Assembly (NCBI GenBank): GCA_032718475.1
Contig: JAUCBJ010005428.1
Span: forward strand, 1 to 54,863
Length of the DNA: 54,863 nt
Reading direction: 5' to 3'
From: Nemertoderma westbladi
Taxonomy: Eukaryota > Animalia > Xenacoelomorpha
The notes under the pieces: model-generated
The model's database searches: none
What the model was told of the DNA's origin: nothing
The model's input: the letters and a program-made list of their open reading frames with translations, nothing else
Shown: positions 1-54,863 of the stretch, one piece after another
Position numbering within the stretch: position 1 is the first letter of the stretch
Layout: each line of letters starts with the position of its first letter
Program-made: the position numbers and the translations under genes

Positions 1-809
1 ATCTTCACTGATTTTAGTCACATATAAAAGGAACACAGGCTGACTCATGTAGGGTCTATCAAATAACATTAGATTCACTTCAAACCACTTTAACATAAGT
101 CACAATCGTTATTGGTAACCTTTCTCTCTTACCTTCGGTATATCAAGAATATTGGGTTGCGGGGTTATTTATCGTTATTCCAAATATAATTATCCATCAA
201 CCATATTATGAAGAACTGACAGCAAATAGCAGTATAAAACAACAACTGAACACTGATTGTTACGAGTTTGCAATGTTTCAGCAGTCAGGATGTATGATCA
301 GTTAGCAGTAGTCTTTAGGTATGCCGATATGTCAGTTAAAGGATATATGCCCTTTATAATTAAACCTACTAGTGTAAGACTAAAAACAGTAAGGCACAAA
401 ATACTTCCAAGCCGTTCTTTCTTAGGCTCAGGACTGAATGTAAACACTGCACATAGGCATTGCGTCATTTCTCGGAAATTTTCTGTACAAGGAGCCACAA
501 AAACGCTCTAATTGGCTGACTGAACTGAGAGACGCCGTAGAACAAAGGAAATCAACACGTATGAATGTCAGCTGTTAACCGTAGTCATAGTAACTACTGT
601 TCAAGAGTAGCTATCACCCCTTTGCGTCACGAATTGCCATAGAATCATAAAATATGCCTTTCACAGTACACATACGGAGGAAATAGGTCTTAGATCCTCT
701 AAAAACACCGATACAGCAATAATACGGTCTCTTACACTTATTAAATCAACTACAGAGTATTTTAATGTAAAAGATAATAAAAATAACGGGGCAATTCAGC
801 AAAGGCTTT

Positions 810-2903
810 TACAGTGGTACAGAGCACCAGAGATACTCCTTGCGTCACACAGGTACGTTATAGAGCGTAGAGTACGTAGCTACCCGGTGGTACAGAGCAC
901 CAGAGATACTCCTTGCGTCACACAGGTATGTTATAGAGCATAGAGTACGTAGCTACCCGTTGGTACAGAGCACCAGAGATACTCCTTGCATCACACAGGT
1001 ACGTTATAGAGCGTAGAGTACGTAGCTACCCGGTGGTACAGAGCACCAGAGATACTCCTTGCGTTACACAGGTACGTTATAGAGCGTAGAGTACGTAGCT
1101 ACCCGGTGGTACAGAGATACTCATTGCGTCACACAGGTATGTTATAGAGCGTAGAGTACGTAGCTACCCGGTGGTACAGAGCACCAGAGATACTCCTTGC
1201 GTCACACAGGTACGTTATAGAGCGTAGAGTACGTAGCTACCCGGTGGTACAGAGCACCAGAGATACTCCTTGCGTCAGACAGGTACGTTATAGAGCGTAG
1301 AGTACGTAGCTACCCGGTGGTACAGTGGTACAGAGCACCAGATATACTCCTTGCGTCACACAGGTACGTTATAGAGCGTAGAGTACGTAGCTACCCGGTG
1401 GTACAGAGCACCAGAGATACTCCTTGCATCACACAGGTACGTTATAGAGCGTAGAGTACGTAGCTACCCGGTGGTACAGAGCACCAGAGATACTCCTTGC
1501 GTTACACAGGTACGTTATAGAGCAGAGTACGTAGCTACCCGGTGGTACAGAGCACCATGGATACTCCTTGCGTCACACAGGTACGTTATAGAGCATAGAG
1601 TACGTAGCTACCCGGTGGTACAGAGCACCAGAGATACTCCTTGCGTCACACAGGTACGTTATAGAGCGTAGAGTACGTAGCTACCCGGTGGTACAGAGCA
1701 CCAGAGATACTCATTGCGTCACACAGGTATGTTATAGAGCGTAGAGTACGTAGCTACCCGGTGGTACAGAGCACCATGGATACTCCTTGCGTCACACAGG
1801 TACGTTATAGAGCGTAGAGTACGTAGCTACCCGGTGGTACAGAGCACCAGAGATACTCCTTGCGTCACACAGGTACGTTCGTTATAGAGCGCAGAGTACG
1901 TAGCTACCCGGTGGTACAGAGCACCAGAGATACTCCTGGCGTCACACAGGTACGTTATAGAGCGTAGCTACCCGTTGGTACAGAGCACCAGAGATACTCC
2001 TTGCGTCACACAGGTATGTTATAGAGCGTAGAGTACGTAGCTACCCGGTGGTACAGAGCACCAGAGATACTCCTTGCGTCACACAGGTATGTTATAGAGC
2101 GTAGAGTACGTAGCTACCCGTTGGTACAGAGCACCAGAGATACTCCTTGCGCCACACAGGTATGTTATAGAGCGTAGAGTACGTAGCTACCCGGTGGTAC
2201 AGAGCACCAGAGATACTCCTTGCGTCACACAGGTACGTTATAGAGCGTAGAGTACGTAGCTACCCGGTGGTACAGAGCACCAGAGATACTCCTTGCGTCA
2301 CACAGGTATGTTATAGAGCGTAGAGTACGTAGCTACCCGTTGGTACAGAGCACCAGAGATACTCCTTGCGTCACACAGGTACGTTATAGAGCGTAGAGTA
2401 CGTAGCTACCCGGTGGTACAGAGCACCAGAGATACTCCTTGCGTCACACAGGTACGTTATAGAGCGTAGAGTACGTAGCTACCCGGTGGTACAGAGCACC
2501 AGAGATACTCCTTGCGCCACACAGGTATGTTATAGAGCGTAGAGTACGTAGCTACCCGGTGGTACAGAGCACCAGAGATACTCCTTGCGTCACACAGGTA
2601 TGTTATAGAGCGTAGAGTACGTAGCTACCCGGTGGTACAGAGCACCAGAGATACTCATTGCGTCACACAGGTACGTTATAGAGCATAGAGTACGTAGCTA
2701 CCCGGTGGTACAGAGCACCAGAGATACTCCTTGCGTCACACAGGTATGTTATAGAGCGTAGAGTACGTAGCTACCCGGTGGTACAGAGCACCAGAGATAC
2801 TCCTTGCGTCACACAGGTACGTTATAGAGCGTAGAGTACGTAGCTACCCGGTGGTACAGAGCACCAGAGATACTCATTGCGTCACACAGGTATGTTATAG
2901 AGC
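810..2903 (+). repeat. 73-bp tandem array (~28-29 copies) made of a MAPK15 exon 3' end ([19 protein letters not shown]) plus its splice donor
   Basis: Unit AGAGTACGTAGCTACCCGGTGGTACAGAGCACCAGAGATACTCCTTGCGTCACACAG|GTACGTTATAGAGCGT; period 73 (TGCGTCA at 841 and 914). It encodes the kinase activation/P+1 loop, and the phase-2 donor joins in frame to the exon at 8178 ([13 protein letters not shown]). Confidence 0.93.
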
Positions 2904-4974
2904 TTGTTGTTACTAGTGACCGCCTCTCCGACGAATTACACTACTACAAGTATACTATCGGGTCGATTTGGGTACAGAACGCCTTTGACTGGGCACCATG
3001 CATCTATATCGTTCTACTGTAATATAATACTTGAATGACCGTTGACAATGATTGTATGCTGTCCTAACCAGGCTGTACTAAATGATATATTTGGTTCAAA
3101 TAATGTATTTTGCTAATTTGGTACCCAGGGAATATATTGGGCGAAGTTCGATCATCTACAATATACCGATATTCAAGTCAGGGTGGGTACTTGGAATGTG
3201 GGTTAGTTCATTATGGGCAGGCGTCAAGCCGTCGACCATAATTAAAAAATAGCATATGGTAACCAAACCATACAGATCAATGGTACCGGTCACGCTGGTA
3301 TATGACAATGATATTACCGATGCCATTCCGGCAAAATCGGCCAAGTGACATTTTTGTCAAAATTGATGTTATATTGATATTATAGTATATATATAATTGA
3401 TATTATAGGATCGCATGCAATCTTTCACGTGGTAAAAACGGCTAAGTGATAGAGCCAATCAGTAAAAAGTTATTCAAATGTGGCATAACAGCCAAGTAGC
3501 AAGAGTACTATTTTACGCTTTGGCAGAAAATTTGCCATTCTTTTGCAAATCTTTTTGCCATTGTGCGGAGAACATCCTCATTGTTTTTAGGCGTTGTTGC
3601 AATTTCAAGAAATGAATACCTTCTGACAGACTGTGTAGTAGGTTTGTCAATATGCCAATATACGGCAACACAATATTGCCTCACAACGGTATCAATGCTT
3701 TGGCATTGTACTGTAATTTATTTCGAATTCCCCCGTTTCAAGGTAGGCTAGCCCTGTCTATGTCTATGGCCATAATGTCACCTGAAGTACTGCGTAAATA
3801 TCGTTATCAAACCAAATTCGATTTTTGCCGTTTAAAATTGTATGCTATTTGTATTTTTCGTCCCACCAGATGCGTTAGCACGAATGATTTTTAACGAAAG
3901 GTGTATCGTGATCATTTACGTTGAAAACCAGTATAGTTAAAACATTAACAGCTAATAATTCATAAGAAGCTACATAATAATGTATTTAGTTTTAATATCG
4001 TATGATATGAGGCATAACCTATCCCAATGGCGAATAGTAAAAAAATTACTAACAAAAATCTGATTATCTTAATTAAATTAAATTAATTAAATTTTGAAAT
4101 TTACCGTTTTTGCCAGAATGGCGACGTAGAATAAATATTAACTAAAGTAGTTTCGGTCAACCAAGAATAACTCAACAGACTTTCCGTTTCTTTTAAATGA
4201 TTCATAGAAAATATGATTTGACTAATGGATACGTATATTATTTTAAATATAATGTAAAAACACTACAATATAACACAATCATAAGATATTTATATGTACA
4301 AGCTCAATAACCATTAACATAGATAGTAATAATAGCATATCAATAATTAACACTTTCTTAATTAACTTACAAAATAAATCTAAATATTCCAGCCAAAATC
4401 GTAGGTAATATAATTATAATAAGCATTATTCTCCAAGGGGGTAATAGCAGGTCATTTACTAAAATTACTGTTAAACCGTCAAGACAACTTATAAATATAT
4501 TATAAACACAAACTTCTATAACTTTACTAATTCGTACTCGTAATATATGCGCAATTAGCGTAACAAAAACAACTCACTCAATGATATACGATGGTCGACA
4601 TAATCATTAAAACGTCCTCACATCGATTTCTGATACTCTCAAGCCGTTTGTAGTGGCCGCAACACGAATTCGAGGTTGGTGGACACACTGTCCTGGATTA
4701 ACATTGTTAATTCCAGTATTTAATCGGGATCTGTTTTAGTCACTCAGTTTGTGTGGTTTCGAATGCCGCACAAACAGTAACGGATTGGAAAGGTAAAATA
4801 TATTCTTTCGTAATTTTACAATTCACTTCGACGTTAAAACAAAGAAAATAAATGTTGCGAATTTCGAAATAAATATATAAGGCCCTAAGATATTTTCCAA
4901 GAACAAATAATAAGTGAATTGGAATGGTAGAATTCAGGGTTGTACCGGTACGTTTAGGTGGACATGACAGCTAG

Positions 4975-4975
4975 G

Positions 4976-5008
<33 letters not shown>

Positions 5009-5022
5009 GGGGGGGGGGGGGT
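4975..5022. repeat. (GA)n plus poly-G microsatellite downstream of GSKIP
   Basis: Seen directly in the sequence. Confidence 0.85.
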
Positions 5023-5240
5023 GCAGCCAGAGACACATAACCATGGTGCAACGGAAGCTCCATGGGTTGGAAAATAACATAACATATAAAAAGGGAAGCA
5101 AATAGTAGAAAATATATATAATAACAGAATAATAATAATAATGATCGTGATGATAAAATAAAACCATACCGAATGAATGGCAGAATGGTATCCGGTGGTA
5201 CTGGTACTGCCCTGTCCTACCGGAAGTTGACAGGCCTCAT

Positions 5241-5645
5241 CTAATTATGTTGGTTATCGGTAGTTTCTTGCACTTGTTTGAGTTTATCTATAAGAGCCTC
5301 ACCAAAGGTGAGTCTGTACTCGGGACTGACGTTATCTAGCAACTGGTAAATAGTTTCGTAGTAGGGGCTGTTCGTATCCGCGGTTGCTATGGTATCATAC
5401 TGGTAACTAACTACTTTGAACCCAGCGACAGTGAGTTCTACGCAGTATCGTCGACATTCTTTAGTTTCTACGTTTAAGTAGATGAGATCCTCTGACTGCG
5501 GGAGCGACTCGGATATCTGTACGTATCGGACCGCGAAGGCGATCTCTTTGACTGCTGCCGACGCCTCGATAGACAGGAGTTTTTCTTGTTCGCTCTCAAC
5601 TCGACTTCTGCGAGTTTCCGATGGAACTGGCGCCCTCGTGGACAT
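5241..5645 (-). CDS. GSKIP: GSK3-beta-interacting protein (DUF727), intronless CDS, nested antisense in a MAPK15 intron
   Basis: 134-aa ORF with EA..AVKEIAFAV, IYLNVETKE..RYCVELTVAGFKVV and YETIYQLLDNVSPEYR..FGEALIDKL, matching the GSKIP pattern. Confidence 0.9.
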   Translation of the reverse strand: MSTRAPVPSETRRSRVESEQEKLLSIEASAAVKEIAFAVRYVQISESLPQSEDLIYLNVETKECRRYCVELTVAGFKVVSYQYDTIATADTNSPYYETIYQLLDNVSPEYRLTFGEALIDKLKQVQETTDNQHN

Positions 5646-6467
5646 ATTGGCTGATTTGTGTATCGTTAATCGTATGTCTGTACCCTACCCAGGTACCGGT
5701 ATCTGGGTATGTAGGTATAAAATTAATCAACAACTACACCCAACTATCACTGTATCAATCAAAGTAATGCTGTAATGTACCGATAAGGGGGTAGGTCAGT
5801 AGGTAGGTATGAATCATATAAGTATAGAGGCTTATTGACTGATTGGCAGATTGGGGTCAACAGTAGATGTAGAATGGAAGATCATAAGTTCAGTCTAGCT
5901 GTACCTAATGTCAGACTGTAATCAGGTAATACTGTAATAATACTGTAATACAGTAATACAGGCACAGTAGTGTTGTACAGTACATGCACTGCACGCACAG
6001 TAAGCCTGGCGGCTGGCACATGGGCTTCCATATAACAGTATAACTACATTAACTGTATTTTATTAAGTTATTATTCTGTTATTACCTACAATAGAGCAAT
6101 ATGAAATAGAGGACCTACTGCATACTACAGTACTGTTACCGGTACAGAAGCAAGACGTACTATGTAGGCCTATATAATAGTAATAGTACGCCTTGTACAG
6201 AAGCAAAGAATAATCCAATACTGCTACAATATAGAACTACTGGTACTCGCAGTCGCAGTAAGGCAGACCGATGGTAGATGTTTCCACCTCAGGACTATCA
6301 CCTTCAAGCATAGTATCCACTGATTATGGGCCGAATTGTGTGGAGGTGACTGCTGAGCCCTTGGGTCCTGTCCTGAGTGATTTCATATCGCCTAACACAA
6401 TAAGCGACAAATAATAAGCATATAATATAATATAATATATATAATATAACATAATAGGCATTAATAT

Positions 6468-7316
6468 ACACGAAGTGGGGCCTTCGCGCAGCACGTGAAA
6501 TGAGTTAATGCTAAGTATCAACTCGAAAGGATTATAAAAACATAGGATAAGATTTTCCCGGAAAACGTTAACCCTCTAGCGGGAGACTGGGTAACTGAAG
6601 AAGGAAGGATTAGTTTCCCTACAAAGCCACAGCCTATGGTCTATTACATATCTACCAAGTTTCCGATTGACGGATCATAAATAACGAAATGTTGGAAGGT
6701 TTTCACTTTCATACATTTAGCCCTCTAGCGGCATATTAAAGAACTACGGATCGATCACCTTCCTCACAAAGACGAGGCATGTGGTCTAGTACATACCGGT
6801 ACTGTATATTCCAAAATTCAGCTTAAATAGATTAAGATCAAGGAATTCGCGAAGGTTATCACTTTCCTACATTTCGCCCTCTAGCGGCAGACTCGAAAAC
6901 TCCGGACCGATTACTGTCCACACAAAGACTTAGGATGTCTTCTAGTACATATATGACAAGTTTCAGCGTAATCTGATCATAAACAACTAAGTGGAAGAAT
7001 AATTTCACATTCGGGACATTTCGCCCTCTAGCGGCAGACTGGAGAACTGCAGACAGATTAGCCTCCTTTGAAATTTACAGCTAATGGTCTAGTACATACT
7101 TCCCAAGTTTCAGCTTAAACGGATTAAAAGCAAAGAAATGGGTGGCCATTTAATGTTTAGACATGTGGCCCTCTAGCGGGAGACCATTGCGCTGATGGTG
7201 TCTGAAAGTCTCTCAAAAATCTCAACTTTTGATCATATTGATACCTACAAATTTTCAACTTGGCAGCTTTAAATCCGACAAAGTTATTAGCATGTCAAAA
7301 TCGTAACGACGACGAC

Positions 7317-7348
<32 letters not shown>

Positions 7349-7460
7349 CAACGACGACGACGACGACGACGACAACTATTTGCATAAATTGACCCACCCC
7401 CTAACAGTGTCAATTCGCTAAGGCTCCGCCAACTTCGTGGCTCGCCCCACATTACTTGTT
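6468..7460. mobile_element. Non-autonomous Helentron-associated (DINE-1/HINE/pearl-like) element
   Basis: Five degenerate ~150-bp internal repeats (CCCTCTAGCGG at ~6572, 6721, 6877, 7024, 7169), then a (CGA)n microsatellite at 7305-7374, with short inverted GTGGGGC/GCCCCAC ends. Related end motifs occur at ~33590 and ~46612. Confidence 0.5.
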
Positions 7461-8177
7461 ATTTAAAGTTCGTTCGTTGATGTACCTACTGCTATAATCA
7501 GATAATAGCGGTCTACTCAAAATACGTTAAGATTTTAAACGATTGTCGTTAGATCTGTAGATTGAGGCAATTTTAATTTAATATCAGGTCCTTGCTCAAG
7601 TAAAAATGAAGATACAATATGGTTAAAACAGTATAACGGTTAAATTTATTTTTTCTGGCGTGTACTGCCAACTCTGAATGTTTTCATACCATGAATATTA
7701 TAAATCTAATATCCCAGGGAACTAGATAGCACAAGTATTATTGATTTGTTCCTTATATTGACATCTAGGATTGCAAAGCGCGATTTGATTAAACAGTCAT
7801 TTCCAATCTGTAACGCTCTGTGCCTGTACCTAAAGTGGAACACAGTCCACCAAACCAATCAAAGAGCAGTCGTCAGTCACTACTAACTGCAACTTAATAC
7901 TGCAGCACAACGATTGTTATTAATACATCGGCCCAACATCGCATCTGTTAAGTGATTGCGTGGCGTAACGATATATTATTCTATTCTATTTTATTGTTCC
8001 ATCGTGTCCATCAAAATAACCAGTCCATGCTACGCACTCACAGCATTCCCATCTTTCCATCGGCGTCAGTCCAGTCTTGATTAACTCTTTTATTCCTCAA
8101 TGGAGAAGTCTACAAATATTTTTCATCTGGTATAAAATACTGGATGTATAATAAATGTTTCCGTTTTTGTTTCTAAG

Positions 8178-8327
8178 GTATACGAAAGGAGTAGACATGT
8201 GGTCTCTGGGTTGTATCCTAGGGGAGATGGTTTCAGGCAAACCTATATTCCCTGGTTCGTCTACCCTCAATCAAATCGAAAAAATCATGGGGACAATACC
8301 GGCACCGGACAGAGACGATATACAGAG
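8178..8327 (+). CDS. MAPK15: MAPK15/ERK7-like kinase exon (subdomains IX-X)
   Basis: AAG acceptor; [49 protein letters not shown]; donor AG|GTAAGG; phase 2 to 2. Confidence 0.92.
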
Positions 8328-9180
8328 GTAAGGCACGTAGCTGGGTTCCAAAATTCTAGAACGGTTCCCATTTTGTTTTTAACTTAAATAAGCGAATACT
8401 GATGTGTCATGAAATCCTATGTAGACAGGTAGACTAGACCCCAAACTGCGCGTATCGTGTTAGGGCCCAGGCCAGGTTTTTCGGGAGGATTTTTTAACCC
8501 CTCCCCTACTTTATATCTGTCATTTCTGGTGACCCAATGCCGAAATTTGGGCCCGTAGTCGGGCTTGGGTTCCCATGAGGTTCAAAATCAAAAAGTTCGC
8601 TTCTACCGCTACCATGCAACGTTATTTTTACGTTAGAATTTTGATTAAATTAAATATGACCTTTCCTAACAGACACGCTCTCGAAATATAGGGCAATATA
8701 GATCTTTTTGAAAATTTGAAAGTTGTTAGTTTACTATAGTATTGGGTGATAGAGTTTGAATATGTTATATTTTCAGGGAAAATTTACAAACATTATATAT
8801 GACAATCAGATGAGATGAGTATATAATACTATATCCTGATTTAGCCAAACTCACGGCCAATCTATAAATATATTCATGGTTTAGCCATAAGTTTGATTGT
8901 GCTACAGTAGACAGATTGTACGGCACTACTAAAGTAAACTATTATTACAGTATGTATTTAATGATATCGGGAACCCCCTTCCTCACGCCCCCGGTCACAA
9001 ATCGTTACGAGATAGCAAACACCACACCTTCTTTCCAACTTGAAGTCATTTATGGATGGTCCCTTATTACTTACAACTTCAACAGTGTTGTCCAGTATAT
9101 GCACACTACAACTCGTATTGTTTAATCGTTGTTTATTCTAAATCAAATAATCCTACGTTTTGCTACATTTCTTGTTGCAG

Positions 9181-9363
9181 TATAAAATCACCATACGCCC
9201 TTTCCGTACTCGAGAAAGTCAACCCTCGACAGAAGAAGTCCCTCTCTGAAATTTGTCCGGGAGCTTCCAGCGATGCGTTAGATCTAATGGAACAGTTGTT
9301 ATTGTTTAACCCGGACAAAAGGATAACAGCCGAACAAGCATTGCAACACCCTTATGTGGCTAG
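9181..9363 (+). CDS. MAPK15: MAPK15/ERK7-like kinase exon (subdomain XI)
   Basis: TTGCAG acceptor; IKSPYALSVLEK...DALDLMEQLLLFNPDKRITAEQALQHPYVA-R; donor AG|GTGAGC. Confidence 0.92.
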
Positions 9364-10157
9364 GTGAGCACTAACAGTAGACCAAACATTGTGACACCAT
9401 GGCCTACTTAAATACGGCCTGCCAAATGGCAGCAAGGCCAAAAAATTAGTGGGTCGATTTTTCAAAGTTGTGTTGGTTTATATATTTGGATAAAGACAAT
9501 CAAGTTGTTGTATTTTATCTGAAATTTTATGGAGATTTCAAATATGCAATTGGTTTTGCCATACCTTTTTTAGTTTTCGAAATATTTCACGAAAACGAAT
9601 GGGTACCCCAAAAGTGGGTTCAAAAAGTGGGTTCACCATGAAAGTTTCAATAATGCAGAATCTTTAAAACGCACCAGTCACCCATCATTTGCGACCTATA
9701 AAGGTTCTCAAGGGTGGCGAACGTGATGGAAATATTTTCCTAACGAATGGTTTATCTGGTATGCTACTTTTCACTGGGTGCCGAATGTTGGTTCACCCTG
9801 AAAATTTCATTTTTTGGATACATATAATAATACTCATTTATTTGCCATGATTTACAATATACAGTATGTACATCTAAGTAGGCCTATTCTAAGTATTTTC
9901 TAGATGATTCGAATGTACCCAGAATTATAATTTTCACTGGGTAGTAAATGTGGGTTCAACATGAAAATTTCAGTTTTTTTTGGAACCTTCAATACTCTTA
10001 ATCAATACTCTTGATAGTGCGGCCATTTACGATCCATGTAGGTTTTCTTTGACTGGGAATCCAATGCAACTATTTTTTCGATGGGGCTTATCACCTTGAA
10101 TGTTATTTATCACTGAATTTTAAATGTGGGATGAACATGGAAAGTATTATTTTATTA

Positions 10158-10743
10158 GGCCCCCCTCACACGGAGCAACTTGTTTCTGCAACTTGTTTGT
10201 GAAACTTGTTGCTGGACCCCCTCACACACAGAAACTTGTTGCACTGCAATTTGTTTCCGAAACTTGTTTCTGTGTGTGAGGAGTCCAGCAACAAGTTTCT
10301 GCAACTTGTTTCTGAAACTTGTTGCTGGACCCCTCACACACAGAAACTTGTTGCTTCAACTTGTTTCTGCAACTTGTTTCAGAAACTTGTTTCAGCAACT
10401 AGTTGCTGGACCCCCCTCACACGCAGAAACTTGTTGCTCAAGAAAATAACAATTATTTTAAAACAAATAGCTAACATGTCCAGTCATTTATATATAATAT
10501 CACATCACTCAAATTATCGAATATTAGTTCTAATATAAAAATTGGATGTAAAAAAGGTTTTTAAAAAAGTTTCTGGGAATATAACTTCCAGCAACTTGTT
10601 GCTGGATCCAAGTTTCGGACTTTTCGGACTTTTCAGACTTGTTTCGGAAACAAGTTGCATCAACAAGTTTCTGGTGTGATGGGGTCCAGCAACAAGTTTC
10701 AGAAACAAGTTGCAGAAACAAGTTGCTCCTTGTGAGGGAGGCC
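10158..10743. mobile_element. PIF/Harbinger-type MITE nested in the P-like element
   Basis: TIR GGCCCCCCTCACACGGAGCAACTTGTTTCTGCAAC / GTTGCAGAAACAAGTTGCTCCTTGTGAGGGAGGCC; TTA TSD on both sides; many internal AACTTGTT repeats. Confidence 0.85.
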
Positions 10744-10870
10744 TTAGTATTCAACATTAATTGTTTTATATTATTTCATTCAGTGTTATAATTAATAAAT
10801 AATATGAATAATAAAATAGATTTAAACAGTTATTATTGCAGTGTATTAAATATCTGGAAATTTCAAGTTA

Positions 10871-12751
10871 TTATGTTTCCTTGCTGCTTTGGCGAATTTT
10901 GAAAACCTTCACGCTATCTTGCCGGACGGACTGACTCTCGATTATTGCTTTATTGTTGGCAAAAATGTTACTGATTGTCTTGAAAATAATTAGTTTGATG
11001 GTTTCTTCATGATCACCACAACTAAACGTCATATCAAAATTACTACAAAGGAAATCCAAAACTTTGATTGCTACTTTACGATAGTTCTTTGCTGCCTCCA
11101 AATTCTTCTCCCCTATCCACAGTACTTTGAAACATTCACGTACTAGGTTATTCATAGTGAAAGGAGGAATTGTCAGTTTACCACGATTAAGTAAGTCAAC
11201 ATAATGATGATCTTGGACTAAGTTTGTTGTCAAACCTGATGTACATAATGCACAGTTAACATCGGAGAATTTAGAAGTTTGTATGTTATATGGCCAGCTA
11301 CATATATATGCAAATTTCTTTTGTAGTATCATCCAAATCACTGCAGTTGTTCGATATCAATGTTTCTATCTCAGAAATTTCATCCCGAGTTTGTATGGTG
11401 AGCAATCGATCCGAGGTCGAATCACTATGAAGCCAGTCACATAAACTATTCAAAAATGCATATTTCCCGTCATTCAGAACAATAGCATTGCCTATGGGGT
11501 CTGGATGAAAACGTTCTCCAACATTTACCACTAACCACCAATGATGAATCAATTGTAGAAAACTGGCACTGCAGACCTCTTCTGGGAAATAGAACTCACA
11601 TGTCGGAGTGTGAGGTCTGAGGGACTGATACACTGATTCCGGATAAATGGTTGGATATGCCCCTTTAATTAATATTGGTCTCTGCAAACAAACAGAAATA
11701 CAATGCAATATAATATACCGGTAATGAAATATAATATTATAAATTTAACTAAAATTAAACAAAACTAACAATGATATATGTTGATATACAATGATATATA
11801 TATATATATGATATATATTATAACAAAATATAATTATTATACACTATTCCAGAACATAGATAAAATAAAAAATATAATGTTCTAGAACATATAGCTAGTC
11901 ATTTTTCATATTTAAAATGGCTTGTAATAAAAAAAACTACATTTTTTATAACATAAATCATTGTTACCATGCAAAAAATGTAAACTGTTATTATACCGTA
12001 TCATCAATATTTTTGGTCATTAATGTATTCTGAAACAGTTTAAACCTGAAATATCAATGTTTTCACATTTTTTATAATTACAAAAGATACTAGTTACCAT
12101 AAAAAAAAACAAATCTACTAATGTTCTAGAACACAAAAAAATGCAGTATTTTTAGAAATTAAAAAATATGTTGGGCCTAATATACAATAAATCATATATC
12201 AAAAATTAAACCAAAAAATAACTAGCTAGTCAATTAGCTAATGTTCTAGAACACAATATTTTTTTTGAAAAATGTTGCAATGAAGTCGGTTGTAATATTA
12301 CAATATAAAAAGTACATCATTTCATTAATTGATATCAAAATATAAAATGCGACTGCATACGGAACTCTAGCCAAAAAAAATGGAGCAAAAACTAGCTACT
12401 ACAAAAAAATCCCGGTTATGGGTACACATACAATAAGTAGTGCCAATAAATTAATGGTTGAAAAAATGACATGAGGTGTAGACATGGCGAAGAAGTACCC
12501 TTATATCTACTTACATGTTCATTTCGCTTTAGAAACTTCTCTTCGAAGTGCAATATGCAGATTTTCGAATATTTTGTTGGGGACCAATGCTTTTGGGTTT
12601 CGGAATCTAATCGATGTAACATAAATTGCTGCCACTGTGCCAATTCTTCGCGAACTAACGGGAAGCTGAACATCGATTGTGAAGGCCCATCGATGTTGGT
12701 TTGAGAAATAGACCCAGAGCTGCAGCCGTATACGCAGCACTTTCAAACCAT
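10871..12751 (-). pseudogene. THAP-domain P-type transposase remnant (spliced)
   Basis: MV*KCCVYGC...MFSFP...W...SKICILHFEE (C2CH THAP, TGA at codon 3). A GT-AG intron at 11682-12514 joins it to RPILIKGAYPTIYP (AVPTIF-like motif). 10871-11341 carries a CxxC...LNRGKLTIP C-terminal segment. The catalytic core appears largely missing. Confidence 0.8.
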
Positions 12752-13724
12752 CTTCTAGAGTTAATCTTCTTGAACCAACTTATAGTATTAAGCGTAAATA
12801 TAATAATAAGTACTGCACTGAAATGTTTATAGTGGGGGGATTATTATAATTATTATAATAATCTAGAAACCCTTGTTGCTATATCCCACATGAAAACGAA
12901 CAGCGCATTAAAATACGCATTATACACAGAATTTAAGAACAAACATTGAATTGTAGATTCTAGAATGTGCATCATGTCGAATGATGGATGGAGGAAAATA
13001 GCATAGTGACGCCACTGTGCCAATTTTTTGACTTGGCTTTCATCAGATACCAGGTAATTGGATCATGGAGAAAATATTTGCATTGGATTCCCAGTCATAT
13101 AAAACCTACCTGGATCGTAAAAGGCCGCACTATCATGAGTATTGAAGGTTTTCAAAAAATAACTGTAATTTTCATGTTACATTTAGTAGCCAGTGAAAAA
13201 TAGCATACTGGGTTCAATCGAATCATCTAGAAAATACTTTCATTGGATTCCCTGTGTAATCAAATCTCCATAGATTGTAAATCATGGCAAATAAATGAGT
13301 ATTATTATATGTATCCGAAAAATGAAATTTTCATGTTGAACCAACATTCGGCACCCTGTGAAAAGTAGCATACCAGATAAACCATTCGTTAGGAAAATAT
13401 TTCCATCACGTTCGCCACCCTTGAGAACCTTTATAGGTCGCAAATGATGGGTGACTGGTGCGTTTTAAAGATTGTGGATTATTGAAACTTTCATGATGAA
13501 CCCACTTTTGGGGTACCCATTGGTTTTCATGAAATATTTCGAAAACTGAGAAAGGTATGACAAAACCGATTGCATATTTGAAATCTCCATAAAATTTCAG
13601 ATAAAATACAACAACTTGATAGTCTTTATCCAAATATATAAACCAACACGACAACTTTGAAAAATCGACCCACTAATTTTTTGGCCTTGCTGCCATTTGG
13701 CAGGCCGTATTTAAGTAGGCCATG

Positions 13725-14111
13725 GTGACACCCTTATGTGGATAGGTGAGCACTAACAGTAGACCAACCATTGCAATACCCTTATGTGGCTAGGTGAGCA
13801 CTAACAGTAGACCGAGCATTGTAACACCCTTATATGGCGAGGTAAGCACTATCAGTAGACCGAGCATTGCCACACCCTTATGTGGCTAGGTGAGCACTAA
13901 CAGTAGACCAAACATTGTAATACCCTTATGTGGCTAGGTGAGCACTAACAGTAGACCGAGCATTGTAACACCCTTATGTGGTAGGTAAGCACTAACAGTA
14001 GCCCAAACATTGTAACTCCCTTATGTGGCTAGGTGAGCACTAACAGTAGACCGAGCATTGTAACACCCTTATGTGGCTAGGTGAGCACTAACAGTAGACC
14101 AAACATTGCAA
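13725..14111 (+). repeat. 48-bp tandem array (~8 copies) of the MAPK15 exon end ALQHPYVA-R plus splice donor
   Basis: Unit CATTGCAACACCCTTATGTGGCTAG|GTGAGCACTAACAGTAGACCGAG matches 9339-9390. It is continuous with the real exon end once the transposon is removed. Confidence 0.92.
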
Positions 14112-14179
14112 TCTCGGCCCCAACCGGCCGTGAACCTCACCCAGTCCCATTACCTTTCGGAAATGGCCACGACCTTGTC

Positions 14180-14470
14180 ACTACTACTACTACTAGGATC
14201 GGCATGCTGCATTGCAGCTGCATTTTTAAGAATGCTGTGCCGGCTTATCGACAAAATGGCACCGCCACAACTTCCTATCACCCATGACATTTGCTAGATC
14301 ATCCGCATCTTCAAGGCCAGTGTCCTTTAAGATGCGTCTCAAGAAAGTCATGGGCTGTCCACCATGCTTATTCACTCCATGAGGCTGCCAAAGTACAAGA
14401 TTATGCACTGGCTGGTCCTCATGGCGAAAGCAATGTCCTGCAAAGCGGAGGCGTCGCCGCACGACCTTGT
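14180..14470 (-). mobile_element. RTE-clade LINE 3' fragment
   Basis: RRRLRFAGHCFR...LVLWQPHG...GGQPMTF...MGDRKLWR resembles an RTE ORF2 C-terminus; (TAG)n tail on the minus strand at ~14181-14196. Confidence 0.7.
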
Positions 14471-14646
14471 CACACCAGCATAAACGAACAAAAATAACTA
14501 GAAATTGTGTATATTTCACACATTATTATTGGTGAATGTAATCTGGAATTATTAGCACAACATGAAAGAACCGTTTAGTTATGTATTTATACCTGTGTGA
14601 CTGCATAGTTAGTATACCTGTATATTACATATTGATTGCACACACT

Positions 14647-15251
14647 ACTGCACGAACCTAATAAACTAATAGAACTGCACGAACCTAATAAACTAATAGA
14701 ACTGCACGAACCTAATAAACTAATAGAACTGCGCGAACCTAATAAACTAATAGAACTGCACGAATCTAATAAACTAATAGAACTGCACGAACCTAATAAA
14801 CTAATAGAACTGCACGAACCTAATAAACTAATAGAACTGCACGAACCTAATAAACTAATAGAACTGCACGAACCTAATAAACTAATAGAACTGCACGAAC
14901 CTAATAAACTAATAGAACTGCACGAACCTAATAAACTAATAGAACTGCACGAACCTAATAAACTAATAGAACTGCACGAACCTAATAAACTAATAGAACT
15001 GCACGAACCTAATAAACTAATAGAACTGCACGAACCTAATAAACTAATAGAACTGCACGAACCTAATAAACTAATAGAACTGCACGAACCTAATAAACTA
15101 ATAGAACTGCACGAACCTAATAAACTAATAGAACTGCACGAACCTAATAAACTAATAGAACTGCACGAACCTAATAAACTAATAGAACTGCACGAACCTA
15201 ATAAACTAATAGAACTGCACGAACCTAATAAACTAATAGAACTGCACGAAC
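14647..15251. repeat. 27-bp minisatellite, left block (~22 copies)
   Basis: Unit CTGCACGAACCTAATAAACTAATAGAA, near-perfect copies. Confidence 0.97.
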
Positions 15252-15260
15252 ACGAACGAA

Positions 15261-16360
15261 CGTGTAGGATGCTGGATAGGCACTTATTTCTTGGGTGCAC
15301 TAGCATACGCGGATGATATTTTCTTGCTGTGCCCATCTCTGTGCGGCCTTCAGTTTATGGTTTCATTATGCGAAAGATTTGCACAAGATAATGATTTAGT
15401 TTTCAGTACAAATGTAACTCCAGAGAAGTCTAAATCGAAATGTATTGCATTCAGCAACTCGACGCGTTGGAGGGAACCTGCTGCCAGAATACATTTAAAT
15501 GGTCACGATTTGCCATGGGTTCGTGAGGCAGTTCATTTGGGGCATGTTTTTGATTTTCGCAATAGTATGGTGTCTGATGTACTGAAAAAACGCGGCCAAT
15601 TAATAGGTAAATTAAATGCACTAAGACAAGAGTTTTATTTTTCTGATCCTTATTTATTGTGCGATATCCAGCGGATTTACGCAACTTGTCTTTTTGGGAG
15701 TAATCTATGGGACCTTTTTTCAGACAGTACATCTAGAATTTATACATCGTGGAATATTAATATTAGATTAATATTCAGATTACCTTACAATACACATAGA
15801 TTTATTGTAGAGAATTTGGTACCTTTTAAGCATCCGTGCGTAATGTTGCAAACTCGTTATGTTAAATTTGTTAACTCTTTACTCACATCTAATAAACGTA
15901 TTATACGATTTTTGGCTGAACTGTGCGTTTTTGATTGTAGGACACGTTCGGGCACAAATTTACGAAATATTGGTAACCGGTGTAACATATATAATTTACG
16001 TTCTCTGGTCCCAAGGTTTGCTAATAGTTTGAGTTATGCACATGTGCCTGTTGGTAATGAATGGCGGGTTCCTTTGTTACAAGAACTTATTAATTGTCGG
16101 TTAAATAACGCTAGTGTTCCCGGTTTTGATTCTCTTGAACTAGATAATATTATAAATTTTGCTGCCACTGCATGATTCTTCTCTTAGTTTGTTGGTTAGG
16201 GTTTAATACACTTACATATTACCAATATTTTGTCTTGTTTCTGTTTCAGTCTGTGCTTTTGTTATTTTATAGTTTAGGTGGTCGATTTGTGCACATTAAT
16301 TACGGTGTACCAAACTATATTTTGTTTGTTTGTGTATGAAATTAAATTAAATTAAAATTA
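15261..16360 (+). mobile_element. 5'-truncated non-LTR retrotransposon (RT C-terminal part, 3' UTR, (AAATT)n tail) inserted in the 27-bp array
   Basis: Open frame RVGCWIGTYFLGALAYADDIFLLCPS...HLGH to the stop at 16175 (RT YADD motif); AT-rich 3' UTR and AAATT repeat tail at ~16339-16360. Confidence 0.88.
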
Positions 16361-17412
16361 AATAAACTAATAGAACTGCACGAACCTAATAAACTAATAG
16401 AACTGCACGAACCTAATAAACTAATAGAACTGCACGAACCTAATAAACTAATAGAACTGCACGAACCTAATAAACTAATAGAACTGCACGAATCTAATAA
16501 ACTAATAGAACTGCACGAACCTAATAAACTAATAGAACTGCACGAACCTAATAAACTAATAGAACTGCACGAACCTAATAAACTAATAGAACTGCACGAA
16601 CCTAATAAACTAATAGAACTGCACGAACCTAATAAACTAATAGAACTGCACGAACCTAATAAACTAATAGAACTGCACGAACCTAATAAACTAATAGAAC
16701 TGCACGAACCTAATAAACTAATAGAACTGCACGAACCTAATAAACTAATAGAACTGCACGAACCTAATAAACTAATAGAACTGCACGAACCTAATAAACT
16801 AATAGAACTGCACGAACCTAATAAACTAATAGAACTGCACGAACCTAATAAACTAATAGAACTGCACGAACCTAATAAACTAATAGAACTGCACGAACCT
16901 AATAAACTAATAGAACTGCACGAACCTAATAAACTAATAGAACTGCACGAACCTAATAAACTAATAGAACTGCACGAACCTAATAAACTAATAGAACTGC
17001 ACGAACCTAATAAACTAATAGAACTGCACGAACCTAATAAACTAATAGAACTGCACGAACCTAATAAACTAATAGAACTGCACGAACCTAATAAACTAAT
17101 AGAACTGCACGAACCTAATAAACTAATAGAACTGCACGAACCTAATAAACTAATAGAACTGCACGAACCTAATAAACTAATAGAACTGCACGAACCTAAT
17201 AAACTAATAGAACTGCACGAATCTAATAAACTAATAGAACTGCACGAACCTAATAAACTAATAGAACTGCACGAACCTAATAAACTAATAGAACTGCACG
17301 AACCTAATAAACTAATAGAACTGCACGAACCTAATAAACTAATAGAACTGCACGAACCTAATAAACTAATAGAACTGCACGAACCTAATAAACTAATAGA
17401 ACTGCACGAACC
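16361..17412. repeat. 27-bp minisatellite, right block (~39 copies)
   Basis: Same unit as 14647-15251. Confidence 0.97.
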
Positions 17413-17884
17413 AACTAAACTAAATATTAATTACATCAGACCTACTACTGTACAAACACACTATCTCCTAGAAGAATATAGATAGACATTATTTATTCAG
17501 GTACTTGGAAATTCGGATGCTAAACTATATCTGTTTTACATCATTGCGATTTCTGACACAATATTCCAATACAATGTAATTATCGTTAGTGAGACACAAA
17601 TATACAATTATTGAAATACAGTAAAATTCACTGAACGTTAACTCTACTTAATTCCTTTAATATTTTTTAATGTCTGCATCTTCTTTTAGTATAAGGAATG
17701 AATATATAATATATTTAACATGTAGGGATGCCGTTCTAATGTTGTTAACCTGTGAAGAAGTACAGCTGTGACTATGTGAAAAAGTGAATTTAATAGGAAC
17801 AGTTCCCTTGGGGACTGTAAGCTAACTAAAACAATATCAGTATTGTGTACGACTGACTGTACGTAGATGTTTATGTTGGTCCAC

Positions 17885-18517
17885 CTACGTACGCCTAGCG
17901 GATCCGTTAGCCACTGCATCCTGCTGTTTACCAAAATATTGCTTACTCATTTCGACGGAGGGAGTGATTGTGTCGGCTCCCGGTTTCCATCCCAACGGGC
18001 AGACCTCGCCGTGTTTGTCGGTGAACTGGAAGGCCTGTACTAGACGCAATGTCTCGTCCACCGACCGGCCCACCGGTAGATCGTTGATAGTTATCTGTCG
18101 GAGGACCCCTAGCGGATCGATAACGAACAGACCTCTATACGCTACTCCACTCCCTTCCTTCATCGTACCATAATCCCGTGTTATCTCCCCGGTTTTATCC
18201 GCTAGGATGGGTATATTCATCTTGCCCAGACCGCCTTGCTTCCGCGGTTGGTTAACCCAAGCTAGATGGGAGAAGTGGCTGTCCGTAGAGCAGGCGACAA
18301 CCTCGCAATTAATCTTGCGAAACTCGTTGATTCGGTCGGAGAATCCGATGATCTCCGTGGGACATACGAAGGTAAAATCCAGCGGGTAGAAGAAGAGAAC
18401 GAGGTACTTCCCTCGGAAGTCGGATAGCTTGATCAATTTAAATTCCTGATCAACATCCAACGCCATCGTCTCGAAATGAGGAGCCGGTTTTCCAATGACA
18501 GCTTTTCCGCAGGCCAT
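17885..18517 (-). CDS. Typical 2-Cys peroxiredoxin (PRDX1/2-like), intronless CDS, nested antisense
   Basis: [15 protein letters not shown] (peroxidatic Cys), GGLG, GEVCP (resolving Cys) and C-terminal YF motif; 210 aa. Confidence 0.96.
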
Positions 18518-18769
18518 TTTTAATTTATTTTGTATTAATATACTTTAGGGTAGCTGCTAAAGAAACAATTATTTAAATTGCTGAAATAGTCCGTACCGGT
18601 ACCAAGGCTTCCTAAACTACTGAACTGATTAAAACTTAAACAGCAGTCGCATGATTCTGGTATTTACAGTACGGATTGTGTTGGTTGCCTAGCTACCAAT
18701 CTTATTTTAGTGTTTTTAAACCCTTTATAGGGATTCATATTATTACAATAGTCAATCACAATTAAATTT

Positions 18770-19790
18770 TTTATCACTAAAATTAATCATTTTTTTCAAC
18801 TAAATCTCCTTCCACTAAAATTAATCATTCTTCCACTATTTTTATTGCGTTTTTTTCACTAAATTTAATCATTCTCCACTAAAATTTATCATTAATCCAC
18901 TAAAATTATTAATTTATAACTATTTTTTATTGGCATTGGGATTCGAAGTACCGGTACATATTTTATTTGTTATAAAAGCTCACAACTGTAACCTGCTCCT
19001 TTCCCCCAATTGGTAACAAAATTGTTTATTGTTTAGGTTAGAAAAGCCTACTTGTGTAACATCCTCCTTTACCTGAATTGGTGACAACATTGTTTATTGT
19101 TTTAGTTAGAAAATCTCACCTCTGTAACCTGTTCCTTTACATCAATTGGTAACAACATTTATTTATTGCTTTGGTTAGAAAGCCCACCCCTGTAAACTGC
19201 TCCTTTTCCCTCAATTGGTAACAAAATTCTTTAATGTTTTGGTTAGAAAAACCCACAACTGTAACCTGCTCTTCTCTTTCAATTGGTAACTTATATTTAG
19301 CACACAAGTACAAAGTACTGTAATGTAATTGTAGTACTAATAGACGTACTACACTACACGGGTACTGTGCGGGTGTACGGTACACTACTAAACAGTCAGA
19401 CAGGGGTGAAAACTAAAAAATATAGTTACGAATTGATTTAATTTGGTGGAAAATGAAGTTATTTTAGTTATAAAGTGATTAATTTTTGTGATAAGTGATT
19501 CATTTTAGTTATAAGTGATTCATTTTAGTTATAAGTGATTCATTTTAGTTATAAGTGATTAATTTTTGTGAAAAGTGATTAATTTTAGTGATAAGGGATT
19601 CATTTTAGTTATAAGTGATTAATTTTTGTGATAAGTGATTAATTTTAGTTATAAGTGATTAATTTTTGTGATAAGTGATTAATTTTAGTGATAAGTGATT
19701 AATTTTTGTGATAAGTGATTAATTTTAGTAAAATAATTTAAAATAGTGATTGCATTCAATTTAATGAAAAAAATGACTTTTTTAGTGATG
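18770..19790. repeat. Foldback-like repeat: inverted AT-rich arms, a 20-bp array at ~19470-19730 and internal degenerate repeats at ~18980-19290
   Basis: CACTAAAATTAATCA-type motifs on the left are the reverse complement of TGATTAATTTTAGTG-type motifs on the right. Confidence 0.55.
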
Positions 19791-20550
19791 GAAAAATAAG
19801 TGCCTTATTTATTAGTTAATTCTTACTTATCTGACTTCACTGAAAAATAGTTAAATAATATATTTGATTTATTAACGGATTTATAACCAACTAGGTTTAT
19901 TCCTAAAGTGTCGGACTTAGATTAATAAGCGACACCGGGATAAAGTTAACCGGTACTACATGGCACCTGCAATGGGGAGGTGAAAAGGAAATTTAGTGGA
20001 ATAAAACTTGAAAAAGAAATCGTTTTTTTCCTCTCACGACCGACCGTGTCAGCATATATTTATTAGTTAACAAGGCTTACAAGTCTAAACAAGGTTAACA
20101 AGTAACTACTTGACACATTAAAAATCAGCTTTATAAGTTTATATCAGATAATTAGGGTTTTAACTCGATTAATACCATAACATGAGAGTAATGAGTGGCG
20201 TATATACAGTATATTTATGAAAGACCACCTGTTGGTTTTACGTAACTCACACAATGTTATTTATAATTTACACTGTGTAGCTTTACTATTATACTGCGCT
20301 ACTCGTGTAGCATTTATTGCTACAATAACGACGCCAATGAGGTACGAATCGATAACCAGCTCTATAAGCTCCGCTCTCAACAATAAAAACCAGGATCGTT
20401 CAATTGATCCTATATCCTCTTGAAATTGTTATACTACGAATGATATTGTACACAATGTATTGTTGCTCTCAGGACCTTGCGTAACACTAGAATAATAGCG
20501 TAAATTAAACCTTAAACAGTATCATTGGAAGTTTAATTGTTTAATTGAAT

Positions 20551-21628
20551 GTCGGATTCGGGGTCCTATAGCTAACCCTAACAACTCGGTTCCCACAGTG
20601 TCGGATTCGGGGTCCTATAGCTAACCCTAACAACTCGGTTCCCACAGTGTCGGATTCGGGGTCCTATAGCTAACCCTAACAACTCGGTTCCCACAGTGTC
20701 GGATTCGGGGTCCTATAGCTAACCCTAACAACTCGGTTCCCACAGTGTCGGATTCGGGGTCCTATAGCTAACCCTAACAACTTGGTTCCCACAGTGTCGG
20801 ATTCGGGGTCCTATAGCTAACCCTAACAACTTGGTTCCCACAGTGACGGATTCGGGGTCCTATAGCTAACCCTAACAACTCGGTTCCCACAGTGTCGGAT
20901 TCGGGGTCCTATAGCTAACCCTAACAACTTGGTTCCCACAGTGACGGATTCGGGGTCCTATAGCTAACCCTAACAACTCGGTTCCCACAGTGTCGGATTC
21001 GGGGTCCTATAGCTAACCCTAACAACTTGGTTCCCACAGTGACGGATTCGGGGTCCTATAGCTAACCCTAACAACTCGGTTCCCACAGTGTCGGATTCGG
21101 AGTCCTATAGCTAACCCTAACAACTCGGTTCCCACAGTGTCGGATTCGGGGTCCTATAGCTAACCCTAACAACTCGGTTCCCACAGTGTCGGATTCGGGG
21201 TCCTATAGCTAACCCTAACAACTCGGTTCCCACAGTGTCGGATTCGGAGTCCTATAGCTAACCCTAACAACTTGGTTCCCACAGAGACGGATTCGGGGTC
21301 CTATAGCTAACCCTAACAACTCGGTTCCCACAGTGTCGGATTCGGAGTCCTATAGCTAACCCTAACAACTCGGTTCCCACAGTGTCGGATTCGGAGTCCT
21401 ATAGCTAACCCTAACAACTCGGTTCCCACAGTGTCGGATTCGGGGTCCTATAGCTAACCCTAACAACTCGGTTCCCACAGTGTCGGATTCGGGGTCCTAT
21501 AGCTAACCCTAACAACTCGGTTCCCACAGTGTCGGATTCGGGGTCCTATAGCTAACCCTAACAACTCGGTTCCCACAGTGTCGGATTCGGGGTCCTATAG
21601 CTAACCCTAACAACTTGGTTCCCACAGA
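20551..21628. repeat. 49-bp minisatellite (~22 copies)
   Basis: Unit GTCGGATTCGGGGTCCTATAGCTAACCCTAACAACTCGGTTCCCACAGT; period 49 (20551, 20600). Confidence 0.97.
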
Positions 21629-22144
21629 GAAGCATAATTTTCGTTTTATTTGCAGTTTTCCCACTTGTTGGTTTTATTCGTTAGCAAAAACACAAATAAC
21701 CAAAAATAATAAACAACCGAAAAATATGATGAAATAATTGAAGTAATGTTGTCCTGTTGTCAACATCTGTGGTCAAGGCCAAAAGTGTGATCAGGATTCG
21801 ATATATTTTATTTTTTTCATACCAATCCTAATGAAATGTAAGAAACAGTTATTCAGGCTGCAAGACAACTTTTCAAAACGTAATTTGGATTAAATGAATA
21901 GAAACTATAATTTAGACCGAAAGTGTAGACCGAAAATGTCGACCGAAAGTGTAGACTCACCTGCAGCTTTTCGACGTTTGCGTTTCATTTTCACAGTAAA
22001 ACAAGAATAATATGACATATAATGAGGGCTACCTATATTTTGGTATCAGCTGATAGCTAGAGATCAGTTGATTCCTATAGTATGTATGCGATGATGTATA
22101 CTGTGGATACCAGTCTATAATTGTCTCTGGCTTATTGTATACTA

Positions 22145-23508
22145 CTGTGGCCATGGGACTGTAGGTAGAGGGTCTGTGGCCATGGGACTGTAGTTAGAGG
22201 GTATGTGGCCATGGGACTGTAGTTAGATGGTATGTGGCCATGGGACTGTAGGTAGAAGGTCTGTGGCCATGGGACTGTAGGTAGAGGGTCTGTGGCCATG
22301 GGACTGTAGGTATAGGGTCTGTGGCCATGGGACTGTAGGTAGAGGGTCTGTGGCCATGGGACTGTAGTTAGAGGGTATGTGGCCATGGGACTGTAGTTAG
22401 AGGGTATGTGGCCATGGGACTGTAGGTAGAGGGTCTGTGGCCATGGGACTCTAGGTAGATGGTCTGTGGCCATGGGACTGTAGTTAGAGGGTATGTGGCC
22501 ATGGGACTGTAGGTAGAGGGTATGTGGCCATGGGACTGTAGGTAGAGGGTCTGTGGCCATGGGACTGTAGGTAGAGGGTCTGTGGCCATGGGACTGTAGG
22601 TAGAGGGTCTGTGGGCATGGGACTGTAGTTAGAGGGTATGTGGCCATGGGACTGTAGGTAGAGGGTCTGTGGCCATGGGACTGTAGGTAGAGGGTCTGTG
22701 GCCATGGGACTGTAGGTAGAGGGTCTGTGGCCATGGGACTGTAGGTAGAGGGTATGTGGCCATGGGACTGTAGGTAGAGGTTCTGTGGCCATGGGACTGT
22801 AGTTAGAGGGTATGTGGCCATGGGACTGTAGTTAGAGGGTATGTGGCCATGGGACTGTAGGTAGAGGGGCTGTGGCCATGGGACTGTAGGTAGAGGGTAT
22901 GTGGCCATGGGACTGTAGGTAGAGGGTCTGTGGCCATGGGACTGTAGGTAGAGGGTCTGTGGCCATGGGACTGTAGGTAGAGGGTATGTGGCCATGGGAC
23001 TGTAGGTAGAGGGTCTGTGGCCATGGGACTGTAGGTAGAGGGTCTGTGGCCATGGGACTGTAGGTAGAGGGTCTGTGGCCATGGGACTGTAGGTAGAGGG
23101 TATGTGGCCATGGGACTGTAGGTAGAGGGTCTGTGGCCATGGGACTGTAGGTAGAGGGTCTGTGGCCATGGGACTGTAGGTAGAGGGTATGTGGCCATGG
23201 GACTGTAGGTAGAGGGTCTGTGGCCATGGGACTGTAGGTAGAGGGTCTGTGGCCATGGGACTGTAGGTAGAGGGTCTGTGGCCATGGGACTGTAGGTAGA
23301 GGGTCTGTGGCCATGGGACTGTAGGTAGAGGGTCTGTGGCCATGGGACTGTAGGTAGAGGGTCTGTGGCCATGGGACTGTAGGTAGAGGGTCTGTGGCCA
23401 TGGGACTGTAGGTAGAGGGTCTGTGGCCATGGGACTGTAGGTAGAGGGTCTGTGGCCATGGGACTGTAGGTAGAGGGTATGTGGCCATGGGACTGTAGGT
23501 AGAGGGTC
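22145..23508. repeat. 29-bp minisatellite (~47 copies)
   Basis: Unit CTGTGGCCATGGGACTGTAGGTAGAGGGT; the long minus-strand ORFs are a by-product of the repeat. Confidence 0.97.
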
Positions 23509-24508
23509 TAAAATGTCAAAACGTCTAAAAAACAGAATCAAGTGTATGCCTCCATCAGTAAAACTAGGTACATATTGAACCGAACTTAAATGCCCAATCG
23601 ATAATGATAATAAATCATTTCTCGATGATAAAATGTAACAAAATTACATACATAATTGTGTGCAAAGGTAACTTTTCAGCGTTAAAGAAACTTGTTTATT
23701 GTAAACCTCTCTCGCTACGCTCGTTCTGCACATAAATAAACTTGGGTCATAACACAGCAAAGTGCTACTTTGCACACTATGACAGAATGATGTAAATAGT
23801 TATTTGGGGGGGGGGGGGGGGGGGGGGGTTATATGGCATATGGTTTGAATTTGAATAATTGTTTGTTGGGGGATGAATAATTATTGTTCTTCATGGTGGA
23901 GGGATGTAAATTTGTGCTACAGTAATATATATATAATAATTTTTCACCAAATATATTTGGTGAAAAATAATTTAATTTGGGGTTAAATCATCTAATATGA
24001 TTTAACATTAATAGCATTATACAGTATTAGTAGCCTATAATAATTTACGAATAACCATCTCTGCGGAAAGGAGCAGTTCACAGCGGCACATTAATTACTG
24101 CATTTACTTGAAGTAAATAGTTAATACAGCTGTACTGTAGTACATAGTACCGGTACTTGTCAGCATGTTGTATTTATTTTTGTTATTGTTATTATAATTC
24201 AATTTAATTGGCCTTTTATATATTGAAACTAAACTGGTGTACTTATACCTGTAGATAGGCCTACCACCTACAGTCTGACAGTATGTATGAGATAGTACAG
24301 TAGTACTGCAGTACGGTTATCTTGTGCAGTAGTACTAGTACATCAGTAGTAGGCCTACTGCAGTGCGGTTATCTTGTCCAGTCTGCCAGTAGTACCAGAC
24401 CAGAGTACCGGCAAACCAGTATGAGTGACAGACATACAGAAGAAGACAATGTAAAGAAGAAATAAAATTGAAGTTATCAAAAATCGACCAAACTGCCAAT
24501 GCATAACC

Positions 24509-25252
24509 ATGACCGATAACGATAAATCGGGATCCCCCGCCCAACAAAGACAACAAGACAACAACATGTCCACCGACATGTTTGACGATGAACAGCCTAC
24601 CGGTACACCAATGGAGGTCGACACTTGCGAGAATTGCCCATCGCAATTTCTCGGGATGGATGTAAAGGATCTTCCTCTCTCCCTAATTATTACCAACGTA
24701 CCGGATACCGTGTACAAAGAACCAACCCATAAACAGGCTTTCGAGAAATTATGGAGGGAGTTCTGCGACCCGGGCCATAGCCCCTCTTTTATATATTTTA
24801 AGAGCTTCAATCGTGTTCGAGTTGCGTTCGATAGCCCACTTGAATCAACCAGGGCTAGGATCGCCATGCATAACTTCTCATGGAGACCCAACCCCGAAAT
24901 GGGCACGGTTGCGACTCTTAAAGTTTACTTCGCCCAACCTTGCGAGCAATACGGACGACCCAGTCTGGAGCCCCCCGCTCTGGAGAAACAATGGCTCATC
25001 TCTCCGCCCTGTTCCCCGCCCGTGGGATGGGAGCCTGTCAGAGAGACGCAGCCCAACATCGACTTCCAACTGATGGCGGCGTTAGCCGGTTTGACTCCTG
25101 GCCAGTCGCACGAGGTTGTTCCGTCGACCGCAGCACTCCCCGCCGTGGTTATTGACGCTCCCACACAGGAGTCATCCTACAGGGATGGCGACGACAAAGA
25201 CACACATGCTCGTCCCCCAATCGTACAGACTAAATGCCCTCCTAGAAATTAA
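24509..25252 (+). CDS. RCAN: Calcipressin / regulator of calcineurin, intronless CDS, nested on the same strand as the host
   Basis: RRM-like region (FIYFKSFNRVRVAF, LKVYFAQ), LEPP..KQWLISPPCSPPVGWEP, PAVVI (PxIxIT-like) and C-terminal TKCPP; AATAAA at ~25260 and ~25312. Confidence 0.93.
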   Translation: MTDNDKSGSPAQQRQQDNNMSTDMFDDEQPTGTPMEVDTCENCPSQFLGMDVKDLPLSLIITNVPDTVYKEPTHKQAFEKLWREFCDPGHSPSFIYFKSFNRVRVAFDSPLESTRARIAMHNFSWRPNPEMGTVATLKVYFAQPCEQYGRPSLEPPALEKQWLISPPCSPPVGWEPVRETQPNIDFQLMAALAGLTPGQSHEVVPSTAALPAVVIDAPTQESSYRDGDDKDTHARPPIVQTKCPPRN

Positions 25253-27467
25253 TGTTTTAAATAAACAATTTATATTAATGTTTTATATTGTAAATTATTG
25301 GTTACGTTTCAAATAAAAACAATAAACGATAGTTTTTAAAGTATTCAGCTGTTTTGTTTGCATCGATTTCACGTTGGAGGGTGATGAACTTTGATTTTGT
25401 CCATAGTCTCAACTCAACCCACCTGCTAGGTATACTACAAGCACAGTATACTAGCTAGGTATACTACAGTACTACAAGTACAGTATACTAGCTAGGTATA
25501 CTACAAGCACAGTATACTGAACTGAACAGAAATTTATTTTTTCACAATAATAGGTTAGGTAGAAATACGCAGCCACATGGAAGAGTAATTAAATTATTAA
25601 GACAAGAAATTACTTGCAAACCAGCTATGCAGGTAATAGCTGCAACCAGAGAGGATTGGGGTGAGGGGAGGGGGGGGGGGCGACAAATTGAAGATAAATT
25701 CATAAATTATACACAAATAAATGTAAACTTTTATTTTTCATATCTTTAGTGTACTGTATAAAATATAATTAACAATTATTAAGAATTAATACGATTAAGA
25801 TAGTTATTGATAAGTTTGAAAAGACGATATACTGTGAATTAATTTATATTTAATTGAATTTGAGGTACATGACAGGGACTAGATACGTTAATTTTGTTAG
25901 GATAAAATCTTAAAAGAAAAAATATAGATATGATAAACTAAAGGTCATTTAATAACTTACGTTTTAATTTTTTTTTAAAAAGATGTTTGTTTGGCAGAGA
26001 TTTAAGACTATTGTCTACTAAAGAATTCCATATAGATGGACCGTTGTATGACAGCGAGTTTTTAGCAACTAAAAGTCGAACACGAGGAATAAAATAATTA
26101 CCAGATAATGCCGCACGTGTACCATAATTATAACGAACCTGCCTATTAATAGGCCAGGGTAGTTTTTGTCAAGAGTTGAGCCGTTCAAAAACACGATGTG
26201 GTTATGTGTGTGTGTGTATATATGTATAACCATCCAATATCTCAAAAACTCAAGCAGGTACGCAAAAATTTTAATAACAAACTCTACATAAATTTTGGTT
26301 GCGCACAAGACTGTAGATTTTTTGTGGCGTTTCGATCACGGGGTCACTGAAAAATAGCGGTTTTGAAAGTTTAAAGACGAATTTCACCGATTTCAACTCG
26401 TCGAGTATGCAACAACTTTTTTATTTGGGCTATTCAGTCACTTGAGCAACATATTTGTGCCTCAGAATCTTTTCAAATATCGCCAATCTCGCACAGAACG
26501 TCGCCAAAATTTGTTAGTCCGGCAAAAAAACTCACTAATTCGTCTAAAAGAGTAAATTATTTGGTTACAGAATAATACTGTATGATTCAACTAGAAAAGC
26601 CAGCCAGCTGGCAGTAAGGAGACCCTCCATAGACAAACGTAGTGTTAGTTGGGTCCCTCCTCATTCATTATCATCAACCTATAAAACATTTAAACGGCCC
26701 AGTGCTTACAATTCAATTACCTGGCCTCCCATCTAACATAGCAGTGAGTAGTATAACCTTATAGCAAAATAATTAGTATTAATCCCTGAAACAATATGTT
26801 TAGCGCTTCGAAAGTACTTGTCCCTAACTAAAATTATGTCCTATTTCAGATGAGATAAATAAAAATGTAATAGCTCCAGTTGTTTTCCAGATATCAGCAC
26901 CTTTCGAAATTGATAAAATTACTCAAAATACATCCCCCTTCAAAGACTTTGGTATAACCATTAAACCATATTTGCTTTTTTGGTTAGTCGAATTAATTAT
27001 TAGTAATCGAAAGCGAAATTAGAATAAAATCTTCATTGTTTATTTTTTAATTGTCACTAAAAGAGCACCAAAATTACAATACAAGTAGCTCGAAATTTTC
27101 AAATAACTAAAAGTGATAATTTGGCCGTATAGTTTGGCTACTGAGGTTTTAAAATGTACTCATTGGCAAGGTTTATACAATTGTGGTATTTTCAAAAATG
27201 GCAAATTTGTCAGTCGAAAATTCGAAGTGCCAGCCAGAGAAGTTGGCACGAGGATCGTCGGTATTAAATTATTAAACAATAAATTTGTTTGATTTATAGA
27301 AATAGATTAACGAAGGTCGTGGGTATAATATGATTGAATATTTTGTTTGATTTATGGAAATAAATAATGAATGAATTTTGTATAAATAAGTTTTCCATAA
27401 AATATTTGGTGCTGAAAGAATTGTTTCTGGTTGACAAGTAATTATTTTAGGGATAGGGAGATAGAGA

Positions 27468-27600
27468 AATTGTTCTTGGGGAAATGAATAATTGTTTTTG
27501 GGGGATGAATAATTGTTCTTGGGGGATAAATAATTGTTCTTGGGGGATAAATAATTGTTCTTGGGGGATAAATAATTGTTCTTGGGGGATAAATAATTGT
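27468..27600. repeat. 21-bp short tandem repeat (~6 copies)
   Basis: Unit AATAATTGTTCTTGGGGGATA; a related degenerate copy lies at ~23855-23990. Confidence 0.75.
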
Positions 27601-27691
27601 TTTTGGTTAGAGATACTGTATTCTAAATAGGGGAATTGGTGCTACAAAAATATATATTTGGTGCTAAATATTTTTTTTGGTGTCAAATCAG

Positions 27692-28357
27692 AATAAAGCA
27701 GAAAACAATGGTTGGCTATATTTGTTCACTACGTTCAGCGAAAATAAAAAATTAAACGTTATAATTAGCTACTAATGTCAGAATGTCCTTTGCTATGTAA
27801 ATTCGAGCGGGATTTTTAAATTGCAGAATTGATAACATAAACAATCAGTTACTAATCCTGTACCGGTACTAGACTAGATTATGAACTATTTCGACTGCTG
27901 GACTGAACTACGAGCTTCCCGATGAATGCGGTGTGGCATTCAAGGTGTAGAAATGCTCGGTTGGACATGGCACATGAAGTAAAGTAAACCCGAGAACAAT
28001 GACGACGAGTCCAAATAAACCCGGAATGACGGACTGACTGCTGGACTGAGTCAAATAAACTCAGCATAAAGACTACAGAGTCCAGAATTCGTTTTACTCC
28101 ATGTGGTTTCTGTCCATCCGAGCATTTTTTCCCCTAAATTCCACACCGTACTCATCGTTAAGCTCGCAGTTTAGTCGAATCGTATATATTCTATTCTATT
28201 GCAATACCGGTACTGGCTGAATTGGTATCAATTCTGCAATATAAAAATCCCGCTATTCACTTAGAAATGGTTATATTTCAATAGGCCTAATCATGATATT
28301 TAATTTCGAATTTTCGCCGAAGAAATATACCGAACTATTGTTTTCTGTCTCAATATT
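27692..28357. mobile_element. Degenerate long palindrome (foldback MITE-like)
   Basis: AGCGGGATTTTTAAATTGCAGAATTGATA (~27807) pairs with TATCAATTCTGCAATATAAAAATCCCGCT (~28226); further nested inverted matches on both sides. Confidence 0.6.
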
Positions 28358-28587
28358 TTAATATAAATCCAGGTGTTTCTAGATGATTCTGGCATTAAAC
28401 GTAGGTGTTCCGCTTTTTGTACGTACCAACTAATAACTACCGGTACCGCTACAGGTAGTGGTTCTACACTGATAACTAAATGAAAATGAAATACCGGTAT
28501 ACTGTATTGCGCAAGCTTTGTAGATTTGAATTAGCGGCCTAACCCCTAACTGATAATTATAATTTCTATTGTATTATTTCATCTTGT

Positions 28588-30177
28588 ATGAATTTCTATT
28601 GTAATAGTATTATTTCAACATTTTATAGGACCTACCGCTTTGATTTAAGAGATTTAAGATTTAATGACAGTTGTCTTACACTAGTCAATAAGACAATGAA
28701 TGGAAATAAAGATACTTCTATCTCTGAGGCTGATGCGGCAGTTGGGTCGAATGTGTTTGCGCAATTGTTTAGGGCACAAGCTCTTCAAAACATATTTTGT
28801 TATTTAGACACTAATGATCAATTAGAGTTTTGTAAGGTGTCGAAATTCTTTCAGAAAATTAGTCCATATTTGCTCCATGGTGTTCGTAAGCTAATTCTGC
28901 CATACCGTTGCTCAAATGAGAATAGTTGTACCTTGTATCATCCCACCACTGTGACGGAGTTGCGAGCTATTCTTAGTAAATTCTCATTTCTCCGCGAGCT
29001 TGAGTTCACTGATCCTGCAAGTGGCGAGTCTACCGTGGAAGTGTTGAGGGCAGTCTCGGAAACTAACCCTCATCTAAATAAATTGTATATTTCCTTCAAC
29101 CACAAACATCATCTAGACAAAGAGTCACTCCGGGCAATGCCGTACCTCTTCCCCAGTGTTACGCATCTCACAATTTACGGACACGAGGAAAACAAGTTGG
29201 GGAGGATGATTTGGGAATTGAAAGAAAGGGAGTTGTTTATTATACTTAGTGGAATTGGATTGCAATTAAGATATCTGAATATCTGTGGCCATTTCGACTG
29301 TAAATCCTTTAGTAAAGTCGCGCTACCAAAATTAGAAACCCTGATTATCTTACTCGCAAACGGGGACCGCTTTCGTCCCAATTCATTTTGCGATATTGGA
29401 AAAACTTCATCGAGTCTTAAGGAAATTACTTTGAACGGCCAGAAAAAAGGTCTCGAACAACTGTATCCACACCTGAACCCCGACAATCTCGCTCCCGTCG
29501 ATCCACGGGATGCTCTTAAGATCATCGAATTTGAATCAATTAAGAAATATCTCCCTCAGTTAAGAGTGAAGGTGATTCGCGAACGAACCCCTTTCTATAG
29601 GGAAGATATTCTAACAATATATCGAGATAACAAACAGAAGAAGGTCGAGTTAGATATCCATTTCACCGCTCCTGGGGATGAGGACGATATGGATGACGAG
29701 GCTTGGGATACCATGTATATTTACCTTCCAATATGTCACTGTATTACCACATTCAAAGCGTCTCATATATATGATAGATCTACGATGGAGATATTCGCTA
29801 ATTCTATCTGTTTGTTTTCTGTTTTGGAATATTTAGACGTAACTTTTTCTATAGACGATGACAGGCAACCTAGTGATGATAGCTCGGATTTCCTTGACAC
29901 GATGTTGGGGAATCTCCCCGCTACTATGAGGGAACTTCGAGTCGATGAAAAGTACAACTTTGATTGTTACCACGACAACGTAGTTGATGGTTGTGAGTCT
30001 TGCGGAGTGGGCCCACCTCAAAGAATCTGGCCTCATTCAGTCGATCTATTAGTTGCATCGCGGTATCTACTAACCAAAGTCCATCTATCGGCTCCCAATG
30101 GCTCAGATGTCATTCAATATGCCTCAAACACTCACCCGAATATCGATTGGAGCTGGACGACTCTAGTCGGGCATTGA
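28588..30177 (+). CDS. F-box/LRR (RNI-like) protein, single coding exon; true start may be ATG 28696
   Basis: 529-aa ORF with an N-terminal F-box-like ALQNIFCYLDTNDQLEFCKVSKFF followed by LxxLxL repeats (FLRELEF, LNKLYI, VTHLTI, LRYLNI, LETLII, LKEITL, LEYLDV, MRELRV). Confidence 0.75.
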   Translation: MNFYCNSIISTFYRTYRFDLRDLRFNDSCLTLVNKTMNGNKDTSISEADAAVGSNVFAQLFRAQALQNIFCYLDTNDQLEFCKVSKFFQKISPYLLHGVRKLILPYRCSNENSCTLYHPTTVTELRAILSKFSFLRELEFTDPASGESTVEVLRAVSETNPHLNKLYISFNHKHHLDKESLRAMPYLFPSVTHLTIYGHEENKLGRMIWELKERELFIILSGIGLQLRYLNICGHFDCKSFSKVALPKLETLIILLANGDRFRPNSFCDIGKTSSSLKEITLNGQKKGLEQLYPHLNPDNLAPVDPRDALKIIEFESIKKYLPQLRVKVIRERTPFYREDILTIYRDNKQKKVELDIHFTAPGDEDDMDDEAWDTMYIYLPICHCITTFKASHIYDRSTMEIFANSICLFSVLEYLDVTFSIDDDRQPSDDSSDFLDTMLGNLPATMRELRVDEKYNFDCYHDNVVDGCESCGVGPPQRIWPHSVDLLVASRYLLTKVHLSAPNGSDVIQYASNTHPNIDWSWTTLVGH

Positions 30178-30802
30178 TAACTAACTATAACCGTTTGCGT
30201 TATTAGTAGTTACGGAACTTTTATTTTATGGTTGTAAACACCATTGATGTAAAATGTGTTGTGTATAAAATTGTGTAAAACTACAGAAATTGTAGGCCTA
30301 CGATATTTTGCTAATTTGAACAATTATTATTGTGGTTTAAAAATATCTTATTATACCTGAATAACAAACTTTTCATGGGTAAATATTTTGACTCAATTAT
30401 TATATTCTAAAGTAGCGAGATGAATTGTGGGGCTAGCCATGTGAGACTTTTAGACATCATCAGTTTAACATACTCCCACTAGAGGGCTAAATATCTAAAC
30501 ATTAAACGTCCTCCCATTATGAACCATCTGCAAATCCCAACTCTGCACTAAAGGACGCAATGAAACTTGGCAGTTATGTACTAGACAACAGGCAACAGGC
30601 TACTTTTTTATATGGACGCGGATCCACTCTGCTGCTGGTAGAGGGAGAACTGACTGAAAGTCAGTGATAAGTGACTCAGTGATCAGACTAATAAGTGAAT
30701 CATATCCTTAAAAATCCAGAGTTAAATCTAATATTAGTGACGATTGCTGCATTCCATTCATTGTTCAATTTTTACAAGTAGACCTAAATGTTTATTTTAA
30801 AG

Positions 30803-30964
30803 GTTTCACAATGCCGCTGATGAGATTGTCTTGAACCATGACGTCATTCCACCAATCAACGATGACATTCAACTCAGTGTCGACGAATACCGGCAAAAAC
30901 TCTATGAGATGATAGTCGAGAAGAAAAACCAAATGAGAAGAATAAAAAGGGAAACAGTGAAAAG
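30803..30964 (+). CDS. MAPK15: MAPK15 exon (post-kinase region)
   Basis: R-FHNAADEIVLNHDVIPPINDDIQLSVDEYRQKLYEMI..., the characteristic MAPK15 LSVxEYRxKLY segment; phase 2 to 2; donor GTATGA. Confidence 0.9.
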
Positions 30965-31086
30965 GTATGAGAAGTGGACTTAAATATATAGAGAAGTACA
31001 CCTGGGAGTAAAGGTGTCGAAGGGACTGATGGTATGGACGTAATGATGCGTTGTTATCTGATATTCAGAAGAATATTATTTTTTAG

Positions 31087-31280
31087 GACTCAATCAGCGA
31101 TTCCACAGCCAACACATCAGCCGACCAATCAATATACCTCCAATGGAACCCACCAACCGACAAACGAGCTGATTGGAGAGCCAAAACAATTAACACCTCG
31201 TGTAACTCAAGCTGGTTCCACAAATGGTGTTAGTGGAACAGGAGAACACCCATCATTGACTCCCTCAAGACATATTGAAT
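31087..31280 (+). CDS. MAPK15: MAPK15 C-terminal extension exon (predicted)
   Basis: TTTTAG acceptor, open frame TQSAIPQPTH...RHIE, donor GTTAGT; phase 2 to 1. Confidence 0.65.
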
Positions 31281-31469
31281 GTTAGTCTGAGTAGCCCTAC
31301 ATTACTTTGTCAAACATGTCGACATGTGGTGCTCCTTTTCACAGGCGGATGAGCAGTCTGAGAGCCAACGTTATGATAGCCCTACAGAAAGTGAGAGTTC
31401 TTTATAGATTCATTTAGTCGTATTAGACCTAATCATCTCACTACTTCCATCGCCCACTATGTTAACAGA

Positions 31470-31640
31470 CCTTGGTGTTAGTGGTTAACTCATTTGCCTT
31501 GAATTCGTATCTCTAGCTCCAGGGATCATTGAATCGTGCACCGCAAGTGGTCACGGGAGGTTACGTTATGGCACAATTAAAGCTAAAGGGACTCACCCAG
31601 GGCGCATCTCTACGTATCCAGGGCGCATCTCTGCCTTGCT
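31470..31640 (+). mobile_element. Degenerate tRNA-derived SINE copy
   Basis: Shares CCTTGGTGT.AGTGGTT, TAAAGGGAC and GGCGCATCTCTGCCTTGC with the element at 49627. Confidence 0.55.
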
Positions 31641-31687
31641 AAATTGACTACTTTTTTTAACCTTTCACCCAACGGTTTTTCTTTCAG

Positions 31688-31885
31688 CTGCAGCAGCCAA
31701 TGATCAACCTCAATCTGGTATGCAATACGGCCAATCCGGACGCAGTAACAATAACATGAAGCCTACCAGATACCGGTCGCCTTACAGCCAATACGCGATT
31801 AATAGGGAACGCCAGGATCAGGGTTACTATGGCAACCAGAGATTGGACGGGACCGGAGACAGAGAACATTACGATCAAAGCAATG
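31688..31885 (+). CDS. MAPK15: MAPK15 C-terminal extension exon (predicted)
   Basis: TTTCAG acceptor, AAANDQPQSGMQYGQ...YDQSN, donor GTTGGT; phase 1 to 1. Confidence 0.68.
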
Positions 31886-32007
31886 GTTGGTTGATGGATT
31901 GACTTTTACGATCGCGGGTTGAGCGGTCTATCTCTTTTTGCATTGTGCATTTGCAACGGGTGGTGTTTCTTACGAACTTAACAACTAAATCTTTACATTT
32001 TTTTCAG

Positions 32008-32144
32008 CGTCGTTTTATCAAAGTCGATCCGGGATTCGAACTGCTCCTAACCGGTACGGTTACGGTCGACCTACTCCGACATTGCCGCAGAATCAGCAGC
32101 AAAACCCGCAGCAAATGGGAGCTGGGACGAGGCCAGCTGATACA
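32008..32144 (+). CDS. MAPK15: MAPK15 C-terminal extension exon (predicted)
   Basis: TTTTCAG acceptor, SFYQSRSGIRTAPNRYGYG...RPADT, donor GTTAGT; phase 1 to 0. Confidence 0.68.
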
Positions 32145-32211
32145 GTTAGTATTTATTGTCGGTATTAATTAATTGTTGGAGTTCAGGATTTATTATGTTA
32201 TAATAATTGAC

Positions 32212-32768
32212 GAGCTGAGCATAAAAAGATCCTATGTGACAAAAGTGTCATTCTGAGAAAATCACACTTTTGCGTTTTTTTTTACCTACACATTACAGTT
32301 GATGTTGGCATTCTGTATTTTTGCATGCAAGTACAGGGATGTACTTCAAAATCTTTACTTTCAAAAAAAAGTTTTCAAAATTTTCAAAATTGTTTTGCAT
32401 ATATTATACAGTATTGTTGTACATAAGACCTTTTTTGTTTATGTCTATGCGATTTTTACTGTACATAGGACTATTTTACTCCAGCATATCAGACAGTATA
32501 GTTCATATGATCTCAGAACCTTATTGGTTAGTTAAGTTAGGTCTCATAGGACCTCTGTATGAGTATAACTCTGATTCTCAAGTTAAGTTAGGTCTCATAG
32601 GACCTCTGTATGAGTATAACTCTGATTCTCAAGTTAAGTTAGGTCTCATAGGACCTCTGTATGAGTATAACTCTGATTCTCAAGTTAAGTTAGGTCTCAT
32701 AGGACCTCTGTATGACTATAACTCTGATTCTAAGAAAAAGTCACATAGGACCTTTTTATGCTCAACCC
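32212..32768. mobile_element. MITE with ~28-bp TIRs and an internal 51-bp x4 tandem repeat (32531-32730)
   Basis: GCTGAGCATAAAAAGATCCTATGTGAC pairs with GTCACATAGGACCTTTTTATGCTCAAC. Confidence 0.7.
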
Positions 32769-33477
32769 TTCAATAATTCTATCGGTATATATTATTATGT
32801 ATTAAATAACAAATGATAATCATTTAATAATTGTAATGTTATTATTATATTGTACGAAAAAAATTAAATAATTTTGATGGAATTACTTAAATTTTATTAC
32901 ATGTGCTGAAGGACCATCGGTGTAGAAAAGGTTTGCAAATAATTTGATCAAAATCTATTCACTCACTCAAAAGTTATTGCAACTTTAGTGTCTGCGCGGC
33001 GTACACCAAATGGGAACTCAATATCCAATATTGGTTTATGTTGTTAAGCGGCTCTCTAGTTACGTAATAAATATTCGAGAACACTAAATTATTTTAACAT
33101 TGAGTAAGGCAGCATCAGGAGTTGAAGAATACAATAATTTGAATCGCAGTAACTATGGAAGCAATATAGTAAAATACTACAGTTCAATTTATTTTGTAAC
33201 ACTATATAGTGCACTTCTTTTATTAAAGTTTTGAGCAACAAAAGGTACCAATTTAAGAATAAAATTACGTATTACTTGAGAAAAAAGGACATTTTTTTAA
33301 ATATTCGCTCGACCCTTTATTAACCTCGCTGGCGCGCGGCGCTCGGTAAATAAAATGCCTCGAGAAAAATCTCTACTTTTTTTCCCAAATAATTATTTAT
33401 TGTATTCGCGGTATTCTTATTGGTTGTTTGGGCTGTATTTTCTTACAGTAATAATAATAAATAATTTTATTTTCCAG

Positions 33478-33531
33478 TATTATGGATATGGTAACTCTCG
33501 ACAGAATTACAATCAGCCCTCCACTTATACG
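33478..33531 (+). CDS. MAPK15: MAPK15 C-terminal extension exon (predicted, 54 bp)
   Basis: TTTCCAG acceptor, YYGYGNSRQNYNQPSTYT, donor GTGAGT; phase 0 to 0. Confidence 0.68.
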
Positions 33532-33773
33532 GTGAGTTATGTAAAAGTATTAATAGGCGGGAGATTATTATTTATGTTGTAATGGGAAAGGCCTTAGCGC
33601 AGCACGTGACTTTATGCCTCATTCGAGATTTTGGGTACCAATTAACTGTAGAGTTAAGAACAAACACCCTGTAGTTAATTAATTCCCAATGGGTTGATCA
33701 ATCAATTTCGATACAGTAATTATTACATTTAATCTCACCTATTTAGAGTAAGTATGGTTACTATGGTTACCAG

Positions 33774-33938
33774 AGACCATCTCAATCAGAATCTACCCAA
33801 TCAGTACAGAGACACGTTTCCGCACCTGTAAGGGGAACCAATAGGGGGTCTACGTTCTCTTCAGCTCTGAGGAATCCCACGGTGTTGAGAGAAGATAGAC
33901 AACCTCAGTCGAATCTTACTGTAACCAGTTCTAGAATG
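33774..33938 (+). CDS. MAPK15: MAPK15 C-terminal extension exon (predicted)
   Basis: CAG acceptor, RPSQSESTQ...VTSSRM, donor GTGAGT; phase 0 to 0. Confidence 0.68.
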
Positions 33939-34034
33939 GTGAGTCACATTAATTAACCGACCAATGTTCAATATATTACACTTATTAACAGTATCGGAAT
34001 TATAACAATTTATGATATAATTAATAGCCCGAGT

Positions 34035-34463
34035 TCAATTTATTTTGTATTCATCACCATTACCTTTGGTACACTTGGTGTCCAAACTGTGTTTATCGTT
34101 GTAAACAGCCTGTAATATTTCTACTCTCTCTTTATTCCAAACTATTGCGTGGTAGGCCTCCGTTACGTTAGTTGCTAGGTAACCAACGCCAAACAGACCT
34201 AGAAGATTGGCCAATCTCGGCTGGCTCACTGTACATTTACACGTCTCCATGGTAACCCTCGGGTAGTAGTGCAGGTAGTTAACGCACATTTCTTGGTCCA
34301 GACCCATGCCGCTGACTGTGACGTCATTACGATTTCTGGTGTCATAGAAACATTCCGTTCTCATCTCATCCCCTGGGTACACTGTGACCGGGGGTAGGAT
34401 GGTGTGTATCAGTTGGAACCAGGTAGAGAAGTGGGGGTCCTTGTCTAAGGTAGACCAATTACC
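34035..34463 (-). CDS. DBH/TBH-like copper type II monooxygenase, exon 3
   Basis: TTGTAG acceptor; DPHFSTWFQ...PGDEMRTECFYDT...EMCVNYLHYYP (CuM Met); stop at 34035. Confidence 0.88.
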   Translation of the reverse strand, partial: GNWSTLDKDPHFSTWFQLIHTILPPVTVYPGDEMRTECFYDTRNRNDVTVSGMGLDQEMCVNYLHYYPRVTMETCKCTVSQPRLANLLGLFGVGYLATNVTEAYHAIVWNKERVEILQAVYNDKHSLDTKCTKGNGDEYKIN

Positions 34464-34574
34464 CTACAATACAAACATTTTTGTTAGAATTACTGTTATA
34501 TGGAATGTGAGTTAATATCAGTAAATTAAGTCGAAATTCCTTATAACAAACAAGTACAGGTAGTGTGATAAACC

Positions 34575-35620
34575 CTTGTGTTAAACATTTATTACCACAT
34601 ATAAGCTTCTCCTACCTTGTGGAAACATTTGTTACCACTGACCTCTCCTACCTTGAGGTAAACATTTCTTACCACTGGCCTCTCATACCTTGTGTTGAAC
34701 ATTAATTACCATACCAATATAAGCTTCTATTACCTTGTGGTAAACATTTGTTACCACATATAAGCTTCTCCTACCTTGTGGTAAACGTTTGTTACCTCTG
34801 ACCTCTTTTACCTTGAGGTAGCATTTCTTACCACTGGCCTCTCATACGTTGTGTTAAACATAGTTATTAATATAAGCCTATCTTACCTTGTGGTAAACAT
34901 TTCTTACCACTGGCTTTTCCATTCTTGTGGTAAACATTTCTTACCACTGGCCACCACACATCTCTTCTATCTTGTGGTAAACATTTGTTACTAATGGCCT
35001 CTCCTTTCTTGTGGTAGACATTTGTTAATACTGGCCTCTCCTACCTTGTGGTAAACATTTGTTACTACTGGCCTCTCCTACCTCGTGGTAAACATTTCTT
35101 ACCACTGGCCTCCCATACCTTGTGTTATGCATTAGTTACCAATATATACGCCTCCCTCCCATACCTTGTGGTAAACATTAGTTGCCACTGGCCTCTCCTA
35201 CCTTGTGGTAAACATTTGTTACTACTGGCCTCTCCTACATTGTGGTAAACAATTGTTTCTATTGGCCTCTCCTGCATTTGTAAACATTATTGTTACCACC
35301 CATCTCTCATTTGGTAAACATTTCTTACCACTGGCCTCTCATACCTTGTGTTAAACATTAGTTACCACTGACCTATCCTACCTTGTGGTAAACATTGGTT
35401 GCCACTGACCTCTCTTACCTTGAGGTAAACATTTGTTACCACTGATCTCTCATACCTTCTGTTAAACATTAGTTACCACTGACCTATCCTACCTTGTGGT
35501 AAACATTGGTTGCCACTGACCTCTCTTACCTTGATGTAAACATTAGTTACCACTGGTCTCTCATCCCTTGTGTAAACATTTGTTACCACTGACCTCTCCT
35601 ACCTTGTGGTAAACATTTGT
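34575..35620 (-). repeat. Degenerate ~37-bp tandem array (~27 copies) of the monooxygenase exon 2 end plus splice donor
   Basis: Minus-strand unit ACAAATGTTTACCACAAG|GTAGGAGAGGTCAGTGGTA; the first copy is the real exon end (TNVYHK|GT). Confidence 0.85.
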
Positions 35621-35781
35621 TCGAACTTCAGTTCCTACAAGGTGACTATGGAGTTGTGAGCCGAATACGTTGATCCCATTGGTTGGAAGAGCTTCCTCTG
35701 TGCATTGTGATGGACAATGACATCCCCATTTGAAGTTGGGTTGTAATGGGGGTATAGCTAATCGGTTGTTATAAACAACGC
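35603..35781 (-). CDS. DBH/TBH-like monooxygenase, exon 2
   Basis: TTTCAG acceptor; G-VVYNNRLAIPP...HCPSQCT..ALPTNGINVFGSQLHSHLVG (CuM HxH); donor GTAGGA. Confidence 0.9.
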
Positions 35782-35887
35782 CTGAAAGGATACATAATAA
35801 ACCTATAACCACAGTCATGAGGGAAATATACGAGACCTATAAAGCTTTCAAGGAAATATAGTCTATTTCGAATGATGCAGAATCTGA

Positions 35888-36170
35888 ATTATACTGTCAC
35901 TACATTATACTGACACTACATTATACTGACACTACATTATACTGACACTACATTATACTGTCACTACATTATACTGACACTACATTATACTGACACTACA
36001 TTATACTGACACTACATTATACTGACACTACATTATACTGACACTACATTATACTGACACTACATTATACTGACACTACATTATACTGACACTACATTAT
36101 ACTGACACTACATTATACTGACACTACATTATACTGACACTACATTATACTGACACTACATTATACTGAC
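35888..36170. repeat. 16-bp minisatellite (~17 copies)
   Basis: Unit TACATTATACTGACAC. Confidence 0.95.
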
Positions 36171-36284
36171 TGGTTCCAAAGTTTAAAACAAAATATTATA
36201 TCTCACAACATGCAAGGCACTTTATGACAATGATTATTATATTTTTGACAATGATATTATTATTTCCTATTAGTGTCTTTGATT

Positions 36285-39200
36285 CTGAGAGACGAACATA
36301 GTTAATAAAAGGTCAAACACATACCGACATGCAGTGAATACTTTCACTTTTTCGGTATTTATTGCAAATCGATTAGTGTATTTGCTTCTAAGAGACGAAC
36401 ATAGTTAATAAAAGGTCAAAGACATGCCGACATGCAGCGAATACTTTCACTTTTTCTGTATTTATTGCAAATCGATTAGTGTATTTGCTTCTGGGAGACG
36501 AATACAGTTAATAAATGGTGAAACACATATCTCATTATTGAATGTTTGAAACTCGGAACATAGTAATCTCCATATTAATACCTGGCTTATTATTGTATAC
36601 TGATTTTAGTATAGTAGTGTTGAAGTTGTGTAGTAGTTATAGGTAATACTCGTAATATAATAAATGTTCAATATCAATCAGCTGCCTAATAAGGGCCAAT
36701 AAACAGTGGAACTAAGCGTATGACTGGATTTGTGGCTGCCATGCCGTAGAGAAAAATATGGTATAATTAAGGTGGAAATAATCTCTCAAAGAAAGAAAGA
36801 TGGCGAGAGCGCCTTTCTCAAGAAGATCATGAAATACAATCTGCAAGATTGGAAAAAGTTCGATCTCGAGCTTCTCAAAGGCGTTCACAGGAAGATGACA
36901 AAGAAAAATCTACAAGATTGTAAAAAGAGCTATCTCGAACCACTCAGTGACGTTCCCAAGAAGACGATGGAAGACGATCTGCTCGATTGTTAACACTGAG
37001 GACTAGAGCAGATGAAAGGCATTCTGAGGAAGATGATTCATTGAAGCTTGCCAATGCTAATCAGAGGCATACAAACTCCAAAATTCAACTGTTACCAATT
37101 GGTCATATGACTTGATATGTGGCACTTATCCAAAAAGTCGCACTTTTCATGACCACATTATGTGGTATAATGGAGCCTTCAAATTGACCAGCACCGGTAT
37201 GAAATTGGCTCCTGTCAAAGATTGTTTAGCCTAGCAGCCATCGATCCGCATCCAATGAACAGTGTACTACCGCCTAATCGGAAGCCTCCTACCTCAAATT
37301 GAGGAGAAGCCTTCTCATTTCTGTCCAGTTTTCTTTCTTGGAGGTGGTGAGAGAGAAGTCTCCCACCGACTAGCACGAGCTCCAGATAGTGTTGATCGTT
37401 CTATCATGGATTATCTCCAAAAAATGATGCATGATAACAATTCTTGTCACATCATTCAAAGCGGTTGTTTCTTTTCTCCATAATCAACATGATGAGAATG
37501 AATATCAGGTAGTCATTGATGCTGACAAGATGGCAGCCGATGGATATCCACAATATCGAAGGCATTCTCCAGAAGATGGGGACAGTTTGCTAACATTCAT
37601 GCTTGGAGGCGCGGTACCTATCTGGGAGTCGACATCGACAACCGTTTGGTTGTACCTTATAATCAAACTTTACTTAGACGATACAAAGCCCACATCAATC
37701 TGGACATCTGTGTCTCCATCCACTCAATCAAATATGTGGTGAGCTACATTCAGAAAGGCTGTGATATGGCTGTCTATGCAATCAAGAATCCCAAAGATGA
37801 CATTTCCCGTTATGAAGTCGGTCGTTATATAGGCCCTACTGAAGCAGTATGGCGAATCTTCGAATTTGACATACACTATCAATATCCGGCTGTAATTAGC
37901 TTGGCTGTACACCTTGAAAGAATGCAGCAAGTATACTTCCGGAGAGGTGAAGAAAATAGAGCTATTGAGAGTCCATGAGAAACTACATTGACATCATTTT
38001 TCCGCCTGTGTGAGAAGGATGCATTTGCAAAGACTTTTCTTTACAGTGAAGTTCCAAAATACTTCACATATGTCCAACAGCATGGATGGTTGAGGAGGGA
38101 ACAGGGAATCAATCACCCTACTGATTCTGGAATTGTATCAACAGGAAACATTGGGAGGATATACACAGTCAGTCCCAGACAGCGAGAAATGTTCTTCCTC
38201 AGGATGCTACTCAAATATGTTCGGTTCGTGGTCCAACATCATTTGATAATCTCAGGAACATAACCGGGTACCTGTACCACTTATGGGAAAGCCTGTCGAC
38301 GTATGGGATTAACGGCAGATGATGGAATTCTGGTATGAGTGAAGCCAGTGTTGTCAAGAAACCAAATGCCCTCAGGATCCTTCTTGGAGTGATCTTAGTA
38401 TGTGGTGACCTCTCTCACTTTGGATAAATCATAAACGATCTCTTTCTGAAGATATTTTATACAGAGTTCGACATGATCGAAGGAACCCTGATCTAGAACT
38501 CGATTTTGCTATTGAAAACGAGTGCATATCTGACCTTCAAAAAACCATCACCAGTATTGGAGGAAGTAGCTTGATAGAATATGGGCTCCCAGTGTACCTG
38601 ATCCTAGATCTCTGATTGAAGACGAATCATCAAGTTTGGTCACTGAGAATGATATTCGGATTCTTAACGAAGACCTCAATCATTTGACAGAGGAGCAGAG
38701 ATCGATATATGAAACCCGACACCATAATAGCAGCTATAGCAAACAATAGCGGGGTCATTTGCACAAAGAGTTTCCAAATTGCGTCCCCTGTAATTTCGCC
38801 ATTTTATAAGCCATAACTCAGCAGAAAATAACCAAAACCATATAAACCTTTCTATACTGTAGAGTGAATTTTTGCCCATTTTTACTCTATACTGTAGAGT
38901 GAATTTTTGCCCATTTTTACTCTATACTGTAGAGTGAATTTTTGCCCATTGTTTGGCATTGTTTTTAACCAATTTGACATACATTTCTATAGGATCACAA
39001 GCATGAAATGACATTTTATGCGATGTCCCATTCTATGTTTTTCATGAAATGACATTTTATGCGATGTCCCATTCTATGTTTTTGAGATACAAACAATCAT
39101 AACCAAATGTTAGTAAGAGATACTTCCAGTAAACTATATTTCGGCCAAAAGCTTATTTCGTGATCTACAATCCAGTACTAGTTTAAAATTTACTAAAAAA

Positions 39201-41359
39201 TACTACTTTAAAATTTCTTTTTGAAGCGATAAAAAAATGCTATAAATTCGTTTTTAGAAATTTTTTATGTGTTGTAACGCTCGTTTTTTTTTAAGGTAAC
39301 TTTTGAGTGTGAAATGTGTATGTGTCAAAGTAAGTATTTTCCGAAAAATAATTTTATTGGCTACCGTATATATACGATTGAATGCGAAACGATAAGTCTA
39401 ACAGAAGTTATGCCCAAAAGTTAACCAAGCAGTTTTTTTTACGTCATTGGAGATGTCCCCCTTGTAACGCCCTTATTTTCGCTCTAACTTTTCTTCTACA
39501 AATCGGATTTACTTAATTTAAAGTTTTTTTAGACCGTTTCTGTAGGCGCTATCTAATGATATACAAGGTCAAGCTTTCCCTTTTACCTAACGAGATTGCT
39601 AAACATGTCCCCAATTGTCCTGCACGTAACGGTATGTAACGCATTGTAACGCAGTCTCACTAAAAGATGAGAAAGCATGCACAGAAAGATGTAACGCTAC
39701 TAAACTGTCGTTACACCTTAGTTACAGATGAGACATGTCCATGTCCAAAACGTAACGCATTTTTAAACAAGGAAATTTATATGAGACAAAGCGTTACCGA
39801 CGAGTCATACGTTTTTCGTCCATAACTTTTTTTACTATTGGTAGAAAAAATGAACCACTATGAAATTTGAAATCAGCACGCTAAGTGCTTTCGAAATATG
39901 TATGATTTGATAGGGTTGGCAAAAAAAATGTTAACCTTGAATTTGGCAATTGATTTGTGCAAACGACCCAGCGGAGGTATCTTCTTTGTTGATGCTCCTG
40001 GTGGAACTGGGAAAATGATGCTGTTAAACACGATCATCAGATCCGTCCAATGCAATCAAACAGGAATCGAGTTGCCCGTTCAGGAATAGCCGCCACTTTA
40101 TTAGATGGTGGGAGGACTGCTCACAGTGGCTTCAAAATCCCTCTAAATGTAACTAAACTGGATGATGACTGACTTTGTTCATTCAAATCAAACTCACATG
40201 AGGCTGACAATTTAAAGAAAACTGCTATAATAGTTTGGTATGAAGAGATGGCTGTAGAGATGGTAGATTGCTCTCTCTCCGCCACTTACTTGAACAACCC
40301 CTCCGTCCCATGGGTGGGATAGTAACTGCATTTGCTGGGGATTTCTGGCAAGAATTCCTGTGATAATACATGGAACAAAAGCAAATACGCTTGACCATAG
40401 CCTCAAGAGCTCACCATTATTGTGGTCTTTGATGGTTAAGAAGAGTCTTACTAAAAACATGAGACTTCTTCTGGGTTAAGATACAGAAGCTGAAGAATAC
40501 CATCACTTCCCTTTGTCTATTGGTGAAGTGACCCATCCAATAAATGAGGCAGGGGATAGCTTTGCCAAGTGACATTGTATTCCCATAAGACTCCACATTA
40601 GAAGATGTTTACAACTTTATATATGGTTCTGTCCTCGATGATCGTTCAATTTTGACTCCACTAAATTCAACTGTCGATGAGATCAACTTATTCTACATCT
40701 ATAAGTTTCCTGGAGACCCGATTGAGTACCACTCCATTGATCACGCTGAAGATGAGAAGATACAAAATTTCCAGTTGAATTTCTGAACACTCTCACTCCA
40801 TCTGGTTTGCCTCCCCACCTCCTTATTCTCAAACCAGGAGTTCCAGTGATGATGACACGAAATCTCGACCCTCCTCGGTTGTGCAATGGAACCCGTCTAC
40901 TTATCACAGATCTCCATCCAAATGTAATCGAGGCTCGGATTGCAACAGGACCTCATAATGGAGAGGATGTTTTTATCCCGAGAATTCCACTCACGCCGTC
41001 AGATGGATCCTGCCCTATTAGATTTAAACGTTTACAATTCCCTTTGCGTCCAGCCAGGGCAATGACAATCAACAAGGCACAGTGATAAACTCCGAAGAAG
41101 TTTGTTGGTTATCATTTACTCATGGCCTGGCCAGCTACTTTATATGTTCTGCTTTCCCGGGTGACAACAGCCCATTGCACTATAAAACTGTTTTCGCCAA
41201 ACTCGGTAGCCAAAAATGTAGTATTCTATGAGATTTTTAAAATGTCTTGAAATTAAGTTGATATTTTTCTGAATTATTTATTTTGGTTTTATTTATAGTA
41301 ATAAAAGGAATTACATCAAAATTCATTATTAACTTGCTAGGCTTGCTAGTTATACTAGT
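36285..41359 (+). mobile_element. Decayed Helitron (Rep/PIF1 helicase pseudogene); boundaries approximate
   Basis: Fragments VVPYN..L..YKAHIN, RYIGPTEAVWRIFEFDIH, FVDAPGGTGK (Walker A), PPHLLILKPGVPVMMTRNL...CNGTRL and QFPLRPARAMTINKAQ, with many stops and frameshifts; CTAG candidate 3' ends at ~41340-41359. Confidence 0.88.
38752..39969. mobile_element. Non-autonomous TIR element with 4-bp TSD (Sola2-like?) inserted in the Helitron helicase
   Basis: TIR GGGTCATTTGCACAAA / TTTGTGCAAACGACCC; AGCG duplicated at 38748-38751 and 39970-39973. Removing it restores IANNSGGIFFVDAPGGTGK. Confidence 0.82.
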
Positions 41360-41485
41360 TGATACAATTAATACAAAATTGCACGAACAATATTATGAAT
41401 TAGTGACATTCAGTTATTATCAGGTGTTTCTTTCATGATTGGGAGTTTCCAACCTCATAAGATCCATCTTCAACCAGCATTGACA

Positions 41486-42524
41486 TTATAAATCGCTTAA
41501 ACTCTTTTCAGCCATAGCTATCGCCCCCTCGTACGTTTTATTCGCCCCAATGAAGCCGTTAGCGTGTACGAACACACAACCAGGAATCCCGCTAACTCCG
41601 CTCAATACATCATCACGCATTCCCCGCCAACCCTCGGGTAGAGAACGCCGGTTCTCGAAGGAATCAGAGTCGATGGGGACGCAAATAACCCCATAGGATC
41701 CCTCCTTATTCTGGAACACAATGTAAAGAAGCGGATCCATGACACCTAGAGATTTTTCCAACCCAAACAAATGGTCCCGCCAAGTGCAAAATCTCTCGAG
41801 GAAGATGATTCTCCCACTATTGTGTATCTCGAATCGGCGTTTTATCGCGAGTTCTACGAGACTTCTCGCGGGTAGCCAAACGTGTGCGAAATGATTGATA
41901 CGATCTATAAACTCACTCCCCACCAAATCCATCGCTTTAACGAATAATTCCGCCACTTCCTCTTCGCTTTTCTCGCAGTTCCAAGGAGGATTTAAGTAAC
42001 CAATCCTAGAACTAACTCCGCTATTAATGTTGTATCGGGATTCCCCATCGTGGGTTGATATACCGATAGCGTCGATCTATAGCGTCGATCTCTTGGATAA
42101 AACTTCGGTAGATTTTCACGAAAAGTTCCTCTGCTGTGGAATTGTCAACTAGAGTTTTTGAATCTCCGTGGGAATTATTTAAAACCTCGCGAATAACTGG
42201 AATACCGAAATGGTAATAAACCAGTCCGGCACTAGATAGCTTGGTGGTAAATTCGTAGACGGGGTTTAGGGAGTTGAGTGAGTGGTTGAATCCGCGTTGG
42301 TGGTGGTCGAATCGGTCGGACTCCGGGTCGTAGACCCCACCCACATCTACGACTACGTCGCAGTCATTTAGCACATCTTTATCCCGACTACGGATTATTC
42401 GCGCGTCTTTATACTTCGGCAATAAACGCAACATGAAACAGGCGAGCGCTTCGTCGCAATGGAATGTACCACTGTGTGTTCCGATTTTAGGTGCCCCTGT
42501 GCAAATGCGTTTAATAGCCGACAT
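41486..42524 (-). pseudogene. MYG1: MYG1 exonuclease, intronless, with one frameshift at ~42066-42091 (pseudogene, null allele or assembly error)
   Basis: IGTHSGTFHCDEAL, DVGG, FDHHQ, KLSSAGL and EIDAID, then after the shift GISTHDG..RY...LNPPWN, WRGMRD and GCVFVHANGFIG. Confidence 0.9.
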
Positions 42525-44049
42525 GGTTATTGGCTTATAAAGTTGAGTTACTGGTACAATACAGACAGCTGTACTTTGTGTGGCCTACACTGTCAAACTG
42601 GTACTGCTGTTGAGATAATAAAGGACGTATTATTATTATTACAGTCAGACAGTACTACAGTACTAGTATTAATACTGCTCTGTAGGGGAGCGAGATCCAA
42701 GAGATCCTTCTTAGCGAGATCGGACAGTGAAAATGATGAGTCGTCAATGATGAATTTAAATTTCCCGCTATTAGGCAGGGTTCTTAACGAAGAAGAGCAG
42801 CCCTATTTTTAACGAACCTGGCTCAACTAGATCTATCTCATTAAACACATGTCTGCTCTTGGGACGTTGGGTGATTTAGTGGCACTAGTTAAGAGCTTCG
42901 GTGTTGTATTACAAAGTCGCCCATAATGTGAAGAATACCAGGTTTTCACTTTTCGATCTTTTGACATTTTATATATGAAAAGTTTTTTTTTTAGTTTTTA
43001 TTTTTATTATTACGTTTGGTGTTAGACACGAAAGTAAGCGAGCTTAGCATACAGGTACCACTAACTCAATCGGTGTGCCTGTCGTTCTGTCGTGTCCAAT
43101 TTTAAACATTAATAACTCGACCAATCCTCTATGAAATCTAACCAAACTTGGTACACATGTTGTTTGGAAAAAGTTTATAAATTGTCCAAGTTGAATTTGC
43201 GTGTGACCTTCGTGAAGCTAAGATAAAAGCAGTTAATTTGTTTATTAAGTTGATTACGATAAAGAAACAGCATTTTTCTGCCAGTCCTTTAATGGAAATT
43301 AATTATTTTCTAATATAAGATATAAATAATTATATTTAAAAAGTATACAGCTGCAATCCCCATACCCCATTCCATCATAGTTTTTAAGAAATGTGTTTTT
43401 AATTGATCAAACGTAATCTGTCCACACCCTATACTTCCAGCTCCCCTATACCATGGAGTGCTTGCTATTGTCTAGCTGGGAACCAGTCCCACCTCACCAC
43501 AGTAGTAGCCAGACTAATAAGCCAGCTTGCATGTTGTTGATTGGCTGAGTATTTAATCGTAATTCTTTAGAACTAGTGACGGGCCTAGAATGCCCGATAA
43601 GGAACTGACCTTTTTTGTACCGGTTATGAATTTGAGTTCCTGAATTTAGAATAATAATTTCGTTGATGTGTTGACATGGTAAATTAATATTTCAGTGTCA
43701 ATACTATCGGCATAAGGTAAGTTTTAATATTTCCTACAAATTGGGTCGCCTCCACGCCTAAAATATATTTAATATATTTCTGTTAAAAAATAAATTTCCT
43801 GTTAATACCTGTCTTTCATAAATCCTCTGTGCGTTTGGGTTGGGGTGGTGCAGTTTAAGAGGGGGGTTGAAGGGGAGGAAACTTTCCCCGCGAAAAATCA
43901 GAGAGGGGTCTAAAAATGCCAGAAATGAAAATGGGGCGAAAAAATATAATAATGGGGGAATGATAGGGAGAGAGTGAAGAAGAAAATCGAAATAAACACA
44001 TATTTAATTGAATTAATGATAAAATGTTGCTTGGGAATAATTAACTGAC

Positions 44050-45121
44050 CTAATTCGAGCACGCCGGCGTTATGTTCGCGCAGGTTGTGTGATAGATACC
44101 ATCTCAAGCCGGAACTGTCAATCACTCCAGCTAGTCTATCTGGGTTGTTGTAATGAATCTGCAGAAACAGTAATTTTGGTGCGCCGCGTCCGCCTATAGG
44201 AAACCCCGCGTTGTCGGGGTAATAGAACATTCTAGAACCCATAGCCCATGGAGTTACTGTTTGTTTACACCGTTGTCTTAGCAACCGCTGGGAGTGATTG
44301 TGGCACGGCTCCGATAAGGTGCGACCACGGATTACTGACTCAGGTAGTCCGTCACAGAGATACGCCTCTATGTGGTGGGCCAGATTATGGTTGCTGGGCG
44401 ACGATGACAGCACCGCGTCATATGCTATTATCTGATGGGGAGCGTGTAATCTGGAAAGATCGTGTGTGACGCACCAGTAGGTTGTGACGTCACTAGGTAT
44501 GGTAACGTTGGCGACGCGAACGTCGTAGATTACGGTGTCTGGTGGTAGACGGTGCCGGTCGCAGCGCTCAAACAAATCGACACGCTTCAAACTTTTCCTC
44601 GAGATGGAATCTTTTACGTTCTTGTTGATGACGTCATCGGTTGTGATACACCTCCCATATAAAACATTGGTTGTTCCCTGTTCCAGAATTAAATCGTTTC
44701 CATCGTTAGTGTTCAACCCCCGTTGTATAATTATTGAGTGCTGATCTGCTGACTTTGTGACGATGTAGTTCTGTTCCTGGTCTTTACTGGCCAATCCTCT
44801 CCCGTCTATATACGCATCCACTATATGTGCTGAACCTGTCTCTATGGCAACCAAATCCGCATCCACCCATAGCCCTCTATCGGAGAACCCCAGAACTATA
44901 CATTGAGGTTGTTCTGCTGCAGCTCTCTCTGAATCTTTGTACGTTTTTGGTTTCATTTGAACTTGTAAATGGATATCATCTCCGGATAATTTCCACTGTA
45001 ATATAATTTGGTTTTCTCTTTTACCCAGTACTGTTCCGCACCACTCATCATTGTCGTCTCCCTGCACCGATATTATTACCATCAGTATCAATGTAGCGAC
45101 TGTAGTTTTAATAGAGCACAT
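44050..45121 (-). CDS. DBH/TBH-like monooxygenase, exon 1 (signal peptide, DOMON, Cu2_monooxygenase N domain)
   Basis: Hydrophobic N-terminus, GFSDRG...ADLV, TTYWC, AHHI (CuH), WAMG, QIHYNNP, DSSG and AGVLELG; phase-1 donor GTCAGT. The three exons total 1680 nt (559 aa). Confidence 0.9.
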
Positions 45122-45798
45122 TACTATGATATATTTTGTTATATTACATTTAATATTTAAACTTTAAAAAAATTGATTTTTACGTGGTAATTCGAACAAT
45201 GTTTTTCTTAGAGATACTGTATCTTCCATTTATATAGTGAGAAAGCTTTTATAAATTAATTACTCATTCATATTTGATGATGACCTACCCATAAAAGTGT
45301 GCTTGTTATTGTTAATTGTTCTCATTCCCAATGGAGGTAGGCCTACTGAGTTTGTACTACTTAGTTCACTTCTTGTTAATCAAAAGTTACTCAGTATTAA
45401 TTTGATGATGCAGTTTTTATTTTGCTAAATTTACATTTTTTATAACTTTGAGGAAATGGATATATGAAGTATCACTGAGTACCGGTAAGTGAAGTAAAAG
45501 TTATTGTAGTTGTTGATTTCTACTTTGCTTTTGCTTACTTGGTACAATATGGCGCTGTTGCTCACTTTGTAGAGCGTTGGACTTGGAATTCGGGATACCG
45601 GGTTCAATCCCACATTTAGATGTTATATATTTTCTAATAAAATAATTATGTTTGTAAAATTGGTTTACTTGAAACTTGAAAGCATGATTCAGGTTGTTAG
45701 TAAGCCATTCAAGTAGGAGACAGTTCATGAGTTATTCGACACAGACCTTCGAGTGATTTCGCGTTTATATATACAATTCCATATTCTCATTTATTTAG

Positions 45799-45999
45799 GT
45801 GCCTTCCCAGAAGTCTGGTAGTTCGCTGATTAAACCGACTCGACCGACGCCAACGATCGGAGCCCGTCGACAGTTTCACAACATCCAGAACGTTCCGGTT
45901 AGCGGAAACCCCCGGGCTACATTCGGGAGCTACTCACAGAGCCACGGTACAATATCGGAGTCCAGTCTCGCTGCTCTCAGAGCCAATAACAGATATTGA
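45799..45999 (+). CDS. MAPK15: MAPK15 last coding exon (predicted)
   Basis: ATTTAG acceptor, phase 0; ...RATFGSYSQSHGTISESSLAAL resembles the MAPK15 C-terminal motif; TGA at 45999. Confidence 0.75.
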   Translation: MPSQKSGSSLIKPTRPTPTIGARRQFHNIQNVPVSGNPRATFGSYSQSHGTISESSLAALRANNRY

Positions 46000-48758
46000 G
46001 CTAACAGATCTTCCAAGGTGAGTGTTCAGTTCGTTCTCAATGTGAAAATCATTTGATTTATAAAGAACCATTTTTTATAGCACTGAAAAGTCATACTCTT
46101 CACTTCACGCAATCACAATGATATAAATAGTTATTCTTTATTTTAGGTTTATACACTGAAGCTCGCAATTACCACCGAGTTGAAGAAACTACATTGTTCT
46201 TCCCTTTTAATACTATCAAAGGTGCCTCAATTCTCTGACACAATCAATAATTATTGGCAGATATGAACTTTATTTAGTGCATTCCTACCTGTTGTTATCG
46301 AATTATTGTTAAAAGTTAAAACTTATGTGTTTTTATATGTAAATGTGTTGTTATTATCATTATTTAGCTTGAGTAGAGATTGTGTTCGTATTAAAGCACC
46401 ACTTTAATTTCCTAATTTCAGCGCGCAGAATTGCTTGCCTTTCTGTGGAAAGCACTTATCACTCCTTTCAGAAATACTGTTAACATTTCTGTCTCCACAA
46501 TTTTAATCAACAAAGAAATATTTCGCCTATAATTCTAGAACAGTTAAAACAGACGAGGGAATTGATAATGCTGCTACTGAATTTCAGCATTTCTGAAAAT
46601 GCCACCTAAGAATGTGGGGCGAGCCACCAAGCGCTCGCCTCATTTTTATAAATCTAAATTGGGAAATTTATTTTTTAAGCTTAATATAGGTAGCCTAGGC
46701 CTACTAACTAACTGTAAAGTGAATTAACGATAACGATATAGAGTGAATTCGTTTGTTAAAAAATGGAAAATTTGCGTTTTGATTTATACAGACTTCCAAC
46801 ACAGAATTCTGGAATATTTTATTTATTTCATAAATAGCTATGCATTAGTTATTAAATTAAATTGAATTAAATGCATTAAATATTCCCGAATTCTGAGTAT
46901 TTATAAAATAGAATACAAATAACACCCTGCATCTTTAATGAAGTGGCTTAGCTACATAAAAAAATGTGAAATTGTTAGATAAGTTTTTTGTTCAGTATCT
47001 TTTTGTGAGTAGACCATCCTGTGCGTATACAAATGACAAAAATAACATGAGACTCCAAAAAATCGATGATTAACACTTTAAATTTTATGTTTCTTTCCGT
47101 AGGGGTATTATTAACCTCGCCCCACCAGATTTTGCAACCTCAAAAACCCATGTTTCCAAGAAATCACACTTTATATGTATCATAAACTATTGTGGTTTTT
47201 AAACTAAAACAGAAAAATACTGTCCAAAAAGTTAAATAAAGAAGCCAAAATCTCTTTATGTGAAAAATCGTCGCTAACAGTGGCGGAATTTATTAATTTC
47301 CTTACAATGGAATTAGTTACCTTAATATGTGGGGCAATTTTTTATATTTTAAAAAACTGTGCGATTTACCGAGATATATTAAGCAATTATTGTGCGACAG
47401 GAGTGTAAATTTAATTAGTTTCTCAAAGAATTCCATCCTTATTCTCATCCACTCTTCTACCTTTTGTTTGGCTTGTATTGTATTATAGGGCATATTGTAC
47501 CAATTTCTCTTACAATTTTCATCGATAAATATGTGCGCCTAAACGTGTTCCACTATATTTTTGGAAGCATAGGATTTTTGTCAGTTTCATACGCAGAAAA
47601 GACTTAGAAAAAAACTTTTGTCATTTTTTTCGCTTTCGATTTAACAATTTTTGTAAAGGTATATTATTTAACTTACTAATATTAATAATAGCCCTAACTT
47701 TATTTCTGTGCTTGTTTATACTGTATTAGGTCTCTGCTGTGTCAAGTACAGTTGTAGCACTATAAATTGTGTTACAAATTTCTTTACGAACGGGTGAAGT
47801 GACTGAGTGCAAATAGAGATAAGAGCATCAAATTATTTAACGTACTCTGTTCAGTAGTTTTATTCCAAAATTGTAACATTACGAAACAGCGTTATTCATT
47901 ATTTATTTAAAAAGGTTAGTTATTTTTGGCAAATTTATTAAACGGTTGTTATATAGGCCTAGTCTAGAATCTAAAAGGTTTATCATTTGTACGTAATTTA
48001 AAATTTTTACTAAAATGTTTTTGTACTAAAATGTTTCTGCAGAGCCTATTAGAGTTGTATCTAGGCCTAAATATATTAAATATAATAAACAAATAATTTA
48101 TTATTAATTACACATGACGGCGTGTTATATTATTATCACAACGCGTTCTCAATTAATATAGTGACACTGTTAAGTAATGTTGATAATTTGGAATAAAAGT
48201 TATAGTATTTGTATCCAGCGGTATCCGCTGCGGTATTCATTTTGATTGAAGTTAAATATTATTCCACTGTAAATATTATGTAAATGTGATTATATAGGCC
48301 TACCTTACAATATTGCAACGGATATGTGCAACTTTTTGTGCACTTTGGTGCAACAGCATTTGTGGGCCTCATTTTCATTTTGAACATTTTTGGACGCATT
48401 GTGGACTTTGGAAGTCCATCAGTGGTGATGATAAACTTAACGAAATAAATTTCAACTAATTTTGATGATGGAGTGCACATCTCGACATATTATATCCGTT
48501 GGACTATCAGCCTTTATGGAGTGCCGCTTTGGTGCCATGGTTTTATATTTTATGTACAAATAATAGTTTTTCAAGATTTTTGTTATATTTTTACTTTATA
48601 TTGTATGTTGGTTTATGTTATAATATTCATATTCATATGGTCACCGCACGTCATAACAATACATTAAATGTAATATCATTGGACGAATTAATTTTCCGTT
48701 TCGAGCCGGGCAGCGACGGTTGCATTACTATTGACGTGTATGAGAAACGCTGCGTTAA

Positions 48759-51700
48759 CCCTATTAAACCCGGGGGGGGGGGGGTCAATATGACCCCCCC
48801 CCCCCCACCGTAGTTTTTTTCTCATAATTCTGAAACAAACGCAGTTGGGAATCTGAAATTTTACGACTTTTCCTAAAAAATCTATTGTCTTCCTAGTAGT
48901 GAAAACCGTTTTCAAAAATATTGGGTAGTTTTCGAGTTATAGCTCCATTTTTTAACCCTATTTTTGGCACTTATTTTTGAGACGTTTTTTGAAAATTACA
49001 TTTCATTAAATATGATTTGTAACATCTCTATTTTTGATTTACACCGGTTTTTTGGTGTTAGCAATTGGGTGGAATTCATATAAATTCATTTAGAAATTTC
49101 AAACTTGTTTTTTTCGGCGGGTGCCAAATTTTGGTGCCAAATTTTGGTGCCAGCCCCAAATTTTGAAATATGTCAATTTTGTAAATTGATTGTTTGAAAC
49201 TTGTTTTTTTGCGCAATTGGGGTTTTTGGGGTTCTGGTTTTGATGGAATATATACGAGTTGCACCAAGCGTATCAAACTTGTATTTCTCGGTGCTGTGTG
49301 CAAATTTTGGTGCTAGCACGAAATTTTGAAAATACATTCAATAGATAAAATTGCTTGTGACAATTTATTTCTTGCGTTTTAGAGGTTTATGGCTGTTCTG
49401 AATTCAATGGAATATATAACTATCGAACTAGACATCTCAAACTTGTATTTTTCGGAAGTGGGTGCAAAATGTGGTGCTAGCACCAAATTTTGAAAGCCAT
49501 CAAATATATCAATTGATTGTGTCACCTTGTTTCTTGCTTTATACGGGTTTGTGAGTGTTCTGAATTCAATGGAATCAGTAAAAATTTCATAAGAGTTTTC
49601 AAACTTGGGTTCAAACTTCAGGTTCCACCTTGGTGTAGTGGTTGCATTGAATTCACATCTCCTGTAGGTCGTGGGTTCGATCCTCACATGGGCCAGGGCA
49701 GTTTTCGTTTCGGCACGAATGCTTTAAAGGGACCAGCCATGGCGCATCTCTGCCTTGCATCCTTAAGTGGTAGCTTAATGAGTACTGGAGTTTCCTCTAG
49801 GGAGTAAAGTTCTGGGGGACCGTGTAAAAAAAGCTTTTGCGGACATAACAAATTTTTTCGCAATGCGCGGAATACTCCAAAATAGCCCTAAAATTGTTCA
49901 ACTACGCGTCGGACAGAAATTAGAACCAAGATGACGAAATCTGTCAGCTGATTCTTTGTGTACGTGGAGATTCCTTTGTTTGAGCCTATTCAGCCAATCA
50001 GAGCAATCTTCTCAGTTATGCCAGTAGAGACCTACCTGTGGAAACTGGCGCATGCGCATTATTATCGTTTTTTTTCTGAGAATTAGATTCCTCTCAGGAT
50101 TCTGTACTAAGTACGGACGTTTCAGACTTTGGCCCAAGAACATCTGATGGCCTTAGTTATAAGAACGTAAATCTACTGTATTAACATCGTAACACCTGGA
50201 CACACATCAAATCACCTAACTTGTTATACAAACAAGACATATTACTGAACACATACTGACTGTTCACCGCACTGTTTTAATGCTGTTTTATTGTGTTAAT
50301 TGCTGTTTATATTAATGGACGTTATATTTGGAGAATACCGATAAATAATCGTAAACCCCTCAACTTTCTTGATTACTGAGGTAAGCAGAGGAAGGGTCTA
50401 CCGGTAACAACTGTGACTCAAATTATAGTGGTTTTGTGTGAATTAAATGCTATTTCATAATCCCTACGTGTGTCAGTTGCAATCCTCCTTATATATGATC
50501 AAAATCAGTGACGGTCGGCAAATTAGTGTGAATTAGTGTGAAGTAGTGTGAAGGTTAATAAAGCATCTGCTAAAGAATGCGCTATTTACGAAACTCTGTG
50601 GCCATCTAGTTGTGATTAGTGTAAGTCATACTGTAACTCTGTTATATACTTAAAGCGCCACGTCCTAAAGGAACTGTTAATATTTCCCCGAAAGTAAATA
50701 TAGTTGTCAGAGATTATATAGTAGCGATCAATCGAATAATACAAAGTAGCCTACACCGCAATAACTTCCTCTGGAACCCGAATCCAGTCTCCCACACCGT
50801 GGGTCATACGCCGCGCACGGACTGGCTTCGGCGGATGTAACTTCAGTACACCAGTGAGGGCTAAAGTCGATTCATAATTAAAAAGACATTTAAATTGGCA
50901 GGTTAAACTGCTAAAAGGTCTAAAAGCGCGAACAGACCGCACTGGAAATAAGTCGTCAGACTTTGTGCGTAATCCCTGGCCTAGCGGCCGAAGAAAATTT
51001 ACTTTTTTTACTTTTTTCAAACTTGTATTTTTCGCCGGTGGGTGAAAATTGTTGTGCCAGCACCACATTTTTGAAAATAAGCAAATTGAGGATATATCTT
51101 TTTACAGAACACAGCAGAACACAGTAGAACACAGCAGAACACAATAGAATACAGGCGGAACATAGGCGAACACAGCTCTAATTAAAATCTACACCAAAAA
51201 ATAACACACTTGGGAAAGTACCGGATTTAATCATACAACTGTAAGATGTCAATTACATATTTAAATTAAATGGCGGTTTCCATATCCTCCAAAATAAATA
51301 ACTTCTCATTATCCTGTAACCATGGAGAGTTGGTTAATTCTACAGCAGTACAGTACCGGTAGCTGAGTAGGCCTACATCAGTACATTGGTAATATACTCT
51401 ACACTGTGCCCGGTAATTGCCGGTAAATGCCTACATCTGTCTGTCTGTACAATGTACAGTCTGTCAGTCTGTACATGTCTCTACAGCACTAGGCCTACTG
51501 CAGTACTGGAACAGGCTGACAGGCAGACTGCTGGACTAGTAACAGGTACAGGCCTAACCGAACAGCTGATCGGGCAAATCAGGTAATTTATTTTGGAGGA
51601 TATGGAAAACCGCCATTTAATTTAAAAATGTAATTGACATCTTACAGTTGTATGATTAAGTCCGGTACTTTCCCAAGTGTGTTATTTTTTGGTGTAGATT

Positions 51701-52464
51701 TTAATTACAGCTATGTTCGCCTATGTTCCGCCTGTATTCTATTGTGTTCTGCTGTGTTCTGCTGTGTTCTGTAAAAAGAACTATCCGCAAATTGATCAGT
51801 AGATAGTACAGTATTATCTTGTTTCTTGCGTTATACGTGTTTATGAGGGTCCTAAATCCGATGGAATCAATAAAAACAGCACTGGGCATCGCAAACTTGT
51901 ACTTTTTGGTGATGGGTACGAAATTAAAGCACCAATATTCGCCAAATTACGCCGAAAAATACAAGTAGCAATGATCTGGCATATTAGAAATGTATTCCAT
52001 TAGAATCAGCGCCCTAGAAAACCTGAAAATGTGAATTTATAGCATCGTATAAGTGAATTAAAAATTTTCTGTTCTAACTGAAAAGTGCTGGTTACTAGTT
52101 TTTTTCATGTTTTCCCTACGCAGAAAGGACTAAACAGCCATTTATAGTAATCATATCATTTTTAGATATTTTCCAATCTATTTTGCGTATTGATAAACAA
52201 TTAGCCGAAAAATGTAACTTTCAAATTTTGTGAAAATTGTGCACTACTTGTAATTTTGGTGCTGCACTATAACCTTTTTTCGTCCTATAACATTTTTTCG
52301 AAAATTTTTTTTCGGTCGGATCCAGAATAGTGATACCTACGTACAAACAAAAAATCAGACGTTTTCGTAAAAATTTGTAGATTTTAGAGAGGGGGGGGGG
52401 GGTCAATATGACCCCCCCCCCCCCCGGTATTTGTACAGTATTTTATAGCCCGGTACTAATAGGG
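48759..52464. mobile_element. piggyBac-like non-autonomous DNA transposon (3.7 kb)
   Basis: TTAA|CCCTATTA... and ...TAATAGGG|TTAA; both ends carry a (G)nTCAATATGA(C)n hairpin; no transposase ORF seen. Confidence 0.8.
49627..49832 (+). mobile_element. tRNA-derived SINE
   Basis: A-box TGGTGTAGTGG, B-box GGTTCGATCC, ~130-bp body and short A tail; related copy at 31470. Confidence 0.7.
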
Positions 52465-52812
52465 TTAAAGAGCGAGTTTATATTAACGCGGATGCACATT
52501 TTGACTTACAGCATCTTTATATTTGACATCCAACTTTCCTGGTAGTTCGAAACCGGTACTTACATTACATCTTACGGATAAAAAATTCCTTGCGAGCGTT
52601 AATCTTCACTTGATATTATTAGCCGCGCGGGGGCGATCCTTATATTACACCTTCATTTTCATACGAAGTCCGATATGATTGATCCATAATATTATGTAAC
52701 ATTTAATATTTTCTCAACTTATGGGTGAATAAGACCCTCCCTCCGCTAGCTAGTTTTTGTGACCGCTCACCCAAAAACTGACGTTCCAAACGCCGGCCAT
52801 ATGCCGAGTGCG

Positions 52813-54863
52813 TCACCTAGGTGAGGTGAAAGCTTCTCAATCACCTAGGTGAGGTGGAAGCTTCTCAATCACCTAGGTGAGGTGGAAGCTTCTCAATCAC
52901 CTAGGTGAGGTGAAAGCTTCTCAATCACCTAGGTGAGGTGGAAGCTTCTCAATCACCTAGGTGAGGTGAAAGGTTCTCAATCACCTAGGTGAGGTGGAAG
53001 CTTCTCAATTACCGAGGTGAGGTGGAAGCTACTCAATCACCTAGGTGAGGTGGAAGCTTCTCAATCACCTAGGTGAGGTGAAAGGTTCTCAATCACCTAG
53101 GTGAGGTGGAAGCTTCTCAATCACCTAGGTTAGGTGAAATCTTCTCAAACACCTAGGTGATGTGGAAGCTTCTCAATCACCTAGGTGAGGTGGAAGCTAC
53201 TCAATCACCTAGGTGAGGTGGAAGCTTCTCAATCACCTAGGTGAGGTGGAAGCTTCTCAATCACCCAGTTGGGGTGAAAGCTTCTCAATCACCTAGGAGA
53301 GGTGGAAGCTTCTCAATCACCTAGGTGAGGTGAAAGCTTCTCAATAGCCTAGGTGAGGTGGAAGCTTCTCAATCACCTAGGGAAGGTGAAAGCTTCTCAA
53401 TCACCTAGGTGAGGTGGAAGCTTCTCAATCACCTAGATGAGGTGGAAGCTTCTCAATCACCTAGGTGAGGTGGAAGCTTCTCAATCACCTAGGTGAGGTG
53501 GAAGCTTCTCAATCACCCAGTTGAGGTGAAAGCTTCTCAATCACCTAGGTGAGGTGGAAGCTTCTCAATCACCTAGATGAGGTGGAAGCTTCCCAATCAC
53601 CTAGGTGAGGTGGAAGCTTCTCAATCACCCAGTTGAGGTGAAAGCTTCTCAATCACCTAGGAGAGGTGGAAGCTTCTCAATCACTTAGGTGAGGTGAAAG
53701 CTTCTCAATAGCCTAGGTGAGGTGGAAGCTTCTCAATCACCTAATGGACGTGGAAGCTTCTCAATCACCTAGGTGAGGTGAAAGCTTCTCCATCACCTAG
53801 GTGAGGTGGAAGCTTCTCAATCACCTAGATGAGGTGAAAGCTTCTCAATCACCTAGGTGAGGTGAAAGCTTCTCAATCACCTAGGTGAGGTGGAAGCTTC
53901 TCAATCACCTAGGTGAGGTGAAAGCTTCTCCATCACCTAGGTGAGGTGGAAGCTTCTCAATCACCTAGGTGAGGTGGAAGCTTCTCAATCACCTAGGTGA
54001 GGTGAAAGCTTCTCAATCACATAGATGAGATGGAAGCTTCTCAATCACCTAGGTGAGGTGAAAGCTTCTCAATCACCTAGGTGAGGTGGAAGCTTCTCAA
54101 TCACCTAGGTGAGGTGGAAGCTTCTCAATCACCTAGGTGAGGTGGAAGCTTCTCAATCACCTAGATGAGGTGGAAGCTTCTCAATCACCTAGGTAAGGTG
54201 GAAGCTTCTCAATCACCTAGATGAGGTGGAAGCTTCTCAATCACCTAGGTGAGGTGAAAGCTTCTCAATCACCTAAGTGAGATGGAAGCTTCTCAATCAC
54301 CTAGATGAGGTGGAAGCTTCTCAATCACCTAGGTGAGTTGAAGCTTCTCAATCACCTAGGTGAGGTGAAAGCTTCTCAATCGCCTAGGTTAGGTGAAAGC
54401 TTCTCAATCACCTAGGTGAGGTGGAAGCTTCTCAATCACCTAGGTGAGGTGAAAGCTTCTCAATCACCTAGATGAGGTGGAAGCTTCTCAATCACCTAGG
54501 TGAGGTGAAAGCTTCTCAATCACCTAGATGAGGTGGAAGCTTCTCAATCACCCAGGTGAGGTGAAAGCTTCTCAATCACCTAGGTGAGGTGGACGCTTCT
54601 CAATCACCGAGGTGAGGTGAAAGCTTCTCAATCACCTAGATGAGGTGAAAGCTTCTCAATCACCTAGGTGAGGTGAAAGCTTCTCAATCACCTAGGTTAG
54701 GTGAAAGCTTCTCAATCACCTAGGTGAGGTGGACGCTTCTCAATCACCGAGGTGAGGTGAAAGCTTCTCAATCACCTAGATGAGGTGGAAGCTTCTCAAT
54801 CACCCAGGTGAGGTGAAAGCTTCTCAATCACCTAGATGAGGTGGAAGCTTCTCAATCACCTAG
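52813..54863. repeat. 28-bp minisatellite (>=73 copies, runs off the window)
   Basis: Unit TCACCTAGGTGAGGTGGAAGCTTCTCAA, containing the palindromes TCACCTAGGTGA and GAAGCTTC. Confidence 0.97.

Follow-up and report, generated by a model that had tools for sequence, protein, structure and literature searches.

Three tandem arrays in DNA of Nemertoderma westbladi (contig JAUCBJ010005428.1, positions 1-54,863 of the forward strand; this whole stretch of 54,863 nucleotides is called the window) repeat the end of an exon together with its 5' splice site and the start of the following intron, and belong to the known minisatellites that span exon-intron boundaries, of the amphioxus mirage or human F7 type. 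They are probably ordinary neutral minisatellites at exon ends, tolerated because splicing picks the first donor of each series.

Structure of the arrays and of their genes

Repeat analysis confirmed arrays with units of 73, 48 and about 37 bp where a sequence-only reading had placed them (Table 1), lengths that fall in the 10-160 bp range of boundary-spanning minisatellites. The composition proposed for each unit, exon end followed by GT and intron start, held as well (56 + 17, 25 + 23 and 19 + 18 nt). The array 1 unit carries 56 exon nucleotides, translated as 19 amino acids, and 17 nucleotides starting GTAYGT, made up of 14 intron nucleotides headed by the GT donor and 3 junction nucleotides; in array 2 the 25 exon nucleotides (LQHPYVAR) precede 23 intron nucleotides starting GTGAGC, and in array 3 the last 19 exon nucleotides (TNVYHK) precede 18 starting GTAGGA. 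In each array the first unit lies across an authentic exon-intron boundary, inside the window for arrays 2 and 3 and, as contigs show, upstream of it for array 1. Later copies of the donor are referred to as echoes.

Table 1. Arrays, exons and mobile elements located in the window
Feature	Position	Strand	Unit or evidence
End of very high-copy dispersed element, inserted into array 1	1-813		contig depth
Array 1	about 814-2903	+	73-bp unit x 28.7, head-to-tail minisatellite
MAPK15 exon (YTKGVDMWS...DDIQ), next after array 1	8178-8327	+	tblastn, Pfam, X4 contig piece 8176-8325
MAPK15 exon (...QALQHPYVAR), donor 9363/9364 heads array 2	9181-9363	+	tblastn, Pfam, X4 piece 9179-9365
Array 2, first unit with true exon end, donor and 23 intron nt, plus beginning of first echo	about 9337-9397	+	
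DNA transposon, presumably P-like, inside first echo of array 2	9398-13724	-	4.3 kb
Array 2, main part	about 13721-14111	+	48-bp unit x 8.1
Next MAPK15 exon (FHNAADE...ETVK)	30803-30964	+	tblastn
DBH-like monooxygenase, last coding exon	34035-34463	-	Cu2_monoox_C 71-152
Array 3	34574-35621	-	about 37-bp unit x 27.5
DBH-like exon, donor 35603/35602 heads array 3	35603-35781	-	Cu2_monoox_C 9-66
DBH-like first coding exon (DOMON + Cu2_monooxygen)	44050-45121	-	
MAPK15 last coding exon (predicted)	45799-45999	+	tblastn E 5e-7, 7e-5 to two MAPK15/ERK-like relatives

The location and unit of array 1 stood as first described; the exon that heads it did not, since the window begins downstream of the authentic exon and donor. 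At 815 stands only a partial unit, right behind the terminus of a very high-copy mobile element. Over 730-813 the summed contig depth is 1e5-6e5, compared with about 25 for unique DNA, and contigs over the element end break at 813 and continue into unrelated flanks. Positions 4-610 of the element can be aligned (score 220; shuffles 24-45) to diverged sequence at about 49.9-50.5 kb; no partner end of the 1-813 element was found within the window. The element terminates in ...TTTTACA, which looks like a splice acceptor in front of the partial copy. Hence the reading of 815-852 as a complete exon of 38 nt behind a genuine acceptor at 813-814 was rejected, the acceptor-like end belonging to the element. 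Loose contig ends at 870 are identical in the four runs X1, X2, X3 and X4 and encode GLDADSGQLT, and contigs in three DNA-like runs join the true exon to an array 1 unit. An origin of the unit as a whole-exon or cDNA-derived duplication with a spliced exon-exon junction was also discarded, the exon being contiguous in DNA through EYVATRWYR.

Array 2 is present as described, and the gap between its two parts proved to be a transposon insertion. The element has long inverted ends starting CATGG, a 7-bp target duplication and a THAP domain at 12419-12742, and we take it to be a member of the P-like superfamily. An X3 contig shows consecutive array 2 units (joint 9398 to 9337). Mobile elements were thus inserted later into two of the arrays.

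Array 3 occupies 1029 of the 1139 nt of its intron. Its donor is supported by Pfam Cu2_monoox_C, which extends across both DBH-like exons, and the MAPK15 donors by tblastn of MAPK15 relatives; the homologue searches returned animal proteins only, the nearest named ones 55-75% identical. The arrays do lie in two genes on opposite strands, MAPK15 (+) and the DBH-like gene (-). Their arrangement needed correction, as the DBH-like gene, judged from the predicted last coding exon of MAPK15, lies within one of the MAPK15 introns.

The chance that the arrays are products of assembly is close to nil. No listed contig crosses a whole array, so that array lengths are as assembled, and the comparison with run contigs that bears on this reading covers arrays 1 and 2 only. 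Against it, copies differ among themselves in patterned ways, arrays 1 and 2 appear as repeats in DNA contigs from two studies, and unique contigs of X1 and X2, runs from two studies, end about 30 nt inside an array, at 2874 for array 1 and at 9374 for array 2. The array 1 intron-to-exon junction has a summed contig depth of 700-2000 in X1, X2 and X3 and of 0 in X4. Relative to unique DNA, X2 has a greater summed depth across array 1 than X1, depth being no measure of copy number.

Probable choice of the first donor

Donor use could be read from a 3112-nt X4 contig in which the window segments 870-926, 8176-8325 and 9179-9365 adjoin one another (record positions 2171-2227, 2024-2173 and 1837-2023). 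In this contig each MAPK15 exon end occurs only once, no echo is present, and true exon letters precede 870. The run is listed as 'DNA?'; its cover is limited to exons, which points to RNA. On the testimony of this one presumably RNA-derived contig, the MAPK15 transcript likely leaves at the first donor in arrays 1 and 2. Contigs drop rare forms, so minor use of echoes may have gone unseen.

Read-through past the array 2 donor meets a stop at the very next codon, and past the array 1 donor the frame is shifted and a stop follows in the second unit. In array 3 a stop stands ahead of 24 of the 25 located echoes, and the sole stop-free in-frame echo carries GG in place of GT. Selective tolerance, with the first donor giving a normal mRNA, had been offered as one reading of the arrays and agrees both with the X4 contig for arrays 1 and 2 and with the stops that nearly all later donors bring. 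The many competing donors predicted with it exist in the sequence, whereas none was seen in use in the one spliced contig. An mRNA that exits at the most upstream donor, as array 3 presumably allows too, encodes an unchanged protein; later donors would nearly always add a stop, so their products would be rare or destroyed.

It is very improbable that the echoes are functional, whether as decoy donors whose binding of U1 would tune long transcripts or shield them, or as a source of unproductive isoforms. The idea would fit the retention of GT in 29/29 array 1 echoes within the window and in 8/8 of array 2 (6 GTGAGC, 2 GTAAGC), the match of some echoes to the U1 consensus at 7/9 positions, against 6/9 for the true donor, and the length of MAPK15 introns, the exon presumably spliced to the array 2 donor beginning 21.4 kb past it. 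However, homogenisation alone would be expected to retain GT, which was kept in 20 and lost in 5 of the 25 located array 3 echoes; two arrays are broken by mobile elements, and the one spliced contig contains no echo.

Local donor excess and proposed seeding of the arrays

Tandem arrays make up 22% of the window. Thirteen of the 16 lie at no located splice site and three span a donor, where uniform seeding predicts 0.19-0.26 (P 0.0007-0.002; P 0.008 when 15 kb of transposon DNA is removed from the target space), values to be taken as post hoc, the window having been picked for its cluster of arrays. Pure coincidence in a minisatellite-rich genome, with no real donor excess, would draw on that array content, on the very many windows read, among which P near 0.001-0.01 will turn up, and on an exon list that is partly predicted and whose completion would raise the expectation. 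Three arrays were nevertheless observed against about 0.2-0.45 expected under every null tried, and we consider coincidence improbable.

A local excess of arrays at donors is thus seen. The difference between donors and acceptors is not significant: arrays were found at 3/14 donors and 0/13 acceptors (Fisher one-sided P 0.12), and three of three on the donor side has a chance of 1 in 8. When 10 donors were scanned with 24-mers (up to 6 mismatches, within 6 kb; several predicted boundaries were 1-3 bases off), two of them, 9363 and 35603, had local echoes. The scan agreed with the remark that no array clearly copies a real acceptor, as none of 13 acceptors had a local echo within 6 kb and two had one distant match. 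Donor-centred stretches have a G+C content of 0.41-0.43, against 0.37-0.38 around acceptors, and among the allowed seeds with at least 45% G+C, donors were straddled 1.7-2 times as often as acceptors; array copy number did not correlate significantly with G+C (rho 0.41, P 0.11). As full cause of the donor excess G+C was rejected. The excess amounts to about 7-15 times the uniform expectation, of which G+C accounts for only about twofold, and this weighs against the neutral explanation preferred here. No genome-wide donor-versus-acceptor count for minisatellites was found in the literature searched, most subscription journals lying outside it; PMC10078293, as far as its account of short repeats and splicing QTL goes, has no bearing on the question.

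It is unlikely that duplications are seeded at donors throughout the lineage by a process linked to splicing or transcription (R-loops, pausing or the binding of U1 at 5' splice sites). Such a process would be favoured by the three arrays of 16 at donors (P 0.0007-0.008), by their absence from acceptors and by a fourth array (52813-54863), whose 28-bp unit carries AG/GTGAG behind an open candidate exon; about 0.5-1.4% of random 28-bp units should contain this motif. The amphioxus mirages, which recur in several genes and whose mechanism their authors call unclear in the account of PMC3087553, point the same way. Yet the window is post hoc, the donor-acceptor comparison is not significant, unit lengths and exon share (19-56 nt) differ with no common junction, most arrays in the window lie away from located donors, and acceptor-side mirages are described (PMC3087553). 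The lineage-wide nucleation at donors and the part of U1 or R-loops in it that the sequence-only reading had suggested are unsupported here. A stronger form is likewise unlikely: tandem duplication would start preferentially at transcribed 5' splice sites, many donors (3 of about 14 here, perhaps 4) would bear ladders of their own copies, and these would draw in transposons and lengthen introns, as genome-wide donor-only mirages that the splicing machinery itself causes.

Under the neutral explanation, slippage or break repair at short homologies would have made one duplicate of a 37-73 bp stretch straddling the exon end, as in any minisatellite, and the duplicate would then have expanded and been turned over in the same way as the window's 13 further arrays. 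An exon/intron match of 11/12, exactly 48 nt apart, speaks for this in array 2, but may be a by-product of the duplication. In array 1 the match is only 3 nt long with 3 extra bases; what the intron of array 3 originally looked like is beyond reconstruction. The donor excess would reflect a filter and composition rather than a donor-targeting machine: seeds wholly within exons would be purged, those at exon edges would survive, acceptor copies would be likelier to disturb splicing, and donor edges are richer in G+C.

Known relatives and implications

Mirage minisatellites have been described in amphioxus Adh3 and in the globins BflGb6 and BflGb9, at both exon boundaries and with normal splicing reported (PMC3087553). 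The same account already proposes a model of intron gain, so that the suggestion made earlier for these arrays has a precedent. The present case differs in its animal, in having donor-side arrays only within the window and in two arrays being split by transposons. In the 37-bp VNTR of human F7 intron 7 the first unit likewise spans the donor and identical pseudo-donors follow it, and use of the most upstream one was shown experimentally (Borensztajn et al. 2006, PMC1557585). As described there, the F7 unit has 4 exon nucleotides and 5-9 copies, against 19-56 exon nucleotides and 9-29 or more copies here, and scanning was demonstrated by mutagenesis in mammalian cells, whereas first-donor use was here read from one contig. 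Minisatellites of human CBS intron 13, 6-16 intron 2, LAMIN B2 and PDGF intron 4 also reiterate the donor in the following intron, 10-25 times (PMC1557585; for CBS also PMC1395315). The next two copies are also used in CBS and 6-16 according to PMC1557585, which speaks against wholly silent echoes; none was seen here in one contig. Variable internal tandem repeats of about 30 bp at exon-intron boundaries of human segmental duplications have been proposed to create introns (PMC2812944). They are similarly minisatellites at boundaries, although many of those described are exonic or give alternative transcripts, while here the presumed mRNA contig contains none and there is no sign of a new intron.

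Beyond mammals and amphioxus, the arrays would add three examples from nature in which the first of as many as 29 intact donor copies is chosen. They also carry a warning for annotation, array 1 yielding some 25 false kinase-exon matches and one false acceptor. With three arrays in two genes, this genome is well suited to ask whether splice sites seed such repeats or only let them survive, a question left open for mirages. Donor-directed seeding, if true genome-wide, would connect splicing with local mutation and with the growth of introns.

Gene setting and unit anatomy

The window is animal DNA with a G+C content of mostly 31-47%, and its + strand bears the central and 3' portions of MAPK15 (ERK7/8), the introns of which contain at least six nested genes, five of them with an apparently unbroken coding region. 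In the sixth, MYG1, Pfam profile positions 1-130 and 128-318 are matched in two different frames and the frame shift coincides with a 13-bp tandem duplication (42066-42091), the alternatives being a broken allele, a pseudogene or an assembly error. A strong donor-like site at 46017, 15-20 nt past the predicted MAPK15 stop, might possibly belong to an intron in the 3' untranslated region.

Genes and donor-spanning arrays in the window
Feature	Position	Strand	Basis
MAPK15 exon	8178-8327	+	tblastn with MAPK15 relatives
MAPK15 exon	9181-9363	+	tblastn with MAPK15 relatives; 46-64% identity to MAPK15 proteins (protein homology search)
MAPK15 exon	30803-30964	+	tblastn with MAPK15 relatives
MAPK15 last coding exon (predicted)	near 45800-46000	+	tblastn with MAPK15 relatives
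GSKIP (nested)	5244-5684		
Peroxiredoxin (nested)	17888-18517		
Calcipressin (nested)	24509-25249		
F-box protein (nested)	28696-30174		
MYG1 (nested)	41489-42584		
DBH-like monooxygenase, three exons (nested)	34035-45121	-	
Array 1	815-2903	+	
Array 2	9337-9397, 13725-14111	+	
Array 3	34574-35621	-	

Tandem Repeats Finder confirmed the three donor-spanning arrays where the sequence-only reading had placed them, and the anatomy of the units was obtained by cutting each array at the donor. The 73-bp unit of array 1 consists of 56 nt of coding sequence (19 protein letters) followed by GTAYGT, and the window holds 29 of its echo donors, that is, intronic copies of the exon end and donor (18 GTACGT and 11 GTATGT). 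In array 2 the 48-bp unit joins the final 25 nt of the exon that ends at 9363 to 23 nt of intron, and the true donor is followed by 8 echoes. The unit of array 3 (~37 bp) joins the final 19 nt of a DBH-like exon (end at 35603) to 18 nt of intron. Of the 25 echoes that were located, 20 keep the GT, and the array occupies 1029 of the 1139 nt of its intron. The donor of array 3 is well placed, because the Pfam profile divides over two exons, positions 9-66 in the exon ending at 35603 and 71-152 in the following one.

The sequence-only reading had to be amended at the start of array 1, where the copy at 815 is not the authentic exon. It has the look of a complete small exon preceded by an acceptor, yet it lacks the EYVATR part present in every later unit. 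Contigs of four sequencing runs (X1 to X4, the first three DNA-like) were aligned to 730-926. Up to base 813 the summed depth in X1-X3 was between 1e5 and 6e5, and their contigs over the sequence ending there continue into unrelated flanks. This sequence is the terminal part of an element present in very high copy number; a diverged relative of the element's interior lies near 49.9-50.5 kb. One contig from each of the four runs reaches 870, and the letters upstream of it, identical in all four, give GLDADSGQLT when read in frame and make the TEY activation motif whole. The true exon thus runs unbroken in DNA, at a site upstream of the window, which rules out that the unit arose from cDNA or from a whole exon. 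One unit (1283-1363) carries an 8-bp duplication at the position that, in the first unit, holds the element insertion; excision, or recombination with the end of the element, may have left it. An extremely high-copy element also lies at 6340-7660, where summed depth in the DNA-like runs is as high as 6e5.

That the arrays are an artefact is scarcely credible. In X1 and X2, which come from two studies, unique contigs end roughly one word length into arrays 1 and 2 (at 2874 and 9374), an X3 contig contains consecutive array 2 units, and the intron-to-exon junction of array 1 has a summed depth of 700-2000 in X1-X3. One sample among the runs may be the source of the window itself. None of the contigs listed for arrays 1 and 2 spans a whole array, and array lengths are as assembled.

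At 9398-13724 array 2 is interrupted by an element that has long inverted ends, a 7-bp target duplication and a THAP domain, and that we take to be P-like from its superfamily features. A reading frame with a YADD motif at 15252-16360, with no Pfam match at E 0.01, is likely a truncated non-LTR retrotransposon; since it lies within a 27-bp array, the window has three arrays that are broken up by mobile elements. Decayed Helitron-like or Pif1 helicase sequence occupies 36700-41300 in the first DBH-like intron (Pfam Pif1_2B_dom at 40756-41082).

Arrays at donors and base composition

Tandem arrays of at least 100 bp number 16 and cover 21.7% of the window. When every array was reduced to a single unit placed randomly in the window, 0.19-0.26 arrays spanning a donor were expected against 3 observed (P 0.0007-0.002, in a window selected for its cluster and with a partly predicted exon list). 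P was 0.008 once 15 kb of transposon DNA was removed from the target and 0.007-0.012 when any exon boundary counted. Coincidence is, on these figures, improbable. A process directed at donors, seeding tandem duplication there, is also unlikely: arrays lie at 3 of 14 donors and 0 of 13 acceptors (P 0.12). G+C is 47% in exons versus 35% in non-coding DNA and is higher in donor-centred than in acceptor-centred stretches, and seeds of at least 45% G+C straddle donors about twice as often as acceptors; a link between G+C and array copy number was not significant. Composition contributes to the donor excess and accounts for part only, thus a local excess at donors remains, partly unexplained.

Three further arrays have splice-like units. 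The 28-bp array at 52813-54863, with AG/GTGAG in most copies, is a candidate fourth donor array, its unit being partly palindromic and its flank perhaps a transposon end; just upstream there is a pyrimidine-rich AG, together with an open stretch of 71 nt (~52751-52821). The 29-bp unit at 22145-23509 contains a weak donor-like AG/GTAGA, and the 49-bp unit at 20550-21627 has an acceptor-like CACAG at its end, preceded by CTAAC; at neither of these two was an exon located.

Donor choice and array turnover

Run X4 was taken as RNA by inference, no run being recorded as such; its cover is absent in 6 of 30 bins, all six intronic. In a 3112-nt X4 contig, pieces 8176-8325 and 9179-9365 adjoin, and in an X4 contig that matches it in length, depth and strand, 870-926 directly adjoins piece 8176-8325. 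There is thus a single copy of each MAPK15 exon end, with exit at the first donor both times; piece 9179-9365 matches two letters beyond the exon end (9364-9365), with which the predicted next exon also begins. The first donor would accordingly be used at arrays 1 and 2, on one contig of one run in which a retrocopy is possible and minor forms are hidden. By translation, reading past the true donor meets an immediate stop in array 2 and a frameshift and then a stop in array 1, and a stop precedes 24 of the 25 echoes of array 3. The single stop-free, in-frame echo of array 3 has lost its GT, a suggestive case (n=1). Later donors would mostly be dead ends, and a function for the echoes is very doubtful.

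The three arrays probably arose and turned over as ordinary minisatellites do, with splicing acting as a filter. A short duplication across an exon end would keep the first donor and the mRNA intact and so be free to drift and expand; a duplication within an exon would be purged, and one at an acceptor would be likelier to interfere. An exon/intron match of 11/12, one unit apart, at array 2 may be the seed of the duplication or a by-product; the array 1 junction shows a 3-nt match and three extra bases. Of the two proposals of the sequence-only reading, tolerance agrees with first-donor use at arrays 1 and 2, while lineage-wide duplication nucleated at 5' splice sites finds no significant donor-versus-acceptor bias.

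Known cases

Borensztajn et al. (PMC1557585) describe a 37-bp VNTR in F7, where mutagenesis identified the most upstream donor as the one chosen, and give 6-16, CBS, LAMIN B2 and PDGF as further cases. Amphioxus mirages, according to PMC3087553, affect 5' and 3' boundaries alike in globin and Adh3 genes; that paper calls them possibly general in cephalochordates, terms their mechanism unclear and presents an intron-gain model. Boundary repeats in human duplications are treated in PMC2812944. These papers have thus already put in print the recurrence within a lineage, the argument from tolerance and the idea of intron gain. The literature searched, with most subscription journals and supplements outside its scope, yielded no genome-wide donor-versus-acceptor count of minisatellites.

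What the first reader, a model, noticed from the sequence alone, without database searches (positions are those of the whole stretch)
5241..45121. One kinase gene hosts six nested protein-coding genes
Seen: phase-compatible MAPK15 exons bracket GSKIP, a peroxiredoxin, RCAN and an F-box/LRR gene (three of them in the single 21.4-kb intron 9364-30802), plus a DBH-like gene and MYG1 in intron 33939-45798. Established: nested genes are known, but usually one or two per host. Five of the six have intronless CDS, although RCAN, PRDX and MYG1 are multi-exon in vertebrates. Inference: retro-relocation or wholesale intron loss of housekeeping genes into introns may be an organising feature of this genome.
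Basis: partly seen in the sequence, partly recalled or inferred. Interest (0 to 1): 0.8.

Follow-up and report, generated by a model that had tools for sequence, protein, structure and literature searches.

The report
Kinase gene hosting six other genes
In an invertebrate animal, six unrelated protein-coding genes, one of them inside another, sit within the introns of a single kinase gene, and most have likely been copied there through their mRNA; multi-gene nesting is known from flies and comb jellies, but here the passengers are mostly old housekeeping genes.

Summary
The layout is real. Nine MAPK15 exons (8178-46017) join into one open 489-residue frame collinear with animal MAPK15. One 3,112-nt spliced contig carries the exons from 30803 to the 3' UTR, and its length accounting skips intron 33939-45798 exactly. 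The 9364-30802 splice rests on homology and the contig's remaining length; it was not seen directly.

Corrections: MYG1 lies inside intron 1 of the three-exon DBH-like gene, so it is doubly nested, and the window's allele is frameshifted (intact length in three other runs). The exon upstream of GSKIP is present only as a 73-bp tandem array.

RCAN, the F-box gene and MYG1 are covered by unspliced transcript-like contigs. RCAN and GSKIP lack introns that homologues have, while the host keeps ten introns. This favours retro-relocation over wholesale intron loss. Parental copies and the genome-wide claim could not be tested (no genome held).

Several passengers per host and Russian-doll nesting are published (up to 13 in Drosophila; 484 doubly nested genes in Hormiphora). 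The scan earlier noted single nested housekeeping genes in other genomes, nothing for this one. Verdict: an unusually dense member of a known kind.

The parts
814..2903 (+). 73-bp tandem array (28.7 copies) made of the 3' end of the MAPK15 activation-loop exon plus its splice donor and 14 intron bases; the working exon is probably upstream of the window (inferred)
5241..5645 (-). GSKIP, single-exon CDS, 134 aa, in the intron ahead of exon 8178; expression not tested
8178..8327 (+). MAPK15 exon (kinase subdomains IX-X)
9181..9363 (+). MAPK15 exon ending the kinase domain
9364..30802 (+). 21,439-bp GT-AG intron holding peroxiredoxin, RCAN and the F-box gene; splice inferred from homology and contig length
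9398..13724 (-). DNA transposon with terminal inverted repeats, a 7-bp flanking duplication and a THAP remnant; it splits a 48-bp exon-end array from exon 9363
17885..18517 (-). 2-Cys peroxiredoxin (Prx1/2 type), single-exon CDS, 210 aa; expression not tested
24509..25252 (+). RCAN/calcipressin, single-exon CDS, 247 aa, same strand as host; unspliced contig 24330-25340 in X4; weak sign of a 5' UTR intron 24188-24329
28588..30177 (+). F-box-domain gene, single-exon CDS (ATG at 28588 or 28696), same strand as host; unspliced contig 28501-30383 in X4; poly(A) loose end at 30343 in X5
30803..33938 (+). six MAPK15 exons: 30803-30964, 31087-31280, 31688-31885, 32008-32144, 33478-33531, 33747-33938, on one spliced contig
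33939..45798 (+). 11,860-bp GT-AG intron holding the DBH-like gene and, within it, MYG1
34035..45121 (-). dopamine/tyramine beta-hydroxylase-like gene, exons 44050-45121, 35603-35781, 34035-34463, open 560 aa; antisense to the host
34574..35621 (-). 37-bp array made of the end of DBH-like exon 2 plus its donor; fills most of intron 2
37526..41228 (+). decayed PIF1-helicase element (Helitron-like, by recall) in DBH-like intron 1, ending next to the 3' end of MYG1
41486..42524 (-). MYG1, no intron, doubly nested on the strand of the DBH-like gene; frameshifted near 42060 in the window and X3, 7 letters shorter in X1, X4, X5
45799..46017 (+). last coding exon of MAPK15 (stop at 45997-45999)
46147..46828 (+). 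MAPK15 3' UTR exon after a 129-bp intron

Best explanation
Six separate genes lie in three introns of one MAPK15 gene, and GSKIP, the peroxiredoxin, RCAN, MYG1 and probably the F-box gene likely arrived as reverse-transcribed mRNA copies that gained their own promoters there. Shown: the layout; the spliced host contig from exon 30803 to the 3' UTR; unspliced contigs over RCAN, F-box and MYG1; absence of introns that RCAN and GSKIP homologues carry. Inferred: the host is transcribed through the passengers and removes them as intron; each passenger is its own transcription unit; long, repeat-filled introns served as neutral landing sites. The three passengers on their host's strand (RCAN, F-box, MYG1) would have been tolerated because their coding sequences bring no splice sites, while the only multi-exon passenger (DBH-like) is antisense. 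Whether the parents were lost is untested.
For: One 3,112-nt contig of run X4 covers 46828-46145 as letters 1-684 and 33941-33746 as 899-1094, then on to 30801 at letter 1840 with GT..AG joints. This leaves exactly the 219 letters of exon 45799-46017. RCAN (24330-25340) and F-box (28501-30383) contigs have no gaps, and X5 shows a poly(A) end at 30343. MYG1 contigs have no intron-sized gap. RCAN: 15 of 40 related loci have an intron at the site the window reads through, 10 of them a second one; vertebrate RCAN has three conserved coding exons (PMC3896409, passages). GSKIP: 18 of 20 N-half-only hits among 150 stop at the same residue pair. The host keeps ten introns. A likely non-LTR retroelement fragment lies in the same intron (lead only). 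Nesting typically arises by RNA-mediated insertion (PMC5174743); same-strand passengers are mostly single-exon, 72.5% against 37.4% (PMC3814207); 80-85% of bilaterian retro-relocations lost the original gene (PMC13689697).
Against: No genomic poly(A) tract (longest A-run 3-6 within 320 bp of the six stops) and no flanking direct repeat above 10 bp (three genes tested), so no direct scar of retroposition. No parent or ancestral location could be sought. Ancestral introns were tested only for RCAN and GSKIP; for peroxiredoxin, MYG1 and DBH they are recalled, and F-box genes may be single-exon by descent. The 15 RCAN loci stand for about 8 distinct sequences of unnamed eukaryotes; 25 of 40 loci read through the site (11 short, probably transcripts; 14 divergent). 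The host's introns are not all shared: 10 of 18 short homologues read through the site before 8178, and 12 of 18 break three to four codons before the window's donor at 8328. DNA-based moves outnumber retro-moves about 5 to 1 in bilaterians. The DBH-like gene has two introns.
Confidence: 0.55

Rival explanations
1. The passengers lost their introns in place (cDNA recombination at highly expressed genes) and were moved into the host's introns as DNA, by transposon capture, repair or small inversions; short intronless genes simply move and survive more easily.
For: DNA-based translocations outnumber retrotranspositions about 5:1 and short genes move more often (PMC13689697). A PIF1-helicase element abuts MYG1 and a THAP transposon lies in the large intron. 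The three-exon DBH-like gene must have moved as DNA or gained introns later. No retro scars.
Against: It needs two separate events per gene, for four conserved genes. No passenger lies between the ends of a recognisable element.
Confidence: 0.27
2. The lineage lost introns widely, so single-exon genes are the norm, and the density of passengers only reflects a genome in which most sequence is intron.
For: Five of six passengers have single-exon CDS and the DBH-like gene has only three exons. One host intron is displaced from the common site. A glass sponge genome combines 12,409 single-exon transcripts with 2,432 nested genes (PMC10282587).
Against: The host keeps ten introns in the window, six of them 122-853 bp, one at a site shared with 8 of 18 short homologues.
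Confidence: 0.11
3. Part of the region is misassembled: one or more passengers (peroxiredoxin, RCAN, GSKIP) were joined in at satellite arrays and really lie elsewhere.
For: The large intron holds five long tandem arrays. No DNA contig spans any whole stretch, and the contigs over DBH-like exon 1 and the last kinase exon overlap by only 30 letters.
Against: The window has no N. The DBH-like exons sit at the two ends of the intron that the spliced contig skips and give an open 560-aa frame. The exon-9363 array resumes beyond the transposon with a matching flanking duplication. A false passenger would need two misjoins.
Confidence: 0.07

Closest known systems
Complex nested gene structures of Drosophila (PMC5174743 and PMC3814207; abstract parts and passages read)
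   Same: Several protein-coding genes in one host (as many as 13), a few Russian-doll cases, RNA-mediated origin typical, same-strand passengers mostly single-exon.
   Different: Drosophila passengers tend to be young, fast-evolving and testis-biased; here four belong to old conserved families (GSKIP, Prx1/2, RCAN, MYG1).
Nested intronic genes of the ctenophore Hormiphora californensis (PMC8527503; passages read)
   Same: 2,357 nested genes in 1,654 hosts, 484 doubly nested, many parallel to the host, about half flanked by transposons; a figure shows four genes in one host.
   Different: The passages do not treat intron loss or retro origin (0 hits for 'retro'); the window's kinase groups with spiralian animals (no ctenophore was named among the rows).
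'Orphan' retrogenes that replaced their parents (PMC3548309, abstract only; PMC13689697, passages and section 25)
   Same: Intronless, conserved, functional copies of normally multi-exon genes.
   Different: They are rare and scattered (25 in human; 650 retro events among 170,754 bilaterian orthologues), not clustered in one host; loss of the parent is not shown here.
Glass sponge Aphrocallistes vastus genome (PMC10282587; passages read)
   Same: Many nested genes (12.4% of genes) and many single-exon genes.
   Different: A compact genome with short introns; the window has long repeat-filled introns and an intron-rich host.
Amphioxus 'mirage' minisatellites (PMC3087553; passages read)
   Same: Tandem copies of an exon-intron boundary that do not stop normal splicing; three such arrays lie in this window.
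   Different: A side feature of the locus; two of the arrays here appear cut off from their exon by later insertions (shown for the 48-bp array, inferred for the 73-bp array).

Membership tests
MAPK15 (ERK7/8) host gene | exons collinear with named MAPK15 proteins, in one open frame | tested here: met
   489 aa open; named top hits are mostly MAPK15/ERK2-like proteins; the C-terminal conserved block also matches
Nested intronic genes | passenger lies wholly between two exons that are joined in the host transcript (intron 33939-45798: DBH-like, MYG1) | tested here: met
   one 3,112-nt contig, length accounting exact; identity of the contig across the two calls is inferred from equal length and depth
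Nested intronic genes | same, for intron 9364-30802 (peroxiredoxin, RCAN, F-box) | tested here: inconclusive
   the contig leaves the genome at 30801 and runs on for 1,272 letters, enough for the upstream exons; those letters were not shown. Homology and phase agree
Nested intronic genes | same, for the intron holding GSKIP | tested here: inconclusive
   the upstream exon is seen only as array copies; no reads laid there
Nested intronic genes | passenger is transcribed as its own unit | tested here: met
   RCAN, F-box, MYG1 have separate contigs in X4 and X5; GSKIP and peroxiredoxin not tested; DBH-like not covered
Doubly nested (Russian-doll) genes | a passenger inside the intron of another passenger | tested here: met
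   MYG1 lies in 35782-44049; this DBH-like splice is predicted from an open frame, not seen in RNA
Retrogene | lacks introns that orthologues have at matching sites | tested here: met
   RCAN and GSKIP (indirect); not tested for peroxiredoxin, MYG1, F-box, DBH-like
Retrogene | poly(A) remnant and target-site duplication | tested here: not met
   expected to decay in old copies, so weak
Retrogene | new location relative to the ancestral, intron-bearing locus | not testable with these tools
   no genome; the synteny tables of PMC13689697 could not be read
Orphan retrogene | parental copy absent from the genome | not testable with these tools
   X1 and X3 contigs run unbroken over MYG1, which speaks only against a near-identical second copy
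Mirage minisatellite | repeat unit spans an exon-intron boundary of the same gene | tested here: met
   73-bp, 48-bp and 37-bp arrays

The most novel reading that the evidence does not exclude
This animal lineage has moved a large share of its single-copy housekeeping genes by retroposition, lost the intron-bearing parents, and parked the copies inside the introns of other genes, where a short palindromic promoter element (TACCGGTA, found within 500 bp upstream of 5 of the 6 passengers) switches them on. The genome would then be organised as intron-rich hosts filled with intronless essential passengers, far above the under-1% background of other bilaterians.
Probability: 0.25. Interest if true: 0.75.

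Novelty: new member of a known kind. Interest (0 to 1): 0.45.

Why it matters
As a single locus it is a dense, well-supported case of gene nesting: six passengers in about 40 kb, three on their host's strand, one doubly nested, which annotation pipelines often miss. It offers a compact test of how a host avoids premature polyadenylation at the RCAN and F-box ends. If the pattern holds across the genome, it would show retroposition replacing housekeeping genes at a rate well above that measured in 46 invertebrates, and would change how intron loss and synteny decay are read in this lineage.

Tried and rejected
No RNA holder was listed by the run search; X4 and X5 are labelled 'DNA?' and are read as RNA here because they show GT..AG joints, a poly(A) end and no cover in several intron bins where X1 and X3 have cover. 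X4 and X5 give no cover on DBH-like exon 1 or most of exon 3: no evidence either way.

MYG1 break as a simple assembly error: not supported, since X3 carries the same 1,648 letters without a difference; it looks like an allele. Zygosity cannot be told from contigs.

Kinase-F-box fusion: an acceptor at 28629 is in frame with the host donor at 9364, but five in-frame AG sites lie in that open stretch and the F-box contig runs through unspliced; rejected for lack of support. No good in-frame acceptor leads into RCAN.

A seventh passenger: ORFs 10871-11332 and 15357-16175 have no Pfam match; the first lies inside the THAP transposon, the second resembles clusters of which one has 19% reverse-transcriptase members. 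Treated as mobile-element remnants. No tRNA and no Rfam family.

Naming the organism: none of 8 proteins is in the collection by exact sequence; best identities are 75% (peroxiredoxin), 42% (RCAN) and 84% over one kinase exon. A tree of 57 rows (56 of the 120 kinase hits plus the window) puts it on a long branch in a 25-row set whose named rows are molluscs, annelids, a brachiopod, a nemertean and a flatworm (95/80); sampling is biased toward such hits.

Literature: ten searches returned no paper on this locus or on genome-wide nesting of intronless housekeeping genes in a spiralian; the library lacks most subscription papers. The supplement of PMC13689697 (exon counts and ancestral chromosomes per family) could not be read and bears directly on the retro claim.
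Full report
The window is animal DNA of about 38% G+C with many tandem arrays and transposon remnants and no N. No whole genome is held. A kinase tree places it, on a long branch, among molluscs, annelids, a brachiopod, a nemertean and a flatworm (25-row set, support 95/80; 56 of 120 hits used). No close annotated relative turned up. It is likely a spiralian invertebrate; nothing finer is claimed.

The host. A 49-residue exon finds 917 proteins; the named ones among the best 120 are mostly MAPK15 or ERK2-like. Fourteen of them, laid on the window, give collinear pieces from 8176 to 45990. Nine exons with AG/GT ends join into one open 489-aa frame matching residues 196-596 of a 601-aa homologue. 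The N-terminal 195 residues lie outside the window, except that the end of the activation-loop exon with its donor forms the unit of the 73-bp array at 814-2903.

Transcript evidence. Six runs were listed, none on record as RNA. X4 and X5 behave as RNA: GT..AG joints, a poly(A) end, and no cover in intron bins that X1 and X3 cover. One X4 contig of 3,112 letters and depth 69.7 covers 46828-46145 as letters 1-684. A contig of the same length and depth covers 33941-33746 as 899-1094, 32144-32007 as 1148-1285, 31884-31688 as 1286-1482, 31280-31085 as 1483-1678 and 30962-30801 as 1679-1840. Exon lengths reproduce every one of these positions and leave exactly 219 letters for exon 45799-46017. So the transcript skips 33939-45798. 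Beyond 30801 it continues for 1,272 letters that do not match the adjacent DNA; exons 9181-9363 and 8178-8327 would take 333 and leave 941 for the missing half and a 5' UTR. Those letters were not displayed, so this splice is inferred.

The passengers. GSKIP, a 2-Cys peroxiredoxin, RCAN, MYG1 and a copper monooxygenase are clear by Pfam; the F-box call is marginal and backed by the Atlas. The monooxygenase matches human dopamine beta-hydroxylase at E 2.5e-44 and has three exons giving 560 aa. RCAN (24330-25340) and the F-box gene (28501-30383) are covered by gap-free X4 contigs, MYG1 by X4 and X5 contigs without an intron. MYG1 is frameshifted in the window and in X3, and 7 letters shorter in X1, X4 and X5: an allele rather than a plain assembly slip. 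GSKIP and the peroxiredoxin were not tested for expression; the DBH-like gene had no cover.

Did the passengers lose introns? For RCAN, 15 of 40 related loci have an acceptor at the site matching residue 143/144, and 10 of these a donor at residue 198; the window reads through both. The 15 are about 8 distinct sequences; the other 25 read through (11 short, probably transcripts; 14 divergent). Vertebrate RCAN genes share three conserved coding exons (PMC3896409, passages). For GSKIP, 20 of 150 hits cover only the first half, and 18 of them lose similarity right after the residue matching K77, at a valine as a GT donor would give; this is indirect. For the host, 8 of 18 short homologues start at the same site as exon 8178 and 10 read through; 12 of 18 break three to four codons before the window's next donor; one mollusc model ends exactly at the site of the 21-kb intron. 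So the host keeps ten introns, at least one at an old site, while the passengers lack theirs. Multi-exon structure of peroxiredoxin, MYG1 and DBH in other animals is recalled, not tested.

Mechanism. The simplest reading is insertion of reverse-transcribed mRNAs into long introns, followed by gain of a promoter. It explains loss of introns and relocation in one step. It agrees with published patterns: RNA-mediated origin of nested genes (PMC5174743, passages), single-exon bias of same-strand passengers (PMC3814207, passages), and loss of the parent in 80-85% of bilaterian retro-moves (PMC13689697, section 25). Here all three same-strand passengers have single-exon CDS and the one multi-exon passenger is antisense. 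Against it: no poly(A) or target-site scars, no access to parents, and DNA-based moves are five times commoner. I give retro-relocation 0.55, in-place loss plus DNA move 0.27, lineage-wide intron loss 0.11, partial misassembly 0.07.

A lead. The palindrome TACCGGTA occurs 16 times outside the first array and within 500 bp upstream of 5 of 6 passenger start codons, against 17% of random windows (binomial 0.0008). The motif was chosen after seeing it, so this is a lead only.

Comparison. Nested genes are about a tenth of genes in well-annotated animals. Drosophila hosts hold up to 13 genes with a few Russian dolls; Hormiphora has 484 doubly nested genes; in mammals the 95th percentile is 3-4 per host, all gene types counted (bioRxiv 10.1101/2023.05.02.539096, passages). 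Six coding passengers is thus the upper tail, not a new kind. What is less usual is that four belong to old conserved families: a 46-species survey counts 650 retro events among 170,754 bilaterian orthologues. The window was picked for this feature, so one locus cannot show a genome-wide rule. Ten literature searches found no account of this locus. Earlier scan notes hold nothing on this genome or on look-alike DNA and several single nested housekeeping genes in other animals.

Verdict. Observation confirmed with corrections; interpretation partly supported; new member of a known kind; interest 0.45, rising to 0.75 if the pattern proves genome-wide (probability about 0.25).

Noticed in passing
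window 814-2903, 13721-14108, 34574-35621: Three tandem arrays (73, 48, 37 bp) are each built from an exon's 3' end plus its splice donor, two from MAPK15 and one from the DBH-like gene: 'mirage' repeats, three within 35 kb.
   Followed up: partly
window 9398-13724: A THAP-domain DNA transposon with long terminal inverted repeats and a 7-bp flanking duplication sits inside the 48-bp array; an unrelated inverted-repeat element lies within it near 10157-10744.
   Followed up: partly
window 42040-42110: MYG1 frameshift with a 13-bp local duplication; present in the window and X3, absent in X1, X4, X5. Possibly a segregating null allele of a housekeeping gene.
   Followed up: partly
window 37526-41350: Decayed PIF1-helicase element whose end lies next to the antisense 3' end of MYG1 (contigs end at 41262-41329); the element may supply MYG1's poly(A) signal.
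   Followed up: no
window 15252-16360: Likely 5'-truncated non-LTR retroelement with a 272-aa open frame, inserted in the 27-bp array.
   Followed up: partly
window 5694, 6137, 18594, 18949, 24148, 28205-28492, 45480, 51354: An 8-bp palindrome recurs upstream of five passengers, and near 51350 in a stretch of similar make-up that may be the promoter of a neighbouring gene.
   Followed up: partly
window 8328: This kinase donor lies about 10 bases downstream of the site where 12 of 18 short homologues break: a possible slid or regained intron.
   Followed up: no
window 31455-31530, 45550-45615, 49625-49700: tRNA-like stretches seen by eye, possibly SINE heads; ARAGORN and Rfam call none.
   Followed up: partly
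window 46984-48691: X4 contigs with several differences cover this stretch beyond the 3' UTR piece; a longer UTR or a transcribed repeat.
   Followed up: no
L012-L016: These RCAN loci keep the first conserved intron but lack the second; L010 from a similar collection lacks both.
   Followed up: no
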